DNA of 50,615 nt from a virus (lineage: Duplodnaviria > Heunggongvirae > Uroviricota > Caudoviricetes), in the IMG/VR virus record IMGVR_UViG_2595698869_000001, positions 171,214 to 221,828 of that record. One strand, 5' to 3'. Positions 1 through 50,615 of the stretch are shown piece by piece. Below the pieces are notes generated by a model. The model was not told where the DNA came from. It searched no databases and was given only the letters and a program-made list of their open reading frames with translations. The position numbers and the translations under genes were made by a program. How positions within the stretch are numbered: the first letter of the stretch is position 1; the number at the start of each line of letters is the position of its first letter.

Positions 1-1
1 C

Positions 2-1231
2 TTCCACCCCACGATCCGCGCGGCGGTCCTGTTCAAGGAAGTCCGCGACTATCCCAAGCTCCTGCTCCCGAAGGTCGAGACCGACGCCCAGAAGGCCGTC
101 GACGTGGCGATCAAGGCCCAGCGTGGTCTCTCCAAGCGCGGGCACGTCTACGAGTATGGCGCTGGTCAGGACTTCGACAAGGAGCACTACAAGACCACCA
201 TGGGGATCGATCAGGTCCCCACCGCCTGGACCGTGCGCAACCCGAAATACGTCGATCCCGACGCCAAGTTCGTGAAGGACACCCTGGCCGAGATCGACGG
301 CGACAAGCGCTCGGCGCCGGCCGGTGATTACGCCGGCGCCATGAACCGGATGATCAAGGATGAGATGGACGGCGGCATGGACATCAGCGCGGCCGTCGCC
401 ATGACCCAGGCCAAGATGGCGCTGCTGGGCGGCATGGCCGAGGACCCCGAGCAGCGCCTGCGGGCGATCAACGACGCCTACGCCGCCAAGTACGAGAAGG
501 CCGAGGGCCGCAGCGTCGAGGAGTACCGCAAGGCCATCATCGCCCAGGCCGGCGATGATTTCTTTGATCTCGCGTACACGGATGTGAACGGCAAGGACGT
601 CGTCCTGAAGGTCCCGACCGCGCCGTTCGAGCAATGGGCGCTCTGGCGCACGGCCGGCTCCCACCTCGCCAAGCCCTGGAAGCGGGTGACCTACACCGGC
701 TTCAAGACGTTCGGCGATGATCCCTATCACACCGACTGGGTGCTGGGCGCTGGGCTCAATCCTGAGGATTGGCCGATCATCGAGGCCGACAACCCGCCGC
801 TCCACAAGGCCGCCTGGGACAAGCGCTTCCGGCTGGCCGAGGAGAAGCTGGGCGGCAACATGCGCGTCCTGCTCGGCAAGGGCTTCGTGACCGGCAAGAT
901 CGTGATGCTCAAGCCGGGCGAGGCCCTGTCACCGGGTGAGATCGGCGTGATCCGCAACGCCGGCCCCGACTACGTCCAGGCCGCCCAGAGCGCGATCGAG
1001 CACAACACCGCCTTGATCTGCGAGAACGGCGGCAGCGTCGCCCACCTCGTGGTCGAGTACCTGGACAAGCCCCTGCGCCTGACCCGGATCGAGAACGCGC
1101 GCAAGATTTTCAAGGACGGCATGACCGTCTACCTCGACTTTGACAAGTCGACGCGAGAGATCGCCAAGGGTGGCCTGGGGCCGAGCCCTGCCGATCTTGG
1201 CCTCGACACGGAATGGGAGATTTTCGAATGA
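2..1231 (+). CDS. 5'-truncated protein with C-terminal PEP-utilising-enzyme mobile (phospho-His swivel) domain
   Basis: Frame is open from base 2. C-terminal GKGFVTGKIV...LICENGGSVAHLVV resembles the GGxxSHxAI signature of EI/PPDK/PEP synthase His domains; His codon at 1043-1045. Confidence 0.7.
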   Translation, partial: FHPTIRAAVLFKEVRDYPKLLLPKVETDAQKAVDVAIKAQRGLSKRGHVYEYGAGQDFDKEHYKTTMGIDQVPTAWTVRNPKYVDPDAKFVKDTLAEIDGDKRSAPAGDYAGAMNRMIKDEMDGGMDISAAVAMTQAKMALLGGMAEDPEQRLRAINDAYAAKYEKAEGRSVEEYRKAIIAQAGDDFFDLAYTDVNGKDVVLKVPTAPFEQWALWRTAGSHLAKPWKRVTYTGFKTFGDDPYHTDWVLGAGLNPEDWPIIEADNPPLHKAAWDKRFRLAEEKLGGNMRVLLGKGFVTGKIVMLKPGEALSPGEIGVIRNAGPDYVQAAQSAIEHNTALICENGGSVAHLVVEYLDKPLRLTRIENARKIFKDGMTVYLDFDKSTREIAKGGLGPSPADLGLDTEWEIFE

Positions 1232-1524
1232 GCGAGAAGTGGCAACCGGTGGAGGAAGCCGCCAATAACCTCTCCGGCTGGAACGTGCGCTCGGCCCAGA
1301 TGGCGGTCGCCGGCGGGACCCTCTATCGGACGATCGTCTCGCGCGACAGCCAGGGCGCCGCGCCGGCGGTGAGCACCACCTTCGTCCCGGACGCCGCGCC
1401 GCAGTTCACCGTCCAGGTGACCGACGAGGACCTCCGGAGCCTTGCCGAGTGCAAGGACGTCGCCAGGGCGCGCAGCCTGTTCCGGGGCATCCTGAAGGCC
1501 CACGGCCTGGAGATCATCGCCTAG
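1228..1524 (+). CDS. hypothetical protein (98 aa)
   Basis: ATGA overlap with upstream stop. Confidence 0.75.
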   Translation: MSEKWQPVEEAANNLSGWNVRSAQMAVAGGTLYRTIVSRDSQGAAPAVSTTFVPDAAPQFTVQVTDEDLRSLAECKDVARARSLFRGILKAHGLEIIA

Positions 1525-1749
1525 ATGCCGGTCTACGAACTCTCCGTCACCGCGATCCACCGCGACACCGTCACGATCGAGGCCGATAGCGAGGAGGCGG
1601 CCCGCGCCCGCATCCTCGAAGAAGGCTATGCCAATGGGGACGACATAAAGTCGGTTCACCACGATGTCGATCCGGAGATCGAGATCGGCGACGCGCGCGA
1701 TGTGACGGACGAGCAGTGGATCATCAGCACCTCGGACGAGGAGGACTAA
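1525..1749 (+). CDS. hypothetical acidic protein (74 aa)
   Basis: Abuts upstream stop; phage-like codon usage. Confidence 0.75.
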   Translation: MPVYELSVTAIHRDTVTIEADSEEAARARILEEGYANGDDIKSVHHDVDPEIEIGDARDVTDEQWIISTSDEED

Positions 1750-2259
1750 ATGGCCGACTTCAGCCGCGCCCGCCGGTCCATGGAGACCGCCGACCTGATC
1801 GAACGCCTCAAGGCTCTCTACGATCTGGAGGACGCCCGCGATATCCCAGACGAGGAGACCAAGGCCACCTTGAAGGAGGCGGTGGTCCATCTTGGGAGCC
1901 TGCATGCGCAGGTCGAGGCCGAGCGCGCCATGGTCAAGACGGTGATGGACCAGTCCCAGGGCTACAAGACCCTGCTCCTGACGGCGTCTGAGGACCCGGA
2001 CTTCAAGCGGGCGGCCTCGCAAATTCGCCTGATGGATACCTATCCCCCGCGTCTGCGGGTGGCTGTCAACGCCTTCCAGCGGGCGATGGACGAGGCCGGA
2101 CATCTCTCGGGGCCGGAGGGCCGCAAGATCAACGACCTGATCCAGGGCCATCTCCAACATGACCTCGCCGGCGTCATGGGGATGTCGATGAGCTACAATA
2201 TCCGCGCCGCCGTCGCCGCGCTTCACGGCCTTCCGACCCCGGAGTCCAAGACCGAATGA
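1750..2259 (+). CDS. hypothetical protein (169 aa)
   Basis: Abuts upstream stop; GGAGG upstream. Confidence 0.8.
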   Translation: MADFSRARRSMETADLIERLKALYDLEDARDIPDEETKATLKEAVVHLGSLHAQVEAERAMVKTVMDQSQGYKTLLLTASEDPDFKRAASQIRLMDTYPPRLRVAVNAFQRAMDEAGHLSGPEGRKINDLIQGHLQHDLAGVMGMSMSYNIRAAVAALHGLPTPESKTE

Positions 2260-2468
2260 GCCGTCGCTACACCGGCCCGCGCTTCTGGATCGAGGAGGAC
2301 GGACGCGTCCACAAAATCCTCGACGGGGTCTCCGAGGTCGTCACCACCCTGACCGGGGACGAATTGAAGCTCCTGCGGGCCTGTGGCTGGCGGATAGGCT
2401 CGTCCACCCGTCGCTACGCCTACAACCCCGCCCACCTTCTCCGCAACGCCCTGGGAGCCGCCAAATGA
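2256..2468 (+). CDS. hypothetical protein (70 aa)
   Basis: ATGA coupling at both ends. Confidence 0.75.
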   Translation: MSRRYTGPRFWIEEDGRVHKILDGVSEVVTTLTGDELKLLRACGWRIGSSTRRYAYNPAHLLRNALGAAK

Positions 2469-3037
2469 TCGACCCGAAAGCCAAACTCGCTGACCAAGTC
2501 GCCGGCCTCGGCCGTGACGGCGCCCGGCTCTGCGCCGAGGTGCAGGAACGCTGCGCCAGCAACATCGCCGACTCCGTGCTGGAATTCGTCGCCGACGCCG
2601 AGACGATCATCGAGCGCCAGCAAAAACGCGTCGATGAACTCCAGGTCTCGACGGCGCGTCGGATGCACGTCGAGCGGGCCTATCTGCGGGTGATCCAGGA
2701 GTTCATCGCCGCCAAGCGCCTGCCGAGCCTGACGGCGTTCCATGACGCGGTCGGCATGCTCCAGGCCCAGACCGAGCAGATGAACGGCGACATCGAGCGG
2801 CTCGCGACCTATCTGCGCGGACTGGACCGGCGCGCCATGGACCCTAAGCTGAAGGACCTCGTGGAGCACCTGGACTTCTACATCTTCCACGAGTTGATGC
2901 GGAAGATTCACTACATCGAGCATTTCGTCCTGCGGGACGCCCGCCTCGCCCTGGTCAGCCTGACCGAGGCCGACTTCGGGCGGATGGGGCTGGGCGAGCG
3001 GCCCGAGCCCCCGGTCAGCCAGGACATGCCGTCGTGA
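2465..3037 (+). CDS. hypothetical coiled-coil protein (190 aa)
   Basis: ATGA coupling. Confidence 0.8.
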   Translation: MIDPKAKLADQVAGLGRDGARLCAEVQERCASNIADSVLEFVADAETIIERQQKRVDELQVSTARRMHVERAYLRVIQEFIAAKRLPSLTAFHDAVGMLQAQTEQMNGDIERLATYLRGLDRRAMDPKLKDLVEHLDFYIFHELMRKIHYIEHFVLRDARLALVSLTEADFGRMGLGERPEPPVSQDMPS

Positions 3038-3267
3038 TCGAGCACGTCTATCGTCGCGATCCGCGCGGGCGCGATTACGGGCTTCAATGCCTGGACCTCG
3101 ACGAGGCGCTGAAGATCGTCGCGGCCGAGAAGCAGGACTTCCTTCTGCGCTTGGTCGCGGTCCTGCACGAGAACAACCTTCTGCGCGACGCCGACGTCAT
3201 GGAACTGCTCGGCAGGGGCTGGGCGCTCGAACCCTATGATCTCCACTACAGCGACGACGACGATTAG
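3034..3267 (+). CDS. hypothetical protein (77 aa)
   Basis: GTGA coupling. Confidence 0.7.
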   Translation: MIEHVYRRDPRGRDYGLQCLDLDEALKIVAAEKQDFLLRLVAVLHENNLLRDADVMELLGRGWALEPYDLHYSDDDD

Positions 3268-3270
3268 GCG

Positions 3271-3299
3271 TTGACAACACTCTCGCGCCAACATAGAAC
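3271..3299 (+). promoter_or_regulatory. sigma70-type promoter (copy 1 of identical 28-mer)
   Basis: TTGACA-N17-TAGAAC, then GACGACAAC at 3307 and GAGGAGG SD. Confidence 0.85.
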
Positions 3300-3327
3300 C
3301 ACCCTCGACGACAACGAGGAGGCTTCG

Positions 3328-3711
3328 ATGAAGCTCGCGACCCAAGACCGCACCGACCCGCGCCTGAACGCGCGCTATCGCCTCGCCAAGGCGGTGTTCT
3401 ACTATGGCGGCCCGCACGAGTACCCGATCCACCTGAACGACTGGTGGAACGAGGTGACGCCGGCCGACGTCGAGGACCGCATCTCCGAACTCTGCCGCGA
3501 ACTCTCCAAGCTGTCGGGTCAGACCCTGGCGCCGGCGACCTTCTACGAGCGGATGAAGCTGGGCTTCGTCGACCTCCCGGAAGTGAAGGACGAGGACTTC
3601 GCCACCCTGTCGGAGACGACCCGCAACAACCTGCTCGCCATGCAGGACCGCTTCTCGGTCCACGGGAGCGGCTTCATGCTCTACTGGAACATCGTCAAAG
3701 AGGAGGCCTGA
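3328..3711 (+). CDS. hypothetical protein (127 aa)
   Basis: ATG after GAGGAGG; the track start at 3271 is the -35 box, not a start codon. Confidence 0.8.
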   Translation: MKLATQDRTDPRLNARYRLAKAVFYYGGPHEYPIHLNDWWNEVTPADVEDRISELCRELSKLSGQTLAPATFYERMKLGFVDLPEVKDEDFATLSETTRNNLLAMQDRFSVHGSGFMLYWNIVKEEA

Positions 3712-3714
3712 GCC

Positions 3715-4074
3715 TTGGATCGCAACGACCCCGCCCAGCCCATGTGCAAGATCGCCGTCCTGGCCGGCCCCCTGTGGGAGGTCGATACCGACAACTGCGA
3801 GACCCTGCTGGTCCCGATCAAGGACGTCCCGCACCCCTGCGCCGAGAACTTCCAGGACGAGATCGACATGGCCCTCAACATGAGCGGCGAGGCCATGGAC
3901 TGGCGCCGCGTCGAGGGCTACGCCGCCGTCCTGCGCGATCCGCGCGGCGCGGACATGTCGCCCGTCGAGGGGCCGTTCGCGACCGCCGAGGAGGCTTTCG
4001 CCTACGTCAAGGACCAGTGGAGCGACCGCATCCCCGGCTCGATGGGGCTGGCGCCCTACGAGGCCCCGCAATGA
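3715..4074 (+). CDS. hypothetical protein (119 aa)
   Basis: TTG start after GAGGAGG. Confidence 0.7.
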   Translation: MDRNDPAQPMCKIAVLAGPLWEVDTDNCETLLVPIKDVPHPCAENFQDEIDMALNMSGEAMDWRRVEGYAAVLRDPRGADMSPVEGPFATAEEAFAYVKDQWSDRIPGSMGLAPYEAPQ

Positions 4075-4340
4075 TCAAGGTGACGCGCCGCATGACCTGG
4101 GCTGACGCCGGCCGCTGCTCCAAGACCGACTGGACCGCGTGGCTCATCCCCGCCGGCCCGCTGATCGCGGCGCTGCCGTTCGCCGCCCTGACCGGCGCGT
4201 GCCTGTCGATCAAGGACCCGACCCACACCAATCTGGCCATCGCCTTGCTGCCCGGCGCGGCGATGCTCTTCAACGGCTGGATGGCGACGTTCGCCTTCGA
4301 CCAGTTCCTGCGCGGGCGGGCCGGCGAGGAGGTCCGCTGA
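4071..4340 (+). CDS. hypothetical 2-TM membrane protein (89 aa)
   Basis: ATGA coupling; two hydrophobic stretches. Confidence 0.7.
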   Translation: MIKVTRRMTWADAGRCSKTDWTAWLIPAGPLIAALPFAALTGACLSIKDPTHTNLAIALLPGAAMLFNGWMATFAFDQFLRGRAGEEVR

Positions 4341-4341
4341 C

Positions 4342-4770
4342 ATGAAGCTCTTCATCATCATCCTGGCGGCGATCCTGTGGCTGGGCGACACCGCCCGCGC
4401 CCAGTCCCTGCCGTTCCGCCTGACCCAGCCGCTGAACTACGGCAGTGATCTCCACTACACCGAGACGCGCGACGCGTCCGCCTCGCGCGAGCCGCTCAAG
4501 CGGGTGATCGTCGACCTGTCGCGCTCGTCCACGGTGGTCATCGAGCGGGCCTGGACCTATGCCGAACTCGCCGGCGCCCAGACGACCTGCGGCGAGATCG
4601 TCCTCAACGGCCGCCGTCAGAGGTTCGTCCTCCAGGAAGGCCCCAAGACCGCCGTGATCGGCCCGGCGGTGCCCGCCTACTTCTGGTCGCTCGACGTGCC
4701 GGACTACCAGTTCCGCAACGCCGGATGCCTGCGCGACCGCGCCGCCCTGATCATCCCGCCGAGGTTCTGA
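4342..4770 (+). CDS. hypothetical secreted protein (142 aa)
   Basis: Sec-like signal MKLFIIILAAILWLGDTARA. Confidence 0.75.
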   Translation: MKLFIIILAAILWLGDTARAQSLPFRLTQPLNYGSDLHYTETRDASASREPLKRVIVDLSRSSTVVIERAWTYAELAGAQTTCGEIVLNGRRQRFVLQEGPKTAVIGPAVPAYFWSLDVPDYQFRNAGCLRDRAALIIPPRF

Positions 4771-4786
4771 TCCTGGCGTTCTTGTG

Positions 4787-4816
4787 TTGACAAGGCCAGC
4801 GCCGCTGGCCTAGAAC
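4787..4816 (+). promoter_or_regulatory. sigma70-type promoter
   Basis: TTGACA-N18-TAGAAC; GACGACAAC at 4823; AGGAGG SD. Confidence 0.8.
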
Positions 4817-4841
4817 GTCGTGGACGACAACAGGAGGGACC

Positions 4842-5198
4842 ATGCCGCTCTACGACTTTCCGACCGGACCGACCACGATGGCGGACATCGAGGCGTTCGT
4901 CGCCGGCGCCCAGGCGGTGGTGACCGCCCAACTGGCCAAGGCCTTTCCCGGCGTGTCCGCGCCGGTCCTGGAGATCGCGCCGGTTCACCCGAGCAGCCAG
5001 TTCGCCAAGATCGTCGCGGTCGACGCCAGCCAGCGCTCGGCCTGGGCGTTCGTCCGACTGGAGAACGGCCTGATCTACAAGCCCTCGTCGTGGAAGGTGC
5101 CGGCCAAGCATGCGCGTGGCACGATCCACACCGCCGCGCACGGCGCCGAGTACGTCGACTGGACCGGCCCGCGCTACGTCAAGGACCTGCGTCGATGA
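4842..5198 (+). CDS. conserved phage hypothetical protein (118 aa)
   Basis: IYKPSSWKVPAKHARG motif recalled from many phage hypothetical proteins; good SD. Confidence 0.8.
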   Translation: MPLYDFPTGPTTMADIEAFVAGAQAVVTAQLAKAFPGVSAPVLEIAPVHPSSQFAKIVAVDASQRSAWAFVRLENGLIYKPSSWKVPAKHARGTIHTAAHGAEYVDWTGPRYVKDLRR

Positions 5199-5461
5199 GG
5201 AACTTCTCCGTTCTCCTGTCGCTGCATGACGAGCGCCGCCTCTACGTGGTCGAGGCGTCGGACCCCGGCAAGGCGGTGGCCTTCGCCAAGCGCGTGGCGG
5301 CGGCGCACGACACCGTCGGCTCCAACTGGGAGATGGAAGTCGTCTTCCACGGCGCTTCCTACCTCGCCATGAAGGGCGCTTCCGTCAAGGTCATCGATCT
5401 GCGCTCCAGCGCGCAGGAACAGGAACCGGTGCCGCACGCTCAGCGTGGGAGTGGTTGCTGA
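5195..5461 (+). CDS. hypothetical protein (88 aa)
   Basis: ATGA coupling. Confidence 0.7.
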   Translation: MRNFSVLLSLHDERRLYVVEASDPGKAVAFAKRVAAAHDTVGSNWEMEVVFHGASYLAMKGASVKVIDLRSSAQEQEPVPHAQRGSGC

Positions 5462-5874
5462 TGCGCGTCGAGGACGGAAAGGCCATCGTCGATGACGTCT
5501 GGGCGGTGGTCAAGGGCCACCTGCCCGGCGCCATCCATTTCGTGCGCCTCAATTGGGTCGGTCGCCTGCTGCACGGTGGCGACATGCTCCACTACTGGGG
5601 CATCCAACAGCCGACCCAGATTCCTGGCGTCGCCTATGTCTGGGACGACGAGACCAACGATGGCCCGCTCGGCGGCTGGATGGGTCCGGAGACCAAGATC
5701 ATCGCCCGCTTCGCCGACCAGCGCCAGGGCCTGGACGTCCTGCGCGCGGCGATGGAGACCAAGGCGCGCTTCGACGCCCTGGTCCGCCAGGGCGAGGACT
5801 TGCTGCTCGCCCTCAAGGCCCAGCGTGACCAAGCCCTGTTCGCGGCCTTGACCCAGGGGGTTCCCGAGGCATGA
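5461..5874 (+). CDS. hypothetical protein (137 aa)
   Basis: TGATG coupling. Confidence 0.75.
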   Translation: MRVEDGKAIVDDVWAVVKGHLPGAIHFVRLNWVGRLLHGGDMLHYWGIQQPTQIPGVAYVWDDETNDGPLGGWMGPETKIIARFADQRQGLDVLRAAMETKARFDALVRQGEDLLLALKAQRDQALFAALTQGVPEA

Positions 5875-6281
5875 GCTTTGCGATCCGCTACTTTCCCGGC
5901 CCGCGCCTGGGCTATGGCAAGGTCGTCTCCCGTCACGGGCGTCACGTCCTCTTCCAGGCCTATGCTGGGAACGATCCCCAGCCGGGGACCCTGCCCGAGG
6001 TCGTTCACTGGGACGACATCATCGAAGGTCGCTTTGCCTCGGTCGCCAAGGTCATCCTGGCGATCGACGAATCCATGCGCTGGTTCAAGGCCCTGGAAGC
6101 CGAGCGCGGCGCCGAGCAGTCCGCCGAGGTCCTCATGACGCATCTGCGGCGCTATGAGCGCGACGACTGCGAGGTTTGCCACGGCGCGCGCGGCGGGGTG
6201 CGGGGCAACGAGAACATCGTCGATGGCAAGGTGGTCTGTGACTACTGCACCATGGACATCCTCGACGCGAGGAAAAGCTGA
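5871..6281 (+). CDS. hypothetical protein with C-terminal CxxC..CxxC zinc ribbon
   Basis: CEVC...CDYC; ATGA coupling. Confidence 0.75.
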   Translation: MSFAIRYFPGPRLGYGKVVSRHGRHVLFQAYAGNDPQPGTLPEVVHWDDIIEGRFASVAKVILAIDESMRWFKALEAERGAEQSAEVLMTHLRRYERDDCEVCHGARGGVRGNENIVDGKVVCDYCTMDILDARKS

Positions 6282-6502
6282 TGGGGGCCTACGCCTACTG
6301 CCAGAACCCCGACTGCGGCGCGCCGCACGATCGCCCGTCGGCCCGTGAGGTCGTGGAGCGCGAGCGGCGCTGCTACGCCTGCGGGAAGGACGTCCCGGTC
6401 TATGACGATCTGGCCGACATCCTCGAACGGATGGAGGGCCGGATCGACGATCTGGAAGCCGAGGTCAAGGCCCTGAAGGGAGAGACCGATGGGCCTGCGT
6501 AA
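6281..6502 (+). CDS. small zinc-ribbon/coiled-coil protein (73 aa)
   Basis: CQNPDC...CYAC followed by a heptad tail. Confidence 0.75.
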   Translation: MGAYAYCQNPDCGAPHDRPSAREVVERERRCYACGKDVPVYDDLADILERMEGRIDDLEAEVKALKGETDGPA

Positions 6503-6845
6503 AATCCCGCCGCGCTCCTCCTGGTGGATGGGCTATGCTCTCAGCACGGCGTTCAAGAAGCCCTCGCACGAGGAGCGGATCGCCCGGCTGCGCGCCGTTC
6601 AAGGGCATAGGCTCTCGGGCGCCCAGATGCGCGACCCACTCATGAAGAAGCTGGTGCGCGAGGGCCTCGTGCGCCTGCATCGCTCGTCGAACGCCGAGCA
6701 TTACAAGAGCGCCCGAGGCGGCTTCATGAAGTCCACCGAGGCCTATCTGACGCCGGCCGGCGAAGCCTATCTGGCGGACCCGACGCCGCATCACGTCCCG
6801 AAGTCCGAGCGGACCGAGAAGACCAAGGGGGTGCGGGGCAAATGA
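6489..6845 (+). CDS. hypothetical basic protein, possible winged helix (118 aa)
   Basis: LMKKLVREGLVRL...AYLTPAG. Confidence 0.7.
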   Translation: MGLRKIPPRSSWWMGYALSTAFKKPSHEERIARLRAVQGHRLSGAQMRDPLMKKLVREGLVRLHRSSNAEHYKSARGGFMKSTEAYLTPAGEAYLADPTPHHVPKSERTEKTKGVRGK

Positions 6846-7240
6846 CCGCGACCCGCCAAGAGATCAAGGACGTCCTCGACCGCGTGGCGAACCTGCGCGA
6901 GCCTGACCGTGAGGTCGAGCTTGCCGTCTGGAACATCGTCAGCACCCAGGGGCGCTGGGCGTGGCACACCCATCATGAGACGATCCACCAGATCGCCAGC
7001 GATGGGCGATATGGCTACGGCATCTGCTCGCTGGAGCGGCTGACCTCGTCGATCAACGACGTGTTGTCGTTCGCCCACTATGCCGATCTCCATTCCCTCG
7101 AACTCCTGGAGAAGGGTCTGGCGCGGGTCAAGTTGCTTCCGCGTCATCTCTACGACCAGGACTACGACGTCCAATTCTTCTTTTGCCGCGACATGCTCAT
7201 GGTGATCCTGGAGCATTGTCTTGAGAAAGCCAACGCATGA
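6842..7240 (+). CDS. hypothetical protein (132 aa)
   Basis: ATGA coupling. Confidence 0.75.
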   Translation: MTATRQEIKDVLDRVANLREPDREVELAVWNIVSTQGRWAWHTHHETIHQIASDGRYGYGICSLERLTSSINDVLSFAHYADLHSLELLEKGLARVKLLPRHLYDQDYDVQFFFCRDMLMVILEHCLEKANA

Positions 7241-7626
7241 GCTTCGTCTATCTTGCGATCCCCTACACCTCCCAACTGGAGGACGAGGCCGAAGCCAAGG
7301 CCGAGCGCGACGCCCGAATGGTCGAATTCTGGAAGGCCGCCGCCTTTCTGATCGACCGGGGCGATCACGTCGTCTCGCCCATGACCCTGGAGCCGGCCCT
7401 GGTCGCCGTGCCCGACATGCCCTACCGCTGGGAGCACTGGAAGGAATACTCGATCAAGATGATCGGGATTTCGTCGAAGCTGGTGGTCCTGCAACTGCCC
7501 GGCTGGTCGACCAGCCGGGGCGTCATCGGCGAGATGCACGCGGCGGGCGAAGCCGGCATCGAGATCGAGTTCCTGACCCTTCAGACGGTCGCGACGTGGT
7601 TGAGCACCAGGGAGATTGAAGCGTGA
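7237..7626 (+). CDS. DUF1937-like / nucleoside 2-deoxyribosyltransferase-fold protein
   Basis: VYLAIPYT, HVVSP, LVVLQLPGWSTSRGVIGE motifs. Confidence 0.65.
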   Translation: MSFVYLAIPYTSQLEDEAEAKAERDARMVEFWKAAAFLIDRGDHVVSPMTLEPALVAVPDMPYRWEHWKEYSIKMIGISSKLVVLQLPGWSTSRGVIGEMHAAGEAGIEIEFLTLQTVATWLSTREIEA

Positions 7627-8078
7627 TCCAGTTCCTCAAGGACATCACGGGCGTCACCGCGCGCGCCGAAGCCCTGGAGCGCGCAAAAGCCAAGGCCCTG
7701 CATGCCAATCAGTTGGCCCAGGCGCGCAAGGTCGGGGAATTTCAGGTGGTGCAGGAAGACCGCAAACTCTTCCACTATCAACTGTTTCTCACCCCCTCCA
7801 CGCTCGACGGGTCTTGGTTTTACCTGGGGAGCTACGGCCACATCTGTAGCCGGGTCAACGCCCACTCCTTCTCGTCTCTGGAAGAGGCCAAGGTGGCGGG
7901 TGCGGCGGCGGGCGCTCAATGCCGCGAGCGCATCGCCGGCGAGATGGAGCGCCAGCAGCAGTTCCGCAATATCTACGCCCCGCCGGAGTTCCTGGCCAAA
8001 TCCGTCAACGCCTTCAAGTCGAGTGAGGACCTGCTGATCGAGGTCGCGCGGACGGTGTCCCAGAGGTACCAGCGATGA
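7623..8078 (+). CDS. hypothetical protein (151 aa)
   Basis: GTGA coupling. Confidence 0.75.
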   Translation: MIQFLKDITGVTARAEALERAKAKALHANQLAQARKVGEFQVVQEDRKLFHYQLFLTPSTLDGSWFYLGSYGHICSRVNAHSFSSLEEAKVAGAAAGAQCRERIAGEMERQQQFRNIYAPPEFLAKSVNAFKSSEDLLIEVARTVSQRYQR

Positions 8079-8341
8079 GCGCGGTCGCTCTGAAGTTCGA
8101 CACGCTCGCCGACGCCGAGATGGCGGTCGCCCAGGCGCTCTATGAGCACTGGGTGCGGAGCGAGCGCGCCCGTCATGTCACCTGGAACATCCCCGGCTGG
8201 GTCGAGCCGCCCGCCTGGGCGGACATGAACTGGACCGAGCGCACGCACTGGCTGGTCGAGGCCGGCCTCGTCGTCGACTGCCTGCTCGAATTCGTCAAGA
8301 ACAACCCCGGCGCCTATGGAGAGAGCCATGAACCGTCGTGA
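8075..8341 (+). CDS. hypothetical protein (88 aa)
   Basis: ATGA coupling. Confidence 0.7.
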   Translation: MSAVALKFDTLADAEMAVAQALYEHWVRSERARHVTWNIPGWVEPPAWADMNWTERTHWLVEAGLVVDCLLEFVKNNPGAYGESHEPS

Positions 8342-8948
8342 ACTGATCCTGGGCGCCGGCGCGGTCGTCGCGGCCTCGGCCCTGCCGAGCGTGGTCGAGG
8401 CCGCGCGCATCGAGCCCATTCGACGCTTGCTCCTGGAAAGCGGCTTCGTCCAGCACGAGACCTTCGCCACCTCTTGGATGGCGATCTGGACGGAAGACTC
8501 CCACGCCTCGCGGCATGCCGAGGTCGTCCGGGCCTGGATCGACGAGACGGTCCAGAGCGGCTATCTCAAGTGTGGCGGCGAGACCTACATCCTCGATAAG
8601 CACGTGCGGCTTCCGCAGGTGGACTTCACGATCTCCCCGGCCGACAAGGTCTGGTCGCACTGGTCGGGCTGGGTCGAGGAGGCAGGGCTGAAGGTCGTCG
8701 TGCGCGTGCTCGCGTCCGATCCCCAGGTCGATGCGACCTTCGATCCGGTCTATCTGATGAAGACCCGCTGGCAGACCGACGGGACCCAGGCTCCGGAGGA
8801 GACTCGCTACCTCGTCCGCCGGCCGCTCCTGCGTTACCACGAGGAACGCGAGCTTCGCTACGCCCTCGGGGACACCGCCGGCTACTCGCCGAACTCGTTG
8901 GTCGAGTTCGACAATGGCTGGCTTCTCGACATGGCGAAAAGCGCATGA
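8328..8948 (+). CDS. putative Tat-exported protein (206 aa)
   Basis: MNRRELILGAGAVVAASALPSVVEAA: twin-Arg, h-region and AxA; SD GGAGAG upstream. Confidence 0.65.
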   Translation: MNRRELILGAGAVVAASALPSVVEAARIEPIRRLLLESGFVQHETFATSWMAIWTEDSHASRHAEVVRAWIDETVQSGYLKCGGETYILDKHVRLPQVDFTISPADKVWSHWSGWVEEAGLKVVVRVLASDPQVDATFDPVYLMKTRWQTDGTQAPEETRYLVRRPLLRYHEERELRYALGDTAGYSPNSLVEFDNGWLLDMAKSA

Positions 8949-9448
8949 TCCGCTCGACCGGAGAAGCGCCCGAGACCCGCGCCGGCCGTCTTGCCGAGGG
9001 CTATGCCGCGCAGAAAGCCGCGATCAAGAAGCTGCTGGACAGTCCGCCCGAGGTGGTGAACGCCCATTGGCAGCGCCTGAGCGCGATGATCTGGGCGCAC
9101 TGTGATCTGCGAGTCCTCGGGGAGTGGCAGGAACGGCCGGTCCGGGGCTGGATCGCCGAGCACATCAACGCCCCGTTCGACATCTGCCTTTCCCAGGACG
9201 GGAACGGCCGCACGATCAGCGATACTGATCTGGCGATCTCGATGATCTCCAATCTGCTCCCGACGGCCTCGATCGAAATTCGAAAGTGGCCTCCCGGCGG
9301 AATCCAAATGCCCTGGGAGTTGAAGCTGGACACGCGCTTCAGCGCCGGCCGCCACCAGGGCCTTCTCTGGGGTTTCGGCCACAACATCGCCCAGGCCGCT
9401 TGGCGCGCCTATTTCAGCTACGTCAACAAGGAGCCCACCGATGTCTGA
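8945..9448 (+). CDS. hypothetical protein (167 aa)
   Basis: ATGA coupling. Confidence 0.75.
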   Translation: MIRSTGEAPETRAGRLAEGYAAQKAAIKKLLDSPPEVVNAHWQRLSAMIWAHCDLRVLGEWQERPVRGWIAEHINAPFDICLSQDGNGRTISDTDLAISMISNLLPTASIEIRKWPPGGIQMPWELKLDTRFSAGRHQGLLWGFGHNIAQAAWRAYFSYVNKEPTDV

Positions 9449-9659
9449 CGTCTTCGATGAGGTCGAGCGCCGCCTGAACCGCCGGCGTCCCGGCTTCTGG
9501 ATTCACAAGGTCGCCATCGCGATCATCGTGGTGATCGCCCTGTTGGTCGTCGCCGGCGCCGCCGTCCAGGTCTTCAACCCGACCCTGGCCGTCCAGTGGC
9601 AGGCCAAGCAGGACGCGGCCTATGACCGCGCCTACGAAGAAGCCCGGCGGGCCGAGTGA
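9441..9659 (+). CDS. single-TM membrane protein (72 aa)
   Basis: AAGGAG SD; hydrophobic VAIAIIVVIALLVVAGAAV. Confidence 0.75.
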   Translation: MSDVFDEVERRLNRRRPGFWIHKVAIAIIVVIALLVVAGAAVQVFNPTLAVQWQAKQDAAYDRAYEEARRAE

Positions 9660-10150
9660 TGGCGATCTTCGCGCCCGAATACACCTGGGAGGCGATCGGC
9701 ACCGATGTCGCCGTTGGCCTGACCGAGGCGGTGATCCGGGGCGAGGCCGCACCGGTCTGCGTCGGCTCCTCGCTGCACGCCATGGAATTCCACGTCATCT
9801 GGCGCGGCGATCTCTACCGGGCCTTCACCGGCATGGGGAGCGATCCCGACTGGACCTGCGCCGAGAAGGGCGTGCGGGTCCCCCATCCGCTGGACGGCAA
9901 GAAGATCGACGAGATCGAGAAGGACCGGCATCGCGACGAGGAACGCTACCGCCGCGAGATCGAGACCATGCCCGGCCGGCACCTCTACATCTGCCGCAAG
10001 ACCGATGACCTCCAGGACATCCTCGCCCGCATCCCGATGGACCTGCGGATGCGCCACGAGATGTCGAACATGATCACCCTCCTGGCCCGGATGATGCTGG
10101 TCCAGAACTCCACCCGCACGCTTTCCCGCTCCAAACTCGACCGGTTCTGA
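9656..10150 (+). CDS. hypothetical protein (164 aa)
   Basis: GTGA coupling. Confidence 0.75.
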   Translation: MMAIFAPEYTWEAIGTDVAVGLTEAVIRGEAAPVCVGSSLHAMEFHVIWRGDLYRAFTGMGSDPDWTCAEKGVRVPHPLDGKKIDEIEKDRHRDEERYRREIETMPGRHLYICRKTDDLQDILARIPMDLRMRHEMSNMITLLARMMLVQNSTRTLSRSKLDRF

Positions 10151-10151
10151 C

Positions 10152-10673
10152 ATGACCACCCAACGCCTCGATTTCTCCAGCGACGTCAACTGGCCCCCGA
10201 AGGTCGACTTCGATCTCAAGAAGCTGCGCTACGACGTGGCGGTCGAAATCCTGGAGACCCTGTGGCCCAAGCATCGCCACGACAAGCGCCACGACCTGTC
10301 GCTGCTGGGCTCGCTCTGCAAGGTCAAGTTCGGCGCGGCGGGCTTCAAGGCCGACGACATCAAGGAGCAGACCCTGGCGGTCATGCGCACGCTCGAAGCG
10401 GCCAACTTCGTGCGCAACGACGGCGGCGACTGGCACCTGACGGCGACCGGGGCGATCTGGGTCCTGGTGGCCCGGACCGCGCCCTCGGGCTGGGCGACCG
10501 AGAGCGCCCTGCTCCATCACATCGAACTGGCGACCTTCCCCGCCGCCGAGATCGCCTGGGCGATCGAGTCCTGCCCCTATTTCCACGTCCGCAAGGGAAG
10601 CCTGTTCGACGACAAGGTCTTCGACCTCCAGGCCTACCAGCAGCCGCTCGACGGGTGGAACGGATGGCGCTGA
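10152..10673 (+). CDS. hypothetical protein, possible winged helix (173 aa)
   Basis: AVMRTLEAANFVRNDGGDWHLTATG resembles a wHTH recognition helix plus wing. Confidence 0.7.
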   Translation: MTTQRLDFSSDVNWPPKVDFDLKKLRYDVAVEILETLWPKHRHDKRHDLSLLGSLCKVKFGAAGFKADDIKEQTLAVMRTLEAANFVRNDGGDWHLTATGAIWVLVARTAPSGWATESALLHHIELATFPAAEIAWAIESCPYFHVRKGSLFDDKVFDLQAYQQPLDGWNGWR

Positions 10674-11200
10674 CCCCCGAGGCCTGGGACAGCCTGATCC
10701 TCGACCTGCGGACCGCCGCCGAGGACAAGGACCGCGAGGCCTGGGACGACGCGATCCAGGCCCTGGAAAGCGCCTTCGACGAGCATGTCGAGGGACCGCT
10801 GGAGAGCCATCCCAACACCCTGGCCTGGAAGAAGAGCCTCGACGAGAAGACGCGGTTCCTGGCCGGCTGGCGCCACTGGGGCGGCGGGGCGCGTGACGTC
10901 CCCGACGCCTATCGGGGCGATCCGCACTTCAACCGGGGCCGGTCCGGCGCGGCGATCGCCCAGGACATGAGCGCGGTGAAGGACCTTGACGCGTGCTTCC
11001 ACCCGGTCAAGCATCGGATCGCCGGCGGGGATAATCAGGTCCTGCCGCGCCACCCCGCCGTCTACGGCTCCTACGCGGTCGAAATCTGCCGCCTCTGCCG
11101 GGGGTGGACCCTGGTTCAGCACGGGACGCCCCGATGGCGTCCTGGCCCGTACTATGACGCCTACGAGAAGGCGATGCGCGAGGAAGAGGAGCGCTGCTGA
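10664..11200 (+). CDS. hypothetical protein (178 aa)
   Basis: ATG overlapping the upstream gene end; coupled to the phosphatase. Confidence 0.7.
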   Translation: MALTPEAWDSLILDLRTAAEDKDREAWDDAIQALESAFDEHVEGPLESHPNTLAWKKSLDEKTRFLAGWRHWGGGARDVPDAYRGDPHFNRGRSGAAIAQDMSAVKDLDACFHPVKHRIAGGDNQVLPRHPAVYGSYAVEICRLCRGWTLVQHGTPRWRPGPYYDAYEKAMREEEERC

Positions 11201-11895
11201 TGCTCTACGTGTTCGGGGACATCCACGGCCGCCTCGACCTCCTGGAGAAGGCGCGGCACGAAATCCGTGTACGCGGCGACTGCACGCAGATGATCTTCCT
11301 CGGGGACTATGTCGATCGCGGTCCCGAGAGCAAGGGCGTCGTCGAGGCCGTGATGGCGCTCCAGGCGCAGGGCGAGATCGCCCTGATGGGCAACCATGAG
11401 GAACTGATGCTGACCGCCTGCCAGATCAAGTCCTACAACGCCATGTCCAAGCTCTGGGTGTCGAACGGTGGCAAGCAGACCCTGAAGTCCTACGGCGCCG
11501 GCGACAATGCCTGGAACGCCAAATGGGACCTGATCCCCCAGGAGCACGTCGACTGGCTGGCGCGGCTCAAGCCGATCCACGAGACGCCGGGGCGGGTGTT
11601 CGTCCACGCGGGCCTCGCGCCGGGGGTGGCGATCAAGATGCAGGAGGAGGAACATCTTCTCTGGATCAGGGACAAGTTCCTCAACGCCTCGGCCGACCAG
11701 TTCGAAAAGCACGTCGTCCACGGCCACACCCACACCCATGCGCGCAAGAAGATCGAAGAGCCCGAGCTTCTCGCGCATCGGACCAACCTCGACACCGGGG
11801 CCTTCTACACGGGCGTCCTGGCCGTCGGGGTGTTCGACCCCGACGGCTACGGCGGACCCGAGGAGGTGCTGTTGATCCGCGAGGACGACGCATGA
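11200..11895 (+). CDS. metallophosphoesterase, Ser/Thr protein phosphatase (lambda phosphatase/PrpA-like)
   Basis: GDIHG, GDYVDRG, GNHE, FVHAG, HGHT, NLDTGA motifs. Confidence 0.92.
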   Translation: MLYVFGDIHGRLDLLEKARHEIRVRGDCTQMIFLGDYVDRGPESKGVVEAVMALQAQGEIALMGNHEELMLTACQIKSYNAMSKLWVSNGGKQTLKSYGAGDNAWNAKWDLIPQEHVDWLARLKPIHETPGRVFVHAGLAPGVAIKMQEEEHLLWIRDKFLNASADQFEKHVVHGHTHTHARKKIEEPELLAHRTNLDTGAFYTGVLAVGVFDPDGYGGPEEVLLIREDDA

Positions 11896-12476
11896 TCCCC
11901 GACTTCGTCCAGAAGGCGCGCAAGCTCCTGGGCCTCTATGGCGACAAGCCCAAGATCAAGCCGGTCGATCCCGCCGCGCCGCTGGGCGGGGCGAGCGTCG
12001 GTCAGGTCTTCGTTTCGCCGGTTCCCCAGGTCCCTTCCGGGAGCAGCCACGGCGCCTTGGGTGGCCCTGGCGGCGGATCGATCCACACCGGCTCGGGGCA
12101 CGGCGTCATCATGATGGGGGCGGGCGGCGGCGGCTCGGCCCAAATCCTGGTCTATAACGGCGCGACGACGACATGGGCGCCCATGCCCGAGGCCGTGGTC
12201 AAGACGGTCGAGAAGCCCAAGACGCGGCCGGGCCTGACGGCGGGAGAGGACGAGGTCATCACGACCATGGTTCACTATGGCGATATCGAACTGGTCCTGG
12301 AGCGCGACCGCAGGTTCGCCTTCGTCCGTTTCGGCCTGGAGCTTGCCTATCCCCGCGTCTCGGGCCGGATGCTCAAGTCCTTGATCAAGAAGGGCTATCT
12401 GAAGGCTATCGAGCATGACGAGATGGGCGGGCCGCAGGTGGCGGTGGTCGTGGCGGGCAAGGTCGCGGTCTGCTGA
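11892..12476 (+). CDS. Gly-rich protein with C-terminal paralog-family (wHTH-like) domain (194 aa)
   Basis: RVSGRMLKSLIKKGYLKAIEHDEMGGPQV matches the family at 29.4-32.5 kb. Confidence 0.7.
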   Translation: MIPDFVQKARKLLGLYGDKPKIKPVDPAAPLGGASVGQVFVSPVPQVPSGSSHGALGGPGGGSIHTGSGHGVIMMGAGGGGSAQILVYNGATTTWAPMPEAVVKTVEKPKTRPGLTAGEDEVITTMVHYGDIELVLERDRRFAFVRFGLELAYPRVSGRMLKSLIKKGYLKAIEHDEMGGPQVAVVVAGKVAVC

Positions 12477-12496
12477 ATTTTGTTGGCGTTAGAACG

Positions 12497-12525
12497 TTGA
12501 CAGCCTCGGCGTGATGTCATAAAAG
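12497..12525 (+). promoter_or_regulatory. sigma70-type promoter
   Basis: TTGACA-N17-TAAAAG; GACGACAAC at 12533; GAGGAGG SD. Confidence 0.8.
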
Positions 12526-12553
12526 CCTCCTCGACGACAACGAGGAGGGCCAC

Positions 12554-12973
12554 ATGGCTTACGCAATTCCGGACCTGAGCACGTTCACGTTCCACGATCC
12601 CAAGGTCGAACGGTTCGCCAAGGCGATGATCTCGACGATCGAGACCGCCCAGACCATCCTCACGGCCTTCGCCAACGATCTCGCCGACAATCCTCTTCAG
12701 GCGTTCGAGCATAGCTACGGCGCCAAGATGGCCGCCGCCCACAGGGACGTCGCCAAGGGGCTGCTCAACGAAGTCCTCGACGCGCTGCTGCACGGTCAGG
12801 ACAAGACCTGGGCCTACATCGGCCAGGACCTGCGCGAGCGGCTGATGTATCGCGTGATCTACGCGGCCTCGAACCCGCCGCGCTCGACCAACGTCGAAGG
12901 CAACGACATGGCCCGCTTCGTCCTGCGCGCCGAGGCCGACATGCTCGACCGCATGACCAAGAGCCGCTTCTGA
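12554..12973 (+). CDS. hypothetical protein (139 aa)
   Basis: Strong SD; first gene of module. Confidence 0.8.
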   Translation: MAYAIPDLSTFTFHDPKVERFAKAMISTIETAQTILTAFANDLADNPLQAFEHSYGAKMAAAHRDVAKGLLNEVLDALLHGQDKTWAYIGQDLRERLMYRVIYAASNPPRSTNVEGNDMARFVLRAEADMLDRMTKSRF

Positions 12974-13287
12974 TGCGGATCGTCGACTTCGCGACGTTCG
13001 TGACGCTTCCGGCTGGGACCCTCTACCAGGAGATCGACCAGTACGGGAGCCCCATCAGCGCCCTGGCGATCCGCCACGACGTGCTGTTCGACGGCGATCG
13101 CCCGTTCGACTTCATCTACGAGGAAATCCTCTACCAGACGGCCGACGGCTTCCTGGGCGACCCGCCGAAGCTGGCCGAGTTGGGGACCAAGCGCTGGGGG
13201 CTCTTCGATGACGAGACCCTGTTCATCGTCTACGAGACGCAGGACCGCGCCCGGCTGGCCAAGATCATCCTGGGAGACGCCGCATGA
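12973..13287 (+). CDS. hypothetical protein (104 aa)
   Basis: TGATG coupling. Confidence 0.75.
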   Translation: MRIVDFATFVTLPAGTLYQEIDQYGSPISALAIRHDVLFDGDRPFDFIYEEILYQTADGFLGDPPKLAELGTKRWGLFDDETLFIVYETQDRARLAKIILGDAA

Positions 13288-13667
13288 AGTCGCTCGACGA
13301 ACGCATCCGCGACGCGATCGACACCCCGCGCCCGGCCTGGATCGAGCGCGTTGGGAGCCGCTATCAGGTGATCACCAAGGGCGTGCTGTTCCCGAATACG
13401 CGCAACCCGGTCGGCAAGACCTGGGCGCTGCGCTCTGGCGCCCTGACCTACATCCGCCAGCAGTATCTCACCCTGCTGGAGGGCGACTGCCCGCTGCCGG
13501 CCGCGACCCAGGAGCAGCGCGACGCCTACCAGAACGAAGGGCGCGAGCGCCGCGCCGTCGTCGAGCAGTTGGCGACGGAACTGGATCGGCCCTACACGGA
13601 CGTCTGGCGCGTGGTCCGCGACCTGGAAGCCCAGGGCCTGCTCCGCTTCGAGGAGGCCCGCCCATGA
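13284..13667 (+). CDS. hypothetical protein with C-terminal HTH (127 aa)
   Basis: VEQLATELDRPYTDVWRVVRDLEAQGLL. Confidence 0.7.
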   Translation: MKSLDERIRDAIDTPRPAWIERVGSRYQVITKGVLFPNTRNPVGKTWALRSGALTYIRQQYLTLLEGDCPLPAATQEQRDAYQNEGRERRAVVEQLATELDRPYTDVWRVVRDLEAQGLLRFEEARP

Positions 13668-13885
13668 CGCCGCAGACCCAGAGGACCTTCATCCTGTCCG
13701 GCGTGGGCTTCTTCCTCGGCTTCCTGCTGGTGTTTGGCCTCATGAGCGCCACGCAGGCCTCCTACAACCGAGGCTATCGAGACGCCAAGGCCGACACGCG
13801 CCGGGACGAGCCGGCATGCTTCGTCACCGAGCGCTGCTACCTGGGCCAGGACGCCGACGGGCGGTGGTTCATCGAGCCGAAATAG
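13664..13885 (+). CDS. single-TM membrane protein (73 aa)
   Basis: ATGA coupling; FILSGVGFFLGFLLVFGLM. Confidence 0.7.
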   Translation: MTPQTQRTFILSGVGFFLGFLLVFGLMSATQASYNRGYRDAKADTRRDEPACFVTERCYLGQDADGRWFIEPK

Positions 13886-13899
13886 TTGGCGTTCAAGTG

Positions 13900-13928
13900 T
13901 TGCCAAAGCTGATCTGATCAGCTAGAAC
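13900..13928 (+). promoter_or_regulatory. sigma70-type promoter
   Basis: TTGCCA-N17-TAGAAC (GCTAGAAC); GACGACAAC at 13936. Confidence 0.75.
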
Positions 13929-13955
13929 CCTCGCCGACGACAACGAGGAGGCCCC

Positions 13956-14150
13956 ATGCCGCACCTGAGCAAGACGCCGTTCGACTTCGACTTCACCAGT
14001 GACGCTTTGGCGGCAACGCTGGAATTCGAGCGCAACACGACCGAGTTCTACCGCTACGAGACAGTCTTCACATCCGGTCGTGCGGCAACTCACGTTCTCG
14101 TCATGGAAGAAGACGGGAATTTCGTCGGCTTCGTCTCGGGTGAAGCCTGA
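13956..14150 (+). CDS. hypothetical protein (64 aa)
   Basis: GAGGAGG SD. Confidence 0.7.
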   Translation: MPHLSKTPFDFDFTSDALAATLEFERNTTEFYRYETVFTSGRAATHVLVMEEDGNFVGFVSGEA

Positions 14151-14542
14151 TGCAGCACCTCGACCCCCGCATCGGCTACCTGAACTCGGGCGTCTACTAC
14201 GCCTTCGTCCACGGCTACGACAAGCCCGAGACGCGCGGCACGCTCGAAGAGGTCGAGATCGCCCTGGGCCTGCGCAAGCCGGCGATCGCGAAGGCGCCGG
14301 CGTTCGAAGAGACCCGCACCCGCTCGGGCGGCTGGAAGCGCACCTTCGGCTCGATCAACGGCAAGCCCCTGACCCTGACGATCAGCGAGGCCGACAGCGT
14401 CTGCGCCGACGTCGAGTGCGGTCGGTTCGGCTGCTCACTGTCGCTGCTCTGCGACTTCGGGACGGTCGAGGAAGACGGCCCGCACGTGCGCCAGTCCACC
14501 ATCGACCAGATGGTCGAGTGGGCGCTGACCAAGGGCTGGTAG
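14150..14542 (+). CDS. hypothetical protein (130 aa)
   Basis: TGATG coupling. Confidence 0.75.
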   Translation: MQHLDPRIGYLNSGVYYAFVHGYDKPETRGTLEEVEIALGLRKPAIAKAPAFEETRTRSGGWKRTFGSINGKPLTLTISEADSVCADVECGRFGCSLSLLCDFGTVEEDGPHVRQSTIDQMVEWALTKGW

Positions 14543-14776
14543 ATGAGCCGCATCCGTGTCATCGACCGCGACGGGTTCATGCAGGGCTGGGTCGACGCCC
14601 GCGTCGGCCTGCCGACCTATTCTGGCCCCGTCACCCGCTGGACCGAGAAGGGCTCGTTCTGGACCACCGGAGCCGACGGCGAGGAGCGCCTTTGGAAGGC
14701 CGGCAACCACCAGCCCTGCGTCTACAAGAGCAAGCTCCGCAAGAGCGACATCATCCACGCGCGACGGGAGGGCTAA
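14543..14776 (+). CDS. hypothetical protein (77 aa)
   Basis: Abuts upstream stop. Confidence 0.7.
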   Translation: MSRIRVIDRDGFMQGWVDARVGLPTYSGPVTRWTEKGSFWTTGADGEERLWKAGNHQPCVYKSKLRKSDIIHARREG

Positions 14777-14777
14777 C

Positions 14778-15095
14778 ATGAGCCTGCTGGCCATCTATTT
14801 GACGGGCGCGGCGCTCACCGGCGCGGCGACGGCCGTCTACCTCTTCAAGGTCCGGGCGCCGGCGACCAAGGAGACCTACACCACCACCTGGGGCTATGTC
14901 GAAACCGACGACGTCAACGAGACCGGCAACCACCTGGGGGCGATCCTCCTGATGGCGCTCTTCTGGTTCGTCATGGTTCCGATGGGGATCGTCATGGGCC
15001 TCTGGCATCTGCTGGTCCGCGCCGTAGACAAGGCTTGGCGCCGCCGCACGTCGCGCCGCGAGAAGACGCACGTCGGCACCCATCGCTATCTGTGA
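14778..15095 (+). CDS. 2-TM membrane protein (105 aa)
   Basis: GGGAGG SD; two hydrophobic segments. Confidence 0.7.
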   Translation: MSLLAIYLTGAALTGAATAVYLFKVRAPATKETYTTTWGYVETDDVNETGNHLGAILLMALFWFVMVPMGIVMGLWHLLVRAVDKAWRRRTSRREKTHVGTHRYL

Positions 15096-15124
15096 TCGCC
15101 GCCAGCCCGGCTGGCTTCAGTGTG

Positions 15125-15153
15125 TTGACGGCGCGTCGCTCGCCCGCTAAGAA
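15125..15153 (+). promoter_or_regulatory. sigma70-type promoter
   Basis: TTGACG-N17-TAAGAA (GCTAAGAA); no GACGACAAC. Confidence 0.7.
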
Positions 15154-15211
15154 GGGCTGACGGTCACGCTCTGGCTGCATGAATTTTCAATCCGAAAGAG
15201 GCCTTAAGTAC

Positions 15212-17242
15212 ATGGATTTCCACGTCTTTAAGACGGCCGTCGCCAAGCAGTGGGCCGCGATGACCAAGGATGACGCGACCCTGTTCCGCGTCGACGTCGA
15301 CAAGGACCTCCTGTGGTCGACCTATCTGGGGGCGTTCCCGGCCGGGACCGATCCGATCTTCCGCGAGCGCTCCGAGCACGACTGCTCGTGCTGCCGCAAC
15401 TTCATCCGCAACGCCGGCGACGCCGTGGCGGTGGTGAACGGCCAGATCGTCACGATCTGGGATGGCAAAATCGAGGGCGAGCCGGCCTACCAGCAAGTCG
15501 CCGCCACCCTGGCGGCCCTGGTCCGCTCGCGCCCGGTGCGCGACATCTTCCTGCACGACCAGAAGACCATCGGGACCGACAAGAACGTCGAGACCATGCT
15601 GGGCGGCGACATCACCTGGAACCACTTCTTCGTCAATGTCCCCTCGCGCTTCGTCAAGAAGGGCAAGGACATCCCGACCGCGCTCCACATCCCGCGCACC
15701 GCGCAGGAGACGCTTCTGCGCGCCGTGACCGAGATCACCGACGAGGCGATCGACACGGTGCTGGACCTGATCGCCCAGAACGCGCTCTATCGCGGGGCCG
15801 AGCATAAGTCGGCGGTGGTGGCGTTCCAGAAGGCCAAGAAGACCTTCGAGGGCCTGTCGGCCGCCGACAAGGCGCTGAAGGCCTGGGTCAACGTCACCAA
15901 CGGCGAAATCTGGGGCTCGGTCTCCGGCATCCGGAGCACGGTGATCGGCTCGCTGCTGGTCGACCTGTCGGCTGACGTCGACCTGGAGGACGCGGTCAAG
16001 AAGTTCGAGGCCAAGGTCGCGCCGCACAACTACAAGCGCACGACCGCCCTGGTGACCAAGAAGCAGATCGAGAACGCCAAGAAGACGATCTCCGACCTGG
16101 GCCTGACTTCGGCCCTGGAGCGGCGCTACGCCGTCCTCAAGGACGTGTCGATCAACGACGTGCTGTTCGCCGACCGCGACGCCAAGTCGGTGATGAACGA
16201 TGTCTTCGACGATCTGGCCGCCGACGTCGCCGAGAAGGCCAAGTCCTACGACAAGGTCGAGGAGGTCTCGATCGACAAGTTCCTGTCCGACATCCTCCCG
16301 AGGGTGTCGAGCGTCGAGGCCCTGGTCGAGAACCGCCTGACGAGCAATTTCGTCAGCCTGATCGCGCCGGTCGATCCGACCGCCGGCTCCCTCTTCAAGT
16401 GGGGGAACAACTTCTCCTGGTCCTATGCCGGGGAGGTGGCGGACTCGATCAAGGCCCGCGTCAAGGCGGCCGGCGGCAACGTCACCGGCGATCTCTGCTG
16501 CCGTCTGGCGTGGTTCAACTATGACGACCTCGACTTCCACATGAAGGAGCCGGGCGGTAACCTGATCTACTTCCGCCAGAAGTCCTCGCCCTACACGGGC
16601 GGGCGCCTCGACGTCGACATGAACGCCGGCGGGGGCCATACCCGCGAGCCGGTCGAGAACATCTTCTACGGCGATCGCCGGACGATGAAGGAAGGCGTCT
16701 ACGAACTGATGGTCCATCAGTTCAGCAAGCGCGAGTCCAGCAACGTCGGCTTCGAGGTGGAGATCGACTACCTGGGCTCGATCACCCGCTACGCCTACAC
16801 CACGGCCCTGCGCCAGGAGCAGGTCGTCAAGGTGGCGCAGTTCAAGTACAGCCACGCGCGCGGCATCGAGTTCATCTCCTCGCTCCCGGCCTCGTCGGCG
16901 AGCAAGGACGTCTGGGGCGTCAAGACCGAGACCTTCCGCAGGGTCAACGTCATCATGCTCTCGCCCAACCACTGGGAAGGCGAGCCGGGCGTGGGGAACA
17001 AGCACTGGTTCTTCATGCTGGACGGGGGCGTCAACGAGGACGGCGCTCGCGGCTTCTACAACGAGTTCCTGAAGGATAGCCTCACGCCCCACCGTCGCGT
17101 CTTCGAGATGCTGGGGTCCAAGCTGAAGCCCGCGCCGGCGGCTGAACAACTCTCCGGCCTGGGCTTCTCCTCGACCAAGCGCGACGAACTCGTCGTGCGC
17201 GTCAAGGGGGCCTTCACCCGTACCCTCAAGATCAAATTCTAA
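15212..17242 (+). CDS. large conserved hypothetical protein (676 aa) with HDCSCC motif and YfaP/DUF2135-like segment
   Basis: AGAGG SD favours ATG 15212 over 15179; LAWFNYDDLDFHMKEPGG...GGRLDVDMN resembles DUF2135. Confidence 0.75.
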   Translation: MDFHVFKTAVAKQWAAMTKDDATLFRVDVDKDLLWSTYLGAFPAGTDPIFRERSEHDCSCCRNFIRNAGDAVAVVNGQIVTIWDGKIEGEPAYQQVAATLAALVRSRPVRDIFLHDQKTIGTDKNVETMLGGDITWNHFFVNVPSRFVKKGKDIPTALHIPRTAQETLLRAVTEITDEAIDTVLDLIAQNALYRGAEHKSAVVAFQKAKKTFEGLSAADKALKAWVNVTNGEIWGSVSGIRSTVIGSLLVDLSADVDLEDAVKKFEAKVAPHNYKRTTALVTKKQIENAKKTISDLGLTSALERRYAVLKDVSINDVLFADRDAKSVMNDVFDDLAADVAEKAKSYDKVEEVSIDKFLSDILPRVSSVEALVENRLTSNFVSLIAPVDPTAGSLFKWGNNFSWSYAGEVADSIKARVKAAGGNVTGDLCCRLAWFNYDDLDFHMKEPGGNLIYFRQKSSPYTGGRLDVDMNAGGGHTREPVENIFYGDRRTMKEGVYELMVHQFSKRESSNVGFEVEIDYLGSITRYAYTTALRQEQVVKVAQFKYSHARGIEFISSLPASSASKDVWGVKTETFRRVNVIMLSPNHWEGEPGVGNKHWFFMLDGGVNEDGARGFYNEFLKDSLTPHRRVFEMLGSKLKPAPAAEQLSGLGFSSTKRDELVVRVKGAFTRTLKIKF

Positions 17243-17261
17243 CGGAAGGACCTGAAAGACC

Positions 17262-17684
17262 ATGAGCACCGATCTCTTCGAAATCGCCGCGCGCGAGAAG
17301 TTCCGCTTCGACAGCCCCAAGGGCGACCTGGGCGTGGAAGAACTGTTCGACCTGCCGCTGACCAGCACCGTCGCCGGCAAGGCCAACCTGAACGACATCG
17401 CCGTCGACCTGTTCAAGCAGATCAAGGACCTCGACAACATCTCGTTCGTCACGCCCAAGAAGGTCGACCCCTCGATCGGCCAGCGCCTGGACATCGTCAA
17501 GCGGGTGATCGAGATCAAGCAGGCCGAGAACGCGGCAAAGCTGAAGACCGCCCAGGACAAGGAGACCCTGCGCATCCTGGACGAGGCGATCGCCGCCAAG
17601 AAGTCCGAGAAGATCGCCGGCACCTCGCTGGAAGACCTGGAAGCCCAGCGCGCGGCCCTGCTCTCGGGCGGCGCCTCGGCCTAG
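17262..17684 (+). CDS. conserved hypothetical protein (140 aa)
   Basis: GGAAGGA SD; LFEIAAREKFRFDSPKGDLGVEELFDLPL; coiled-coil tail. Confidence 0.8.
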   Translation: MSTDLFEIAAREKFRFDSPKGDLGVEELFDLPLTSTVAGKANLNDIAVDLFKQIKDLDNISFVTPKKVDPSIGQRLDIVKRVIEIKQAENAAKLKTAQDKETLRILDEAIAAKKSEKIAGTSLEDLEAQRAALLSGGASA

Positions 17685-17709
17685 CCTCCGGGCGGGCTGA
17701 CATAGGCGC

Positions 17710-17738
17710 TTGACAACACTCTCGCGCCAACATAGAAG
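17710..17738 (+). promoter_or_regulatory. sigma70-type promoter (copy 2 of identical 28-mer)
   Basis: TTGACA-N17-TAGAAG; GACGACAAC at 17746. Confidence 0.85.
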
Positions 17739-17769
17739 GGCCTCCGACGACAACGCCGGAGGCCCTTTT
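17738..17769 (+). terminator. intrinsic terminator overlapping promoter +1 and SD
   Basis: GGGCCTCCG / CGGAGGCCC 9-bp perfect stem followed by TTTT. Confidence 0.6.
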
Positions 17770-17770
17770 C

Positions 17771-18079
17771 ATGTCCGAGATTAGCTGCACCACGCCGGTT
17801 CCGAATAATCCGCGCTACGTGATTGTTACCGTCGATGGTCGGAAATATCGTTTCTCAGCGGCTGAGCGACGCCGACGCGGCGATGTCGTGATCAACTATG
17901 TGCTCGGAAGTCGAAAGGGCAAATGGGGCCAGTCGACCGATTGGGTCTCCCTGCCCCAAGGCCCCAAGCGCCGGACGGTGGTCTCCTCGGCCGCCGAGTT
18001 CCTCGCTTCGTCCCCAGACATTCCGGCTGAAGAACAGTCGGTCTGGGCCGGCGTCGCCTTTGCGAACCTCGCCCAATGA
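17771..18079 (+). CDS. hypothetical protein (102 aa)
   Basis: GGAGG SD. Confidence 0.7.
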   Translation: MSEISCTTPVPNNPRYVIVTVDGRKYRFSAAERRRRGDVVINYVLGSRKGKWGQSTDWVSLPQGPKRRTVVSSAAEFLASSPDIPAEEQSVWAGVAFANLAQ

Positions 18080-18528
18080 CCTATCCCATCCAGATCGATC
18101 CCGCGATCCTCGCCCTGGGCGCCGCCTGGAAGGCGGCTGACATCCTGGAGCGCGACCTGCGCGCCAAATGGACCTACGACAGCCACGACCGCGCCACCTA
18201 CGAGGCCTGGAAGCTCGCCGACGACGCGCGCAACGCCGCCTTCAAGGCGATGACCAGCGCCCTGCCCGATCCGGGCAAGCCGGTGTTCATCAGTCCCACC
18301 GACTGGCTGGCCCAGCAGGACAACTGGCGCACCTACTATGCGCCGGTGAAGGCCTGGAACTCGGCGCCGCACTGGAACAACTGGTACCCGTGCCTGGGCC
18401 ACTATGAGTTCAACGCCCGCACCGGCGAGCACTTCTACCGTGGGGCCGAGATGTACGACCGCTGCATCGAGGAGGCCGTCCGGCGCAATGCCGAGTACGC
18501 GGCATACTACGCCAAGAAGGCCGCCTGA
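18076..18528 (+). CDS. hypothetical Trp/Tyr-rich protein (150 aa)
   Basis: ATGA coupling. Confidence 0.8.
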   Translation: MTYPIQIDPAILALGAAWKAADILERDLRAKWTYDSHDRATYEAWKLADDARNAAFKAMTSALPDPGKPVFISPTDWLAQQDNWRTYYAPVKAWNSAPHWNNWYPCLGHYEFNARTGEHFYRGAEMYDRCIEEAVRRNAEYAAYYAKKAA

Positions 18529-18529
18529 C

Positions 18530-18778
18530 ATGACCAAGTCCGTCCAGGTCCAGCGCGGCAAGACCACCTACCACGTCACCTTCGACGAGGCCGGGCAGGT
18601 CTCGTCGATCATCGGCGTCGCGGTGGTCGGCAAGGTCCCGCGCTACAAGGGCGGCACGCGCCGCGTCACCTATTCCGGCGCCAGCAACGGCTGGCACGCC
18701 AGCGCCGGCCGCCCCATCCCCATGCAGCTTCGCCCGATCGCGGACGAGGCGTTCCAGATCAAGGAGGCCCAGTCTTGA
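18530..18778 (+). CDS. hypothetical protein (82 aa)
   Basis: ATG 1 nt after upstream stop. Confidence 0.7.
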   Translation: MTKSVQVQRGKTTYHVTFDEAGQVSSIIGVAVVGKVPRYKGGTRRVTYSGASNGWHASAGRPIPMQLRPIADEAFQIKEAQS

Positions 18779-19584
18779 GCGACTTCCAGCTTTCCGCCCA
18801 GCACCAGCGGATCGTCAACAACACGATCGACGCGCTGGACTATCTCTTTCGGCGCAATGGCGAGCCGTCCTCGGGCGGCGAGATGCCGTTCAACCGGCTC
18901 GATCTCGGGAGCATCGCCGACAACATCTCGGCCGTCCTGGCGGTGCTCCCCAGCCACGCCGACATCCTGACGAAGTACCTCTTCATCGCCCAGGGGTTGC
19001 TTCGCGAGATCGCCAACTACCACGCGGGCGACACCCTGGCGCTCGACCTGCGCCGGATGGCGCAAGCCCTGCGCCCCTTCTACAAGACCCGCGCCGCCGC
19101 TGGTCTGTCGCCGGCGGCCCAGCAGACCCTCGACTTCATGGTCGAAGGCCTGCGCTTCCTGGCCGAGAACGACTGCGAGCCTCCGTCGGGTGGCGAGCAG
19201 ATGTACAACCGCATCTCGCTTCTGAGCCGCACCGGCTCGGACGCCAAGCGCCTGCGCCAGGAGGCCCCCAACCTCGACGTGGTGATCACCCAGGTCGAGG
19301 CCCTGTTCATCGACCTCTGGCATTATCGCGCCATCGCCCTGAAGGACGTCCAGGACGCCTTGGAGGCCCTGGAGCCCTACTATGTTCCGCCCGCCTGGAC
19401 GGTCGCGCCGGCCCCTGCGCCGGCTAAGCCCGCCGCCCGCATCGTCTCGAAGGCCGAGGCCCTGGAACTCCTCGACCACATCGCCACGACGGCCTCCGTC
19501 CTGCGGATGCAGATGGGGCCGGCCAACGCCGACATCACACTGGAGCGGGTCAAGACGCTCGAAGCCTTCGTCAATCAGCAATAG
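18775..19584 (+). CDS. hypothetical protein with internal ~100-aa duplication (269 aa)
   Basis: EPSSGGEMPFNRLDL vs EPPSGGEQMYNRISL; TTG start after AAGGAGG. Confidence 0.75.
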   Translation: MSDFQLSAQHQRIVNNTIDALDYLFRRNGEPSSGGEMPFNRLDLGSIADNISAVLAVLPSHADILTKYLFIAQGLLREIANYHAGDTLALDLRRMAQALRPFYKTRAAAGLSPAAQQTLDFMVEGLRFLAENDCEPPSGGEQMYNRISLLSRTGSDAKRLRQEAPNLDVVITQVEALFIDLWHYRAIALKDVQDALEALEPYYVPPAWTVAPAPAPAKPAARIVSKAEALELLDHIATTASVLRMQMGPANADITLERVKTLEAFVNQQ

Positions 19585-19593
19585 GGGGCCAGC

Positions 19594-20043
19594 ATGACCA
19601 CTCCGCTCTGCCTGAATCCGGACGGCGCCGACTTCCAGGCCCAGGCCGTCCTCGCCCTGGTCCGCTTCATCATCGGCGACGACTTCGAGCCGTCCTGGAA
19701 CGCGGCGAAGCAGGTCTTCGAGGGCGAGCCCCAAGTCGCCCGCTTCGATAGCCCGCGCTGCCACGGCTACGTGATCTGGCTGGTCGATCACCGCGCGGCG
19801 GTGTTCGGCGGCGAACCCCGGCAGATCAACATCACCCTCTACCAACACGGGGTCAGCGACGAGATCGTCATCAACGCGTGGCTGGGCGAAACCAACCGCT
19901 GGATGGTCCCGACCTATCACGACATGCCCGGCCTCGATCTGATGTTCAGGCACGTGACCTTCCGCTGCCTGGACGTCAAGTCGGCCGCCTACTACGTCGC
20001 CGACCTGATGAAGGAGTTCTGGGCCGAGGGCTCGCCGCGATGA
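19594..20043 (+). CDS. hypothetical protein (149 aa)
   Basis: ORF with phage-like codon usage. Confidence 0.75.
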   Translation: MTTPLCLNPDGADFQAQAVLALVRFIIGDDFEPSWNAAKQVFEGEPQVARFDSPRCHGYVIWLVDHRAAVFGGEPRQINITLYQHGVSDEIVINAWLGETNRWMVPTYHDMPGLDLMFRHVTFRCLDVKSAAYYVADLMKEFWAEGSPR

Positions 20044-20342
20044 GCGACCACGATGCCTGCCTGACCAACTGGGTCCTCTGCGACGCGCCCGGCGGCGGGC
20101 TGGTGGTGATCGGCGAAATCATGGCCGACAAGCGCGGACGCTGGCCGGACGGGCGGCTCATCCATACCTCGCTCCTCCAGGCCAAGGCCGAGGCGGTGGC
20201 GCCGGGCGCGGTGGTCGCCACGCTCAACTCCCGCTACATCCTCGGGCGCAAGGCCGAGGAGATCACCGTCCGTCACTTCGTCGGGGCGATGCTCGCCCGC
20301 GTCGCGATCAGACCGCTTGACAACACTCTCGCGCCAACATAG
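20040..20342 (+). CDS. hypothetical protein (100 aa)
   Basis: ATGA coupling; its stop TAG lies in the -10 box of the next promoter. Confidence 0.7.
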   Translation: MSDHDACLTNWVLCDAPGGGLVVIGEIMADKRGRWPDGRLIHTSLLQAKAEAVAPGAVVATLNSRYILGRKAEEITVRHFVGAMLARVAIRPLDNTLAPT

Positions 20343-20345
20343 AAG
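20317..20345 (+). promoter_or_regulatory. sigma70-type promoter (copy 3 of identical 28-mer)
   Basis: TTGACA-N17-TAGAAG; GACGACAAC at 20353. Confidence 0.85.
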
Positions 20346-20409
20346 GGTCCTCGACGACAACGGCTGTCCGAAATTTGTAGACGGATTTCGGACATAGAGG
20401 AGCAACCCG

Positions 20410-20793
20410 ATGGCCCAGCGCCTGAAGATCAAGGAAGTCGTGGTGGCGCAGCAGGACGCTGTCTACCACTGGCGTGGTGAGGAAGGCGACGAGTATCAGG
20501 TCATGAGCCTCGTCCACGTCCAGACCCTGGACGGCCGCTGGTTCCTGATGCCGGCCATGCGCCCCTACACCCGCGCCGAGGAGGCCGCGTTCGACGAGGC
20601 CTGCGGCGAAATCCTGTTCGGGATGAAGACCCGCTACTCGGACCCGCAGGCCTTCGCCGCCATCGTCCGCGCCGCCGGCTCGATCGATCCTGATCTGTGG
20701 GTCGAGTATCAGCCCGACACCCGCACCCTGGAAGAGAAGTTCCACGACGACTGGGTCGAGGAACAGTTCGACCGCCAACGCTTCGCCGCCTGA
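20410..20793 (+). CDS. hypothetical protein (127 aa)
   Basis: GAGGAG SD. Confidence 0.8.
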   Translation: MAQRLKIKEVVVAQQDAVYHWRGEEGDEYQVMSLVHVQTLDGRWFLMPAMRPYTRAEEAAFDEACGEILFGMKTRYSDPQAFAAIVRAAGSIDPDLWVEYQPDTRTLEEKFHDDWVEEQFDRQRFAA

Positions 20794-20803
20794 GGAGGAC
20801 CCG

Positions 20804-21271
20804 ATGAGCTACCAACAAGCCCTGATGGACGCCCAGGCCGCGTTCCACGCCCACGAGATGGACGTCAACGACCGCGCCTGGGAGCGCTGGCTCAAGAAGC
20901 TGGAGGACGTCCTCGGCTTCGACGTCGACGCCGACAACTCAAAGGAGGCCAAGGCCTTCTACTGCGACATGGGCTACTCGCTCGACGAGACCTTCGAGAT
21001 GTTCGACAAGGGCATGAGTGTCGAGCAGGCCCGCGTCGCCATCCTGCGCGCGTGCTACGAGGCCGCCGCCCGCGCCGCCGGCGTGGGCCTGGACGCCCTG
21101 GTCGAGGCCGAGGCGCGCGCCGTCGCCACCCGCGACGCCCTGCCTGAAAAGCGCAAGGTGGACCGCGAGCAGTACGCCCGCTACGCCGAACTGCTGGGCA
21201 AGATGATCGCCCGCATCCGCGAGGTCGGCGACGACTCGGGCGCGGCGCTTGAGAAGGCGTTCGGCCAATGA
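20804..21271 (+). CDS. hypothetical protein (155 aa)
   Basis: GAGGAGG SD. Confidence 0.8.
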   Translation: MSYQQALMDAQAAFHAHEMDVNDRAWERWLKKLEDVLGFDVDADNSKEAKAFYCDMGYSLDETFEMFDKGMSVEQARVAILRACYEAAARAAGVGLDALVEAEARAVATRDALPEKRKVDREQYARYAELLGKMIARIREVGDDSGAALEKAFGQ

Positions 21272-21495
21272 GCGGCGGTCTCCACATGCGCCGAATCGAT
21301 CACCCGCCGGGCCATGAGCTTCACGGCGTCACCGAGCGCGAGTTCGAGTGGTTCGGCAAGTCCTACCACGTGCGCAAGGAGTCCGGCGCCGTGCGGGTCT
21401 GGGTCCGCAAGAAGCGTGGAAGCCACTACCGCTTCCTGTCGCGCGACAGCGTGATCGCCGCCTGCGTCCGCCAAGCCTCGGGGCTGTTCCAATGA
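21268..21495 (+). CDS. hypothetical basic protein (75 aa)
   Basis: ATGA coupling. Confidence 0.7.
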   Translation: MSGGLHMRRIDHPPGHELHGVTEREFEWFGKSYHVRKESGAVRVWVRKKRGSHYRFLSRDSVIAACVRQASGLFQ

Positions 21496-21884
21496 GCCGC
21501 CCGTCGATCGCGGTGGTCGCCGCCACGCCGGCCCTGGCGCCCATGCACTGGGAGATCGTCGACCTCAAGGTCTGCGACGACAGCCGGGTCAAGCTGAACG
21601 GTGATGGGACGATGTTCGCCCGCGCCGCCGACCCGACGGCGCTGGGCTGGATTCCGTTCAAGATCGTCCTGGGCTGCTTTGAGACCTTCGCCGACGCCTA
21701 CGAGGCCCGCAACAAGGCCCGGTCGCTCTGGTTCAAAGCGGCCGAAACGGTCGACGCCGCCGCCGAGGCGGTGGTCGCCGCCGAACAGGCCCTGGCGCGC
21801 GCCCGCGCCGTCCAGGCCCAAGCCGAAAGCGCCCAGCGCGCGTCCTGTCGCGAGCCGTTCCTCGGCACGCCCACCGACTACTAG
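21492..21884 (+). CDS. hypothetical protein (130 aa)
   Basis: ATGA coupling. Confidence 0.7.
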   Translation: MSRPSIAVVAATPALAPMHWEIVDLKVCDDSRVKLNGDGTMFARAADPTALGWIPFKIVLGCFETFADAYEARNKARSLWFKAAETVDAAAEAVVAAEQALARARAVQAQAESAQRASCREPFLGTPTDY

Positions 21885-21892
21885 GAGGTCCC

Positions 21893-22270
21893 ATGCGCAA
21901 GCCCAAGAAGACCGAGCAGGCCTATATCGTGTCGGGGACGTGGCCGTTTCCGACCGACATGCTGCGCTACGACGACGCCCGCCCGGCGACGGAGGGCGAC
22001 GCCAACCTGATCAAGGCCCTGGAGAGCGAGGACCCCTCGCTTTCGGACCTGCGCAACCGCGTCCAGATCAAGCTGATCCGCCCGGCCAACGGCCTGCCCG
22101 CCGTCAAGCGCTGGGAGTCCTTCCTCTGGAAGGTCGTGGGCGGCGACGAGGAGGTCGCGGCGGACGTGGCGTGGCGCGACGCCCTGGATAACCGCGACGC
22201 CCTGCGCAAGTCCGGCCTCGCCAAGCTGACTCCCGCCGAGCGCGCCGCGCTCAATCTCGACATCCGCTAG
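21893..22270 (+). CDS. conserved phage hypothetical protein (125 aa)
   Basis: AGGAGG SD; FPTDMLRYD...RWESFLW. Confidence 0.8.
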   Translation: MRKPKKTEQAYIVSGTWPFPTDMLRYDDARPATEGDANLIKALESEDPSLSDLRNRVQIKLIRPANGLPAVKRWESFLWKVVGGDEEVAADVAWRDALDNRDALRKSGLAKLTPAERAALNLDIR

Positions 22271-22284
22271 GACAAGGAGGTCCC

Positions 22285-22770
22285 ATGCCCTGCAATTCCG
22301 AATATCAACAGCCGAACGCGCGCGAAGCCGAGTCCAAGAAGGTCGCCGGCCTGCTGGTCTATGTCCACGATAAGCTGGGCCGCACCGATCTTTCGAGCAG
22401 CATCCGTACCATCGCCAACATCTATTACGGCGCGCCCGGCCGTTGCGATGAACTGACCGAACGGCTCTGCTCGATGCTGCGCGACCTGACGCTCGATGAG
22501 CAGAACGAGGTCATCTACGACGGCCGCAATCCCAAGGCGCGCGAACTGGCCGACTGGTGGGAGCGCCACCAGGAGCATGACCGCAAGCGCGCCGAGGCCG
22601 AAGCCCAGGCCGCCAAGCCCACGCTGAAGCAAGCCGTCTCGGCGGTGATCGCCCAACTCGACTATTCGGCCGACGGCAAGGTGTTCCCGACCGAGGGGAG
22701 CGATCAGCTTCCCCCGAAGCTGGCCAAGGCCCTGAACGACATGACCGACGCCTGGAACGACGGGCGTTGA
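22285..22770 (+). CDS. hypothetical protein (161 aa)
   Basis: AAGGAGG SD. Confidence 0.8.
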   Translation: MPCNSEYQQPNAREAESKKVAGLLVYVHDKLGRTDLSSSIRTIANIYYGAPGRCDELTERLCSMLRDLTLDEQNEVIYDGRNPKARELADWWERHQEHDRKRAEAEAQAAKPTLKQAVSAVIAQLDYSADGKVFPTEGSDQLPPKLAKALNDMTDAWNDGR

Positions 22771-22787
22771 TCGTTGGCTCCGATGTG

Positions 22788-22817
22788 TTGACAAGAAGCG
22801 GCGGCCTCCTGTAGAAG
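22788..22817 (+). promoter_or_regulatory. sigma70-type promoter
   Basis: TTGACA-N18-TAGAAG; GACGACAAC at 22825. Confidence 0.8.
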
Positions 22818-22846
22818 CATCCTCGACGACAACAGGAGGCCCCGCC

Positions 22847-23341
22847 TTGACCGACACCATCGCGCCTGGAACCGAGTTCGAAGACGCCGTCACCCTCGGC
22901 GTCGAGATCATCCAGTCCAAGCCGCCGCACCTGACCGCCCGTGAGGCGGTCGAGAAGTTCCAACACCAGCCGGACGAGTTCCGCCTGCTGGTGACCCGCT
23001 TCAACAAGGCGACCGCCGCCTTGCCGGCGGTGGTCCACGGCCACCAGTTGCAGTCGACCTGCGCCAAGTGGGTGCTCGACTCGGCCCAGCGGTTGATCGA
23101 CCTGCCGTTCGAGACGATCGAGCAGCGCGTGGCGTTCTACGCCAAGCAGATGACGCTCCCGGCCTATGGCTACCTGATGGATCGCTACAAGGACCGGCTC
23201 GACGCCAAGATCGCCATCATCCGGGCCTGCCTGGAAGACCGCAACCACGTCGGCGCCAGCTACAACCTGGGCATCCTGGAAGAGGACTTCCAGGAGATGG
23301 TCGACCGTCACGACGATCTGGTCTCGGACGGCTACCCTTGA
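22847..23341 (+). CDS. hypothetical protein (164 aa)
   Basis: TTG start after AGGAGG. Confidence 0.75.
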   Translation: MTDTIAPGTEFEDAVTLGVEIIQSKPPHLTAREAVEKFQHQPDEFRLLVTRFNKATAALPAVVHGHQLQSTCAKWVLDSAQRLIDLPFETIEQRVAFYAKQMTLPAYGYLMDRYKDRLDAKIAIIRACLEDRNHVGASYNLGILEEDFQEMVDRHDDLVSDGYP

Positions 23342-23348
23342 TGGGCGC

Positions 23349-23377
23349 TTGCAGCCGTCACAACTCCAGCCTAGCTT
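23349..23377 (+). promoter_or_regulatory. possible sigma70-type promoter for two-gene cassette
   Basis: TTGCAG-N17-TAGCTT. Confidence 0.45.
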
Positions 23378-23413
23378 CCTCGCGCCGCGCTGTTGCGGTC
23401 ATGAGGATTCGAA

Positions 23414-23674
23414 ATGGACAGGCTGAAAGTCAAGCTCTTCGCCAAGGGGATTCATACCTCGGCCGAGGCCCTGGTCGATGCGATCGCGGCGCTTCCGGAG
23501 GGGCCGGAGAAGGATGCGGTGGTCGCGGCCGAGAAGCAGTTGCACGCGCGGCTGAACTGGGGCGCGGCGAAGGCCGGCGAGTTCTTCGGGGACGAGTCGA
23601 TCTCGCTCCTGGCGCGGCGCCGCACTGGCGGCGAGGACAAGCCGGACGCCCCCGAGGTTCCGCCCGGCGGCTGA
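23414..23674 (+). CDS. small protein with C-terminal GG-x-x-KP tail (86 aa)
   Basis: GAGGA SD; ends RRRTGGEDKPDAPEVPPGG. Confidence 0.75.
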   Translation: MDRLKVKLFAKGIHTSAEALVDAIAALPEGPEKDAVVAAEKQLHARLNWGAAKAGEFFGDESISLLARRRTGGEDKPDAPEVPPGG

Positions 23675-23684
23675 CGGGTGCGTC

Positions 23685-24209
23685 ATGGGCCTGACGGGCT
23701 GCACCTTTGCAGTCCTGACGGCCGGCTCGGTCGCCTATGCGATCGACCGTGGCGGCAAGGCGCTGAAGCTCAGCGCCTTCCTGCTGCTGGCGTCCTGGGC
23801 GTTCTCGGTCACCCTGGGCCAGACCCTCAACGCGGGCATGAAGCCCTATGTCTACGCCTGGGTCGACGCCCTGTTCGCCGGCGCGATGGGGATATTGATC
23901 TCCGCCCGGCTCCAGCGCTGGCGGGTCGCCCTCTTCACCCTGGCGATCGCCCAGATGGGCCTCCACCTGATCATGATCGGGGTCTGGGATTTCTCGCTGC
24001 ACGCGCGGCGCCTCCACATCCTAGCCCTCAACCTGACCTATGGCCTGGAACTCTTCGTCCTGACGATCGGGGCGGCGACCTATCGCGCCGAGGCCGAGGA
24101 CGACATGCCGGCGGTGATCGAGGTCCAGCACCGCTTGATCGGGACCGACGACGGCCGCGTTCTCGATTGGCTTGAATGTGTTGACAAAGCCAGAGAGCCC
24201 ATCCTATAA
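23685..24209 (+). CDS. polytopic (4-5 TM) membrane protein (174 aa)
   Basis: Repeated hydrophobic segments; AYAIDRGG...WVD...RWRVALFTLAIAQMGLH. Confidence 0.8.
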   Translation: MGLTGCTFAVLTAGSVAYAIDRGGKALKLSAFLLLASWAFSVTLGQTLNAGMKPYVYAWVDALFAGAMGILISARLQRWRVALFTLAIAQMGLHLIMIGVWDFSLHARRLHILALNLTYGLELFVLTIGAATYRAEAEDDMPAVIEVQHRLIGTDDGRVLDWLECVDKAREPIL

Positions 24210-24210
24210 G
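24181..24210 (+). promoter_or_regulatory. sigma70-type promoter
   Basis: TTGACA-N18-TATAAG; GACGACAAC at 24218; GAGGAGG SD. Confidence 0.85.
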
Positions 24211-24238
24211 CTCCCTCGACGACAACGAGGAGGCCCCC

Positions 24239-24670
24239 ATGCCGAAGACAAGTCCCGCGACCCTCTCCCGCGCTCTCGCCTATCTGGCGATCACCGGCGG
24301 GACCTCCTGCCTGACCATCAACACCCGCGTGGCCATGCACCCCTACTACGATCTGGTGCCGCGCGTGGTCAAACTCGGCGAGACCGAGTTGACCCTGCAC
24401 GTCTACAAGCTCAACGCCGAGGGCAAGGCCCTGGCCGAGAAGTCCAAGCTCTGGCGCGGTCACCAGAAGCTCCTCGACATGGGCTTCCAGTTCAAGAAGA
24501 ACCGCCGGCGCCAGTCGTCGCGGTTCCTGTCCTACGAGCATGCCGAGCACATGGAGCGCAAGAGCCTGCGCGGCGCCTTCATCTCCGGCGATCGGGTCTA
24601 CGCCCAGCCGGCGCCGGGCCAGACGCCCGAAGGCAAGAAGGACTGGGACTACATCGAGGTGGCCCTGTGA
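24239..24670 (+). CDS. hypothetical basic protein (143 aa)
   Basis: Strong SD. Confidence 0.8.
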   Translation: MPKTSPATLSRALAYLAITGGTSCLTINTRVAMHPYYDLVPRVVKLGETELTLHVYKLNAEGKALAEKSKLWRGHQKLLDMGFQFKKNRRRQSSRFLSYEHAEHMERKSLRGAFISGDRVYAQPAPGQTPEGKKDWDYIEVAL

Positions 24671-25026
24671 GCGAACGCACCGCGATCGACATCCTCCGCC
24701 ACGCCGCCGAACTCCTGGAGACGCGCGGCTGGGGCCAAGGCGCCACCGTGGTCGACACGGCCGACGCCGGCGGCGCCCTGTGCGCCAATATCGCGCTGGG
24801 CCTCGCCTCGGTCCGCATCGACCCCAAGGACTACGCCGCCTACACGGGCGCCCAGGTCGCCCTCCTGAAGCATCTGGGGATCGACCTGGGGCCGGCCCTG
24901 CTCCAGAAGACCACCAAGTCCAGCCTGATCATCGAGTGGAACGACGCGCCCGAGCGCGCCGCCCGCGAGGTGACCGACGCCCTGCGCGGCGCGGCCGACG
25001 GCCTTAGCCGGGAGGCGCAGCCTTGA
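24667..25026 (+). CDS. DUF6197-like protein, paralog 1 (119 aa)
   Basis: RGWGQG...GGALC...EWNDAPERAAREV; GTGA coupling. Confidence 0.7.
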   Translation: MSERTAIDILRHAAELLETRGWGQGATVVDTADAGGALCANIALGLASVRIDPKDYAAYTGAQVALLKHLGIDLGPALLQKTTKSSLIIEWNDAPERAAREVTDALRGAADGLSREAQP

Positions 25027-25403
25027 TCACTCCCGTCCAGCAAATCCTCACCGACGCGGCCGTGCTGCTTGAAGAGCGCGGCTGGGGCCAAGGCAACGAC
25101 ACGATCCGGACGGCCGACCAGGGCGGCGCCATGTGCCTCAACCTCGCCCTGGGCGCAGCGCCCTCCGAGGACTTGGAGACCTTCCGCGCGGCCCAGTACG
25201 CCCTCATCAACCATCTGGGCCTGGAGGTGGTCACCGAATATGATCGCTTCGCCGGCCTGATGCGTGAGATGCCGGGCGTGACCCTGGTCAACTGGAACGA
25301 CGCGCCGGGACGCACGGCCCGCGAGGTGACCGACGCCCTGCGCGCGACGGCGCTGTCGGTGGTGGTCGACGCCCTGGCGGCGGCAGAAGAGGCCATGGCC
25401 TGA
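25023..25403 (+). CDS. DUF6197-like protein, paralog 2 (126 aa)
   Basis: RGWGQG...GGAMC...NWNDAPGRTAREV. Confidence 0.7.
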   Translation: MITPVQQILTDAAVLLEERGWGQGNDTIRTADQGGAMCLNLALGAAPSEDLETFRAAQYALINHLGLEVVTEYDRFAGLMREMPGVTLVNWNDAPGRTAREVTDALRATALSVVVDALAAAEEAMA

Positions 25404-25747
25404 TGCCGCGTCCCGCCCAACGCCGCCACGCCCTCTACCTGCTGGTCGTCAGTTGCGGCCCGCTGGTGATCATGAAGGGGCCGGAGGCCTTCACCCCCTG
25501 GCCGGTCCTGCGCAAGGCGATCCTCAAGACCATGCGCGAGGCGCACGGGCTGAAGGCCTCCGAGGTCTCGGCCGTCGAGGGTCTTGCCGATCCGCGCAGC
25601 GAAGACCCGCAAGACCGCAACGCCGTCGAGAAGTTCGCCGCCGCCTTCGCCGGCTCGGACAACTTCCCGGCCTTCCATCTCTACGCCTGGACTGGCGAAG
25701 GCTTCGCCCTGGTCCGCGCCCCTCTGGAACAGGAGACCGCCGCCTGA
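25403..25747 (+). CDS. hypothetical protein (114 aa)
   Basis: TGATG coupling. Confidence 0.7.
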   Translation: MPRPAQRRHALYLLVVSCGPLVIMKGPEAFTPWPVLRKAILKTMREAHGLKASEVSAVEGLADPRSEDPQDRNAVEKFAAAFAGSDNFPAFHLYAWTGEGFALVRAPLEQETAA

Positions 25748-26403
25748 TGCCGCTCTACCTGACCCAGTACCCCCTCGACTGGCCCGGCACGACGGCCAAG
25801 GGCGGCGCCAAGACGACGCTGTTCGCCCGCGATTACGTCGAGGCCGAGGCGTTCTGCAAAGCCCGCAAGCTGGGCGAGGTCCTGATCGACCCCGCCGAGC
25901 ACATCACCGCCCGCGACGCCTCCGTGCTCAACCACATGCGGCCCGAAATGCCTTCGGACCTCCTGCGGCGCCGGCGCTACAGCGATGCGCTCCACGCTGG
26001 GGCCTTCCTGTCGTTCGTGGGGCTGAAGTCCGGCTATCTTCAGGTCGAGGAACTGCTGGGCGATGTCTCGCCCGTCCACGAACTGGCCCACTGGGTGATG
26101 TTCCGGGACATGCACGCGGAAAGGGGCGCGGCTTGGAAGCCGCCTTCGGCCGAGGTGCTGATGAGCCATGCCGATCGCCTGGAGATCATGGAACGGCAGG
26201 TCCCCGGCTTCCACCCCCGCTCGATCTCGTACACCGAACCACGGGGGCTTCCGATCGAAAGCTGGGAACGCGCCGAGGCGATCCGGCAATGGGACCTGGA
26301 GAAGCTCGCGGGCTTCGCCGATGACTATCCGCGCCAGCGTCGGATCGTCCAACGTCAACGCAAGAAGCGCGCTGAGAAGATCGCGCGACTGGAGAACGCA
26401 TGA
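25747..26403 (+). CDS. hypothetical protein (218 aa)
   Basis: TGATG coupling. Confidence 0.75.
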   Translation: MPLYLTQYPLDWPGTTAKGGAKTTLFARDYVEAEAFCKARKLGEVLIDPAEHITARDASVLNHMRPEMPSDLLRRRRYSDALHAGAFLSFVGLKSGYLQVEELLGDVSPVHELAHWVMFRDMHAERGAAWKPPSAEVLMSHADRLEIMERQVPGFHPRSISYTEPRGLPIESWERAEAIRQWDLEKLAGFADDYPRQRRIVQRQRKKRAEKIARLENA

Positions 26404-26933
26404 CCCCGACCGATGAGCTTTTGAACCGCGCCGCCCAGCGCCTGGAACAGCGTGGCGGGCGAGACGCCTACAGCGCCCTGCTCGACGTCTCGCAAGGCGG
26501 CGAGAGCATCGCCGAGGCCCTGGAGGCGGTGATCCTCCACCTGGGCCTGCCCTATGATCCGACCCGTCGTCTGCGCGGGCCGGTCCTGCGCTGGTGCCTC
26601 GCCGAGGACCGCACCCAGACCCAGGTGCTGGGCGCCCTGCGCGGCGCGGCCCTGTCCATCAAAAAGGCCCGCATGAGGGACCCTTACGAGATCATCAACG
26701 GCTGGTGGTGGCTGAGCTTCGCCGACGACACCGGCTTCCTGGGCGTGGCGGTCCTGCACGCCGAGAGCTTCGACGCGGCGCTGCGCAAGAGCGGAGCCAC
26801 CGGGCTCAATCCGGGCGGCTCGGTTCAGGGCGTGCCCCTCCCCGAGGAGTACGTCCCGGCCGAGCCCTATCGCAATCGCCTGCTGAACGCGGCCGAGGCC
26901 ATTTCCGCCGGCGGGATCAAGGTGAGCGCATGA
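26400..26933 (+). CDS. hypothetical protein with N-terminal degenerate DUF6197-like domain (177 aa)
   Basis: LLNRAAQRLEQRG...RWCLAEDRTQTQVLGALRGAA parallels the two paralogs upstream. Confidence 0.65.
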   Translation: MTPTDELLNRAAQRLEQRGGRDAYSALLDVSQGGESIAEALEAVILHLGLPYDPTRRLRGPVLRWCLAEDRTQTQVLGALRGAALSIKKARMRDPYEIINGWWWLSFADDTGFLGVAVLHAESFDAALRKSGATGLNPGGSVQGVPLPEEYVPAEPYRNRLLNAAEAISAGGIKVSA

Positions 26934-27409
26934 CCGAGGCCCGCATCTACAACGGCGCGGCCGGCGCCATCTTCATCCGCAACCCCAAGTACGGGGTGAT
27001 CGAGACCGACTCCCTGGTGGTGATCGACCGCCCGGACGACCTCGACCATCACGGCCTGATCGGGCGGCTCCACATCCAACCCGGCATGGACACGGTGATC
27101 GTCAAGGCCGGCGTCGTCCACGTCAACGTCTATCCGTGTCAGGTCCGGCCGCTGAAGCTGGGCGAGCGGATCGGCGACCCCGAGGCCAACGCCCACCTCA
27201 ACCAGATCGCCGAGATGGTCGGCGAGGGCGAGGACGTCGGGGCGGCCTGGGAGAGCGTCCAGGCGATCATCACCGAGCGGGACAACCTCAAGACGGCGGC
27301 CGAGCGCGTGCGCGACTGCCTGCGGTCGGCCAACCTGACCGACTCGGTTCAGGACGTCCGCTACGAGATCGAGACGGCCGCCAATTTCATCGCCGAGGCC
27401 CTGTCATGA
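26930..27409 (+). CDS. hypothetical protein (159 aa)
   Basis: ATGA coupling. Confidence 0.75.
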   Translation: MTEARIYNGAAGAIFIRNPKYGVIETDSLVVIDRPDDLDHHGLIGRLHIQPGMDTVIVKAGVVHVNVYPCQVRPLKLGERIGDPEANAHLNQIAEMVGEGEDVGAAWESVQAIITERDNLKTAAERVRDCLRSANLTDSVQDVRYEIETAANFIAEALS

Positions 27410-28167
27410 AGGTCCCGCTGAAGCAATGCCCGCCCGGCCCGTTCCTCTATGAGGGCGTCCTGGGCTTCAAGACCGAGTACGGGGCGATGTCCACGCGCGA
27501 GCTTCCGAGCCCGCCGCTGTCGGGGCGCCACCAGCGCGAGTGGTACGTCACCGACCACGCCGACGCCTATTGCATGTCGTCCGGCGAGGCCTTCTGGGCG
27601 GGCGCCAAGACGCGCGAGGAGCGGGACGAACTCCTGGTCCAGCCGCTCTACGAGGGCTGGCTGAAGCTCAACCGACCGAGCGATCGCGAACCCTCCGCCC
27701 TGGAGCGGGCCTTGGTCGAGTGCATCGCCGTCGCCTCGCTCTATGATAATCCCGCCGGGGTCTACGCCAAGAACATCCTGGACGCGATCAGAACGGGTGG
27801 CGATGAAGGCCTCAAGGCGCTTGCCTCGCCGCTCTCCGAAGTGGTGCGGGAGCGTGATCGCTTGAAGCAGGCGATCGACACGGCCCTGGTCCAGATCAGC
27901 GGTGGTCTCTGCTACTTCACGGCCGACGCCAAGCACGCCCAGCTTCGTGATGCCGAGAAGACCCTGGAGCGGGCGCTGAATGGCGACGAGACCCCGTTCG
28001 AAAAGCGGGTCTATGGCGAAGAGCCGGCGGCCGACTGGAGCCTGGAGCTTCACGTCTTTCACGCCGCCAACAACCCCGACCTGCCGCAGGCCACGCGGGA
28101 GCTTCTCAAGACCCTGTGGAAGGCCTACTGCGAGATGGAACAACGCTGCGAAGGAGCCTCGACTTGA
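27406..28167 (+). CDS. hypothetical protein (253 aa)
   Basis: ATGA coupling. Confidence 0.75.
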   Translation: MKVPLKQCPPGPFLYEGVLGFKTEYGAMSTRELPSPPLSGRHQREWYVTDHADAYCMSSGEAFWAGAKTREERDELLVQPLYEGWLKLNRPSDREPSALERALVECIAVASLYDNPAGVYAKNILDAIRTGGDEGLKALASPLSEVVRERDRLKQAIDTALVQISGGLCYFTADAKHAQLRDAEKTLERALNGDETPFEKRVYGEEPAADWSLELHVFHAANNPDLPQATRELLKTLWKAYCEMEQRCEGAST

Positions 28168-28712
28168 ACATTCTGCAAGACCTCCTCGCCCACCCCGAGA
28201 ACATGACGGACGCCTACGCGTCCTGCATCTCGATGCGGATCGGCGACACCCTGGCCAGCCCTCGGCGCCAGGACCTCTTCGATCTGGCGACCACCCTGAC
28301 CTCGATCTCGCACGCCCTGCTGGCCCAGGCCCCGCAGGAGGTGCGCAACGTCCTGATCCACGACAAGGGCGACATGGGCGATCCGGTCATGGTCGCCTTC
28401 CGTCTCGGGCAGTTGTCCATGGCCGGCGAGATCATGGGCTACGAGGCCAGCCGCCGGGCCGATGACGACATCATCGAGGTGGTTCGCGCCCACCGGGGCT
28501 TTCTGTCCGACATCGCCGCCGGCCGCAACACCCAGCGCGAACTCGCCGCCCAGTTCGGGATGTCGGGTCGGGAGGTCCGCGTCACCCTGCGGCTCCTCGG
28601 GAGCAAGGGCCTCGTCAACACCGTGCTCGGCAAGAAGGTCGGCGAGTTCGAGGCCCGGCTGACGCCACTGGCCGAATCGGTGCTCGACCAGATCAGGAAG
28701 GCCGCCGCATGA
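28164..28712 (+). CDS. putative DNA-binding protein with C-terminal winged HTH (182 aa)
   Basis: TQRELAAQFGMSGREVRVTLRLLGSKGLV...ARLTPLA; TTG start after AAGGAG. Confidence 0.7.
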   Translation: MNILQDLLAHPENMTDAYASCISMRIGDTLASPRRQDLFDLATTLTSISHALLAQAPQEVRNVLIHDKGDMGDPVMVAFRLGQLSMAGEIMGYEASRRADDDIIEVVRAHRGFLSDIAAGRNTQRELAAQFGMSGREVRVTLRLLGSKGLVNTVLGKKVGEFEARLTPLAESVLDQIRKAAA

Positions 28713-29065
28713 GCGAGGGCGCCAAGCGCAAGCGGGCCGCCCGGCGCGCGCCGCAAAAGACGCTGATCGAAAAGCTCGACACGATTCTCGACGAGAGCCT
28801 CGCCGGGATCGAGCATCCCTCGCAGGTGGCGATCAATGTCTGCGTGCCCCGCGCGGACCTTCAGGAGGCCGTCAGGGGCCTGAAGCTGCGGGAGGTGTCC
28901 ACCGGCCTGCCCGAGGACTTCCTGGTCGCCTGGGACGATCTGCGGCGGGCGATCACCGCCGTCGAGACCGCCAGCCTCTACTCGATCGGCGAGGCCGTCC
29001 GCTGGCTGGAGGAAGAGCGCATGAAGTTCGACGCCAAGGTTCGCGACACGGCAAGGTACGCATGA
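28709..29065 (+). CDS. hypothetical protein (118 aa)
   Basis: ATGA coupling. Confidence 0.75.
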   Translation: MSEGAKRKRAARRAPQKTLIEKLDTILDESLAGIEHPSQVAINVCVPRADLQEAVRGLKLREVSTGLPEDFLVAWDDLRRAITAVETASLYSIGEAVRWLEEERMKFDAKVRDTARYA

Positions 29066-29388
29066 CCCCCAAGACCTTCATCGACAAGTTGCGGGTCGGC
29101 GCTCAGAAGGCGCTCGCTCGCTCCAGGGCCTGGACGCCCGAGGAGAACATCGTGCTCCAGACCCTGGTCTGGGCGCCGGCCAACATCCAGCAGCGCTCGG
29201 ACCTCTATGTGGCGGGCGTCATGCGCGGCATGCTGGCCCTGATCTCGACCATGAGCGGCAAGGTCTCCGAGGAGATCAAGACCCTCCTGTGGATGGCCGG
29301 CGAGGCGACCGAGACCAACGCGCCCGTGCCGGACGATCAGGTCCTGGCGGCGCTGGCGGCCCTCGACGGCCTGCATGCGAGGGGCTGA
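29062..29388 (+). CDS. hypothetical protein (108 aa)
   Basis: ATGA coupling. Confidence 0.75.
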   Translation: MTPKTFIDKLRVGAQKALARSRAWTPEENIVLQTLVWAPANIQQRSDLYVAGVMRGMLALISTMSGKVSEEIKTLLWMAGEATETNAPVPDDQVLAALAALDGLHARG

Positions 29389-29783
29389 TGGTCAGCGCCT
29401 ACCAGCAATCGCTCAACGCCCAGGCCTCGGGCCTGTCGACCCAGGCTGATCCGCTCGCCCGAGGCTACTGGAAGAACGGCCAGTGGGTGCGCAACTCGCT
29501 GCACGACCGCCTCAAGGCCTACATCGCCAGGGTCCCGGACGTGGAGTTCCATCGCTACTCGTCGCGACCGGCCGGCGCGATCACCGTCCGGGGCATTTCG
29601 CCCAACGCCTATGTCCCGGTCACCGATCAGAGGAGCCCGCCGGCCCCGTTCAGCAAGGACAGGTGGTGCTACATGCCCAAGACGATGCGCGCCCTGGTGG
29701 AGGAGGGCGTCCTGATGGTCGCCAGCCTCGACGTCCAGATGGACGGCAGCACCAAGGTGGCGATCTACAAGCCGGTGCGCTGA
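29388..29783 (+). CDS. paralog-family (wHTH-like) protein (131 aa)
   Basis: YMPKTMRALVEEGVLMVASLDVQMDG. Confidence 0.7.
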   Translation: MVSAYQQSLNAQASGLSTQADPLARGYWKNGQWVRNSLHDRLKAYIARVPDVEFHRYSSRPAGAITVRGISPNAYVPVTDQRSPPAPFSKDRWCYMPKTMRALVEEGVLMVASLDVQMDGSTKVAIYKPVR

Positions 29784-30061
29784 TGCGACGGTTCATGCGC
29801 GCCCCCAGCCTGTCGACCTATCCGATCCCCTACCAGCTTGAGCGCTACCTGCTCAACAACCGCGACGTGCGACTGGTGCGCTGCCGTGACGGCTGGCGCC
29901 TCCAGGGCCGAACCGGCGTCTTCCACCGATCCCGTGTACCCGGCACCGGGCGCTACTCCTGGCGGTCGGTGGCGATCTGCCTGGACAGCCTCTGCGTGAT
30001 CGAGAGCTATGACGAGACCATGCGCCCCGACGTTGTCGGGCTCGCCAAGGACGTGGTGTGA
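29783..30061 (+). CDS. paralog-family protein (92 aa)
   Basis: QLERYL...GWR...YSWRSV...SYDETMRP. Confidence 0.7.
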   Translation: MRRFMRAPSLSTYPIPYQLERYLLNNRDVRLVRCRDGWRLQGRTGVFHRSRVPGTGRYSWRSVAICLDSLCVIESYDETMRPDVVGLAKDVV

Positions 30062-30423
30062 TGGTCTGGTGGGACCCTCAGGCGCTGGTCAAGAGTCACT
30101 GGTCCTATGATCCGAAGGACGGCACGCGCCCCTATTACATGTTCGAAGGCCGGCGCTACAAGAGCGCCATCGCCGCCGCCACCGCCGAGGTGCTAAGCAA
30201 TCGCCTGTGGGCGTTGTTCGACGTCCTCCCAATCCTGCTGCGCTGCGCCGACGGCTCCTATGTCGTCGACTGCGAACCGATCGGGAGCGAGCCGCACCTG
30301 CCGGCCCCCGACATCCGGGTCTCCAGGCGCATCGCCCTGGGCTTGGTCGAGGCCGGGCTGCTGCTGATCACCGAGTACAACGAGCGCGGCGTCCCTGACC
30401 GCCTGGAGCTTGCCGCCACATGA
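30058..30423 (+). CDS. paralog-family protein (121 aa)
   Basis: RVSRRIALGLVEAGLLLITEYNERGVP. Confidence 0.7.
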   Translation: MMVWWDPQALVKSHWSYDPKDGTRPYYMFEGRRYKSAIAAATAEVLSNRLWALFDVLPILLRCADGSYVVDCEPIGSEPHLPAPDIRVSRRIALGLVEAGLLLITEYNERGVPDRLELAAT

Positions 30424-30686
30424 GAGGCCTTCCCAAGCCCGCCGAGGTCCAGCTTCGCCGGTACCTCCAGGGCGGTCACTTCAAGCACCTGATCCGGGCC
30501 TATCGCGGCTGGCGGCCCTACAATCCCGCCACCGGGACCATCCACGTCGACAAGCGATTCTCGACCAAGACGGTCCAGCGGGCCGTCAGCGCCGGCACGC
30601 TCGACGTCTACGAGTTCGACGAGGAGGGGCAGGTCCAGGTCTACGCCCTCGGCGCCCAGTTCCTCGGCTGGAAGTCCTCGTCATGA
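30420..30686 (+). CDS. paralog-family protein (88 aa)
   Basis: QLRRYL...GWR...RFSTKTVQRAVSAGTLDVYEFDEEG. Confidence 0.7.
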   Translation: MRGLPKPAEVQLRRYLQGGHFKHLIRAYRGWRPYNPATGTIHVDKRFSTKTVQRAVSAGTLDVYEFDEEGQVQVYALGAQFLGWKSSS

Positions 30687-30991
30687 CCCCGCACGAAAAG
30701 GCGATGACCAAGTCGGTGATGCGCATCTGCGACGACATCCGCATGGTCGGCGGCGGGACGGGCGAGGCGACCGCGCTCTGGAAGTTCGTCTACCGCCCGG
30801 CGATCGAGACGGGGCGCGCCGGGCGCTACGCCTTCGTGACGGCCAAGCGCGACATGCCCTTGCCAATGCGGACCGCCAGGGGTTATCGTCGCTGCGAGAT
30901 GGAGGCGGTGGTCGACGTCGGCTATGCGGGGCTGCGCCCCGTGGCCTGGGACGAAACCGGCCGTGTCCTGGAGTATCGGGGTCGGGCGTGA
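30683..30991 (+). CDS. paralog-family protein, weak member (102 aa)
   Basis: VDVGYAGLRPVAWDETGRV. Confidence 0.65.
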   Translation: MTPHEKAMTKSVMRICDDIRMVGGGTGEATALWKFVYRPAIETGRAGRYAFVTAKRDMPLPMRTARGYRRCEMEAVVDVGYAGLRPVAWDETGRVLEYRGRA

Positions 30992-31608
30992 AGGCCGATT
31001 GGCGCGAGACATTGGCGGTCGCTTTTGACCGGCCTCTTCCGGCTGCGGACGAGGTCAAGGACCCCTACGCCTTCGATCCCACCGCGCCGGCCATCATCCT
31101 CGACTTCGCCACCCCGCCCGAGCCGCCGCCCGAAAACGAATATCGCTGGCTGGCCCTGGACGCGGCGGGCGAACCGCTGGGGGAGTTCTGGACCATCCCG
31201 CTGGCGGCCGAGGGGCTCGCCCATATCCTCTACCCAGGCCACGCCCAGATCGTGCGGGGCAACGCCACCAGCCGCCTGCGGGCCAAGCGTCTCTCGCGCC
31301 TCTGCGAAGCCCAGAACTGGCGCTGCTGCTACTGCTATGGAGTGATGCGCCTGCCGGTCGAGTGCCTCCCCCAGGCGCCGGACATGGCGACCCTGGAGCA
31401 CCTGCACCGCCAGACCGACGGCGGCGGCGGGCGGCTGGACAATCTGGTCGCCGCCTGCGCGTCCTGCAACTCCCACCGGGGTGGCTTCACGCCGCTGAAG
31501 TGGTGGAAGGTCCGCCAGCGCCTGCTCCCGGTCTGGCCCGCCTGCACGACGATGACCGAAGCCGCCCGTTACAACCTGCGCGGCTATGGTCCGCTGCGGG
31601 CCGGCTAG
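30988..31608 (+). CDS. HNH endonuclease (zinc-binding, McrA-like)
   Basis: CCYC...ATLEHL...GGG...NLVAACASCNSHRG. Confidence 0.88.
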   Translation: MKADWRETLAVAFDRPLPAADEVKDPYAFDPTAPAIILDFATPPEPPPENEYRWLALDAAGEPLGEFWTIPLAAEGLAHILYPGHAQIVRGNATSRLRAKRLSRLCEAQNWRCCYCYGVMRLPVECLPQAPDMATLEHLHRQTDGGGGRLDNLVAACASCNSHRGGFTPLKWWKVRQRLLPVWPACTTMTEAARYNLRGYGPLRAG

Positions 31609-31625
31609 GTGGAACAACCGTTTTT

Positions 31626-31653
31626 GGTTGTATTTCCGGAATACAACCTTTTT
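31626..31653 (+). terminator. intrinsic terminator (alternatively part of a tandem operator)
   Basis: GGTTGTATT / AATACAACC stem, 5-nt loop, TTTTT. Confidence 0.6.
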
Positions 31654-31672
31654 CGGTTGTAGCGCGATTGTG

Positions 31673-31702
31673 TTGACAGGGTTTACAGAACCGGGCTAGA
31701 CC
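31673..31702 (+). promoter_or_regulatory. sigma70-type promoter
   Basis: TTGACA-N18-TAGACC (GCTAGACC). Confidence 0.7.
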
Positions 31703-31709
31703 GGAGGCC

Positions 31710-32138
31710 ATGATGGCTTCCGCCCCGTTCATCCCGTTGCTCCTCAAGGTCGGCGCGACCCGCCGGCGCTTGGCCGCCGCGCCCCAGCGGGTGCGCGACA
31801 AGGTCAACGCCCAGGCGGAGTTCTACACCGACGCCAAGGAGAAGGCCCGCCGGCGCCGGGCGTTCATCCTGACGGCCCTGCTCGACGAGTTCTTTCACGG
31901 CACGGTAGTGTTCGAGCGCAACGCCCACGGGACCTACGACGCCCATTTCACCGGCACCTCGGCGCAGTTCCAGGCCCTGGACCGGCCGAGCGCCCACCTC
32001 CTCCTGGACGCGCGGTGGTCGCTCAAGACCCTGCGCTATCCCCTGTCGGTGGGCGATCTGGTGGTCGACGCCATGGACGAGAACAGGACGCCGCTGCGGC
32101 TGATCCAGCCCCCGATCCTTCCGGAGGACGCGGCGTGA
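31710..32138 (+). CDS. paralog-family protein (142 aa)
   Basis: RWSLKTLRYPLSVGDLVVDAMDENRTP. Confidence 0.7.
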   Translation: MMASAPFIPLLLKVGATRRRLAAAPQRVRDKVNAQAEFYTDAKEKARRRRAFILTALLDEFFHGTVVFERNAHGTYDAHFTGTSAQFQALDRPSAHLLLDARWSLKTLRYPLSVGDLVVDAMDENRTPLRLIQPPILPEDAA

Positions 32139-32491
32139 AGCGCCAGACCCAGATGGACCTCAACGGGATCACCCGCGCCGAGGCCGCCTGCGTCGCGGCC
32201 CTGATCCACGGCACGCGGCTGAAGTTCGTCGACCGCGCGCCCGACGGCTATTATCGGGTCGTGGCCATGGTGACGCGCGATCTCACGCACCAGAAGCCCG
32301 ACGGGCGGGTGCGGCTGAAGTGCTACGAGCGCAAGTTCTCCCGCCCGACCATCGACAAGCTGGTGGCGCGCCGGGCGCTCCAGGTCGTCCAGATGGACGA
32401 GCAGGGCCGCGTCCAGATCGCCGCCTCGGCCGAGATGGTTCACGCCTGCATGGCGCTGCACGGGATCAGACTGAAGAGGCCCGGCGGATGA
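32135..32491 (+). CDS. paralog-family protein (118 aa)
   Basis: KFSRPTIDKLVARRALQVVQMDEQGRV. Confidence 0.7.
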   Translation: MKRQTQMDLNGITRAEAACVAALIHGTRLKFVDRAPDGYYRVVAMVTRDLTHQKPDGRVRLKCYERKFSRPTIDKLVARRALQVVQMDEQGRVQIAASAEMVHACMALHGIRLKRPGG

Positions 32492-32817
32492 TCCGGCGCC
32501 GCGTCACCCGGCGACAGGCCGAGGCCAGGGCCGCCTATCGCGTCGCCGACGCGGTCGGCTATCTGGGGCCGCACCATCTCCTGGTCGAGAAGGTCCCCGG
32601 CGGCTGGGTGCTGGTCGATCGCCTGGAAGGCAACTACGCCCGCCGCGAGCCGCAGGACTTCATGACCTGCACGACCGACGATCTTTCCGAGGCCACGCGC
32701 TGGGCCTGGAACTCGATCACCGAGGCCTGCGCCCAGTGCCGCCTTTCGCTCCAGGCCATCGCCTGGGATCACCTGCTGCGCCCGGTCCAGTACACCCTCA
32801 ACAAGGAGCCCCTGTGA
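32488..32817 (+). CDS. hypothetical protein (109 aa)
   Basis: ATGA coupling. Confidence 0.7.
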   Translation: MIRRRVTRRQAEARAAYRVADAVGYLGPHHLLVEKVPGGWVLVDRLEGNYARREPQDFMTCTTDDLSEATRWAWNSITEACAQCRLSLQAIAWDHLLRPVQYTLNKEPL

Positions 32818-33146
32818 GCGCCGCCTTCCGCGTCAAGCGCATCCTCGACTACATCGAGGGCCTGCGCGCCATGGGCGATGGCCGCCCCGCGACGATCCAC
32901 GTCGACCACATCCGGGGCGACGTCTACCGCCTGCGGGTGATCGAGGCCAACGGCGAGACGTCCTATGGCTTCTACTCGCCGCGCCACTACTCGGCCGATC
33001 TCATCCCCGCCGCGCGCGGCGTCTTCTCGCGCTTCCGCCTTAGCTCGATCCGCGACGGGGTGCTGCTCTGGCGCGACGACGCGGACCTGGAGATGATCTC
33101 CTGCGACCACCGCCAGCGCCCGATCGACTTCGTCGTCCGCGCCTGA
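32814..33146 (+). CDS. hypothetical protein (110 aa)
   Basis: GTGA coupling; AAGGAG SD. Confidence 0.7.
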   Translation: MSAAFRVKRILDYIEGLRAMGDGRPATIHVDHIRGDVYRLRVIEANGETSYGFYSPRHYSADLIPAARGVFSRFRLSSIRDGVLLWRDDADLEMISCDHRQRPIDFVVRA

Positions 33147-33178
33147 GCCAACGTCGCGAACCGTGACCGTCATGACGC

Positions 33179-33207
33179 TTGACACGCCCGCAGGGCCGCG
33201 CTAACCA
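33179..33207 (+). promoter_or_regulatory. sigma70-type promoter with ~150-nt leader
   Basis: TTGACA-N17-TAACCA (GCTAACCA). Confidence 0.65.
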
Positions 33208-33359
33208 TTTTCCTTAACGCAACCCATACGAAAATCCTGGTCCAGGGCGCCGCTGAACAGGCTCCCCGGCCGCGCGAAGCCCCGGACCCCAAAAGGGTGT
33301 CGCCCGAGGGCGCCGTAGGCGGACGCCAAATTTTTTCGTAAGAATGAGGAAATACATCC

Positions 33360-34481
33360 ATGCCCCGTGGTCCGCTGGTCGAGAAGTACGTCAAGGGCAA
33401 GCTCTACAGCCAGCGCCAGTTCCGCCGGCTCATCATCGACACCCTGCGGGCCATCCTCGATCTGCCCGGCTACGAGAAGGGGGCGCGCGCCCGCGACATC
33501 GCCGACAAGTTCGGCGACCCCGCCTGGGTCGAGGCCGAGAACCTGCGGCTGATCGCCGTCACCCTGAACAACCTCAAGACCCAGGGGCTGGTCAAGCAGA
33601 TCGAGCGCGGGCTCTACAAGGTCAACGAGGCCAAGGTCGATCTGGGCCTGGACCAGATGGAGCAGACCGAGCAGACCATCGCCGAGGTCCTGCGGGCCGA
33701 AGGGGGCTACGCCAAGCGCCGGGTGATCGACCGCGAGCACGACGCCGACAGCCAGTCGACCGACGTCAAGGCCGGCGACATCCAGCGCACCCTCACCCGC
33801 GTGCTGATGAACAGCCAACGAATCCAGAAGGCCTACGGGGGGATGGTCTACGCCTTCTACAACCTCCCCCAGGCCGAATTGTCCCTCCTGCCCCAGATGG
33901 GGAAGTGGCTCCACCTCCAGTCGGCCGCCGCCACCCGCATGCTGACCGGCCAACCCTCCCACGAGGTCTACGGCCTGATCGAGAAGGCCACCCGCCTCCA
34001 GTACCGCCACATCGGGGCGGTCTTCAAGTTCGTAATCGACCACATCGACGAGGACTTCGCCGACGCCGCGCGCGGCTTTGAGCCCCTGCACGAGGCGATG
34101 GCCGAATTCAACGACGCCTTCTCGGACGTCAACGCCGGCGCCCGGAACAAGATCGAGGACCGGTTCGGCCCCGAAGGCGAAGACCACCGCCAGATGCGCG
34201 AGGCCGGCAAGACCTACACCGAGATCGACGACGCGCGCGAAGCGGCCTTGCGCGCCTACGACGCCGAAGCCCCGCTGCGGCTGATCGACCTCTTCTGCGA
34301 GGGAAACCCCCAGGCCCACGAGCGCGCGCCGCTCTCTTTCTACGAGGCGTTCGCCGACTGGGCGATGCTCGACGCGGCCCAACTCAGCCGGGGCATCCTC
34401 GTCGCCGACTTCACCCGCGCCAAGCGGATCAAGAAGCTCGACGACCGGGAAGACGGCCCGCTGCCCGGCTATGAGGGCTGA
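33360..34481 (+). CDS. putative DNA-binding protein with two N-terminal winged-helix domains (373 aa)
   Basis: ARARDIADKF...AVTLNNLKTQGLVKQIERGLYKV plus a second similar unit; GAGGA SD. Confidence 0.7.
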   Translation: MPRGPLVEKYVKGKLYSQRQFRRLIIDTLRAILDLPGYEKGARARDIADKFGDPAWVEAENLRLIAVTLNNLKTQGLVKQIERGLYKVNEAKVDLGLDQMEQTEQTIAEVLRAEGGYAKRRVIDREHDADSQSTDVKAGDIQRTLTRVLMNSQRIQKAYGGMVYAFYNLPQAELSLLPQMGKWLHLQSAAATRMLTGQPSHEVYGLIEKATRLQYRHIGAVFKFVIDHIDEDFADAARGFEPLHEAMAEFNDAFSDVNAGARNKIEDRFGPEGEDHRQMREAGKTYTEIDDAREAALRAYDAEAPLRLIDLFCEGNPQAHERAPLSFYEAFADWAMLDAAQLSRGILVADFTRAKRIKKLDDREDGPLPGYEG

Positions 34482-34529
34482 TCGGCTGGAGGCCCAAAAG
34501 GGCTGGCCGCTCTGGGTTTGTCAACCAAA

Positions 34530-34790
34530 GCCCTACTCCTCTATGGTCCATAAAGGTACACATATTAAATACATTCTTAGTTTACTCTGTATATGTAAAC
34601 CTCTCCCTATACTCTCTATACCCTCTAAAAGCTAACCTAATTAAATACATAGTTAGTAATATGTGTGTCTTTCTACCATTTTACTACCCAGTTATTTATT
34701 ATAGTTAGTTTTTCTCCTATAGTGTAGGGTAGAGAAGAGAAGAAAGGATGAAAAGTGGACTATCTACTAAATGAATAGATAATAATCCCT
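34530..34790. other. AT-rich non-coding island, candidate replication origin / unwinding element
   Basis: 54/180 G+C (30%) by hand count over 34561-34740, against roughly two-thirds GC elsewhere; 18-bp near-perfect direct repeat. Confidence 0.55.
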
Positions 34791-35071
34791 GCCGGGCAGA
34801 CCTCGAAATTGGCGTCGAGCAAATCCCGAGCAAATCCTGGTCGCCTCGCCGCCTCGCCGAGGGGATCGACACGGTATGCAGGACCCGGAGGGAGAGCGGA
34901 GCGTGTCCAGGCCGTGTCGGCGGTGGTCCTGGCGATCTCCCTGCCGGGAGACCCGTCGACCGCCCAACCCGTCGACCGTCCTGCCGAGAAACGACCCGTC
35001 ATCCAACACGGCGTCCAGGTCCCGGAGGGCAAGAGCCCGATAGGGCGGGTTCGGGCCGTGTCGGCGGGGAG

Positions 35072-35100
35072 TTGACAGTCGTTGATCACGACGCTAGACG
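35072..35100 (+). promoter_or_regulatory. sigma70-type promoter for the packaging operon
   Basis: TTGACA-N17-TAGACG (GCTAGAC). Confidence 0.65.
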
Positions 35101-35182
35101 TCGTGAATCTTGACATACGCCCGTCTGCATGAGAGACGTGGTTAACGAGATGGGCTGCTCCAAGGCCCCTCGGGAGCCACCC

Positions 35183-35893
35183 ATGCCGACCCCCACCACC
35201 CTCCGCTCGACCTCGCCGTCCGATCCGCGCCCCACCGCCATCGACCCTGACGTCCTGGCCCTGGCGATCGGCAAGGTCCTGCCCGACATCCTGGGCTGGG
35301 CGCGTCTGCGCCAGCCGGGCTTTGGCGAGGCCGATGTCCACCACGCGGTGGTCACGGCGCTGCACATCGCGGGCCTCGACGCCTTCCGCCTCGGCGTGGT
35401 CCTGGCCTCGCAGTTCAACTGGTCGGTCGACTACAGCCTCGTGCGCCTGCTCGACAGCGTCATCGAGGCCCTGCCGACCGCCTACCGGGCGGTGACCGGC
35501 CGCTGGGTCGCCCGCACCGGCACCCGCTTTCCGGCCAAGGAAGGCGACACCATCGAATTCCTCGACGCGGCCGGTCGCCGCCGCGTCGGCAAGGTGGTCG
35601 GGGTCGCGGCCCTGACCGCCACGGCCTATGTCCAGCCCGCCGTCGGCACCGAGTTCACCGATCCGCCGGTCGAGATCGCCGCCGAGGCGGTGGTCGCCAA
35701 CGTCACCCAGAAGCGCTACCAGCCCGAGCACCCGATCCTGGGCGCACGCTACGATGACGCCCCAACGCTGGGGGCTCTGGCCGAGGCCGAACGCGCCCGC
35801 CGCACTGACGCGGCGGCTTCGCCGAGGACGCCGGCGCCCCACCCGCACCTGACCGACTTCCGCCCGGACCCTGACGGGCCGGCCATCGCCTGA
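35183..35893 (+). CDS. hypothetical protein (236 aa)
   Basis: GGGAG SD favours ATG 35183. Confidence 0.75.
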   Translation: MPTPTTLRSTSPSDPRPTAIDPDVLALAIGKVLPDILGWARLRQPGFGEADVHHAVVTALHIAGLDAFRLGVVLASQFNWSVDYSLVRLLDSVIEALPTAYRAVTGRWVARTGTRFPAKEGDTIEFLDAAGRRRVGKVVGVAALTATAYVQPAVGTEFTDPPVEIAAEAVVANVTQKRYQPEHPILGARYDDAPTLGALAEAERARRTDAAASPRTPAPHPHLTDFRPDPDGPAIA

Positions 35894-35903
35894 GACCCTC
35901 CCC

Positions 35904-36077
35904 ATGAGCCTTTCCTTCAACGACGATCCCGAGCAATGCGTGCGTGACGCGCTGGACCTCGACCTGGACGAGGTGGCGGTGGTCTGCCGCGACGCCTCGG
36001 GCGAGGTCTATGTCCTGGCCTCCACCAAGGGCCGGCGCCTGGAGCGCCTGCTCGCCGACGGGGTCGACCTGACGTGA
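35904..36077 (+). CDS. small hypothetical protein (57 aa), absent from ORF track
   Basis: MSLSFNDDPEQCVRDALD...; GTGA coupling to the resolvase gene. Confidence 0.6.
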   Translation: MSLSFNDDPEQCVRDALDLDLDEVAVVCRDASGEVYVLASTKGRRLERLLADGVDLT

Positions 36078-36589
36078 AGATCATCGGCGTCGATCCGGGC
36101 ATCGCCGGCGGCGTCGTGCTGCTGGACACCAAGGCCTGCACCCTGGCGGTTCACGACATGCCGACCGAGCCCTCGACCAAGGGCCGGCGGCTGGCGTCCT
36201 CGGCCCTGTTGACCGTCTTCCTGCACGACGTCGCCCCCGATCACATCTTCCTCGAAGAGGTCGGGGTCCGGCCCGGCGAGGGCGCGGTCGGGGCCTTTTC
36301 GTTCGGGCGCGGCATGGGACGCCTGGAGGGCGTGGCGGCCGGCACCCGCACCCCGCTGACCATGGTCACGCCCCAGGAATGGAAGCGCGTCACCAAGACC
36401 CCGGCCGACAAGAAGCGCGCCATCGCCCGCGCCTACCAACTCTTCCCCCGCTGCGTGAAGCTCTTCCAGGGGCCGCGCGGCGGTGAAAAGGACGGGCGCG
36501 CCGAAGCCGCCCTGATCGCCTTCTACGGGGCGATGAAGCTCGGCGCCGTCCCCTCCTCTCCCATCGACCCGGCGGAGTTTCCGGCTTGA
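36074..36589 (+). CDS. ruvC: RuvC-like Holliday junction resolvase
   Basis: IIGVDPG, FLEEV, AFSFG, VTPQEWK, DGRAEAALIA motifs. Confidence 0.85.
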   Translation: MKIIGVDPGIAGGVVLLDTKACTLAVHDMPTEPSTKGRRLASSALLTVFLHDVAPDHIFLEEVGVRPGEGAVGAFSFGRGMGRLEGVAAGTRTPLTMVTPQEWKRVTKTPADKKRAIARAYQLFPRCVKLFQGPRGGEKDGRAEAALIAFYGAMKLGAVPSSPIDPAEFPA

Positions 36590-37230
36590 CCCAGCCCCAG
36601 TACCTGACGCGCCAAGCGCTTTTCCGCCGCCGCCAGCGCGGCGACATCTGGCCCGTCCACGACGATGTCTACTACAGCGCCGGCGCCTCCACCGTCGTCG
36701 ACGATCCGCGCGAGCCCAACATCGTCCCGACCGGGGTGCTCGACGCGGCCGGCGAGATGCTGCTGAAGGTCCACATGCCGATCAAGGTCCCGATGGGCTT
36801 CGCCCTGCCGGTGGTCGAGGATCGCGACGACGCCGACGAGGTGGTCTCCTACGTTCCCGAGAGCCAGTTGATCGTCTCCGACATCGGCCTGGGGCGCGGC
36901 TATGTCACCCCCGAGGAAGCCGACGCCGGCGAGATCGACGGCCATGAGGCCCACGAGGAACACCCCGGTCAGGCCTCGATCCGCATCCCCGCCACCAAGG
37001 AAGTGATCGCCGCCCACGGGGCGATGGGCGAGGCGGCCGAACGGGTCGCCGATCAGGTCACCGCCCTGCACCTCGATCTCACCCCCGAGGGGATCATCGT
37101 GCTGCGCGGCCTGATCGCCGCCCAGGGCGAGGCGCTGATCGCCTTCCTCCAGGCGGCTCACACCGCGCGGGCCGAGGGCGGCGAGGCAGACGAAGCCGAG
37201 GACGAGGACGATGGCCCCGAAGAAGCCTGA
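36586..37230 (+). CDS. hypothetical acidic protein (214 aa)
   Basis: TTGA coupling; GGAG SD. Confidence 0.7.
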   Translation: MTQPQYLTRQALFRRRQRGDIWPVHDDVYYSAGASTVVDDPREPNIVPTGVLDAAGEMLLKVHMPIKVPMGFALPVVEDRDDADEVVSYVPESQLIVSDIGLGRGYVTPEEADAGEIDGHEAHEEHPGQASIRIPATKEVIAAHGAMGEAAERVADQVTALHLDLTPEGIIVLRGLIAAQGEALIAFLQAAHTARAEGGEADEAEDEDDGPEEA

Positions 37231-37516
37231 CCTCTCGACCCGGTCGGGCGCGGCCCGCCATAGCGCCGAGCGCGACAAGGCCCTCGACGCGGCGGTCTCC
37301 GCCTTCCACGAGGCGGTTCGGATGTACACGGGTCTGACCGCCCAGGCCAACCTCAACAAGGTCCGCCCGGCCATCGTCGAGGAGTACCGCTTCGGGGCGA
37401 TCGCCGCCTTCGAAGCCCTGCTCGACAACATGAAGACCGCCTCCGACGCCCTGGTGATCCTCAACGCCGTGCGCGGGGCCTCCCCGCCCGACAAGCCCAA
37501 ACGCACCGAGCTTTAG
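37211..37516 (+). CDS. hypothetical protein (101 aa)
   Basis: GAGGA SD; fills the gap before terS. Confidence 0.75.
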   Translation: MAPKKPDLSTRSGAARHSAERDKALDAAVSAFHEAVRMYTGLTAQANLNKVRPAIVEEYRFGAIAAFEALLDNMKTASDALVILNAVRGASPPDKPKRTEL

Positions 37517-37519
37517 ATC

Positions 37520-38395
37520 ATGCCGCGCCTTTCCAACGATCGCCACGAGATGTACGCCCTGATGCGGGCCAAGGGCATGAAGCCGCAAGCCGCCGCCCAG
37601 GCCGCCGGCTTCGTGGCCGGCTCGTCGATCTACGCCGAACTGGAGAAGGACCCCGAGGTCCAGGCGCGCGCCCAGGAACTGCTCGACGAGAACAACCTCA
37701 AGCGCGAGCAGATGCGCACCGCCGCCACCGAGGCGGCCAAGGTCGTCGGTCAGGTCTCGGGCCTGTCCAAGGCCTGGGTGCTTCAGAAGCTGGCCGAGAA
37801 CGCCCAGATGGCGGCCCAGGACGGCGACTACAAGGAGAGCAACGCCGCCCTCAAGCTGATCGGCGACGAGTTCGGCATGTTCAGCGGCGCTTCCTCGGAA
37901 GGGACCGAGGGCCAGAACGGCGAGCGCGTCTACGACCTCGACGGGCTGAGCGCCCTCCTCGTCAAGGGAACCTCGGCGATCCCCGTGCCGCCGCCCAAGG
38001 TCGACCCCTCCGCCGCCTTCGACCTGATCGCCGGCAACGGGGCCGCCGCCCGCCGCGCCCGCGAGAGCCGGGCCTTCTCCGACGGCGAGGAAAGCGACGC
38101 GGTGTTCTCCGAGGACGCCGATATCGACGCGGTCATGGACGGGGCCTGGAGCGGCCCCAGCCCCGACGACTACCTGGAGGCCGAAAATTCGCGCCAGGAG
38201 GCCCCTGAAGCCGCTGACCGACCCGAGCCCCCGGCCGACCCCGTTCCGGCCGCTGGCGACCCCGCGCAAGAGCCGGAGACCTGGGAGCAGATCGATCCCA
38301 AGACCTCCCCCGAAGCGATCATGGCGCGCATCCAAGCCGCCGGCCAATCCCCGACTTCCAGCGATGACCGGCCCAAGCGCCGCTCCTCGCGCTGA
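37520..38395 (+). CDS. terS: terminase small subunit
   Basis: N-terminal HTH (QAAAQAAGF...PEV), ALKLIGDEFGMF motif of TerS, directly upstream of terL. Confidence 0.75.
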   Translation: MPRLSNDRHEMYALMRAKGMKPQAAAQAAGFVAGSSIYAELEKDPEVQARAQELLDENNLKREQMRTAATEAAKVVGQVSGLSKAWVLQKLAENAQMAAQDGDYKESNAALKLIGDEFGMFSGASSEGTEGQNGERVYDLDGLSALLVKGTSAIPVPPPKVDPSAAFDLIAGNGAAARRARESRAFSDGEESDAVFSEDADIDAVMDGAWSGPSPDDYLEAENSRQEAPEAADRPEPPADPVPAAGDPAQEPETWEQIDPKTSPEAIMARIQAAGQSPTSSDDRPKRRSSR

Positions 38396-38407
38396 CCCTA
38401 GAACGCC

Positions 38408-41140
38408 GTGAGCTACTATCCGATCGAGGACCGCGCCAAGGCCCGGTCCGTCGTCAAGAACCTGCTGGACCTTCAGCGCGAGGCGGTCAAGGCCTCTCGC
38501 GGCGGCCTGATCCTGCCGCCCGACCAGAAGGCGATCATCACCCAGGTCACCGAGACCGAGGACCCGGCCCGCTGGGTCGACCTCCTGGGTCAGTTCGCCG
38601 ATCGCGTCCAGACCGATCACCTCGCCCGGCTCAAGCCCCTGGCCAAGCACGACTTCAACGCCTTCTGCGAATACGTCAACCCCGAGGAGGCCCCGGCCTC
38701 CAAGTGGCACGTCTACCTGACCTCGCTCCTCCAGGAGATCGAGAACAACCACGAGCTTGAGCGCTTCGTGCTCAACTGCCCGCCCGGTCACGCCAAGCCG
38801 CTCGACGTCGACACCGAGGTCCTGATGGCCGACGGGTCCTGGAAGCGCCTGGGCGACATCACCGTGGGCGAGTACGTGGTCGGCGAGAGCGGCGCGCGCT
38901 GCAAGGTCACCGCCGTCCACGAGCAGGGCGAGCTTGCCACCCTGAAGATCACCACCGCCCACGGCCGCCAGATCATCGCCGCCCCCGATCACGCCTTCCG
39001 GGTCGGAAACACCTGGAAGGAGGCGGGCAAGCTGCGGCCGGGCGACGCTCTGTCCGTGGTCGGCGCCGCCAACCTCAACTACGACGCCAGCGGCAAGACC
39101 ATCGACCACTTCGAGCTTGCCGCCTACCTCCAGGCCAAGGGCGGACGCTCCTACTTCCACCGCGTCCACAAGAGCGGGCCGAAGACCTACCGCAACGTCT
39201 TCCTGTGGACTTCCGACCACCGCGAGGCCAGCAAGATCAGCGCCTGCCTCAAGCGCCTGGGGATCGCCTTCAAGGGGCGTCTGGCCAAGCACGAGCAGGT
39301 CTGGAAGATGCGTCTGGCCACCGAATGGGGCGACGCCCTGGCCGAGGAGTATGGCCTGGACGCGCGGATCGACGCGCGGCGGGTTCCGGCCTTTGTCACG
39401 AAAGGCGACGAGGAGCAGATCGCCCGCTACCTGTCGACCTACGCCTCCCTGGCCGGCGAGGCGCCCGACCGCTACACCATCCCGCGCATCATCCTCTACT
39501 TCAAGAACCCGGCCTTCGCCCGCGACATCCAGCGGCTGTTCGCCGTGGTCGGCGTCAACGCCCGCATCGAGGGGCGCAAGACCGGCCGCACCCGGCTGAT
39601 CCTGTCGGGGCCGGACCTGGAGGCCTACTTCGCCGCCGGCCTGACCTACACCGGCCCCAACGCCGACAAGCTCGACGACAAGCGCGTGGCCTTCCCGACC
39701 TCGCCCTCGCTGCTGGCCGACACCGTCACCTGGATCGAGCCGCACGGCGTGCGCCCCTGCCGCTGCCTGACCGTCGAGGACGAGCACACCTTCATCGCCG
39801 AAGGCGTGGTGGTCCACAACTCGACCTACGCCTCGCGCCTGTTCGTGGCGTGGCGCCTGGGGCGCGATCCGCGCCAGAAGATCATCGGCGGCGGTCACTC
39901 CCAGCGCTTCGTCGAGAACGAGTTCTCCGGCAAGATTCGCAACCTCGTGCGCACCCCGCAATATCGCGACGTGTTCCCCGACGTGGTCATCGACCACGCC
40001 ACCTCGGCCAAGGACATGTGGGCGATCGCCGGGCACGGCGGGCAGTACGCCGCCAAGGGCGCGGGGCAGGCCATCCACGGTCTGCGCGCCCACTTCGTCT
40101 GCGTCGACGACCCCTACCGGTCGATCGAAGTGGCCGAGTCCGCGATCGAGCGCGAGAAGATCAAGACGTGGTTCTTCGGCGACGTTGGCTCGCGTCTGTT
40201 GCCGCTCGCCAAAGTATTCCTCATCATGACGCGCTTCCATGAGGAAGATTTGACCGGGGAGATCATCAAACTCAACCAAGAAGTTCTCACCGGCGCCGAC
40301 CGTTATCACATCGTTGAAGCGCCCGCCCTGTGCTACGACCCCGAGAACGACGTCCTGGGCCGGGCTCTGGGCGAAGTTTTGTGGGACTACTATGACTTGC
40401 ATTATTTCAAGCGCAAGCGGTCCGAGTGGAAGTACCAAAGATTTGCTTTGGTTTATCAACAACTTGCCGACGCGGCCTCGGACACCTCCATCGCGTCCAA
40501 GTTTCAGACCTACGATCACCTGCCCCACCTGGAGCCGAAGGTGCTCAAGGCCCGGCTTGACGCGGGTCACGCCGACGAGCGCGGGCGGCCGATTCCGGAC
40601 CGCAAGGAGCACTTCCGGCGGGTGGTGGTCAGCGTCGACTCGGCCAACAAGCCCGGCGCCCGCAACGACTACAGCGTCGCCCAGGTCTGGGGGGAGACCC
40701 ACGCCCGCAAGCACTACCTGATCTACCAGGAGCGCAAGAAGGTCGACATCACCGGCCTGACCGAGATGATCGAGCGGGTGGCCAAGCGCTACGAGGTCGA
40801 CGCCATCCTGGTCGAAGACAAGGGCAACGGCACCGCCTACATCCAGGCGCGGGGCCAGACCGACAGCCAGCGGCGGCTCGCCCCGGCCCCGATCGAGGCG
40901 ATCCAGGTCCCGAGCACCTATTCCAAGGAGTTCCGCTTCAACGAGATCGTCCCGATGATCGAGGCCGGCGAGGTCTTCCTGCCGGGCAAGGCCCCGTGGC
41001 TCGACCTGCTGATCCGCGAAATCGGTCAGTTCCCCGAAGGCGCCCATGACGACCAAGTCGACGCCATGACGCAGTACCTCCGCTGGGCCAAGTCCAAGCG
41101 CACGCGGTTCGGCGCGCGCAAGGTCGGCTCGATGGGCTGA
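38408..41140 (+). CDS. terL: terminase large subunit precursor containing an intein (910 aa; ~569 aa after splicing)
   Basis: Split Walker A PPGHAK|ST, Walker B VCVDDP, nuclease motifs VSVDSA, LVEDKGNG, HDDQVDAMTQ. Confidence 0.93.
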   Translation: MSYYPIEDRAKARSVVKNLLDLQREAVKASRGGLILPPDQKAIITQVTETEDPARWVDLLGQFADRVQTDHLARLKPLAKHDFNAFCEYVNPEEAPASKWHVYLTSLLQEIENNHELERFVLNCPPGHAKPLDVDTEVLMADGSWKRLGDITVGEYVVGESGARCKVTAVHEQGELATLKITTAHGRQIIAAPDHAFRVGNTWKEAGKLRPGDALSVVGAANLNYDASGKTIDHFELAAYLQAKGGRSYFHRVHKSGPKTYRNVFLWTSDHREASKISACLKRLGIAFKGRLAKHEQVWKMRLATEWGDALAEEYGLDARIDARRVPAFVTKGDEEQIARYLSTYASLAGEAPDRYTIPRIILYFKNPAFARDIQRLFAVVGVNARIEGRKTGRTRLILSGPDLEAYFAAGLTYTGPNADKLDDKRVAFPTSPSLLADTVTWIEPHGVRPCRCLTVEDEHTFIAEGVVVHNSTYASRLFVAWRLGRDPRQKIIGGGHSQRFVENEFSGKIRNLVRTPQYRDVFPDVVIDHATSAKDMWAIAGHGGQYAAKGAGQAIHGLRAHFVCVDDPYRSIEVAESAIEREKIKTWFFGDVGSRLLPLAKVFLIMTRFHEEDLTGEIIKLNQEVLTGADRYHIVEAPALCYDPENDVLGRALGEVLWDYYDLHYFKRKRSEWKYQRFALVYQQLADAASDTSIASKFQTYDHLPHLEPKVLKARLDAGHADERGRPIPDRKEHFRRVVVSVDSANKPGARNDYSVAQVWGETHARKHYLIYQERKKVDITGLTEMIERVAKRYEVDAILVEDKGNGTAYIQARGQTDSQRRLAPAPIEAIQVPSTYSKEFRFNEIVPMIEAGEVFLPGKAPWLDLLIREIGQFPEGAHDDQVDAMTQYLRWAKSKRTRFGARKVGSMG
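38798..39820 (+). mobile_element. intein (341 aa) with degenerate LAGLIDADG domain, inserted in the TerL Walker A motif
   Basis: Block A PLDVDTEVLMADGSW, block B APDH, block F CRCLTV, block G VVHN followed by S+1. Confidence 0.9.
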
Positions 41141-41213
41141 CGAGGCCCGTTAACCACGTTTGTTAACCTCCGCCGGGGCCTTAACCCTAACACGGCGAGG
41201 GTTAACAGGTCCA

Positions 41214-41349
41214 GGGACCCTTCGAAATTAACCTTTCGGGGACCCTGGGAAATCGTAAGGCAGGGACCCTGGCCATTTTCCGGCTGGGGACCCTGGCAAA
41301 TTCACCGCCGGGGACCCTCCGAAATTCATCCTCGGGGACCCTGGCAAAT
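41214..41349 (+). repeat. six-unit GGGACCCT-N3-AAAT array with 24-bp period
   Basis: GGGACCCT at 41214, 41239, 41263, 41287, 41311, 41335. Confidence 0.9.
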
Positions 41350-41362
41350 CAAGGAGCCGGCG

Positions 41363-41554
41363 ATGGCCGAATTTCTCGCCCTGATCCCCAACCTCGCGCC
41401 GTTCCTGGTCTGGGGAATCCTCCTCTGGATCGCCGCCGAGGTGGTCTGGAGCGTCTGCCTCTGGGTCTATGGCCTGCGGACCCTGTTCAAGTTGCACCGC
41501 GATGATCTGGCCGAGGCGATCAGCTTCGAGCGGGCCTTGAGCCCCTTCGACTAG
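41363..41554 (+). CDS. small membrane protein (63 aa)
   Basis: AAGGAG SD; long hydrophobic segment. Confidence 0.7.
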   Translation: MAEFLALIPNLAPFLVWGILLWIAAEVVWSVCLWVYGLRTLFKLHRDDLAEAISFERALSPFD

Positions 41555-41637
41555 GCGCGGCCTGCCGACCTAAGTCACGGACTGTAGGTTTCGTGACAAG
41601 GTGAGATATTCCACAACGATTTCAAAGGCTTACTGCG

Positions 41638-41886
41638 ATGTCGATCCGCACGTTCTTCCACGATCTGGCCGTCCGTTTCGTCGTTTTGGGGTGGATTTTT
41701 GCCCGAAAACCGCTGAAATGGGCTCCAAAAGGGCATAATTTTCAGCCTAAACCGCCGGTCCAGGTCGGCGCCCTGGCGGCCGGCTCGCTCCTCGCCCTCA
41801 GTCTGGCGCTCGGCGGGCTCTGGTTCCGCTTCACGTTTCCGGACAAAAGTCAAGTGGTCTCGCGCCGGCCGCAGGCTATGTCATAG
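41638..41886 (+). CDS. small membrane protein (82 aa)
   Basis: Two hydrophobic segments; weak SD. Confidence 0.55.
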   Translation: MSIRTFFHDLAVRFVVLGWIFARKPLKWAPKGHNFQPKPPVQVGALAAGSLLALSLALGGLWFRFTFPDKSQVVSRRPQAMS

Positions 41887-41947
41887 ACCGTGGGCTTCGT
41901 GACCAGATCACGCTTCCGTTACCGCTCCAGCCCTTGTGAGGCCTCGG

Positions 41948-42052
41948 ATGTTCGCCTTTCTCCGCCGGCTCAGCCTCGCCGCCGTCCATGGCGTGCTCTG
42001 GGCGATCCTCCTGGCGATGCTCGCCCTGGGCGGGCCGCGCCGCCCGCTCTAA
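41948..42052 (+). CDS. very small membrane peptide (34 aa), absent from ORF track
   Basis: MFAFLRRLSLAAVHGVLWAILLAMLALGGPRRPL; GAGG SD. Confidence 0.5.
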   Translation: MFAFLRRLSLAAVHGVLWAILLAMLALGGPRRPL

Positions 42053-42104
42053 AGCGTCATATCTGACGCCTAAGGCCCCCTAAGGCCTCATCTGTGAGAC
42101 ATTC

Positions 42105-42140
42105 AACGCCCTCGTGTTCCTCTGAACGCGGGGGCGTTTT
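42105..42140 (+). terminator. intrinsic terminator
   Basis: 15-bp stem (2 G-U pairs), CTCT loop, T-run. Confidence 0.7.
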
Positions 42141-42247
42141 GACGTCGGCGCATTTTTGACTTGACGCGCGAGCGTTTTGACGCGGGCGCATTTTTGATTC
42201 GACGGGCGAGCGTTTTGACGTCCGAGCATTTTTCAACTTGACGTCGT
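42134..42247 (+). repeat. three tandem 38-bp repeats
   Basis: GCGTTTTGACG..GCATTTTT units start at 42134, 42172, 42210. Confidence 0.85.
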
Positions 42248-42266
42248 TCCATTTACCGGGAGCGCC

Positions 42267-42440
42267 TTAGGGTTAACGCCGGCCGCCGAGCCCTGGGGCG
42301 ATTTACCACCGCCACGTTAACCTAACGCCTGTTAACCTATCGGTTGTTAAGGTTAACGCCCCGTTAGGGTTAACGCCCCTTAACCCTGCCCGCGTTAAGG
42401 TTAACGCGCCCCGGCCCAGGCCCTACCCGTTAACCTTAAC
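42267..42440. repeat. dense TTAA/GTTAAC cluster (CtrA half-site-like)
   Basis: 11 TTAA in ~170 bp; exact 14-mers TTAGGGTTAACGCC x2 and GTTAAGGTTAACGC x2. Confidence 0.8.
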
Positions 42441-42462
42441 CGCCCGACCCCCGCGCCCAGGC

Positions 42463-42498
42463 CATACCCGGTAGGGCCTGACGGCCCTACCGGGTATG
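42463..42498. repeat. perfect 16-bp inverted repeat
   Basis: CATACCCGGTAGGGCC-TGAC-GGCCCTACCGGGTATG. Confidence 0.9.
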
Positions 42499-42551
42499 AC
42501 CCCGCGCCCCGGCGGAGGCCAGGGACCGCCCCGGCGCTTTTTCGCGCCCCG

Positions 42552-42583
42552 TTTACCTTTTGTTAACGTCTGGCCTCTAGGGT
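42552..42583 (+). promoter_or_regulatory. CtrA-box promoter 1
   Basis: TTTA-N7-TTAA-N11-TAGGGT. Confidence 0.7.
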
Positions 42584-42631
42584 CGCCCTTGTCCCCGCCG
42601 CACTCCCGCGCCGGGCAAGGAGCTTCCCGCC

Positions 42632-42817
42632 ATGGTCCCCGACTCGATCATGAACCCCCGCGACCACTTCCACCGCCTGCGCGAGGAAACCGCCCGCGCT
42701 CTGGTCGAGGCCTTCGCCGAATCCGACCCCGGCGAGGATTACCGCGCCGAGGAAAAGGCCGGCGCGTGGGTTGTCGCCTATTACGACGCGGCGGGCGAAT
42801 TCGTCGCCTATCTCTAG
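42632..42817 (+). CDS. hypothetical protein (61 aa)
   Basis: AAGGAG SD. Confidence 0.7.
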   Translation: MVPDSIMNPRDHFHRLREETARALVEAFAESDPGEDYRAEEKAGAWVVAYYDAAGEFVAYL

Positions 42818-42841
42818 CCGCCTTCGCCCCCTGGCGCCGCG

Positions 42842-42873
42842 TTAACGGTTTGTTAACATGTCGGCGCCAGGGT
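42842..42873 (+). promoter_or_regulatory. CtrA-box promoter 2
   Basis: Perfect TTAA-N7-TTAA, then N11-CAGGGT. Confidence 0.7.
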
Positions 42874-42916
42874 CGCCCTAGCCCGGCGCGTCGCCGCGCC
42901 TTCGGAGAAAACCGCC

Positions 42917-43720
42917 ATGCTCTACACCCCCGCCGCCCGCCGCCTTCGCGGCTATCGCGAAACCGCCGCGAAGAACGCCGAAATTCACGCCCGCCCGCAC
43001 ATGGCCGGCAACGTCGCCGGCTACAACGAGTCGGTGTGGCCGACGACGGCGCTAGGCGTCGCCGCCAAGGCCGGCGCCTTCAAGCGCCCCGAAACCGCCG
43101 GCAACTGGTCGGAGGATCGCAAAGCCTATTACGCCCCCGCGTGGCCGGCCGGCTGGCGCGTGCTGGGCACGGCCGAAGAGGTCTGCCGCAAGGAAGGCTC
43201 GCGCCGGGTGGAACATTCCGGATGGTACACGACGCCCGACGACTACAGCGCCACGCTTTCGGGCTATGTGCTGCAAATCCCCGCCCGCGACGGCCGCCCG
43301 CAATACGTCGCCGGGACCGCCCATAGTGAATGGGACGGGGTGACCCTCTACCCCGCCGACCGCTACGACAACCCGCTTGACGCGGCGAGCGCCGCCGACC
43401 GTCACGCCGAACGCGACGCCGAAGAGGAACGCGAATATCAAACCGCGTGGCAAGCGGGCCAGCGCTACGCCGAACTCGGCGCCGAAGCCAAGGAGGCCCG
43501 CAAGGAAGCGCTGGCGATCCTCGCCGAACGCCGCAAGGTCAAGGGGCTGGAAACCCCCGCCTTGTGCGGCGCGATCCGGGCGCAAGTCGCGGCCCTGCTA
43601 GGCCGGATCGAAGAGGCGCGCGCCTCGCGCGCCAAGCTCAAGGAAGGCGAGGACTCGCGCCTCATGTTCTACCCCTCCGCCGCCATGGTCGCGGCCTTCA
43701 ATGACGGCGCGGCGTCGTGA
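42917..43720 (+). CDS. hypothetical protein (267 aa)
   Basis: GGAG SD. Confidence 0.8.
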   Translation: MLYTPAARRLRGYRETAAKNAEIHARPHMAGNVAGYNESVWPTTALGVAAKAGAFKRPETAGNWSEDRKAYYAPAWPAGWRVLGTAEEVCRKEGSRRVEHSGWYTTPDDYSATLSGYVLQIPARDGRPQYVAGTAHSEWDGVTLYPADRYDNPLDAASAADRHAERDAEEEREYQTAWQAGQRYAELGAEAKEARKEALAILAERRKVKGLETPALCGAIRAQVAALLGRIEEARASRAKLKEGEDSRLMFYPSAAMVAAFNDGAAS

Positions 43721-43926
43721 AGGTCGCCCGCGATAGCTTCGCCGTGTTCTGGACCCTCCCGCAAGGCGGGGTCCAATTTCACGCCGACATAAAACGGGCG
43801 CTCTATCCGACCGCCCGCGACGCCGCCCGCGCTTTTAGCGCCATGTTCCCCCGTGACCGGGTCCGGAGCGTCCGCGACGCCTCCGGCCGCTTCCTGGCCT
43901 TCAAGGAGTCCGCCCCGTGCGCCTGA
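43717..43926 (+). CDS. hypothetical protein (69 aa)
   Basis: GTGA coupling. Confidence 0.65.
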   Translation: MKVARDSFAVFWTLPQGGVQFHADIKRALYPTARDAARAFSAMFPRDRVRSVRDASGRFLAFKESAPCA

Positions 43927-44198
43927 CAAGCTACAACGTCAACGGAACCGGCTTTAAGGGCGGCTCCGCCCCGCCCGTCCCCGCCCAAGGCCTGACCGGT
44001 CACGCCGACGGCTTGAACCTTTGGGTTCCCTCGCGCGAGCATATCGCCGCCATGCTCCCGCAACGCTGGCGCCACGCCTTCGCCCGCGCGTCGTTTTGGT
44101 ATGACGCGCACGACAATAAAAAGCCGTGTCGCGCCGACCTCTACGACTCGCGCGGCCGGTACCTGACTCAGGTCTGGGCGCACCCGGTTTTCAGCTAG
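43917..44198 (+). CDS. hypothetical protein (93 aa)
   Basis: AAGGAG SD. Confidence 0.7.
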   Translation: MRLTSYNVNGTGFKGGSAPPVPAQGLTGHADGLNLWVPSREHIAAMLPQRWRHAFARASFWYDAHDNKKPCRADLYDSRGRYLTQVWAHPVFS

Positions 44199-44204
44199 GC
44201 CAGG

Positions 44205-44233
44205 ACGCCCCGGAAAATCTTCCGGGGCGTTTA
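44205..44233 (+). terminator. intrinsic terminator overlapping CtrA box
   Basis: ACGCCCCGGAA / TTCCGGGGCGT 11-bp stem. Confidence 0.6.
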
Positions 44234-44261
44234 CCTTTTGTTAACCTCTGGCCTCTAGGGT
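44230..44261 (+). promoter_or_regulatory. CtrA-box promoter 3
   Basis: TTTA-N7-TTAA-N11-TAGGGT. Confidence 0.75.
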
Positions 44262-44319
44262 GACTTTCGCCGCCGGGCAATCCCGCCCGCCGGACCCTCT
44301 TTCAAGGATTGCTCCCGTC

Positions 44320-45369
44320 ATGACCTCTCATTCCATGGTCGCGCACCGTTGGGCGCAGGACGACGAGAACGGCCGCACCGCGCGCGGCTTCAACATGTAT
44401 TTCGAGCGCTACGGGCGCGGCGCCGACCGCGTCAACGTGATTTTTTCCTACGGGACTCACTTCCCGGCCGCCGCCTTCGTGACCGACGCGCACGGCCGCC
44501 GCGTGGTTCTGGTGACGACTCGCGGCTACAGCGTTTCGACCGCGAAACACCTTTCCCACATCCGCCGCGCCATCCCGTCCGGGACCCCCTGCTTTTCCGT
44601 GCCGCACGTGTCGCGGATGCACAAGCCGGGCGGGTCGGGCGACTTCCACGGGGACAACCTGCGCGCCTATGTCGAGAGCGCCGCCGGCCTCGCCGAAAAG
44701 GCCAAGCGCGCCCGCGTCAACGGCCCTTGGCTGCTTAGCCAAGCCCGCGAAACCCTCGCCGAAGCGCAACGCTACGCCGACGCCTTCAAGCTGAAAACCA
44801 AGGTTCCGGCCTTGGAAGACGTCGCCGGCCAATGGGCGAAGATGACGGCCGCCAAGGCGCGGGCCGAAGCCAAGGCCAAGCGTGACGCCGAAAAGGCCGC
44901 CAAGGCGCGCCGCGAAGCCGAACGGCTCGCCGACGCCGAAGCCTTCGCCGCTTGGATGCGCGGCGAGCGCCAGAGCGCCCCGTTTAGCTACCGGGTGCGC
45001 GATGACGGGACCGTCTATCTTCGCCGCTTCCGGGGCGTGGTCCGCGACCTGCGCAGCCAAGAGCGCGACGGCTCGCGCGTCGATGAACTGCAAACCTCGC
45101 AAGGCGCGGCCGTGCCGTGGGAACACGCGGTCAAGGCCTTCCGGTTCATCAAGCTTTGCCGCGAACGCGGCGAGAGCTTCCACCGCAACGGCCGGGTGAT
45201 TCGCGTCGGACACTTCCAAGTTGACGCGATCAGCCCGAACGGGGACATGACGGCCGGTTGTCACCGGTTCGCGTGGGATGAAATCGAACGCCTCGCCAGG
45301 GCCGAAGGGGTTTTCGACCTCCCCGCCGACGCTGGCGCCGTCGAAACCCGGCAAGCCGAACCGGCCTAA
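44320..45369 (+). CDS. hypothetical protein (349 aa)
   Basis: AAGGA SD favours ATG 44320; track start 44260 lies in the -10 box. Confidence 0.8.
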   Translation: MTSHSMVAHRWAQDDENGRTARGFNMYFERYGRGADRVNVIFSYGTHFPAAAFVTDAHGRRVVLVTTRGYSVSTAKHLSHIRRAIPSGTPCFSVPHVSRMHKPGGSGDFHGDNLRAYVESAAGLAEKAKRARVNGPWLLSQARETLAEAQRYADAFKLKTKVPALEDVAGQWAKMTAAKARAEAKAKRDAEKAAKARREAERLADAEAFAAWMRGERQSAPFSYRVRDDGTVYLRRFRGVVRDLRSQERDGSRVDELQTSQGAAVPWEHAVKAFRFIKLCRERGESFHRNGRVIRVGHFQVDAISPNGDMTAGCHRFAWDEIERLARAEGVFDLPADAGAVETRQAEPA

Positions 45370-45387
45370 GCCTCCCCGCCCCTCTCG

Positions 45388-45414
45388 CGCCCCGGCTCCC
45401 CGCCGGGGCGTTTT
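45388..45414 (+). terminator. intrinsic terminator
   Basis: CGCCCCGGC / GCCGGGGCG stem plus TTTT. Confidence 0.75.
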
Positions 45415-45424
45415 CGTGTACGCG

Positions 45425-45456
45425 GTAACCTTTTGTTAACTTCTGGCCTCTAGGGT
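45425..45456 (+). promoter_or_regulatory. CtrA-box promoter 4
   Basis: GTAA-N7-TTAA-N11-TAGGGT; 60 of 61 nt identical to promoter 3 plus leader. Confidence 0.75.
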
Positions 45457-45504
45457 GACTTTCGCCGCCGGGCAATCCCGCCCGCCGGCCAAGGATCGCA
45501 GACT

Positions 45505-45804
45505 ATGAATCTTTTCGTTGTCGCCATTGACCCCGCCCTCATCCCTTCGGCCGCCGGCTTCGTGGTCGCCTCCCCCTACGGGTGCGGCAAGTGGCGCGCG
45601 TGCGTCGGGAGCGAGGCGGACATGATCGCGCTTCGCGACAAGATGCGCCGCGCGCACCCGGCCCCGGAAGGCTACAGCGTCCAGCCCCTGGCGTCGTTCC
45701 TGGCCTATCTGGAGACGGTCGGGGATAGCCCTTATGACCGGTTCCGCGCCCATGACGCCGCCGCCCGCATCCTTGACACCCTGACGACGCATCTCGCCGC
45801 CTAG
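45505..45804 (+). CDS. hypothetical protein (99 aa)
   Basis: AAGGA SD. Confidence 0.75.
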   Translation: MNLFVVAIDPALIPSAAGFVVASPYGCGKWRACVGSEADMIALRDKMRRAHPAPEGYSVQPLASFLAYLETVGDSPYDRFRAHDAAARILDTLTTHLAA

Positions 45805-45862
45805 CCCCGCCAAGCCCCCGGCCGCGCGCCGGGGGCGCTTTCCCTCGAAAGGATCGCCGACC

Positions 45863-46174
45863 ATGACAACCCGTCTTATCGCCGTTCGCGGCCCGACCGC
45901 CGCCGAACTCGCCGACCCGTCCAGCCGCGCGGGCGGCGCCGAAGTCGTTTTCGAGCGCCGCGACCGCGAAGGCCGCACGCGCCTTGTGTTCGCCTCGACC
46001 TGCTACGGCTCATATCAGCAATGGGGCGAAACCCGCGACGTGCTCGCCGACAACGTCGAGGCGGTCACGCTCTGGGCCGAAGGCATGGCGGCCGTTGCCG
46101 CCCTCATCGACGAGAGCGACGACGACGACGAGAGCGACGACGCCCCGGCCGAAGATGACGACGGGGAGGCGTGA
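45863..46174 (+). CDS. hypothetical protein with acidic tail (103 aa)
   Basis: AAGGA SD; ends DESDDDDESDD... Confidence 0.75.
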   Translation: MTTRLIAVRGPTAAELADPSSRAGGAEVVFERRDREGRTRLVFASTCYGSYQQWGETRDVLADNVEAVTLWAEGMAAVAALIDESDDDDESDDAPAEDDDGEA

Positions 46175-46177
46175 GCC

Positions 46178-46597
46178 ATGCGCACAACCAAGGCTCAACG
46201 CTTCGCCGCCATCGCCTTTGACGCCCTGGCCAAGGCCCTAAGCGAGCCGCGCCAAGCCGTCGCCCGCGTGACCAAATGGGAGGGCGCGGGCCATAGCTTC
46301 GCCAACCTGCAACGCGATTATGAGCGGTACGGCCCCGGCGCCCGCTCATGGTTCGGCCGGGCTGAAATGCGCTTCTTTGGGACGCGCCTAGAGGCCGCGC
46401 CGCTGGATTTCCCGGCGCTGGGCTGCACCCTCTTTCTGACCTCCGAAACCCCGCCCGGCGCCGGCCGGGTCTGGACCCTTCGCGCCTATGTCTGGGCTTC
46501 GGCCGATATCACCACGCTAACCCATGGCGACGAAACCGACGCGGCGACCGCGCAAGCGGCCTTTGACCTGCTTTGGCGGGTCCTTTCCGGACAGTAA
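46178..46597 (+). CDS. conserved phage hypothetical protein (139 aa)
   Basis: GGAGG SD; WF...MRFFGTR...FLTSE. Confidence 0.75.
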   Translation: MRTTKAQRFAAIAFDALAKALSEPRQAVARVTKWEGAGHSFANLQRDYERYGPGARSWFGRAEMRFFGTRLEAAPLDFPALGCTLFLTSETPPGAGRVWTLRAYVWASADITTLTHGDETDAATAQAAFDLLWRVLSGQ

Positions 46598-46625
46598 CCT
46601 TTTGTTAACTTCTGCCCGCTAGGGT
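46594..46625 (+). promoter_or_regulatory. CtrA-box promoter 5
   Basis: GTAA-N7-TTAA-N11-TAGGGT. Confidence 0.75.
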
Positions 46626-46675
46626 CTTCTTGCGGCCGGGCAATCCCGCCCGGCCGCATCTTGGAGACAGCGCCC

Positions 46676-46948
46676 ATGACCCGCGCTCAAGCCCTCGCCG
46701 ACATGAACGCCCTTCCCGGTATCATCGCCTCCTTTGAGCGCGAGACGGGCGAATATCGCGTGACCCTGCGCTTTGGCCCGCTCCCCATGGGGCGCGGCGC
46801 CCAAGAGTGGATGCGCGCGCGCCGCGAAGCCGTCGCCAGCTACAGCGACGACAAGGCCGACGCCCTGGCCACCGCCCGCGACATGTCCGCCCGCTGGGAG
46901 GCGATGAGCGCCGAAGAGCGTTCGCGCCTCTATCACAACCCCGCCTAA
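46676..46948 (+). CDS. hypothetical protein (90 aa)
   Basis: GGAGA SD. Confidence 0.7.
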   Translation: MTRAQALADMNALPGIIASFERETGEYRVTLRFGPLPMGRGAQEWMRARREAVASYSDDKADALATARDMSARWEAMSAEERSRLYHNPA

Positions 46949-47014
46949 GACCCCGCGCGCCGCCCTGGCCTTCGCCGGGGCGGCTCCCTCAACCCCTCGC
47001 AAGGATCGCACCCC

Positions 47015-47299
47015 ATGACCGCCCGTAAGCCCCTGACCAAGGAACAAAAGGCCCGCCGCCGCGCGACCCGCCGCGCCGCCCGCCTCAACTGGTCGGATGA
47101 GCGCCGCGCTCGCGAATTCGAGCGTCAAGCCCGCTTCTTCCTGATGATCGCCACCCGCGCCCAAGGCGCCGGCCAAGGCCAGGAAGCCGCCCGCCTCGCC
47201 ACGGTCGCACAACGCAAGGTGACTAACTGGCGCATGGCGCAGGCCTGCGCCCGGATTAACGCCCTGGCCGCGCATCCGTTCGCGGCCGTGGTCGCCTAA
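47015..47299 (+). CDS. hypothetical basic protein (94 aa)
   Basis: AAGGA SD. Confidence 0.75.
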   Translation: MTARKPLTKEQKARRRATRRAARLNWSDERRAREFERQARFFLMIATRAQGAGQGQEAARLATVAQRKVTNWRMAQACARINALAAHPFAAVVA

Positions 47300-47312
47300 G
47301 GAGGCCCGCCCG

Positions 47313-47495
47313 ATGACGCACCCTCACGCCCTGGCGCTGATCGCCCTCGCCGAAAAGGTGTTACCGCTTACCCGGCTGCACCCGCTCGACCAACGCGCCG
47401 CCGCCGTCGATCTAATCGGCGACCTCTACCGCCTCGCCGACGATATCGACGCGACCCCGCAAGCCCCCGCCCTGACGCAACCGAAGGCCGCCTAA
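47313..47495 (+). CDS. hypothetical protein (60 aa)
   Basis: AAGGAGG SD. Confidence 0.7.
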   Translation: MTHPHALALIALAEKVLPLTRLHPLDQRAAAVDLIGDLYRLADDIDATPQAPALTQPKAA

Positions 47496-47498
47496 GCC

Positions 47499-48089
47499 AT
47501 GAACCCGAACCGCTACCGCCTCGCGCCCCGCGACCGCTTCAGCCGTGAGCTTGCCGAAACGCTCTATCAGGCGGCCGAAGCCGTCGCCCGCGTGATTCCG
47601 CTCATGCCGGAGTCCGCCCCCGATGAGCGCCGCGCGCTGGGCAAGGTCCGCGCCGACCTTCTAACCCATAGCGCCGGCGCCCTTGTTCCCAAGCCGCCGG
47701 CCGCCGTGCTCGAAACCCTCGTTTGGGTTGTCGAGATGGCGCAAGATCGCGCGACTAACGCCGATTTCAACACCGCCCAAGAAGGACTCGACGAGCACGA
47801 GTCCCTAGCCTTTGTCGCCGACTGGCTGGAAGCCGAAGGCCAGGACGTGACGCCGATTCGCAACGCGCAACCGTCCGCCGACGCCCTGGCCGAACTCGCC
47901 GCCCGCCGCGACGCCGAACAAGCGGCGCTAGACGCCTTGGAGGCCGAAGCCCTGGCCGAAGCGCCGGGCGACGTGATCACCGACGCCTTGCGCCCCTATC
48001 TGGGCGCCGCCCTGGCCGAAAACCACGCCGACGACGTGCTAGACGCCCTCACGCGCGCCGGCTTCCAAATCACCCGCAAGGAGGCCTAA
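47499..48089 (+). CDS. hypothetical protein (196 aa)
   Basis: ORF in an unbroken + strand run. Confidence 0.75.
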   Translation: MNPNRYRLAPRDRFSRELAETLYQAAEAVARVIPLMPESAPDERRALGKVRADLLTHSAGALVPKPPAAVLETLVWVVEMAQDRATNADFNTAQEGLDEHESLAFVADWLEAEGQDVTPIRNAQPSADALAELAARRDAEQAALDALEAEALAEAPGDVITDALRPYLGAALAENHADDVLDALTRAGFQITRKEA

Positions 48090-48094
48090 AGCCC

Positions 48095-48673
48095 ATGACC
48101 GACTCCGCCAAGATCACCGGCGCGCTCGCGCTACTCGCCATCGCGGCCGATAATCTCCGCCAAGGCCCGGCCATGTCCAAGGCCGCCGACAACGTCACCA
48201 ACGTCTGTAACTACGCCCTGACGCGCGCGACCATGCTCAAGGCCGCCGACCAAATCGGCGAGGCGCTGGAGGCGCTGGGCGCCCTGCAAGCGGGCGGCTA
48301 TGTGATCGCCCGCCGCCGCGACGTTTTCACCGATGCGGGCGAGAAGCTGGGCGACCTGTTGGCGGCGCTTTATGACGCCGTCCCGAACTACGCCGTAAGA
48401 TCGCAGCGCCTCGCCGACGCCCTGAGTCCCGCGCGAAATTACGTCTATCAGCCCCGGTTCCGGGTCAAGCTGGACGCCGCGCCCGGCGCGCTTTTGACCG
48501 ACTGCGACACGGGCGCAACGGTCTATTTCCAGCCGGGCGACGACGCCGACGCCTTCCGGGCCGAATTCGCCCCGTGGGTTCACGCCGCCAACGTGACGGC
48601 CGAAGGCGCGGCCCTGGCCTCGATGATGAACCCGACCGCCGAAGAGTATTTCAGCCCCGCCACGGGGGTCTAA
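48095..48673 (+). CDS. hypothetical protein (192 aa)
   Basis: AAGGAGG SD. Confidence 0.75.
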   Translation: MTDSAKITGALALLAIAADNLRQGPAMSKAADNVTNVCNYALTRATMLKAADQIGEALEALGALQAGGYVIARRRDVFTDAGEKLGDLLAALYDAVPNYAVRSQRLADALSPARNYVYQPRFRVKLDAAPGALLTDCDTGATVYFQPGDDADAFRAEFAPWVHAANVTAEGAALASMMNPTAEEYFSPATGV

Positions 48674-48678
48674 CGCCC

Positions 48679-48981
48679 GTGGCCCTGACCTTCGCCCCGC
48701 AATCGACGCGCTACGCCGTGGAAGTCCCCGAACGCGACTTTCTGGCCCTGACCCGCGCCGAGGAAATTCTAGCCCCTGGCCCCTATCTGGAGCCGTCGCT
48801 TAGCGAGCGTTTGGAGGCGCAAGCCGGCGTTTGGGATGTCGAGTATAACGGCCATTTCGGCGCGGCCGTTTACTTGACGCTCGACGTTGACGCCGACTCC
48901 CCGGCCGCCCGCGACGCCCTGGCCTCGATCATCGCCGACCAACTGGCCAAGGCCAAGGCGTGGAAGCGCCAGCCCGCCTAA
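48679..48981 (+). CDS. hypothetical protein (100 aa)
   Basis: GTG 5 nt after upstream stop. Confidence 0.65.
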   Translation: MALTFAPQSTRYAVEVPERDFLALTRAEEILAPGPYLEPSLSERLEAQAGVWDVEYNGHFGAAVYLTLDVDADSPAARDALASIIADQLAKAKAWKRQPA

Positions 48982-49162
48982 GTCATCATTCCTATCGTCT
49001 ATGACTTGTCACCGGCCGAACTCTTGCCCGGTGACAGTCTGGGCAAGTAAAGCTCACTCTGGATTTTATGACTTAGCGCAAAGGATTGAAATTGCTCGAA
49101 AAATTCCTCGAAGCTCACAAAGTTGTTTTCTGGCTGCTTTTGCTGGCCTGTTTGTGGCGCTT

Positions 49163-49195
49163 TTAACGGTTTGTTAACCCCTGGCCCTCTAGGGT
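49163..49195 (+). promoter_or_regulatory. CtrA-box promoter 6
   Basis: Perfect TTAA-N7-TTAA-N12-TAGGGT. Confidence 0.75.
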
Positions 49196-49249
49196 CGAAT
49201 TCCCGGCGCGGCAATCCCGCCGCCCGGCCTTCCTTCGGAGCTTCTGATC

Positions 49250-49696
49250 ATGTTCGCTTCCGTGACCCTTCCCGCCCATGACGCCCAAGGCCTGAGCCTC
49301 GAAACCGTCCACATGGTTTTCGCCCGCGAACTGGCGCAACATTTCGACCACGTGATTTCCGCCCCCGTGGTCGAAAGCTGGCGCGACGAGGACACCGGCG
49401 CCGACCACGCGCAAGCCGCCGTTTGCTTCACCGTCTCGGCGACCCCCGCCGCGTGGGAAGCCAAGGGCGGGCGCCTCGCGCGCCGGCTGGAAAACCTCGC
49501 CGCGCGCTATGCCGCCGACTGCGACGCCCCGGCCCTGACTGTCACCCACTGCGACGGCCAAACGGTCTATGTCGGCGCTCTGGAAGCCCTGGCGCGCCCC
49601 GCCCCGGTGCAAGGCCCGACCCGTGAGGCGGACCCGGCTTTCCTCCCCCGCCAGCGTGAGGACAAGGCCGCCCGCTTCGATCGCCTGACCGCCTAG
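49250..49696 (+). CDS. hypothetical protein (148 aa)
   Basis: GGAG SD. Confidence 0.75.
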   Translation: MFASVTLPAHDAQGLSLETVHMVFARELAQHFDHVISAPVVESWRDEDTGADHAQAAVCFTVSATPAAWEAKGGRLARRLENLAARYAADCDAPALTVTHCDGQTVYVGALEALARPAPVQGPTREADPAFLPRQREDKAARFDRLTA

Positions 49697-49712
49697 CCCC
49701 TGGCCTCCCCCT

Positions 49713-49745
49713 AGCGCACCGCCCCTAGAAAGGCGGTGCGCTTTT
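49713..49745 (+). terminator. intrinsic terminator
   Basis: AGCGCACCGCC / GGCGGTGCGCT stem plus T-run. Confidence 0.75.
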
Positions 49746-49754
49746 CTGTGTCTG

Positions 49755-49787
49755 TTTACTTGTTGTTAAGGAATAGCCTGCTAGTGT
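49755..49787 (+). promoter_or_regulatory. CtrA-box promoter 7
   Basis: TTTA-N7-TTAA-N12-TAGTGT. Confidence 0.65.
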
Positions 49788-49838
49788 CCCCTTGTTGGCG
49801 GACGCATCCCGCGCCCGCCCCTTTCTGGATCGCTCCCC

Positions 49839-50231
49839 ATGGCTCGCCCCTCTGACCTGCTCAACGTCAACGCCGCCCGCGTCCTGGCTTGCCTTGAGCC
49901 TATCGCCGCCGCCGCTAAGACCGCCCCGGCCGCCGACCGCGCCGCCCTTTCCTACCTGCTCGACGCTGGCGAGTATGTCGCCGCGTGGCGCCGCAACCTC
50001 ACGGAAACCGACCGCCGCAAGGCCTATGGCGCGGCCTGCGCCGCCGAAGCCCTGGCGCTCGCTAACGCCTATCAGCCCGCCACCCTGCAAGGCGGCGCCG
50101 TCCGCCGCGCTCTGGGCGCCTATGCCGCCGCCCTAAAGGTCCTGCTAGACGGGGAGCCGGTCAAGGCGGTGCGCGCCGCCGAAGGCGCGGCGCTTTCGGT
50201 CCGCGCTCGCTACGCCAACACCCGCCTTTAA
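49839..50231 (+). CDS. hypothetical Ala-rich protein (130 aa)
   Basis: Follows promoter 7; its stop TAA lies in the next CtrA box. Confidence 0.7.
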   Translation: MARPSDLLNVNAARVLACLEPIAAAAKTAPAADRAALSYLLDAGEYVAAWRRNLTETDRRKAYGAACAAEALALANAYQPATLQGGAVRRALGAYAAALKVLLDGEPVKAVRAAEGAALSVRARYANTRL

Positions 50232-50259
50232 CCTCTTGTTAACACCTCCCGGCTATGGT
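50228..50259 (+). promoter_or_regulatory. CtrA-box promoter 8
   Basis: Perfect TTAA-N7-TTAA-N11-TATGGT. Confidence 0.7.
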
Positions 50260-50285
50260 CGGGAGGTCGCAAGGAGACACCCGAC

Positions 50286-50480
50286 ATGACCCGCCCCGGC
50301 CCCGCCTCGCTCCTGACCCCGCAAGCCCGCTTCTCGTCGCCGCGCGTCCTGATCCTTCCGGGCGCGGCTCCCATGCCGATTCGCCAGCCGCGCGGCCTTT
50401 GCGCCGTCGAGTGCGTCGCCCTTGGCGTGACGCTGGGCGCGGCGCTCTACCTCGCCGCCCGCGTGTTCGGTCTGGTCTGA
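50286..50480 (+). CDS. small protein with C-terminal TM (64 aa)
   Basis: AAGGAG SD; hydrophobic C-terminus. Confidence 0.65.
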   Translation: MTRPGPASLLTPQARFSSPRVLILPGAAPMPIRQPRGLCAVECVALGVTLGAALYLAARVFGLV

Positions 50481-50513
50481 CCAGACCCCCGCCCCGCCCC
50501 CGGTCGGACCGGT

Positions 50514-50544
50514 CGGGGGTGTGTCCCATAATGACACACCCCCG
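50514..50544. repeat. perfect 12-bp inverted repeat near window end
   Basis: CGGGGGTGTGTC-CCATAAT-GACACACCCCCG. Confidence 0.85.
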
Positions 50545-50615
50545 CCACCTAGTATCTTTTTTGATTCGGAGGGACCCAAAGGCCCCCTACGTTAACCATT
50601 TTTGGCGGCGCCCCC

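Follow-up and report, generated by a model that had tools for sequence, protein, structure and literature searches.

We found that an early promoter and leader cassette recurs eight times in the window, a stretch of 50,615 nt from the 221.8-kb genome of a phiCbK-like Caulobacter phage (a siphovirus), and that every copy carries the same nine nucleotides, GACGACAAC, at its predicted transcription start. Since RNA arriving from upstream is predicted to fold over the ribosome-binding site, and since the nine letters match a candidate sRNA of the phage, we propose that the cassettes probably insulate and co-regulate early operons. The whole explanation, in which an early promoter and leader is combined with a read-through insulator and a 9-mer tag read by an sRNA, has in our estimate about an even chance of being right (probability near 0.5).

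All eight copies of the 9-mer in the window lie on the + strand (shuffled expectation 0.54, maximum 2), and the coordinates of the cassettes are collected in Table 1. The original prediction had placed the 9-mer 36-37 nt after the first base of the -35 box, and this spacing was confirmed at each of the eight positions named (36 nt in six copies, 37 nt in two). The -35 box is TTGACA in seven copies and TTGCCA in the other. It is separated by 17-18 nt, within the 16-18 nt expected for a host housekeeping sigma factor (sigma-70/sigma-73 type), from a -10 box of the TAGAAS type (TAGAAC, TAGAAG, TAAAAG or TATAAG), which lies 6-8 nt before the 9-mer. A strong SD follows the 9-mer after 0-4 nt, with the exception of 35 nt at the copy at 20353, and an ATG or TTG start codon comes 5-8 nt later, so that the cassettes measure 58-96 bp. 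Three of them have an identical 28-bp promoter in common, and the region upstream of the promoters holds a TGGC(G/T)T element, not an AT tract. The first genes after the cassettes are ORFans, and seven of the eight in the window belong to no Pfam family.

Table 1. The eight cassettes of the window, with elements in window coordinates and the predicted probability that the SD is unpaired in read-through (RT) and local RNA.
Cassette	Span	Strand	Promoter	Upstream of 9-mer	9-mer start	Downstream of 9-mer	Start codon	SD unpaired, RT	SD unpaired, local	Remarks
1	3271-3330	+	-35 TTGACA at 3271; spacer is the conserved 17-mer ACACTCTCGCGCCAACA; -10 TAGAAC	CCTC 3303-3306	3307 (to 3315)	SD GAGGAGG	ATG 3328	0.002	0.59
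2	4787-4844	+		CGTCGTG in place of the CCTC arm	4823		ATG 4842	0.51	0.30	First gene product: DUF7717 protein
3	12497-12556	+		CCTCCTCG, arm of 8-bp stem 12526-12548	12533	CGAGGAGG, second arm; loop ACGACAA	ATG 12554	0.000	0.53	Minimal region -14.5 kcal/mol
4	13900-13958	+	-35 TTGCCA	CCTCGCC	13936		ATG 13956	0.11	0.67
5	17710-17773	+		GGGCCTCC 17738-17745	17746	Loop GACGACAACGCC; GGAGGCCC 17758-17765; TTTT, C	ATG 17771	<=0.002		Fold -25.8 kcal/mol
6	20317-20412	+			20353	Separate conserved leader hairpin with 9-nt arms GTCCGAAAT 20366-20374 and ATTTCGGAC 20385-20393; SD GAGGAG	ATG 20410	0.23	0.51
7	22788-22849	+		TCCTC	22825	SD AGGAGG	TTG 22847	0.000	0.19
8	24181-24241	+		CCTCG-ACGACAA-CGAGG from 24214	24218		ATG 24239	0.002	0.67

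A consensus scan for an E. coli-type -10 hexamer (TATAAT, T at position 6) returned no sites, because position 6 of the cassette boxes is G or C. Housekeeping promoters of Caulobacter follow the consensus TTGACGS-N10-14-GCTANAWC, and the cassette box TAGAAC fits its GCTANAWC element but not the E. coli consensus. Across the genome we counted 19 exact copies of the 9-mer, 18 of which are cassettes, plus four near copies with one or two mismatches; phiCbK, CcrBL10 and CcrRogue each carry 16-20 copies of the same cassette. Over about 75 copies the 9-mer is invariant from +1 to +9, while the -10 box varies at four of its six positions, and degenerate copies retain ACGACA between varying flanks. 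Elsewhere in the window, ACGACAA 7-mers occur with no promoter at the appropriate spacing. They can be read as putative GAC-GAC-AAx (Asp-Asp-Asn/Lys) codon strings, so shuffle expectations would be too low for the chance occurrence of the 7-mer.

Transcription is predicted to start at the G or A of the 9-mer, with a pyrimidine at -1 and a purine at +1, and this G is also the exact point from which the sequence is conserved and complementary to the sRNA. The 9-mer would then be the 5' end of an A/C-rich, unstructured leader of about 20 nt. The pyrimidine tract before +1, mostly CCTC, would be missing from this local transcript and present in RNA from upstream, because the cassettes adjoin the previous stop codon. 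The distance to that stop in the window is 3-25 nt with no separate terminator between, and read-through RNA is therefore to be expected. RNA-seq contigs from phiCbK infection bridge the cassettes at 3307, 4823 and 12533, which is a weak hint of read-through; the contigs break solely at the repeated 28-bp promoter, and these breaks are an assembly effect, not transcription starts.

In read-through RNA, the CCTC tract would pair with the SD and the 9-mer would form the loop. The palindromes described earlier are present: CCTCG-ACGACAA-CGAGG occurs at 3303 and 24214, and the 8-bp version lies at 12526-12548, one base to the left of the position first given (12527-12549). We predicted the probability that the SD is unpaired in two RNAs, the read-through context and the local transcript beginning at the 9-mer. 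The statement that most copies fold such a hairpin holds narrowly, since the read-through value is at most 0.002 in cassettes 1, 3, 5, 7 and 8 and clearly higher in cassettes 4, 6 and 2; the SD is predicted to be hidden in five to six of the eight. At cassette 2, where the SD is more open in read-through than in local RNA, these values indicate that there is no SD-hiding hairpin, and at cassette 6 pairing between CCTC and the SD is possible by long range only. In the longer stems the 5' arm shares nucleotides with the -10 box, whose end lies 6-8 nt before the 9-mer, so this arm would be absent from the local transcript.

Genome-wide, the read-through SD was unpaired with a probability below 0.05 in 9 of 16 cassettes, compared with 13 of 95 genes after intergenic gaps (14%; Fisher p = 5e-4) and 7 of 94 operon-internal genes (7%; p = 2e-5), which makes predicted SD hiding 4-8 times commoner in cassettes than in control genes. 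The median for cassettes was 0.009-0.012 in read-through RNA and 0.47-0.49 in the local transcript, and the read-through median of 0.009 differed from that of 359 other genes (0.30; Mann-Whitney p = 0.008). A stem-loop running from -10/+1 to the SD is found in about 10 of the 18 genome copies, and an SD-hiding hairpin is missing or weak in about 7. The fraction bearing a hairpin is lower in relatives (7-8 of 20 in CcrBL10 and CcrRogue, 4 of 17 in Kabachok).

The native upstream arm contributes -5.7 kcal/mol, against -3.6 kcal/mol for a shuffled arm. The covariance check proposed with the original prediction gave a divided answer. Cognate pairs were favoured when 22-nt arms were considered (p = 0.014-0.07), whereas swapping arms between copies cost almost nothing once the two terminator-type copies were removed (z = -0.25 to -2.2), 10-nt swaps being non-significant (p = 0.19-0.39), and chimeras between orthologs showed a weak trend (-0.2 to -0.6 kcal/mol). 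Partner-specific covariation outside the terminator-type copies is weak. It had been proposed that the first gene of each module is silenced on read-through RNA and translated only from its own promoter. This proposal finds support in part: the geometry and the predicted change from a hidden to an open SD speak for such a switch, and the copies lacking a hairpin and the weak covariation speak against it.

The hairpin could also be mostly incidental. CCTC before +1 would then force initiation at the first purine and so give a uniform 5' end, the SD would be GAGG for its own reasons, and structure would be under selection in the two terminator-type copies only. CCTC is fixed at -4 to -1 whatever the SD offset and is retained at 20353 although the SD lies 35 nt further on. 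CCTCCTC or CCTCCTT also stands immediately 5' of the sRNA start in CcrBL10, CcrRogue and BL57, with no SD downstream. Being fixed in position and present at an sRNA promoter without an SD, the tract may be a promoter or start-site element, in line with the non-significant 10-nt swaps, and stems of 4-5 bp (-5 to -10 kcal/mol) may be insufficient to block ribosomes. However, pairing extends beyond CCTC/GAGG to 8-12 bp at 12526-12548, genome 114908, Rogue 175098 and BL10 182375, in several copies it takes in parts of the -10 box and of the spacer between SD and ATG, and at genome copy 170662 the anti-SD lies in the promoter spacer instead. Together with the preference for cognate 22-nt arms and the excess of SD hiding over control genes, these observations leave an incidental origin somewhat doubtful.

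Terminator-type copies, with a stem of 8-13 bp and a U-tract, number one in the window (17746) and two per genome. At copy 17746 the stem makes a complete terminator that encloses the start site: in phiCbK the orthologous position carries a rho-independent terminator annotation, a C-to-U substitution on the 5' side of the terminator stem preserves a G-U pair, and a Brevundimonas phage has an identical loop on a different but still complementary (compensated) stem. In the mechanism that we propose, this copy would act as an intrinsic terminator around the next start site, and for four or five of the remaining window copies we predict masking of the SD by a shorter stem. With terminator or SD-masking stems at the promoter, the cassette would serve as promoter and read-through insulator at once (terminator, attenuator or SD mask).

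The stem-loops might instead act on transcription or RNA ends and not on translation, as attenuators, pause sites or 3'-end protection for the upstream operon, which has been proposed for the promoter-early stem-loops (PeSLs) of T4-type phages. The two canonical terminators per genome and the location of cassettes directly after stop codons agree with such a role, and PeSL stem-loops that overlap the -10 box terminate efficiently in reporters (PMC2839356). However, most cassette stems lack a U-tract, a simple terminator scan found no excess (9 vs 10.0 in shuffles), and the 3' arm is always the SD, not an arbitrary sequence. We consider this role unlikely.

The likeness of the cassettes might also arise mainly because they are recombination substrates, exchange shuffling the ORFans and gene conversion homogenising the sequence. 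Sequence shared with phiCbK stops directly after the 9-mer of cassette 4 (junction 13945, genome 185174) and again after the terminator cassette near 17770, where a genome-specific gene (17771-18079) follows, and the gene after the orthologous terminator cassette differs in each of four phages. The identical 28-bp promoter of three copies would fit as well. Yet only 2 of about 8 mosaic breakpoints relative to phiCbK fall at cassettes, and conversion would homogenise the flanks too, whereas spacers and arms differ widely around an exact 9-mer. Recombination as the main cause is thus quite improbable, and it is compatible with the regulatory readings.

An unannotated sRNA candidate of about 96 nt lies outside the window, at genome 53107-53202, and exposes GUUGUCGUCA, the exact complement of the 9-mer, beside an anti-SD stretch. 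The unit comprises an early-type promoter (TTGACA-17-TAAAAC), a 5' hairpin, a seed predicted to be unpaired with a probability of 0.8-0.99, and a terminator. The consensus fold of five homologues is less clear than the single fold, part of the seed being paired with the 5' region. The candidate is conserved in 23 phage records and annotated in none, and a comparison with Rfam gave no matching family. Its locus follows the tRNA array in this genome, in Colossus (where it was placed by flanking similarity) and in Kabachok. The seed and the leader core read GUUGUCGUC with GACGACAAC in this genome, UGAUCGUC with GACGAUCA in Colossus, and GUCGUC with GACGAC in Kabachok, and cognate pairing is stronger in both directions. 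In these three phage lineages the seed has changed in step with the leaders.

The suggestion that the unvarying ACGACAA may be a 5'-end tag has become the best-supported part of the original prediction, in the form of a putative sRNA target, through the exact complement and the joint change of seed and core. The invariance of the 9-mer would be better explained by the predicted sRNA pairing than by the hairpin. As a second layer of control, the sRNA would probably pair with the tag and SD of all early leaders, tuning them or shutting them off together. Recognition of the 9-mer as a DNA element or protein site, be it a promoter-escape initial transcribed sequence, a sigma-dependent pause element or the operator of a phage regulator, is very improbable: its invariance, the transcribed-region homology that strong early promoters of coliphage T5 also have in common, and the identity of GACAAC to the -10 box TAGAAC at four of six positions would suit that reading, but promoter elements in the same cassettes tolerate variation that the 9-mer does not, and this reading fails to predict an exact complement, placed in the exposed part of a promoter-and-terminator unit, that changes along with the core in two further lineages.

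Among known systems, the nearest analogues are the PeSL cassettes of T4-type phages, the leader hairpins of the T4 gene e type, and sRNAs of the GcvB or c4 type. Like PeSLs (Arbiol et al. 2010, PMC2839356; Comeau et al. 2014, PMC4122927), the cassettes are repeated intergenic units of about 60-100 bp that join a strong early promoter for the host sigma factor to a stem-loop lying over the -10 region and close, on the 3' side, with an SD and start codon; ORFans follow them, and two of about eight mosaic junctions relative to phiCbK fall at cassettes. They differ in belonging to an unrelated phage lineage, with an unrelated host and a GC-rich genome. In their stems the SD itself makes up the 3' arm and the invariant 9-mer at the start site forms the loop, a TGGC element takes the place of the AT-rich upstream region, a U-tract is present in only two copies per genome, and a matching candidate sRNA exists. 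The cassette is a PeSL analogue, not a member.

In T4 genes e, soc, 49 and I-TevI, an internal late promoter skips the 5' arm of an SD-sequestering hairpin, and the masking effect at gene e was measured as about 100-fold (reviewed in PMC3014915). Here too the promoter lies inside the structure, so that the local transcript would lack the 5' arm and longer transcripts are predicted to hide the SD. However, T4 makes the long and the short transcript from promoters of two temporal classes, whereas in the window the promoter next upstream of a cassette is another of the same early class, and the temporal logic seen in T4 is therefore absent. In addition, many of the stems measure only 4-5 bp, the design recurs at about 20 genes, and the effect is predicted here and measured in T4. 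Copy 17746 resembles an intrinsic (rho-independent) terminator in its GC-rich stem of 8-13 bp followed by TTTT, and differs in that its loop holds the start site of the next promoter and its 3' arm the SD of the next gene.

The seed of GcvB is G/U-rich and pairs with C/A-rich elements that lie upstream of the SD, and c4 is an antisense RNA of phages P1 and P7. The candidate sRNA, which has no sequence or Rfam relation to either, is similarly a short unit that has a promoter and a terminator of its own, with an exposed G/U-rich seed against a C/A-rich leader element beside the SD of many mRNAs. What would set it apart is that it acts on early leaders of its own phage, at the very 5' terminus, where the seed matches the invariant 9-mer exactly.

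The window covers positions 171214-221828, the rightmost 50.6 kb, of a virus record that is 221,828 bp long and has direct terminal repeats. Its G+C content is about 66%; it shares 97.6% identity with CcrSwift, a Caulobacter phage, and roughly 96% with phiCbK across most of the flagged region. The original prediction had placed eight copies of the 9-mer GACGACAAC on the + strand, and all eight were present (at 3307, 4823, 12533, 13936, 17746, 20353, 22825 and 24218, by which the copies are named here), compared with 0.54 in dinucleotide shuffles. Genome-wide, 18 of the 19 exact copies belong to cassettes consisting of a promoter, the 9-mer, an SD and a start codon, 11 on the + strand (114908-195431) and 7 on the - strand (134055-157001). 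Four more genome cassettes carry one or two mismatches and keep ACGACA. Relatives contain similar numbers (phiCbK, 16; CcrBL10, 20; CcrRogue, 20). A 20-base composite pattern had no match in a representative set of 185,579 bacterial genomes, and a scan of viral contigs for TTGACA-N28-33-GACGACAAC returned mostly chance matches besides the known relatives. The searchable literature was found to describe neither the motif nor phiCbK promoters or RNA-level regulation. Ten further ACGACAA 7-mers occur in the window, none with a suitably spaced promoter; they resemble codon strings for Asp-Asp-Asn/Lys, so that the excess of this 7-mer over shuffles would reflect codon usage.

Each window cassette comprises TTGACA (once TTGCCA), 17-18 nt, a -10 box (TAGAAC, TAGAAG, TAAAAG or TATAAG), 6-7 nt and the 9-mer, followed by 0-4 nt (35 nt at 20353), GAGGAGG or AGGAGG, 5-8 nt, and ATG or TTG. 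An E. coli-type promoter scan detected none of the cassette promoters, because the -10 box lacks T at position 6; the box fits the Caulobacter housekeeping consensus GCTANAWC. Spacing between the -35 and -10 boxes holds at 17-18 nt; the distance from the -10 hexamer to the 9-mer varies from 6 to 8 nt. Position -1 is a pyrimidine, +1 is a purine, and conservation sets in exactly at the G of the 9-mer. Judged from the sequence, transcription likely starts at the G or A of the 9-mer. The 5' arm of the longer stems overlaps the -10 hexamer and is therefore absent from RNA made by the cassette's own promoter.

Other promoter elements were also observed. Five window cassettes carry TGGC(G/T)T about 9 nt 5' of the -35 box; the remaining three lack it there and have its reverse complement, CGCCAA, within a 17-nt spacer that is identical in all three. 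The two forms could be a factor-binding site used at two positions; the spacing does not allow TGGC to be read as a sigma-54 element. The cassettes of the more distantly related CcrColossus and Brevundimonas phage Kabachok have a conserved (G/A)TTYCTTTAC block at the end of the spacer, entering the -10 box, an extended -10 region not seen in the phiCbK group.

We placed RNA-seq contigs from four phiCbK-infection runs of one study on window positions 3201-23200. The contigs span cassettes 3307, 4823 and 12533 unbroken, a weak hint of read-through from upstream. They break only at 17736 and 20314-20343, inside a thrice-repeated 28-bp promoter, which marks the breaks as artefacts of assembly, and the contigs yield no start sites. 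Read-through is to be expected on structural grounds, since the cassettes start 3-25 nt past the preceding stop codon and leave no room for a separate terminator.

To assess SD masking, each first-gene start was folded with 70 nt upstream (read-through RNA) and as the local transcript beginning at the 9-mer. In the read-through context the SD had a median unpaired probability of 0.009 in cassettes, against 0.30 in a comparison set of 359 other gene starts (Mann-Whitney p = 0.008); in the local transcript the cassette median was 0.47. Read-through values below 0.05 were found for 9 of 16 cassettes; among genes that follow an intergenic gap the count was 13 of 95 (Fisher p = 5e-4), and among operon-internal genes 7 of 94 (p = 2e-5). 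The claim that most copies hide the SD in read-through RNA held in part: full masking is predicted at 3307, 12533, 17746, 22825 and 24218 (five of the eight window copies) and partial masking at 13936, but 20353 is masked by long-range pairing only and 4823 not at all. About 7 of the 18 cassettes have no SD-hiding hairpin. The palindromes quoted in support of that claim are present, the 8-bp one lying at 12526-12548, one base to the left of where it had been put. Two other structures were noted. For the genome 146328 cassette (- strand), as for its orthologs in CcrBL10 and CcrRogue, folding predicts that the SD GAGGAG pairs with CCUC just 3' of it and is thereby hidden in read-through and local RNA alike (unpaired 0.003-0.02). 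phiCbK, CcrBL10 and CcrRogue all retain the hairpin found in the leader of the 20410 gene, and most of the differences fall in its loop.

Copy 17746 forms a full predicted intrinsic terminator (GGGCCTCC, loop GACGACAACGCC, GGAGGCCC, TTTT; -25.8 kcal/mol), and its phiCbK ortholog is annotated as a terminator. A second terminator-type copy lies at genome 134055 on the - strand. Among close relatives a G-C pair of the terminator-type copy is replaced by G-U, and in Kabachok its loop is identical while the stem is fully different yet complementary.

We then asked whether the pairing is selected. Duplex-only arm-swap tests, which with a 9-nt arm were not significant in three of four genomes (p = 0.03-0.48), were replaced by a hairpin-based measure. 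With all copies included, swapping upstream arms significantly lowered stability (z = -1.8 to -3.5 per genome), and native arms gave -5.7 kcal/mol versus -3.6 for shuffled ones. Some copies pair past CCTC/GAGG, forming 8-12-bp stems that take in part of the -10 box and of the SD-to-ATG spacer, and at genome copy 170662 the anti-SD is located in the promoter spacer. The shortest stems, of 4-5 bp, may partly arise as a side effect of a pyrimidine tract whose role is to set the start site. In CcrBL10, CcrRogue and BL57, CCTCCTC or CCTCCTT stands directly 5' of the start of a candidate sRNA that has no SD downstream, which counts against selection of SD pairing. Without the two terminator-type copies the swap effect is small (z = -0.25 to -0.9 with 10-nt arms, -1.5 to -2.2 with 22-nt arms), and chimeras of orthologous cassettes across two genera lose just 0.2-0.6 kcal/mol. 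We read the terminator-type copies and the handful of long stems as real structures.

The sole non-cassette copy of the 9-mer lies on the - strand at genome 53150-53158 and is conserved in all four close relatives. It is the complement of the seed of an sRNA-like unit whose promoter belongs to the cassette family (TTGACA, 17 nt, TAAAAC, 7 nt, G). The unit comprises a 5' hairpin, a single-stranded GUUGUCGUCA (predicted unpaired probability 0.8-0.99), a CUUCU or CCUCU anti-SD beside the seed, and a strong terminator at the end. Rfam gave no match at the locus, only tRNAs nearby, and 23 phage records leave it unannotated save for a terminator feature. Two more lineages, CcrColossus (where similarity of the flanking sequence also pointed to the locus) and Kabachok, have such a unit after a tRNA gene, in the same position behind the tRNA array. 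Cognate seed-leader duplexes were stronger than non-cognate ones in both directions (-18.1 vs -11.6 and -11.6 vs -9.0 kcal/mol). Among 375 gene starts, cassette leaders and two degenerate copies made up 18 of the top 20 predicted targets, in a ranking that is partly circular. The consensus fold of five homologues resolved the 5' domain poorly, probably because Colossus was misaligned, and gave an alternative in which some seed bases are paired. A possible downstream-box-type interaction of the 9-mer with 16S rRNA, at 8 of 9 positions to a helix-34 stretch, was considered and dropped for want of support.

Features of the cassettes and of the candidate sRNA (window coordinates unless stated)
Feature	Coordinates	Strand	Details
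Non-cassette ACGACAA 7-mers	10279, 10609, 14217, 16248, 28360, 39675, 43365, 44110, 46848	+	
Non-cassette ACGACAA 7-mer	7064	-	
TGGC(G/T)T element	4774-4779, 12484-12489, 13887-13892, 22775-22779, 24168-24172		
CGCCAA-bearing identical 17-nt spacers	3277-3293, 17716-17732, 20323-20339		
Leader hairpin	20366-20393		Between 9-mer and SD of gene at 20410; 9-nt arms GTCCGAAAT and ATTTCGGAC, 10-nt loop
sRNA-like unit	genome 53107-53202	+	Unannotated, outside the window, just after tRNA array; putative RNA of ~96 nt (phiCbK 52957-53052); predicted exposed seed is 9-mer complement
Seed and leader core, this genome, phiCbK, CcrBL10, CcrRogue, BL57			Seed GUUGUCGUC; core GACGACAAC
Seed and leader core, CcrColossus	CcrColossus 69473-69583 (unit)		Seed UGAUCGUC; core mostly GACGAUCA
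Seed and leader core, Kabachok			Seed GUCGUC joined directly to GGUCCUCC; core GACGAC in 15/18, then variable bases, GGAGGACC

The genome contains a repeated early promoter/leader cassette with a pre-start tract complementary to the SD, a complementarity specific to this gene class, two terminator versions of the cassette, and a matching sRNA-like unit with a co-varying seed. In the mechanism we propose, local transcription would start at the 9-mer and, according to folding, leave the SD open. Read-through RNA would fold the hairpin, terminating at one window copy and masking the SD at four to five. The putative sRNA would pair with the 5' tag (the 9-mer) and the SD, tuning or shutting off the early class. 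The tag is predicted to be single-stranded in both RNA forms, as the 5' end of the local transcript and as the hairpin loop of read-through RNA. We tentatively suggest, with a probability of about 0.35, that each cassette does three jobs at some twenty early operons, as host-type promoter, as insulator whose hairpin terminates read-through RNA or masks it from translation, and as 9-nt 5' tag for one phage sRNA; that sRNA could govern the whole early set of a 220-kb phage, a design with co-varying seed and tag kept from Caulobacter to Brevundimonas phages. If so, this would explain how some twenty early operons, lying directly behind one another, stay independent, and cassette and sRNA together would represent a rare instance of post-transcriptional control of a whole temporal class by a lytic phage. 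A cassette working as proposed would also give Caulobacter genetics a compact, portable part that unites promoter, insulator and leader. This bacterium is a major model, non-pathogenic and served by genetic tools; its standard phage is phiCbK, for which an infection RNA-seq series exists (GSE241057).

Among known systems, the putative sRNA layer resembles GcvB-type or c4-type regulation. The closest analogue of the cassette is the promoter-early stem-loop (PeSL) of T4-type phages, in which an early promoter with a stem-loop positioned at its -10 box leads into an SD and start codon; PeSLs precede ORFans and serve as recombination points (PMC2839356, PMC4122927). The first genes of the cassettes described here are ORFans, 7 of 8 of them without a Pfam family, and 2 of about 8 mosaic breakpoints relative to phiCbK fall at cassettes. 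Sequence shared with phiCbK ends right after the 9-mer at window 13945, and it ends again right after the terminator cassette, at the stretch 17769-18082 with the gene at 17771-18079, which is not in phiCbK; a different gene follows the orthologous terminator cassette in each of four phages. SD masking has its closest analogue in T4 gene e and its kin (PMC3014915), but gene e has two transcripts from different temporal classes, which is not so for these cassettes. PeSL, T4 gene e and GcvB/c4 are analogues and none is a homologue; the design found here combines known kinds.

Follow-up and report, generated by a model that had tools for sequence, protein, structure and literature searches.

An apparently undescribed leader hairpin downstream of CtrA-type promoters in the early region of a phiCbK-like Caulobacter phage

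The lambda-type nut site combines boxA with a boxB hairpin that is bound by N and has the loop GAAAA or GAAGA. ANTAR-regulated leaders carry a tandem pair of hexaloop hairpins (loop position 1 is A, position 4 is G) and are accompanied by an ANTAR protein, and the UCCC loops of staphylococcal RNAIII and RsaE pair with G-rich SD regions. In Caulobacter, loop A of the small RNA CcnA (CCCC) pairs with G-rich SD regions in trans (PMC8959179). T4-type phages have promoter-early stem-loop (PeSL) cassettes, in which the stem-loop is a transcription terminator (PMC2839356, PMC4122927), and 5'-terminal stem-loops are an established mRNA-stabilizing device (Emory, Bouvet, and Belasco 1992, as listed in PMC3997798). 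Cell cycle work in Caulobacter uses phiCbK as its standard phage; the terminal-repeat genes of this phage are expressed first and in a CtrA-dependent manner, and the CtrA-dependence of its promoters has been shown by EMSA and by ctrA-dependent reporters for gp005 and gp018 (PMC9437464).

Here, we describe a hairpin in the leaders behind such promoters. The CtrA-dependent promoters of the phiCbK early region were already known; the leader hairpin is apparently undescribed. A cmscan of positions 40000-50615 against Rfam (E up to 1, permissive filters) returned no matches, and the hairpin is not mentioned in the phiCbK or CtrA-phage papers found. The original prediction of a covarying, apparently undescribed cis-regulatory element downstream of CtrA promoters is supported to this extent.

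CtrA-type promoters and their leader hairpins

The window, 50,615 nucleotides in full (positions 171,214 to 221,828 of virus record IMGVR_UViG_2595698869_000001), comes from a phiCbK-like Caulobacter phage (222-kb genome, 67% GC) and corresponds to its terminal-repeat early region. It contains eight CtrA promoters, which lie within a span of 8 kb and of which seven have a leader stem-loop (Table 1). At the six originally predicted hairpins, a TTAA-N7-TTAAC-type box is followed by a -10 element, CTAGGGT or CTAGTGT. The six stem-loops originally predicted at CtrA promoters are all present at the stated coordinates, with the expected loop letters and, at the 46642 loop, the perfect 11-bp stem; however, the hairpin of promoter 2 and the hairpin-less promoter 8 had been overlooked.

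Table 1. Positions and composition of the CtrA-type promoters and leader hairpins in the window
Feature	Coordinates	Strand	Composition	Loop coordinates	Predicted start, or hairpin start relative to it	Covariance-model E	Remarks
Promoter 1	box 42552-42567; -10 42577-42583	+	box TTTACCTTTTGTTAAC; -10 CTAGGGT		~42590-42591
Hairpin 1	42594-42615	+	CCCGCCGC / ACUCCC / GCGCCGGG	42602-42607	~+4	2e-3	one C.C mismatch
Promoter 2	42842-42900 including hairpin; box 42842-42857; -10 42867-42873	+	-10 CCAGGGT
Hairpin at promoter 2	42885-42900	+	GGCGCG / UCGC / CGCGCC				different loop class
Promoter 3	44230-44261; box 44230-44245; -10 44255-44261	+					preceded by intrinsic terminator 44203-44232
Hairpin 3	44270-44293	+	CCGCCGGGC / AAUCCC / GCCCGCCGG	44279-44284	~+2	3e-6
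Promoter 4	45425-45456; box 45425-45440; -10 45450-45456	+					preceded by terminator 45387-45411
Hairpin 4	45464-45489	+	GCCGCCGGGC / AAUCCC / GCCCGCCGGC	45474-45479	~+1	3e-6	one C.C mismatch
Promoter 5	46594-46625; box 46594-46609; -10 46619-46625	+
Hairpin 5	46631-46658	+	perfect 11-bp stem, AAUCCC loop	46642-46647	~-1/+1	8e-7	folding z-score -2.8
Promoter 6	49163-49195; box 49163-49178; -10 49189-49195	+
Hairpin 6	49203-49227	+	CCGGCGCGGC / AAUCCC / GCCGCCCGG	49213-49218	~+1	1e-5	one bulged C
Promoter 7	49755-49787; box 49755-49770; -10 49781-49787	+	-10 CTAGTGT				preceded by terminator 49713-49742
Hairpin 7	49797-49819	+	GGCGGACGC / AUCCC / GCGCCCGCC	49806-49810	~+4	7e-4	A.C mismatch
Promoter 8 (50236)	50228-50266	+	-10 CTATGGT				no leader hairpin; -10 bracketed by 7-bp inverted repeat CCTCCCG/CGGGAGG (50245-50251, 50260-50266)

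Phage start sites were predicted by calibration on mapped host CtrA promoters, in which the 5' nucleotide of TTAA-N7-TTAA lies at -38 to -40 (PMC4287350, text and S5). On this calibration, the predicted phage start is a conserved TTG 7 to 8 nt past the -10. Contigs of phiCbK-infection RNA were uninformative on start sites, because they break at the repeated cassettes (ends at 44264, 45451, and 45459) or differ between runs (42523-42581). Six hairpins lie 10 to 14 nt downstream of the promoter -10, and the first paired base falls at -1 to +5 of the predicted start at seven of the eight window promoters (P ~ 4e-5, given that 13 to 18% of random positions in this GC-rich genome have a hairpin by the same rule). 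Relative to predicted starts, the first paired base was mostly at 0 to 4 across phages as well (69 of 80 distinct leaders from 13 phages). The folding energy of the leaders is unremarkable for their GC content (z-scores of -0.5 to -2.8, with one leader at +0.5). None of the leader hairpins is followed by a U tail or T run; the terminator scan flagged separate upstream hairpins instead.

Conservation, covariation, and distribution of the hairpin

Stem covariation, as originally claimed, was borne out across 31 distinct hairpin copies from 11 phages: 81.3% of cells were paired compared to 64.4% in shuffles (none of 500 reached the observed value), and pairing fell to 36 to 50% when the partner was slid. 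Stem pair 10/21 was GC in 17 copies and CG in 14, with none unpaired, and pair 8/23 was GC in 17 and CG in 10; since many copies are paralogues or orthologues, independent compensatory events are few, approximately five to eight. Positions G11, C12, C17, C18, G19, and C20 were invariant, A13, T15, and C16 were conserved in at least 94% of copies, and the loop was A(A/C)UCCC or AUCCC in all 31. Half of the copies have a C.C mismatch or bulge at the sixth pair. The spacers on either side of the hairpin (toward the -10 and toward the SD) have diverged, yet the tip stays the same and stem substitutions are compensated. In BL57, the A.C mismatch of hairpin 7 has been removed with the loss of both unpaired bases, and the Brevundimonas phage Bajun carries the exact GCAAUCCCGC tip behind a CtrA-type promoter but on another stem (GAGGC/GCCUC).

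In the 222-kb genome, covariance model R1 matched nothing but the six DTR sites, each on the + strand; in Rogue, BL57, Colossus, PW, and Bajun its matches were limited to the early region. In all six genomes giving matches, the element is thus restricted to the terminal-repeat or early part of the genome and lies on the strand that is transcribed. It is missing from Bertelyvirus, the large Brevundimonas phages, and Lacusarx. The tip itself is spread over four phage genera or lineages and two host genera, and one further terminator-like hairpin elsewhere in the genome has an identical 10-nt tip. A strict promoter-plus-tip pattern matched only Rogue and BL10 in IMG/VR. The single match among 185,579 prokaryote genomes, in an unrelated contig of 43% GC, was judged to be due to chance.

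The eight cassettes lie in a variable region, with insertions or replacements between cassettes in Ccr2, Ccr29, Rogue, BL57, and RBC8. Other loops occur at orthologous leaders, including GAUCG in BL57 (MTRAQALA gene) and CCAC or CCAG in Rogue, Swift, and RBC8, and the AUCGG and ACGGU loop classes occur in Colossus and PW. Loop identity is not obligatory at these leaders.

Possible functions of the hairpin

The hairpin most likely shields or marks messages rather than hiding the ribosome-binding site. Our preferred reading, held at about even confidence, is that it is a 5'-terminal RNA stem-loop in a duplicated promoter cassette, probably protecting the 5' end, with a tip that is probably a recognition site. 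Early messages from the terminal-repeat region would be made by host RNA polymerase activated by CtrA, and the hairpin would form their first 22 to 28 nt; the duplicated unit would comprise a terminator, the CtrA box and -10, the hairpin, and the SD, with selection keeping the stem paired. Because the stem starts 0 to 4 nt from the predicted 5' end, the likeliest basic job is to shield that end against pyrophosphate removal and RNase E entry, the steps of 5'-end-dependent decay. Immediate-early mRNAs, which come from promoters relying on a host factor that is removed in the course of the cell cycle, would then survive longer. The tip is conserved beyond what a mere stabilizer needs, suggesting a probable role in sequence-specific recognition: the invariant G-C and C-G closing pairs and A(A)UCCC loop would be recognized by a putative host or phage factor, and the messages would be handled as one set. 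More tentatively, the tip could be the address label of a dedicated, putative RNA-binding factor (a phage or conserved Caulobacteraceae protein) that controls all CtrA-driven immediate-early messages together, by stabilizing, silencing, or cleaving them.

A shared RNA element on CtrA-driven messages, if true, would add a post-transcriptional layer to CtrA dependence, and it could explain messages that persist after the activator of their promoter has been degraded or, alternatively, a later switch-off of the group. A dedicated tip-binding factor, if true, would form a new hairpin-protein regulatory pair coupling the phage early program to the host cell cycle. The 10-nt tip on a 5-bp stem offers a short, defined bait for such a factor, and the natural variants offer a test set.

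We consider it unlikely that the main role of the tip is that of a boxB-like binding site for a dedicated factor (a protein or RNA of phage or host), with 5'-end protection incidental. Such a site might act on the CtrA-driven set through antitermination at unit-end terminators, translational repression, or targeted cleavage for early shut-off. The broad spread of an invariant loop and closing pairs on changing stems and flanks would fit, as would the terminator-like hairpin elsewhere in the genome with the identical tip, the sixth-pair mismatch or bulge (as in many protein-binding hairpins), and the real terminators that the scan placed after or before each unit. However, read-through is unnecessary when every unit is transcribed from a promoter of its own; no common boxA-like word flanks the six hairpins beyond the SD (CUCUUUCAA occurs only in the 44238 leader); the loop is not GNRA-like; and the loop class is replaced by others at orthologous positions. 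Pfam recognized no family in nine of ten early proteins and DUF7447 in the tenth, hence no RNA-binding family among them, although short arginine-rich peptides can escape such a search. No ANTAR domain was found in a six-frame search of the genome (E up to 1), nor was a cold-shock domain found in the genome. The boxB-like site of the original prediction is thus favored by an invariant loop and two closing pairs on variable stems, but boxA and a GNRA-like loop are absent, and no N-like, ANTAR, or cold-shock protein was found in these searches.

Alternatively, selection might act at the DNA level, with GCAATCCCGC at ~+10 to +20 serving as the operator for an early-promoter repressor and the flanking symmetry being part of the site. 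The word is placed a short way past the start, a suitable point for a roadblock, and its asymmetric 10-bp core occurs in one orientation only. The core stem lacks G.U pairs and so gives no direct proof that the RNA strand rather than the DNA is selected. (A comparison of G.U with A.C counts as a test of RNA selection was dropped because the core stem has too few non-Watson-Crick pairs.) Nevertheless, an operator is very improbable: the arms change sequence yet stay complementary, which a protein site does not require, and arm length, mismatches, and bulges vary. In addition, the word is unlike the phiCbK TgrL and host XRE motifs in rows 1-3 and 13-15 of their tables, and the AAUCCC copies do not match the published SciP motif GCGNC-N5-GNCGC.

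There is similarly little likelihood that the hairpin lacks a function of its own and was carried along by cassette duplication or recombination, with its conservation reflecting shared ancestry. The cassettes of promoters 3 and 4 are identical over ~65 bp, from ~-35 through the hairpin, and hairpin copies 44238 and 45433 are therefore not independent; Colossus and PW contain cassette families that each have a distinctive stem and loop, and hairpins are common at such GC content. Against this, the tip has stayed constant and stem changes have been compensated amid diverged flanks, the position relative to the predicted start is fixed, and the tip is kept in a Brevundimonas phage with ~78% identical terminase DNA.

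The least probable reading, and the part of the original prediction that is not supported, is a pseudoknot in which the loop pairs with the SD of its own message and masks it until opened. The loop UCC(C) is complementary to the GGA of every SD, C-rich loops pairing with G-rich leader motifs have a Caulobacter precedent (CcnA loop A, PMC8959179), and the quoted complementarities exist letter for letter, including a 7/7 match to GGATTGC at 44306-44312 when two closing bases are counted. These matches are, however, no better than at hairpin-less genes (loop-only matches of 4, 5, 4, 3, 3, and 4 nt for hairpin genes versus 3 to 4 nt for hairpin-less genes with an SD). They are also lost in orthologues: Ccr29 has GGATCGC in place of the 7/7 match, and ACUCCC changes to GAUCCC with the SD unchanged and no covariation. 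AUCGG, ACGGU, UCGC, and CUGGAAA loops are found at the same leader position, and the predicted folds leave the loop unpaired and the SD mostly accessible, outside the hairpin. In three of six leaders, moreover, a linker of 3 to 4 nt would be too short to reach the tip of an 8- to 11-bp stem.

Two other pairings were considered and rejected. The pyrimidine-rich CYYCTTG, ahead of the hairpin, is complementary to the SD and could extend the stem, but the start calibration puts it at -7 to +1 and hence outside the primary transcript. In simulated read-through RNA, SD openness fell from 0.40 to 0.24; shuffling -9 to -1 restored little (0.29), so the closing is largely generic. Candidates for a phage RNA with exposed GGGAUU as loop partner were tRNA arms, coding sequence, and an internal helix of the large ncRNA.

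Comparison with described systems

Like the CcnA, RNAIII, and RsaE loops, the phage loop exposes a pyrimidine-rich UCCC/CCCC on a GC stem; those loops belong to small RNAs acting in trans, whereas the phage loop lies in cis on mRNA and SD pairing is unsupported. The ANTAR leader differs in its tandem hairpins, the phage leader having a single hairpin with C at loop position 4. PeSL cassettes resemble the phage cassettes in being small, repeated promoter-plus-stem-loop modules in a variable, ORFan-filled early region whose gene content differs among close relatives. In the phage, however, the hairpin comes after the start site and lacks a U tail, terminators are separate and upstream, and the promoter is CtrA dependent. 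The lambda nut site shares a short hairpin with a conserved 5- to 6-nt loop and variable stem, placed early in early transcripts with terminators downstream. In contrast, the phage leaders lack boxA and have the loop A(A)UCCC, the promoters number six to eight rather than two, no N-like protein was recognized among the ten early proteins by Pfam, and the phage is not lambdoid.

The stabilizer stem-loops of the E. coli ompA and papA leaders are likewise GC-rich, with few unpaired 5' nucleotides and an accessible SD, and the phage element resembles them in standing before many unrelated genes; in this comparison the phage start sites are predicted ones and stabilization in the phage is a proposal. 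Stabilizers of the ompA/papA type need no particular loop, whereas the loop and two closing pairs of the phage element are invariant across genera.

CtrA-type promoters and leader hairpins of the terminal repeat

The phage genome is 221,828 bp long with direct terminal repeats of 10,254 bp, and the window is its final 50.6 kb, of which 42.5 to 50.6 kb is 93 to 97% identical to the terminal-repeat region of the Caulobacter phages phiCbK, Magneto, and Ccr2. This terminal-repeat stretch begins directly 3' of the large terminase gene, an arrangement already reported for the phiCbK phage group (PMC3556154). Terminal repeats of phiCbK-like phages are rich in CtrA boxes, CtrA binding has been shown, and expression from the gp005 and gp018 promoters requires CtrA (PMC9437464). 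In the window, TTGTTAAS occurs 10 times versus 0.19 expected, always on the + strand (41160 to 50236), and eight of the 10 sites are complete promoters (TTAA-N7-TTAAC-like box, 9- to 10-nt spacer, and CTAGGGT or a near variant). Individual promoters are named here by the position of their TTGTTAA word.

The original prediction placed six stem-loops with A(A/C)UCCC-type loops behind such promoters, and all six were confirmed in the sequence with their loops and positions (see table). We found a seventh hairpin at the usual distance from the -10 of promoter 42850; its loop is UCGC, which shows that hairpins in this place are not confined to the A(A)UCCC class. The tip form GC-(A/C)0-2-UCCC-GC is common to six of the seven. 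Hairpin stability by itself is no evidence, since the folding z-scores of the leaders against dinucleotide shuffles are modest (+0.5 to -2.8) and the same hairpin rule is passed by 13 to 18% of positions picked at random from the genome, which has 67% GC; position and sequence are the unusual part. A hairpin in the same place at seven of eight promoters gives a binomial P of ~4 × 10−5, a value that overstates independence because the cassettes of promoters 44238 and 45433 are identical.

The eighth promoter (50236) has no leader hairpin, and a 7-bp inverted repeat brackets its -10. It represents a second CtrA promoter design (inverted repeat of 6 to 7 bp, leader of only ~20 nt), also present in Rogue, BL10, and RBC8, in which the -10 would occupy a hairpin loop in read-through RNA or single-stranded DNA. 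The interval from the terminase gene to the first promoter holds three kinds of repeat (see table) that may serve in packaging, in replication, or in titrating CtrA; the array recurs in every relative fetched. Just before an AT-rich island, phiCbK RNA-seq contigs carry 92 other letters in place of positions 48655 to 48978; this spot is thus variable among close relatives.

Features of the window and related sites elsewhere (window positions unless a record is named; a single position given for a leader hairpin is the first base of its loop; G000:C1, own full genome; L002, L003, and L009, fetched regions of Rogue, BL10, and RBC8)
Feature	Position	Details
Dense GTTAAC / TTAAGGTTAAC word array	41147-42460	CtrA half-site-like
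GGGACCCT repeat	41214-41345	six copies, spacing ~24 bp
GCGTTTTGAC / GCATTTTTGA repeats	42130-42240	alternating
Leader hairpin	42602	loop ACTCCC
Leader hairpin	42885-42900	GGCGCG-UCGC-CGCGCC
Leader hairpin	44279	loop AATCCC
Leader hairpin	45474	loop AATCCC
Leader hairpin	46642	loop AATCCC
Leader hairpin	49213	loop AATCCC
Leader hairpin	49806	loop ATCCC
Stretch replaced in phiCbK contigs	48655-48978	
AT-rich island	48985-49165	GC-rich gene on each side
Inverted repeat in island	~49009-49036	TGTCACCGG...CCGGTGACA
Inverted-repeat promoter	50228-50266	CCTCCCG-GCTATGGT-CGGGAGG
Same design, Rogue	L002:6744	
Same design, BL10	L003:6289	
Same design, RBC8	L009:6866	
Terminator-like hairpin	G000:C1:53160-53197	16 bp, then U-rich tail; tip GCAAUCCCGC
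GCAATCCCGC copy	G000:C1:102591	+ strand, RNA-gene island
GCAATCCCGC copy	G000:C1:102877/102995	+ strand, RNA-gene island

Covariation and distribution of the hairpin

The stems had also been predicted to covary, and they do. Among 31 distinct copies, the 10-bp stem was paired in 81.3% of cells versus 64.4% when partners were shuffled (the observed level was reached in 0 of 500 shuffles), and pairing fell to 36 to 50% when the partner column was slid by 1 to 3. The shuffle test is uncorrected for relatedness, but neither the slid controls nor the comparison across genera with Brevundimonas phage Bajun depends on it. At the third pair from the loop, 17 copies have G-C and 14 have C-G, with none unpaired; at the fifth, 17 have G-C and 10 have C-G; at the fourth, Bajun contributes one A-U. 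The BL57 counterpart of hairpin 7 (loop at 49806) has a perfect 8-bp stem, the A.C mismatch having gone through loss of both unpaired bases. We estimate five to eight independent compensatory events, a small number given how many of the copies are orthologous or paralogous. In the alignment, both closing pairs and loop columns C17 and C18 are invariant, and A13, T15, and C16 reach 94% conservation or more, while columns outside the stem vary freely, as does the leader on both sides. Counting from the loop, pair six (columns 7/24) has a C.C mismatch or one-base bulge in 14 of 31 copies, and this recurrent irregularity may be part of the recognized shape.

We compared the terminal-repeat or post-terminase regions of relatives (n = 15). 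The promoter-hairpin arrangement was present in Shapirovirus (phiCbK, Magneto, Swift, Ccr2, and Ccr29), the Poindextervirus lineage (Rogue, BL10, RBC8, and BL57), and Colossusvirus (Colossus and PW). Bajun carries GAGGC-AAUCCC-GCCUC at the usual distance behind one CtrA-type promoter; its stem differs, but all 10 nt of the tip are the same. No such hairpin was found in the fetched regions of the Bertelyvirus phages CcrSC and CcrBL9 or Sphingobium phage Lacusarx, in which paired CtrA boxes precede promoters of the TTGAC type.

A covariance model built from the 31 copies was run on whole genomes; training copies match by construction, so that the informative results are the lack of matches elsewhere and any extra, non-training matches. 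In the phage's own genome it found the six sites in each of the two repeats, always on the + strand (E = 8 × 10−7 to 2 × 10−3), and no further match below E = 0.05. All matches below E = 0.01 in Rogue, BL57, Colossus, PW, and Bajun fell within the early region. Bambus, CcrBL9, and Lacusarx gave zero matches up to E = 0.1, Kikimora gave one marginal match (E = 0.012), and CcrSC gave a single weak match (E = 0.02) outside the terminal repeat.

The sole other hairpin with this loop in the 201-kb nonrepeat genome is a terminator-like structure in an intergenic gap outside the window, whose tip is identical (E = 0.09). Two more copies of the 10-mer lie in the RNA-gene island, one antisense to a tRNA gene anticodon arm and a second that pairs with GGGATTGC 118 nt downstream within a large structured RNA; these island copies are probably coincidence. 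Extra + strand copies number three versus ~0.4 expected.

Predicted 5' end and candidate functions

Relative to host starts that global 5' RACE has mapped, the full CtrA motif has its 5' nucleotide at -38 to -40, for example, -38 for ccrM and the CcnA RNA and -39 for ctrA P2 (PMC4287350). Applied to the phage, this spacing would put the start on a conserved TTG, 7 to 9 nt past the final T of the -10, in agreement with placement by a sigma-70-type -10. The first paired base of the seven window hairpins lies, in order, at +4, +5, +2, +1, -1, +1, and +3 from the predicted start, and in 69 of 80 distinct leaders (13 phages) mostly at 0 to +4. Host CtrA spacing therefore predicts that the hairpin is the extreme 5' end of the message.

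These data suggest that the element is under selection as a transcription-sense folded single strand, at the predicted 5' end, with the ribosome-binding site (SD) free. The best-established role of a 5'-terminal stem-loop is to guard the 5' end against the pyrophosphohydrolase/RNase E pathway (PMC3997798). The hairpin could likewise shield the predicted 5' end of early messages from such decay, a protection that would suit messages from promoters whose host activator gets cleared. CtrA, the host activator, is cleared at the swarmer-to-stalked transition in Caulobacter. However, a stabilizer role alone leaves unexplained the near-invariant 10-nt tip across phages of two host genera. Together with the other loops that orthologous leaders can carry, this tip fits a mark, on a subset of messages, for a putative sequence-specific factor. 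We give an even chance to the combination, a 5'-end-shielding stem-loop whose tip is a putative recognition site.

Factor binding as the main function (antitermination, translational control, or targeted decay) would also draw on the conserved tip, but we consider it unlikely. No RNA-binding domain was recognized in ten early proteins, no ANTAR or CSD domain anywhere in the phage's own genome, and no exposed loop complement in the phage RNAs searched. The remaining alternatives have a small probability.

One of the two mechanisms in the original prediction had the loop mask the SD by pairing with it. The quoted matches exist but are unremarkable beside those of hairpin-less genes in the same region, where AATCCC matches 3 to 4 nt wherever an SD is present; in the six hairpin genes, the loop alone finds 4, 5, 4, 3, 3, and 4 matching nt within the 25 nt that precede the start codon. 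The sole long match, GGATTGC at 44306, includes two stem bases and is GGATCGC in the Ccr29 orthologue. The first gene's loop changes from ACUCCC in the window to GAUCCC in Ccr29 and ACUUCC in BL10, and Rogue, Swift, and RBC8 have a different hairpin there (CCAC/CCAG loop), yet its SD stays GGAG or AGGA across these phages. Colossus and PW carry AUCGG- or ACGGU-loop hairpins at the equivalent position. Stem foot and SD are 3, 12, 3, 4, 9, and 7 nt apart in the six leaders, and a 3- to 4-nt linker is probably too short for the SD to meet the tip of an 8- to 11-bp helix. Because complementarity is ordinary, the loop changes without the SD, linkers are short, and the loop is unpaired in predicted folds, we reject masking as the main function.

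A pyrimidine-rich CYYCTTG stretch (CCTCCTTG, CTCTTG, or TTCTTG) between the -10 and the predicted start at promoters 42560, 45433, and 46602 and at most promoters of Rogue, BL10, Colossus, and PW resembles the 16S rRNA 3' end, is complementary to the SD beyond the hairpin, and could extend the stem by pairing with it. Given its predicted position (-7 to +1), only read-through RNA would contain it; in simulated read-through, SD accessibility fell from 0.40 to 0.24 and rose again to no more than 0.29 after the nine bases of this region were shuffled, a weak effect. Attenuation was ruled out, as the hairpins have no T run and were unflagged by a terminator scan that did place true terminators directly upstream of three promoters.

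As predicted, the hairpin appears to be undescribed: it is absent from Rfam, none is described in the searchable literature, and in connection with these promoters the terms "hairpin," "leader," "UTR," and "secondary structure" occur neither in the phiCbK genome paper (PMC3556154) nor in the CtrA-phage paper (PMC9437464). The motif is clean and open to testing, and its phage is a model system. The CtrA promoters are already known; what appears to be new is the hairpin family, in kind a leader stem-loop.
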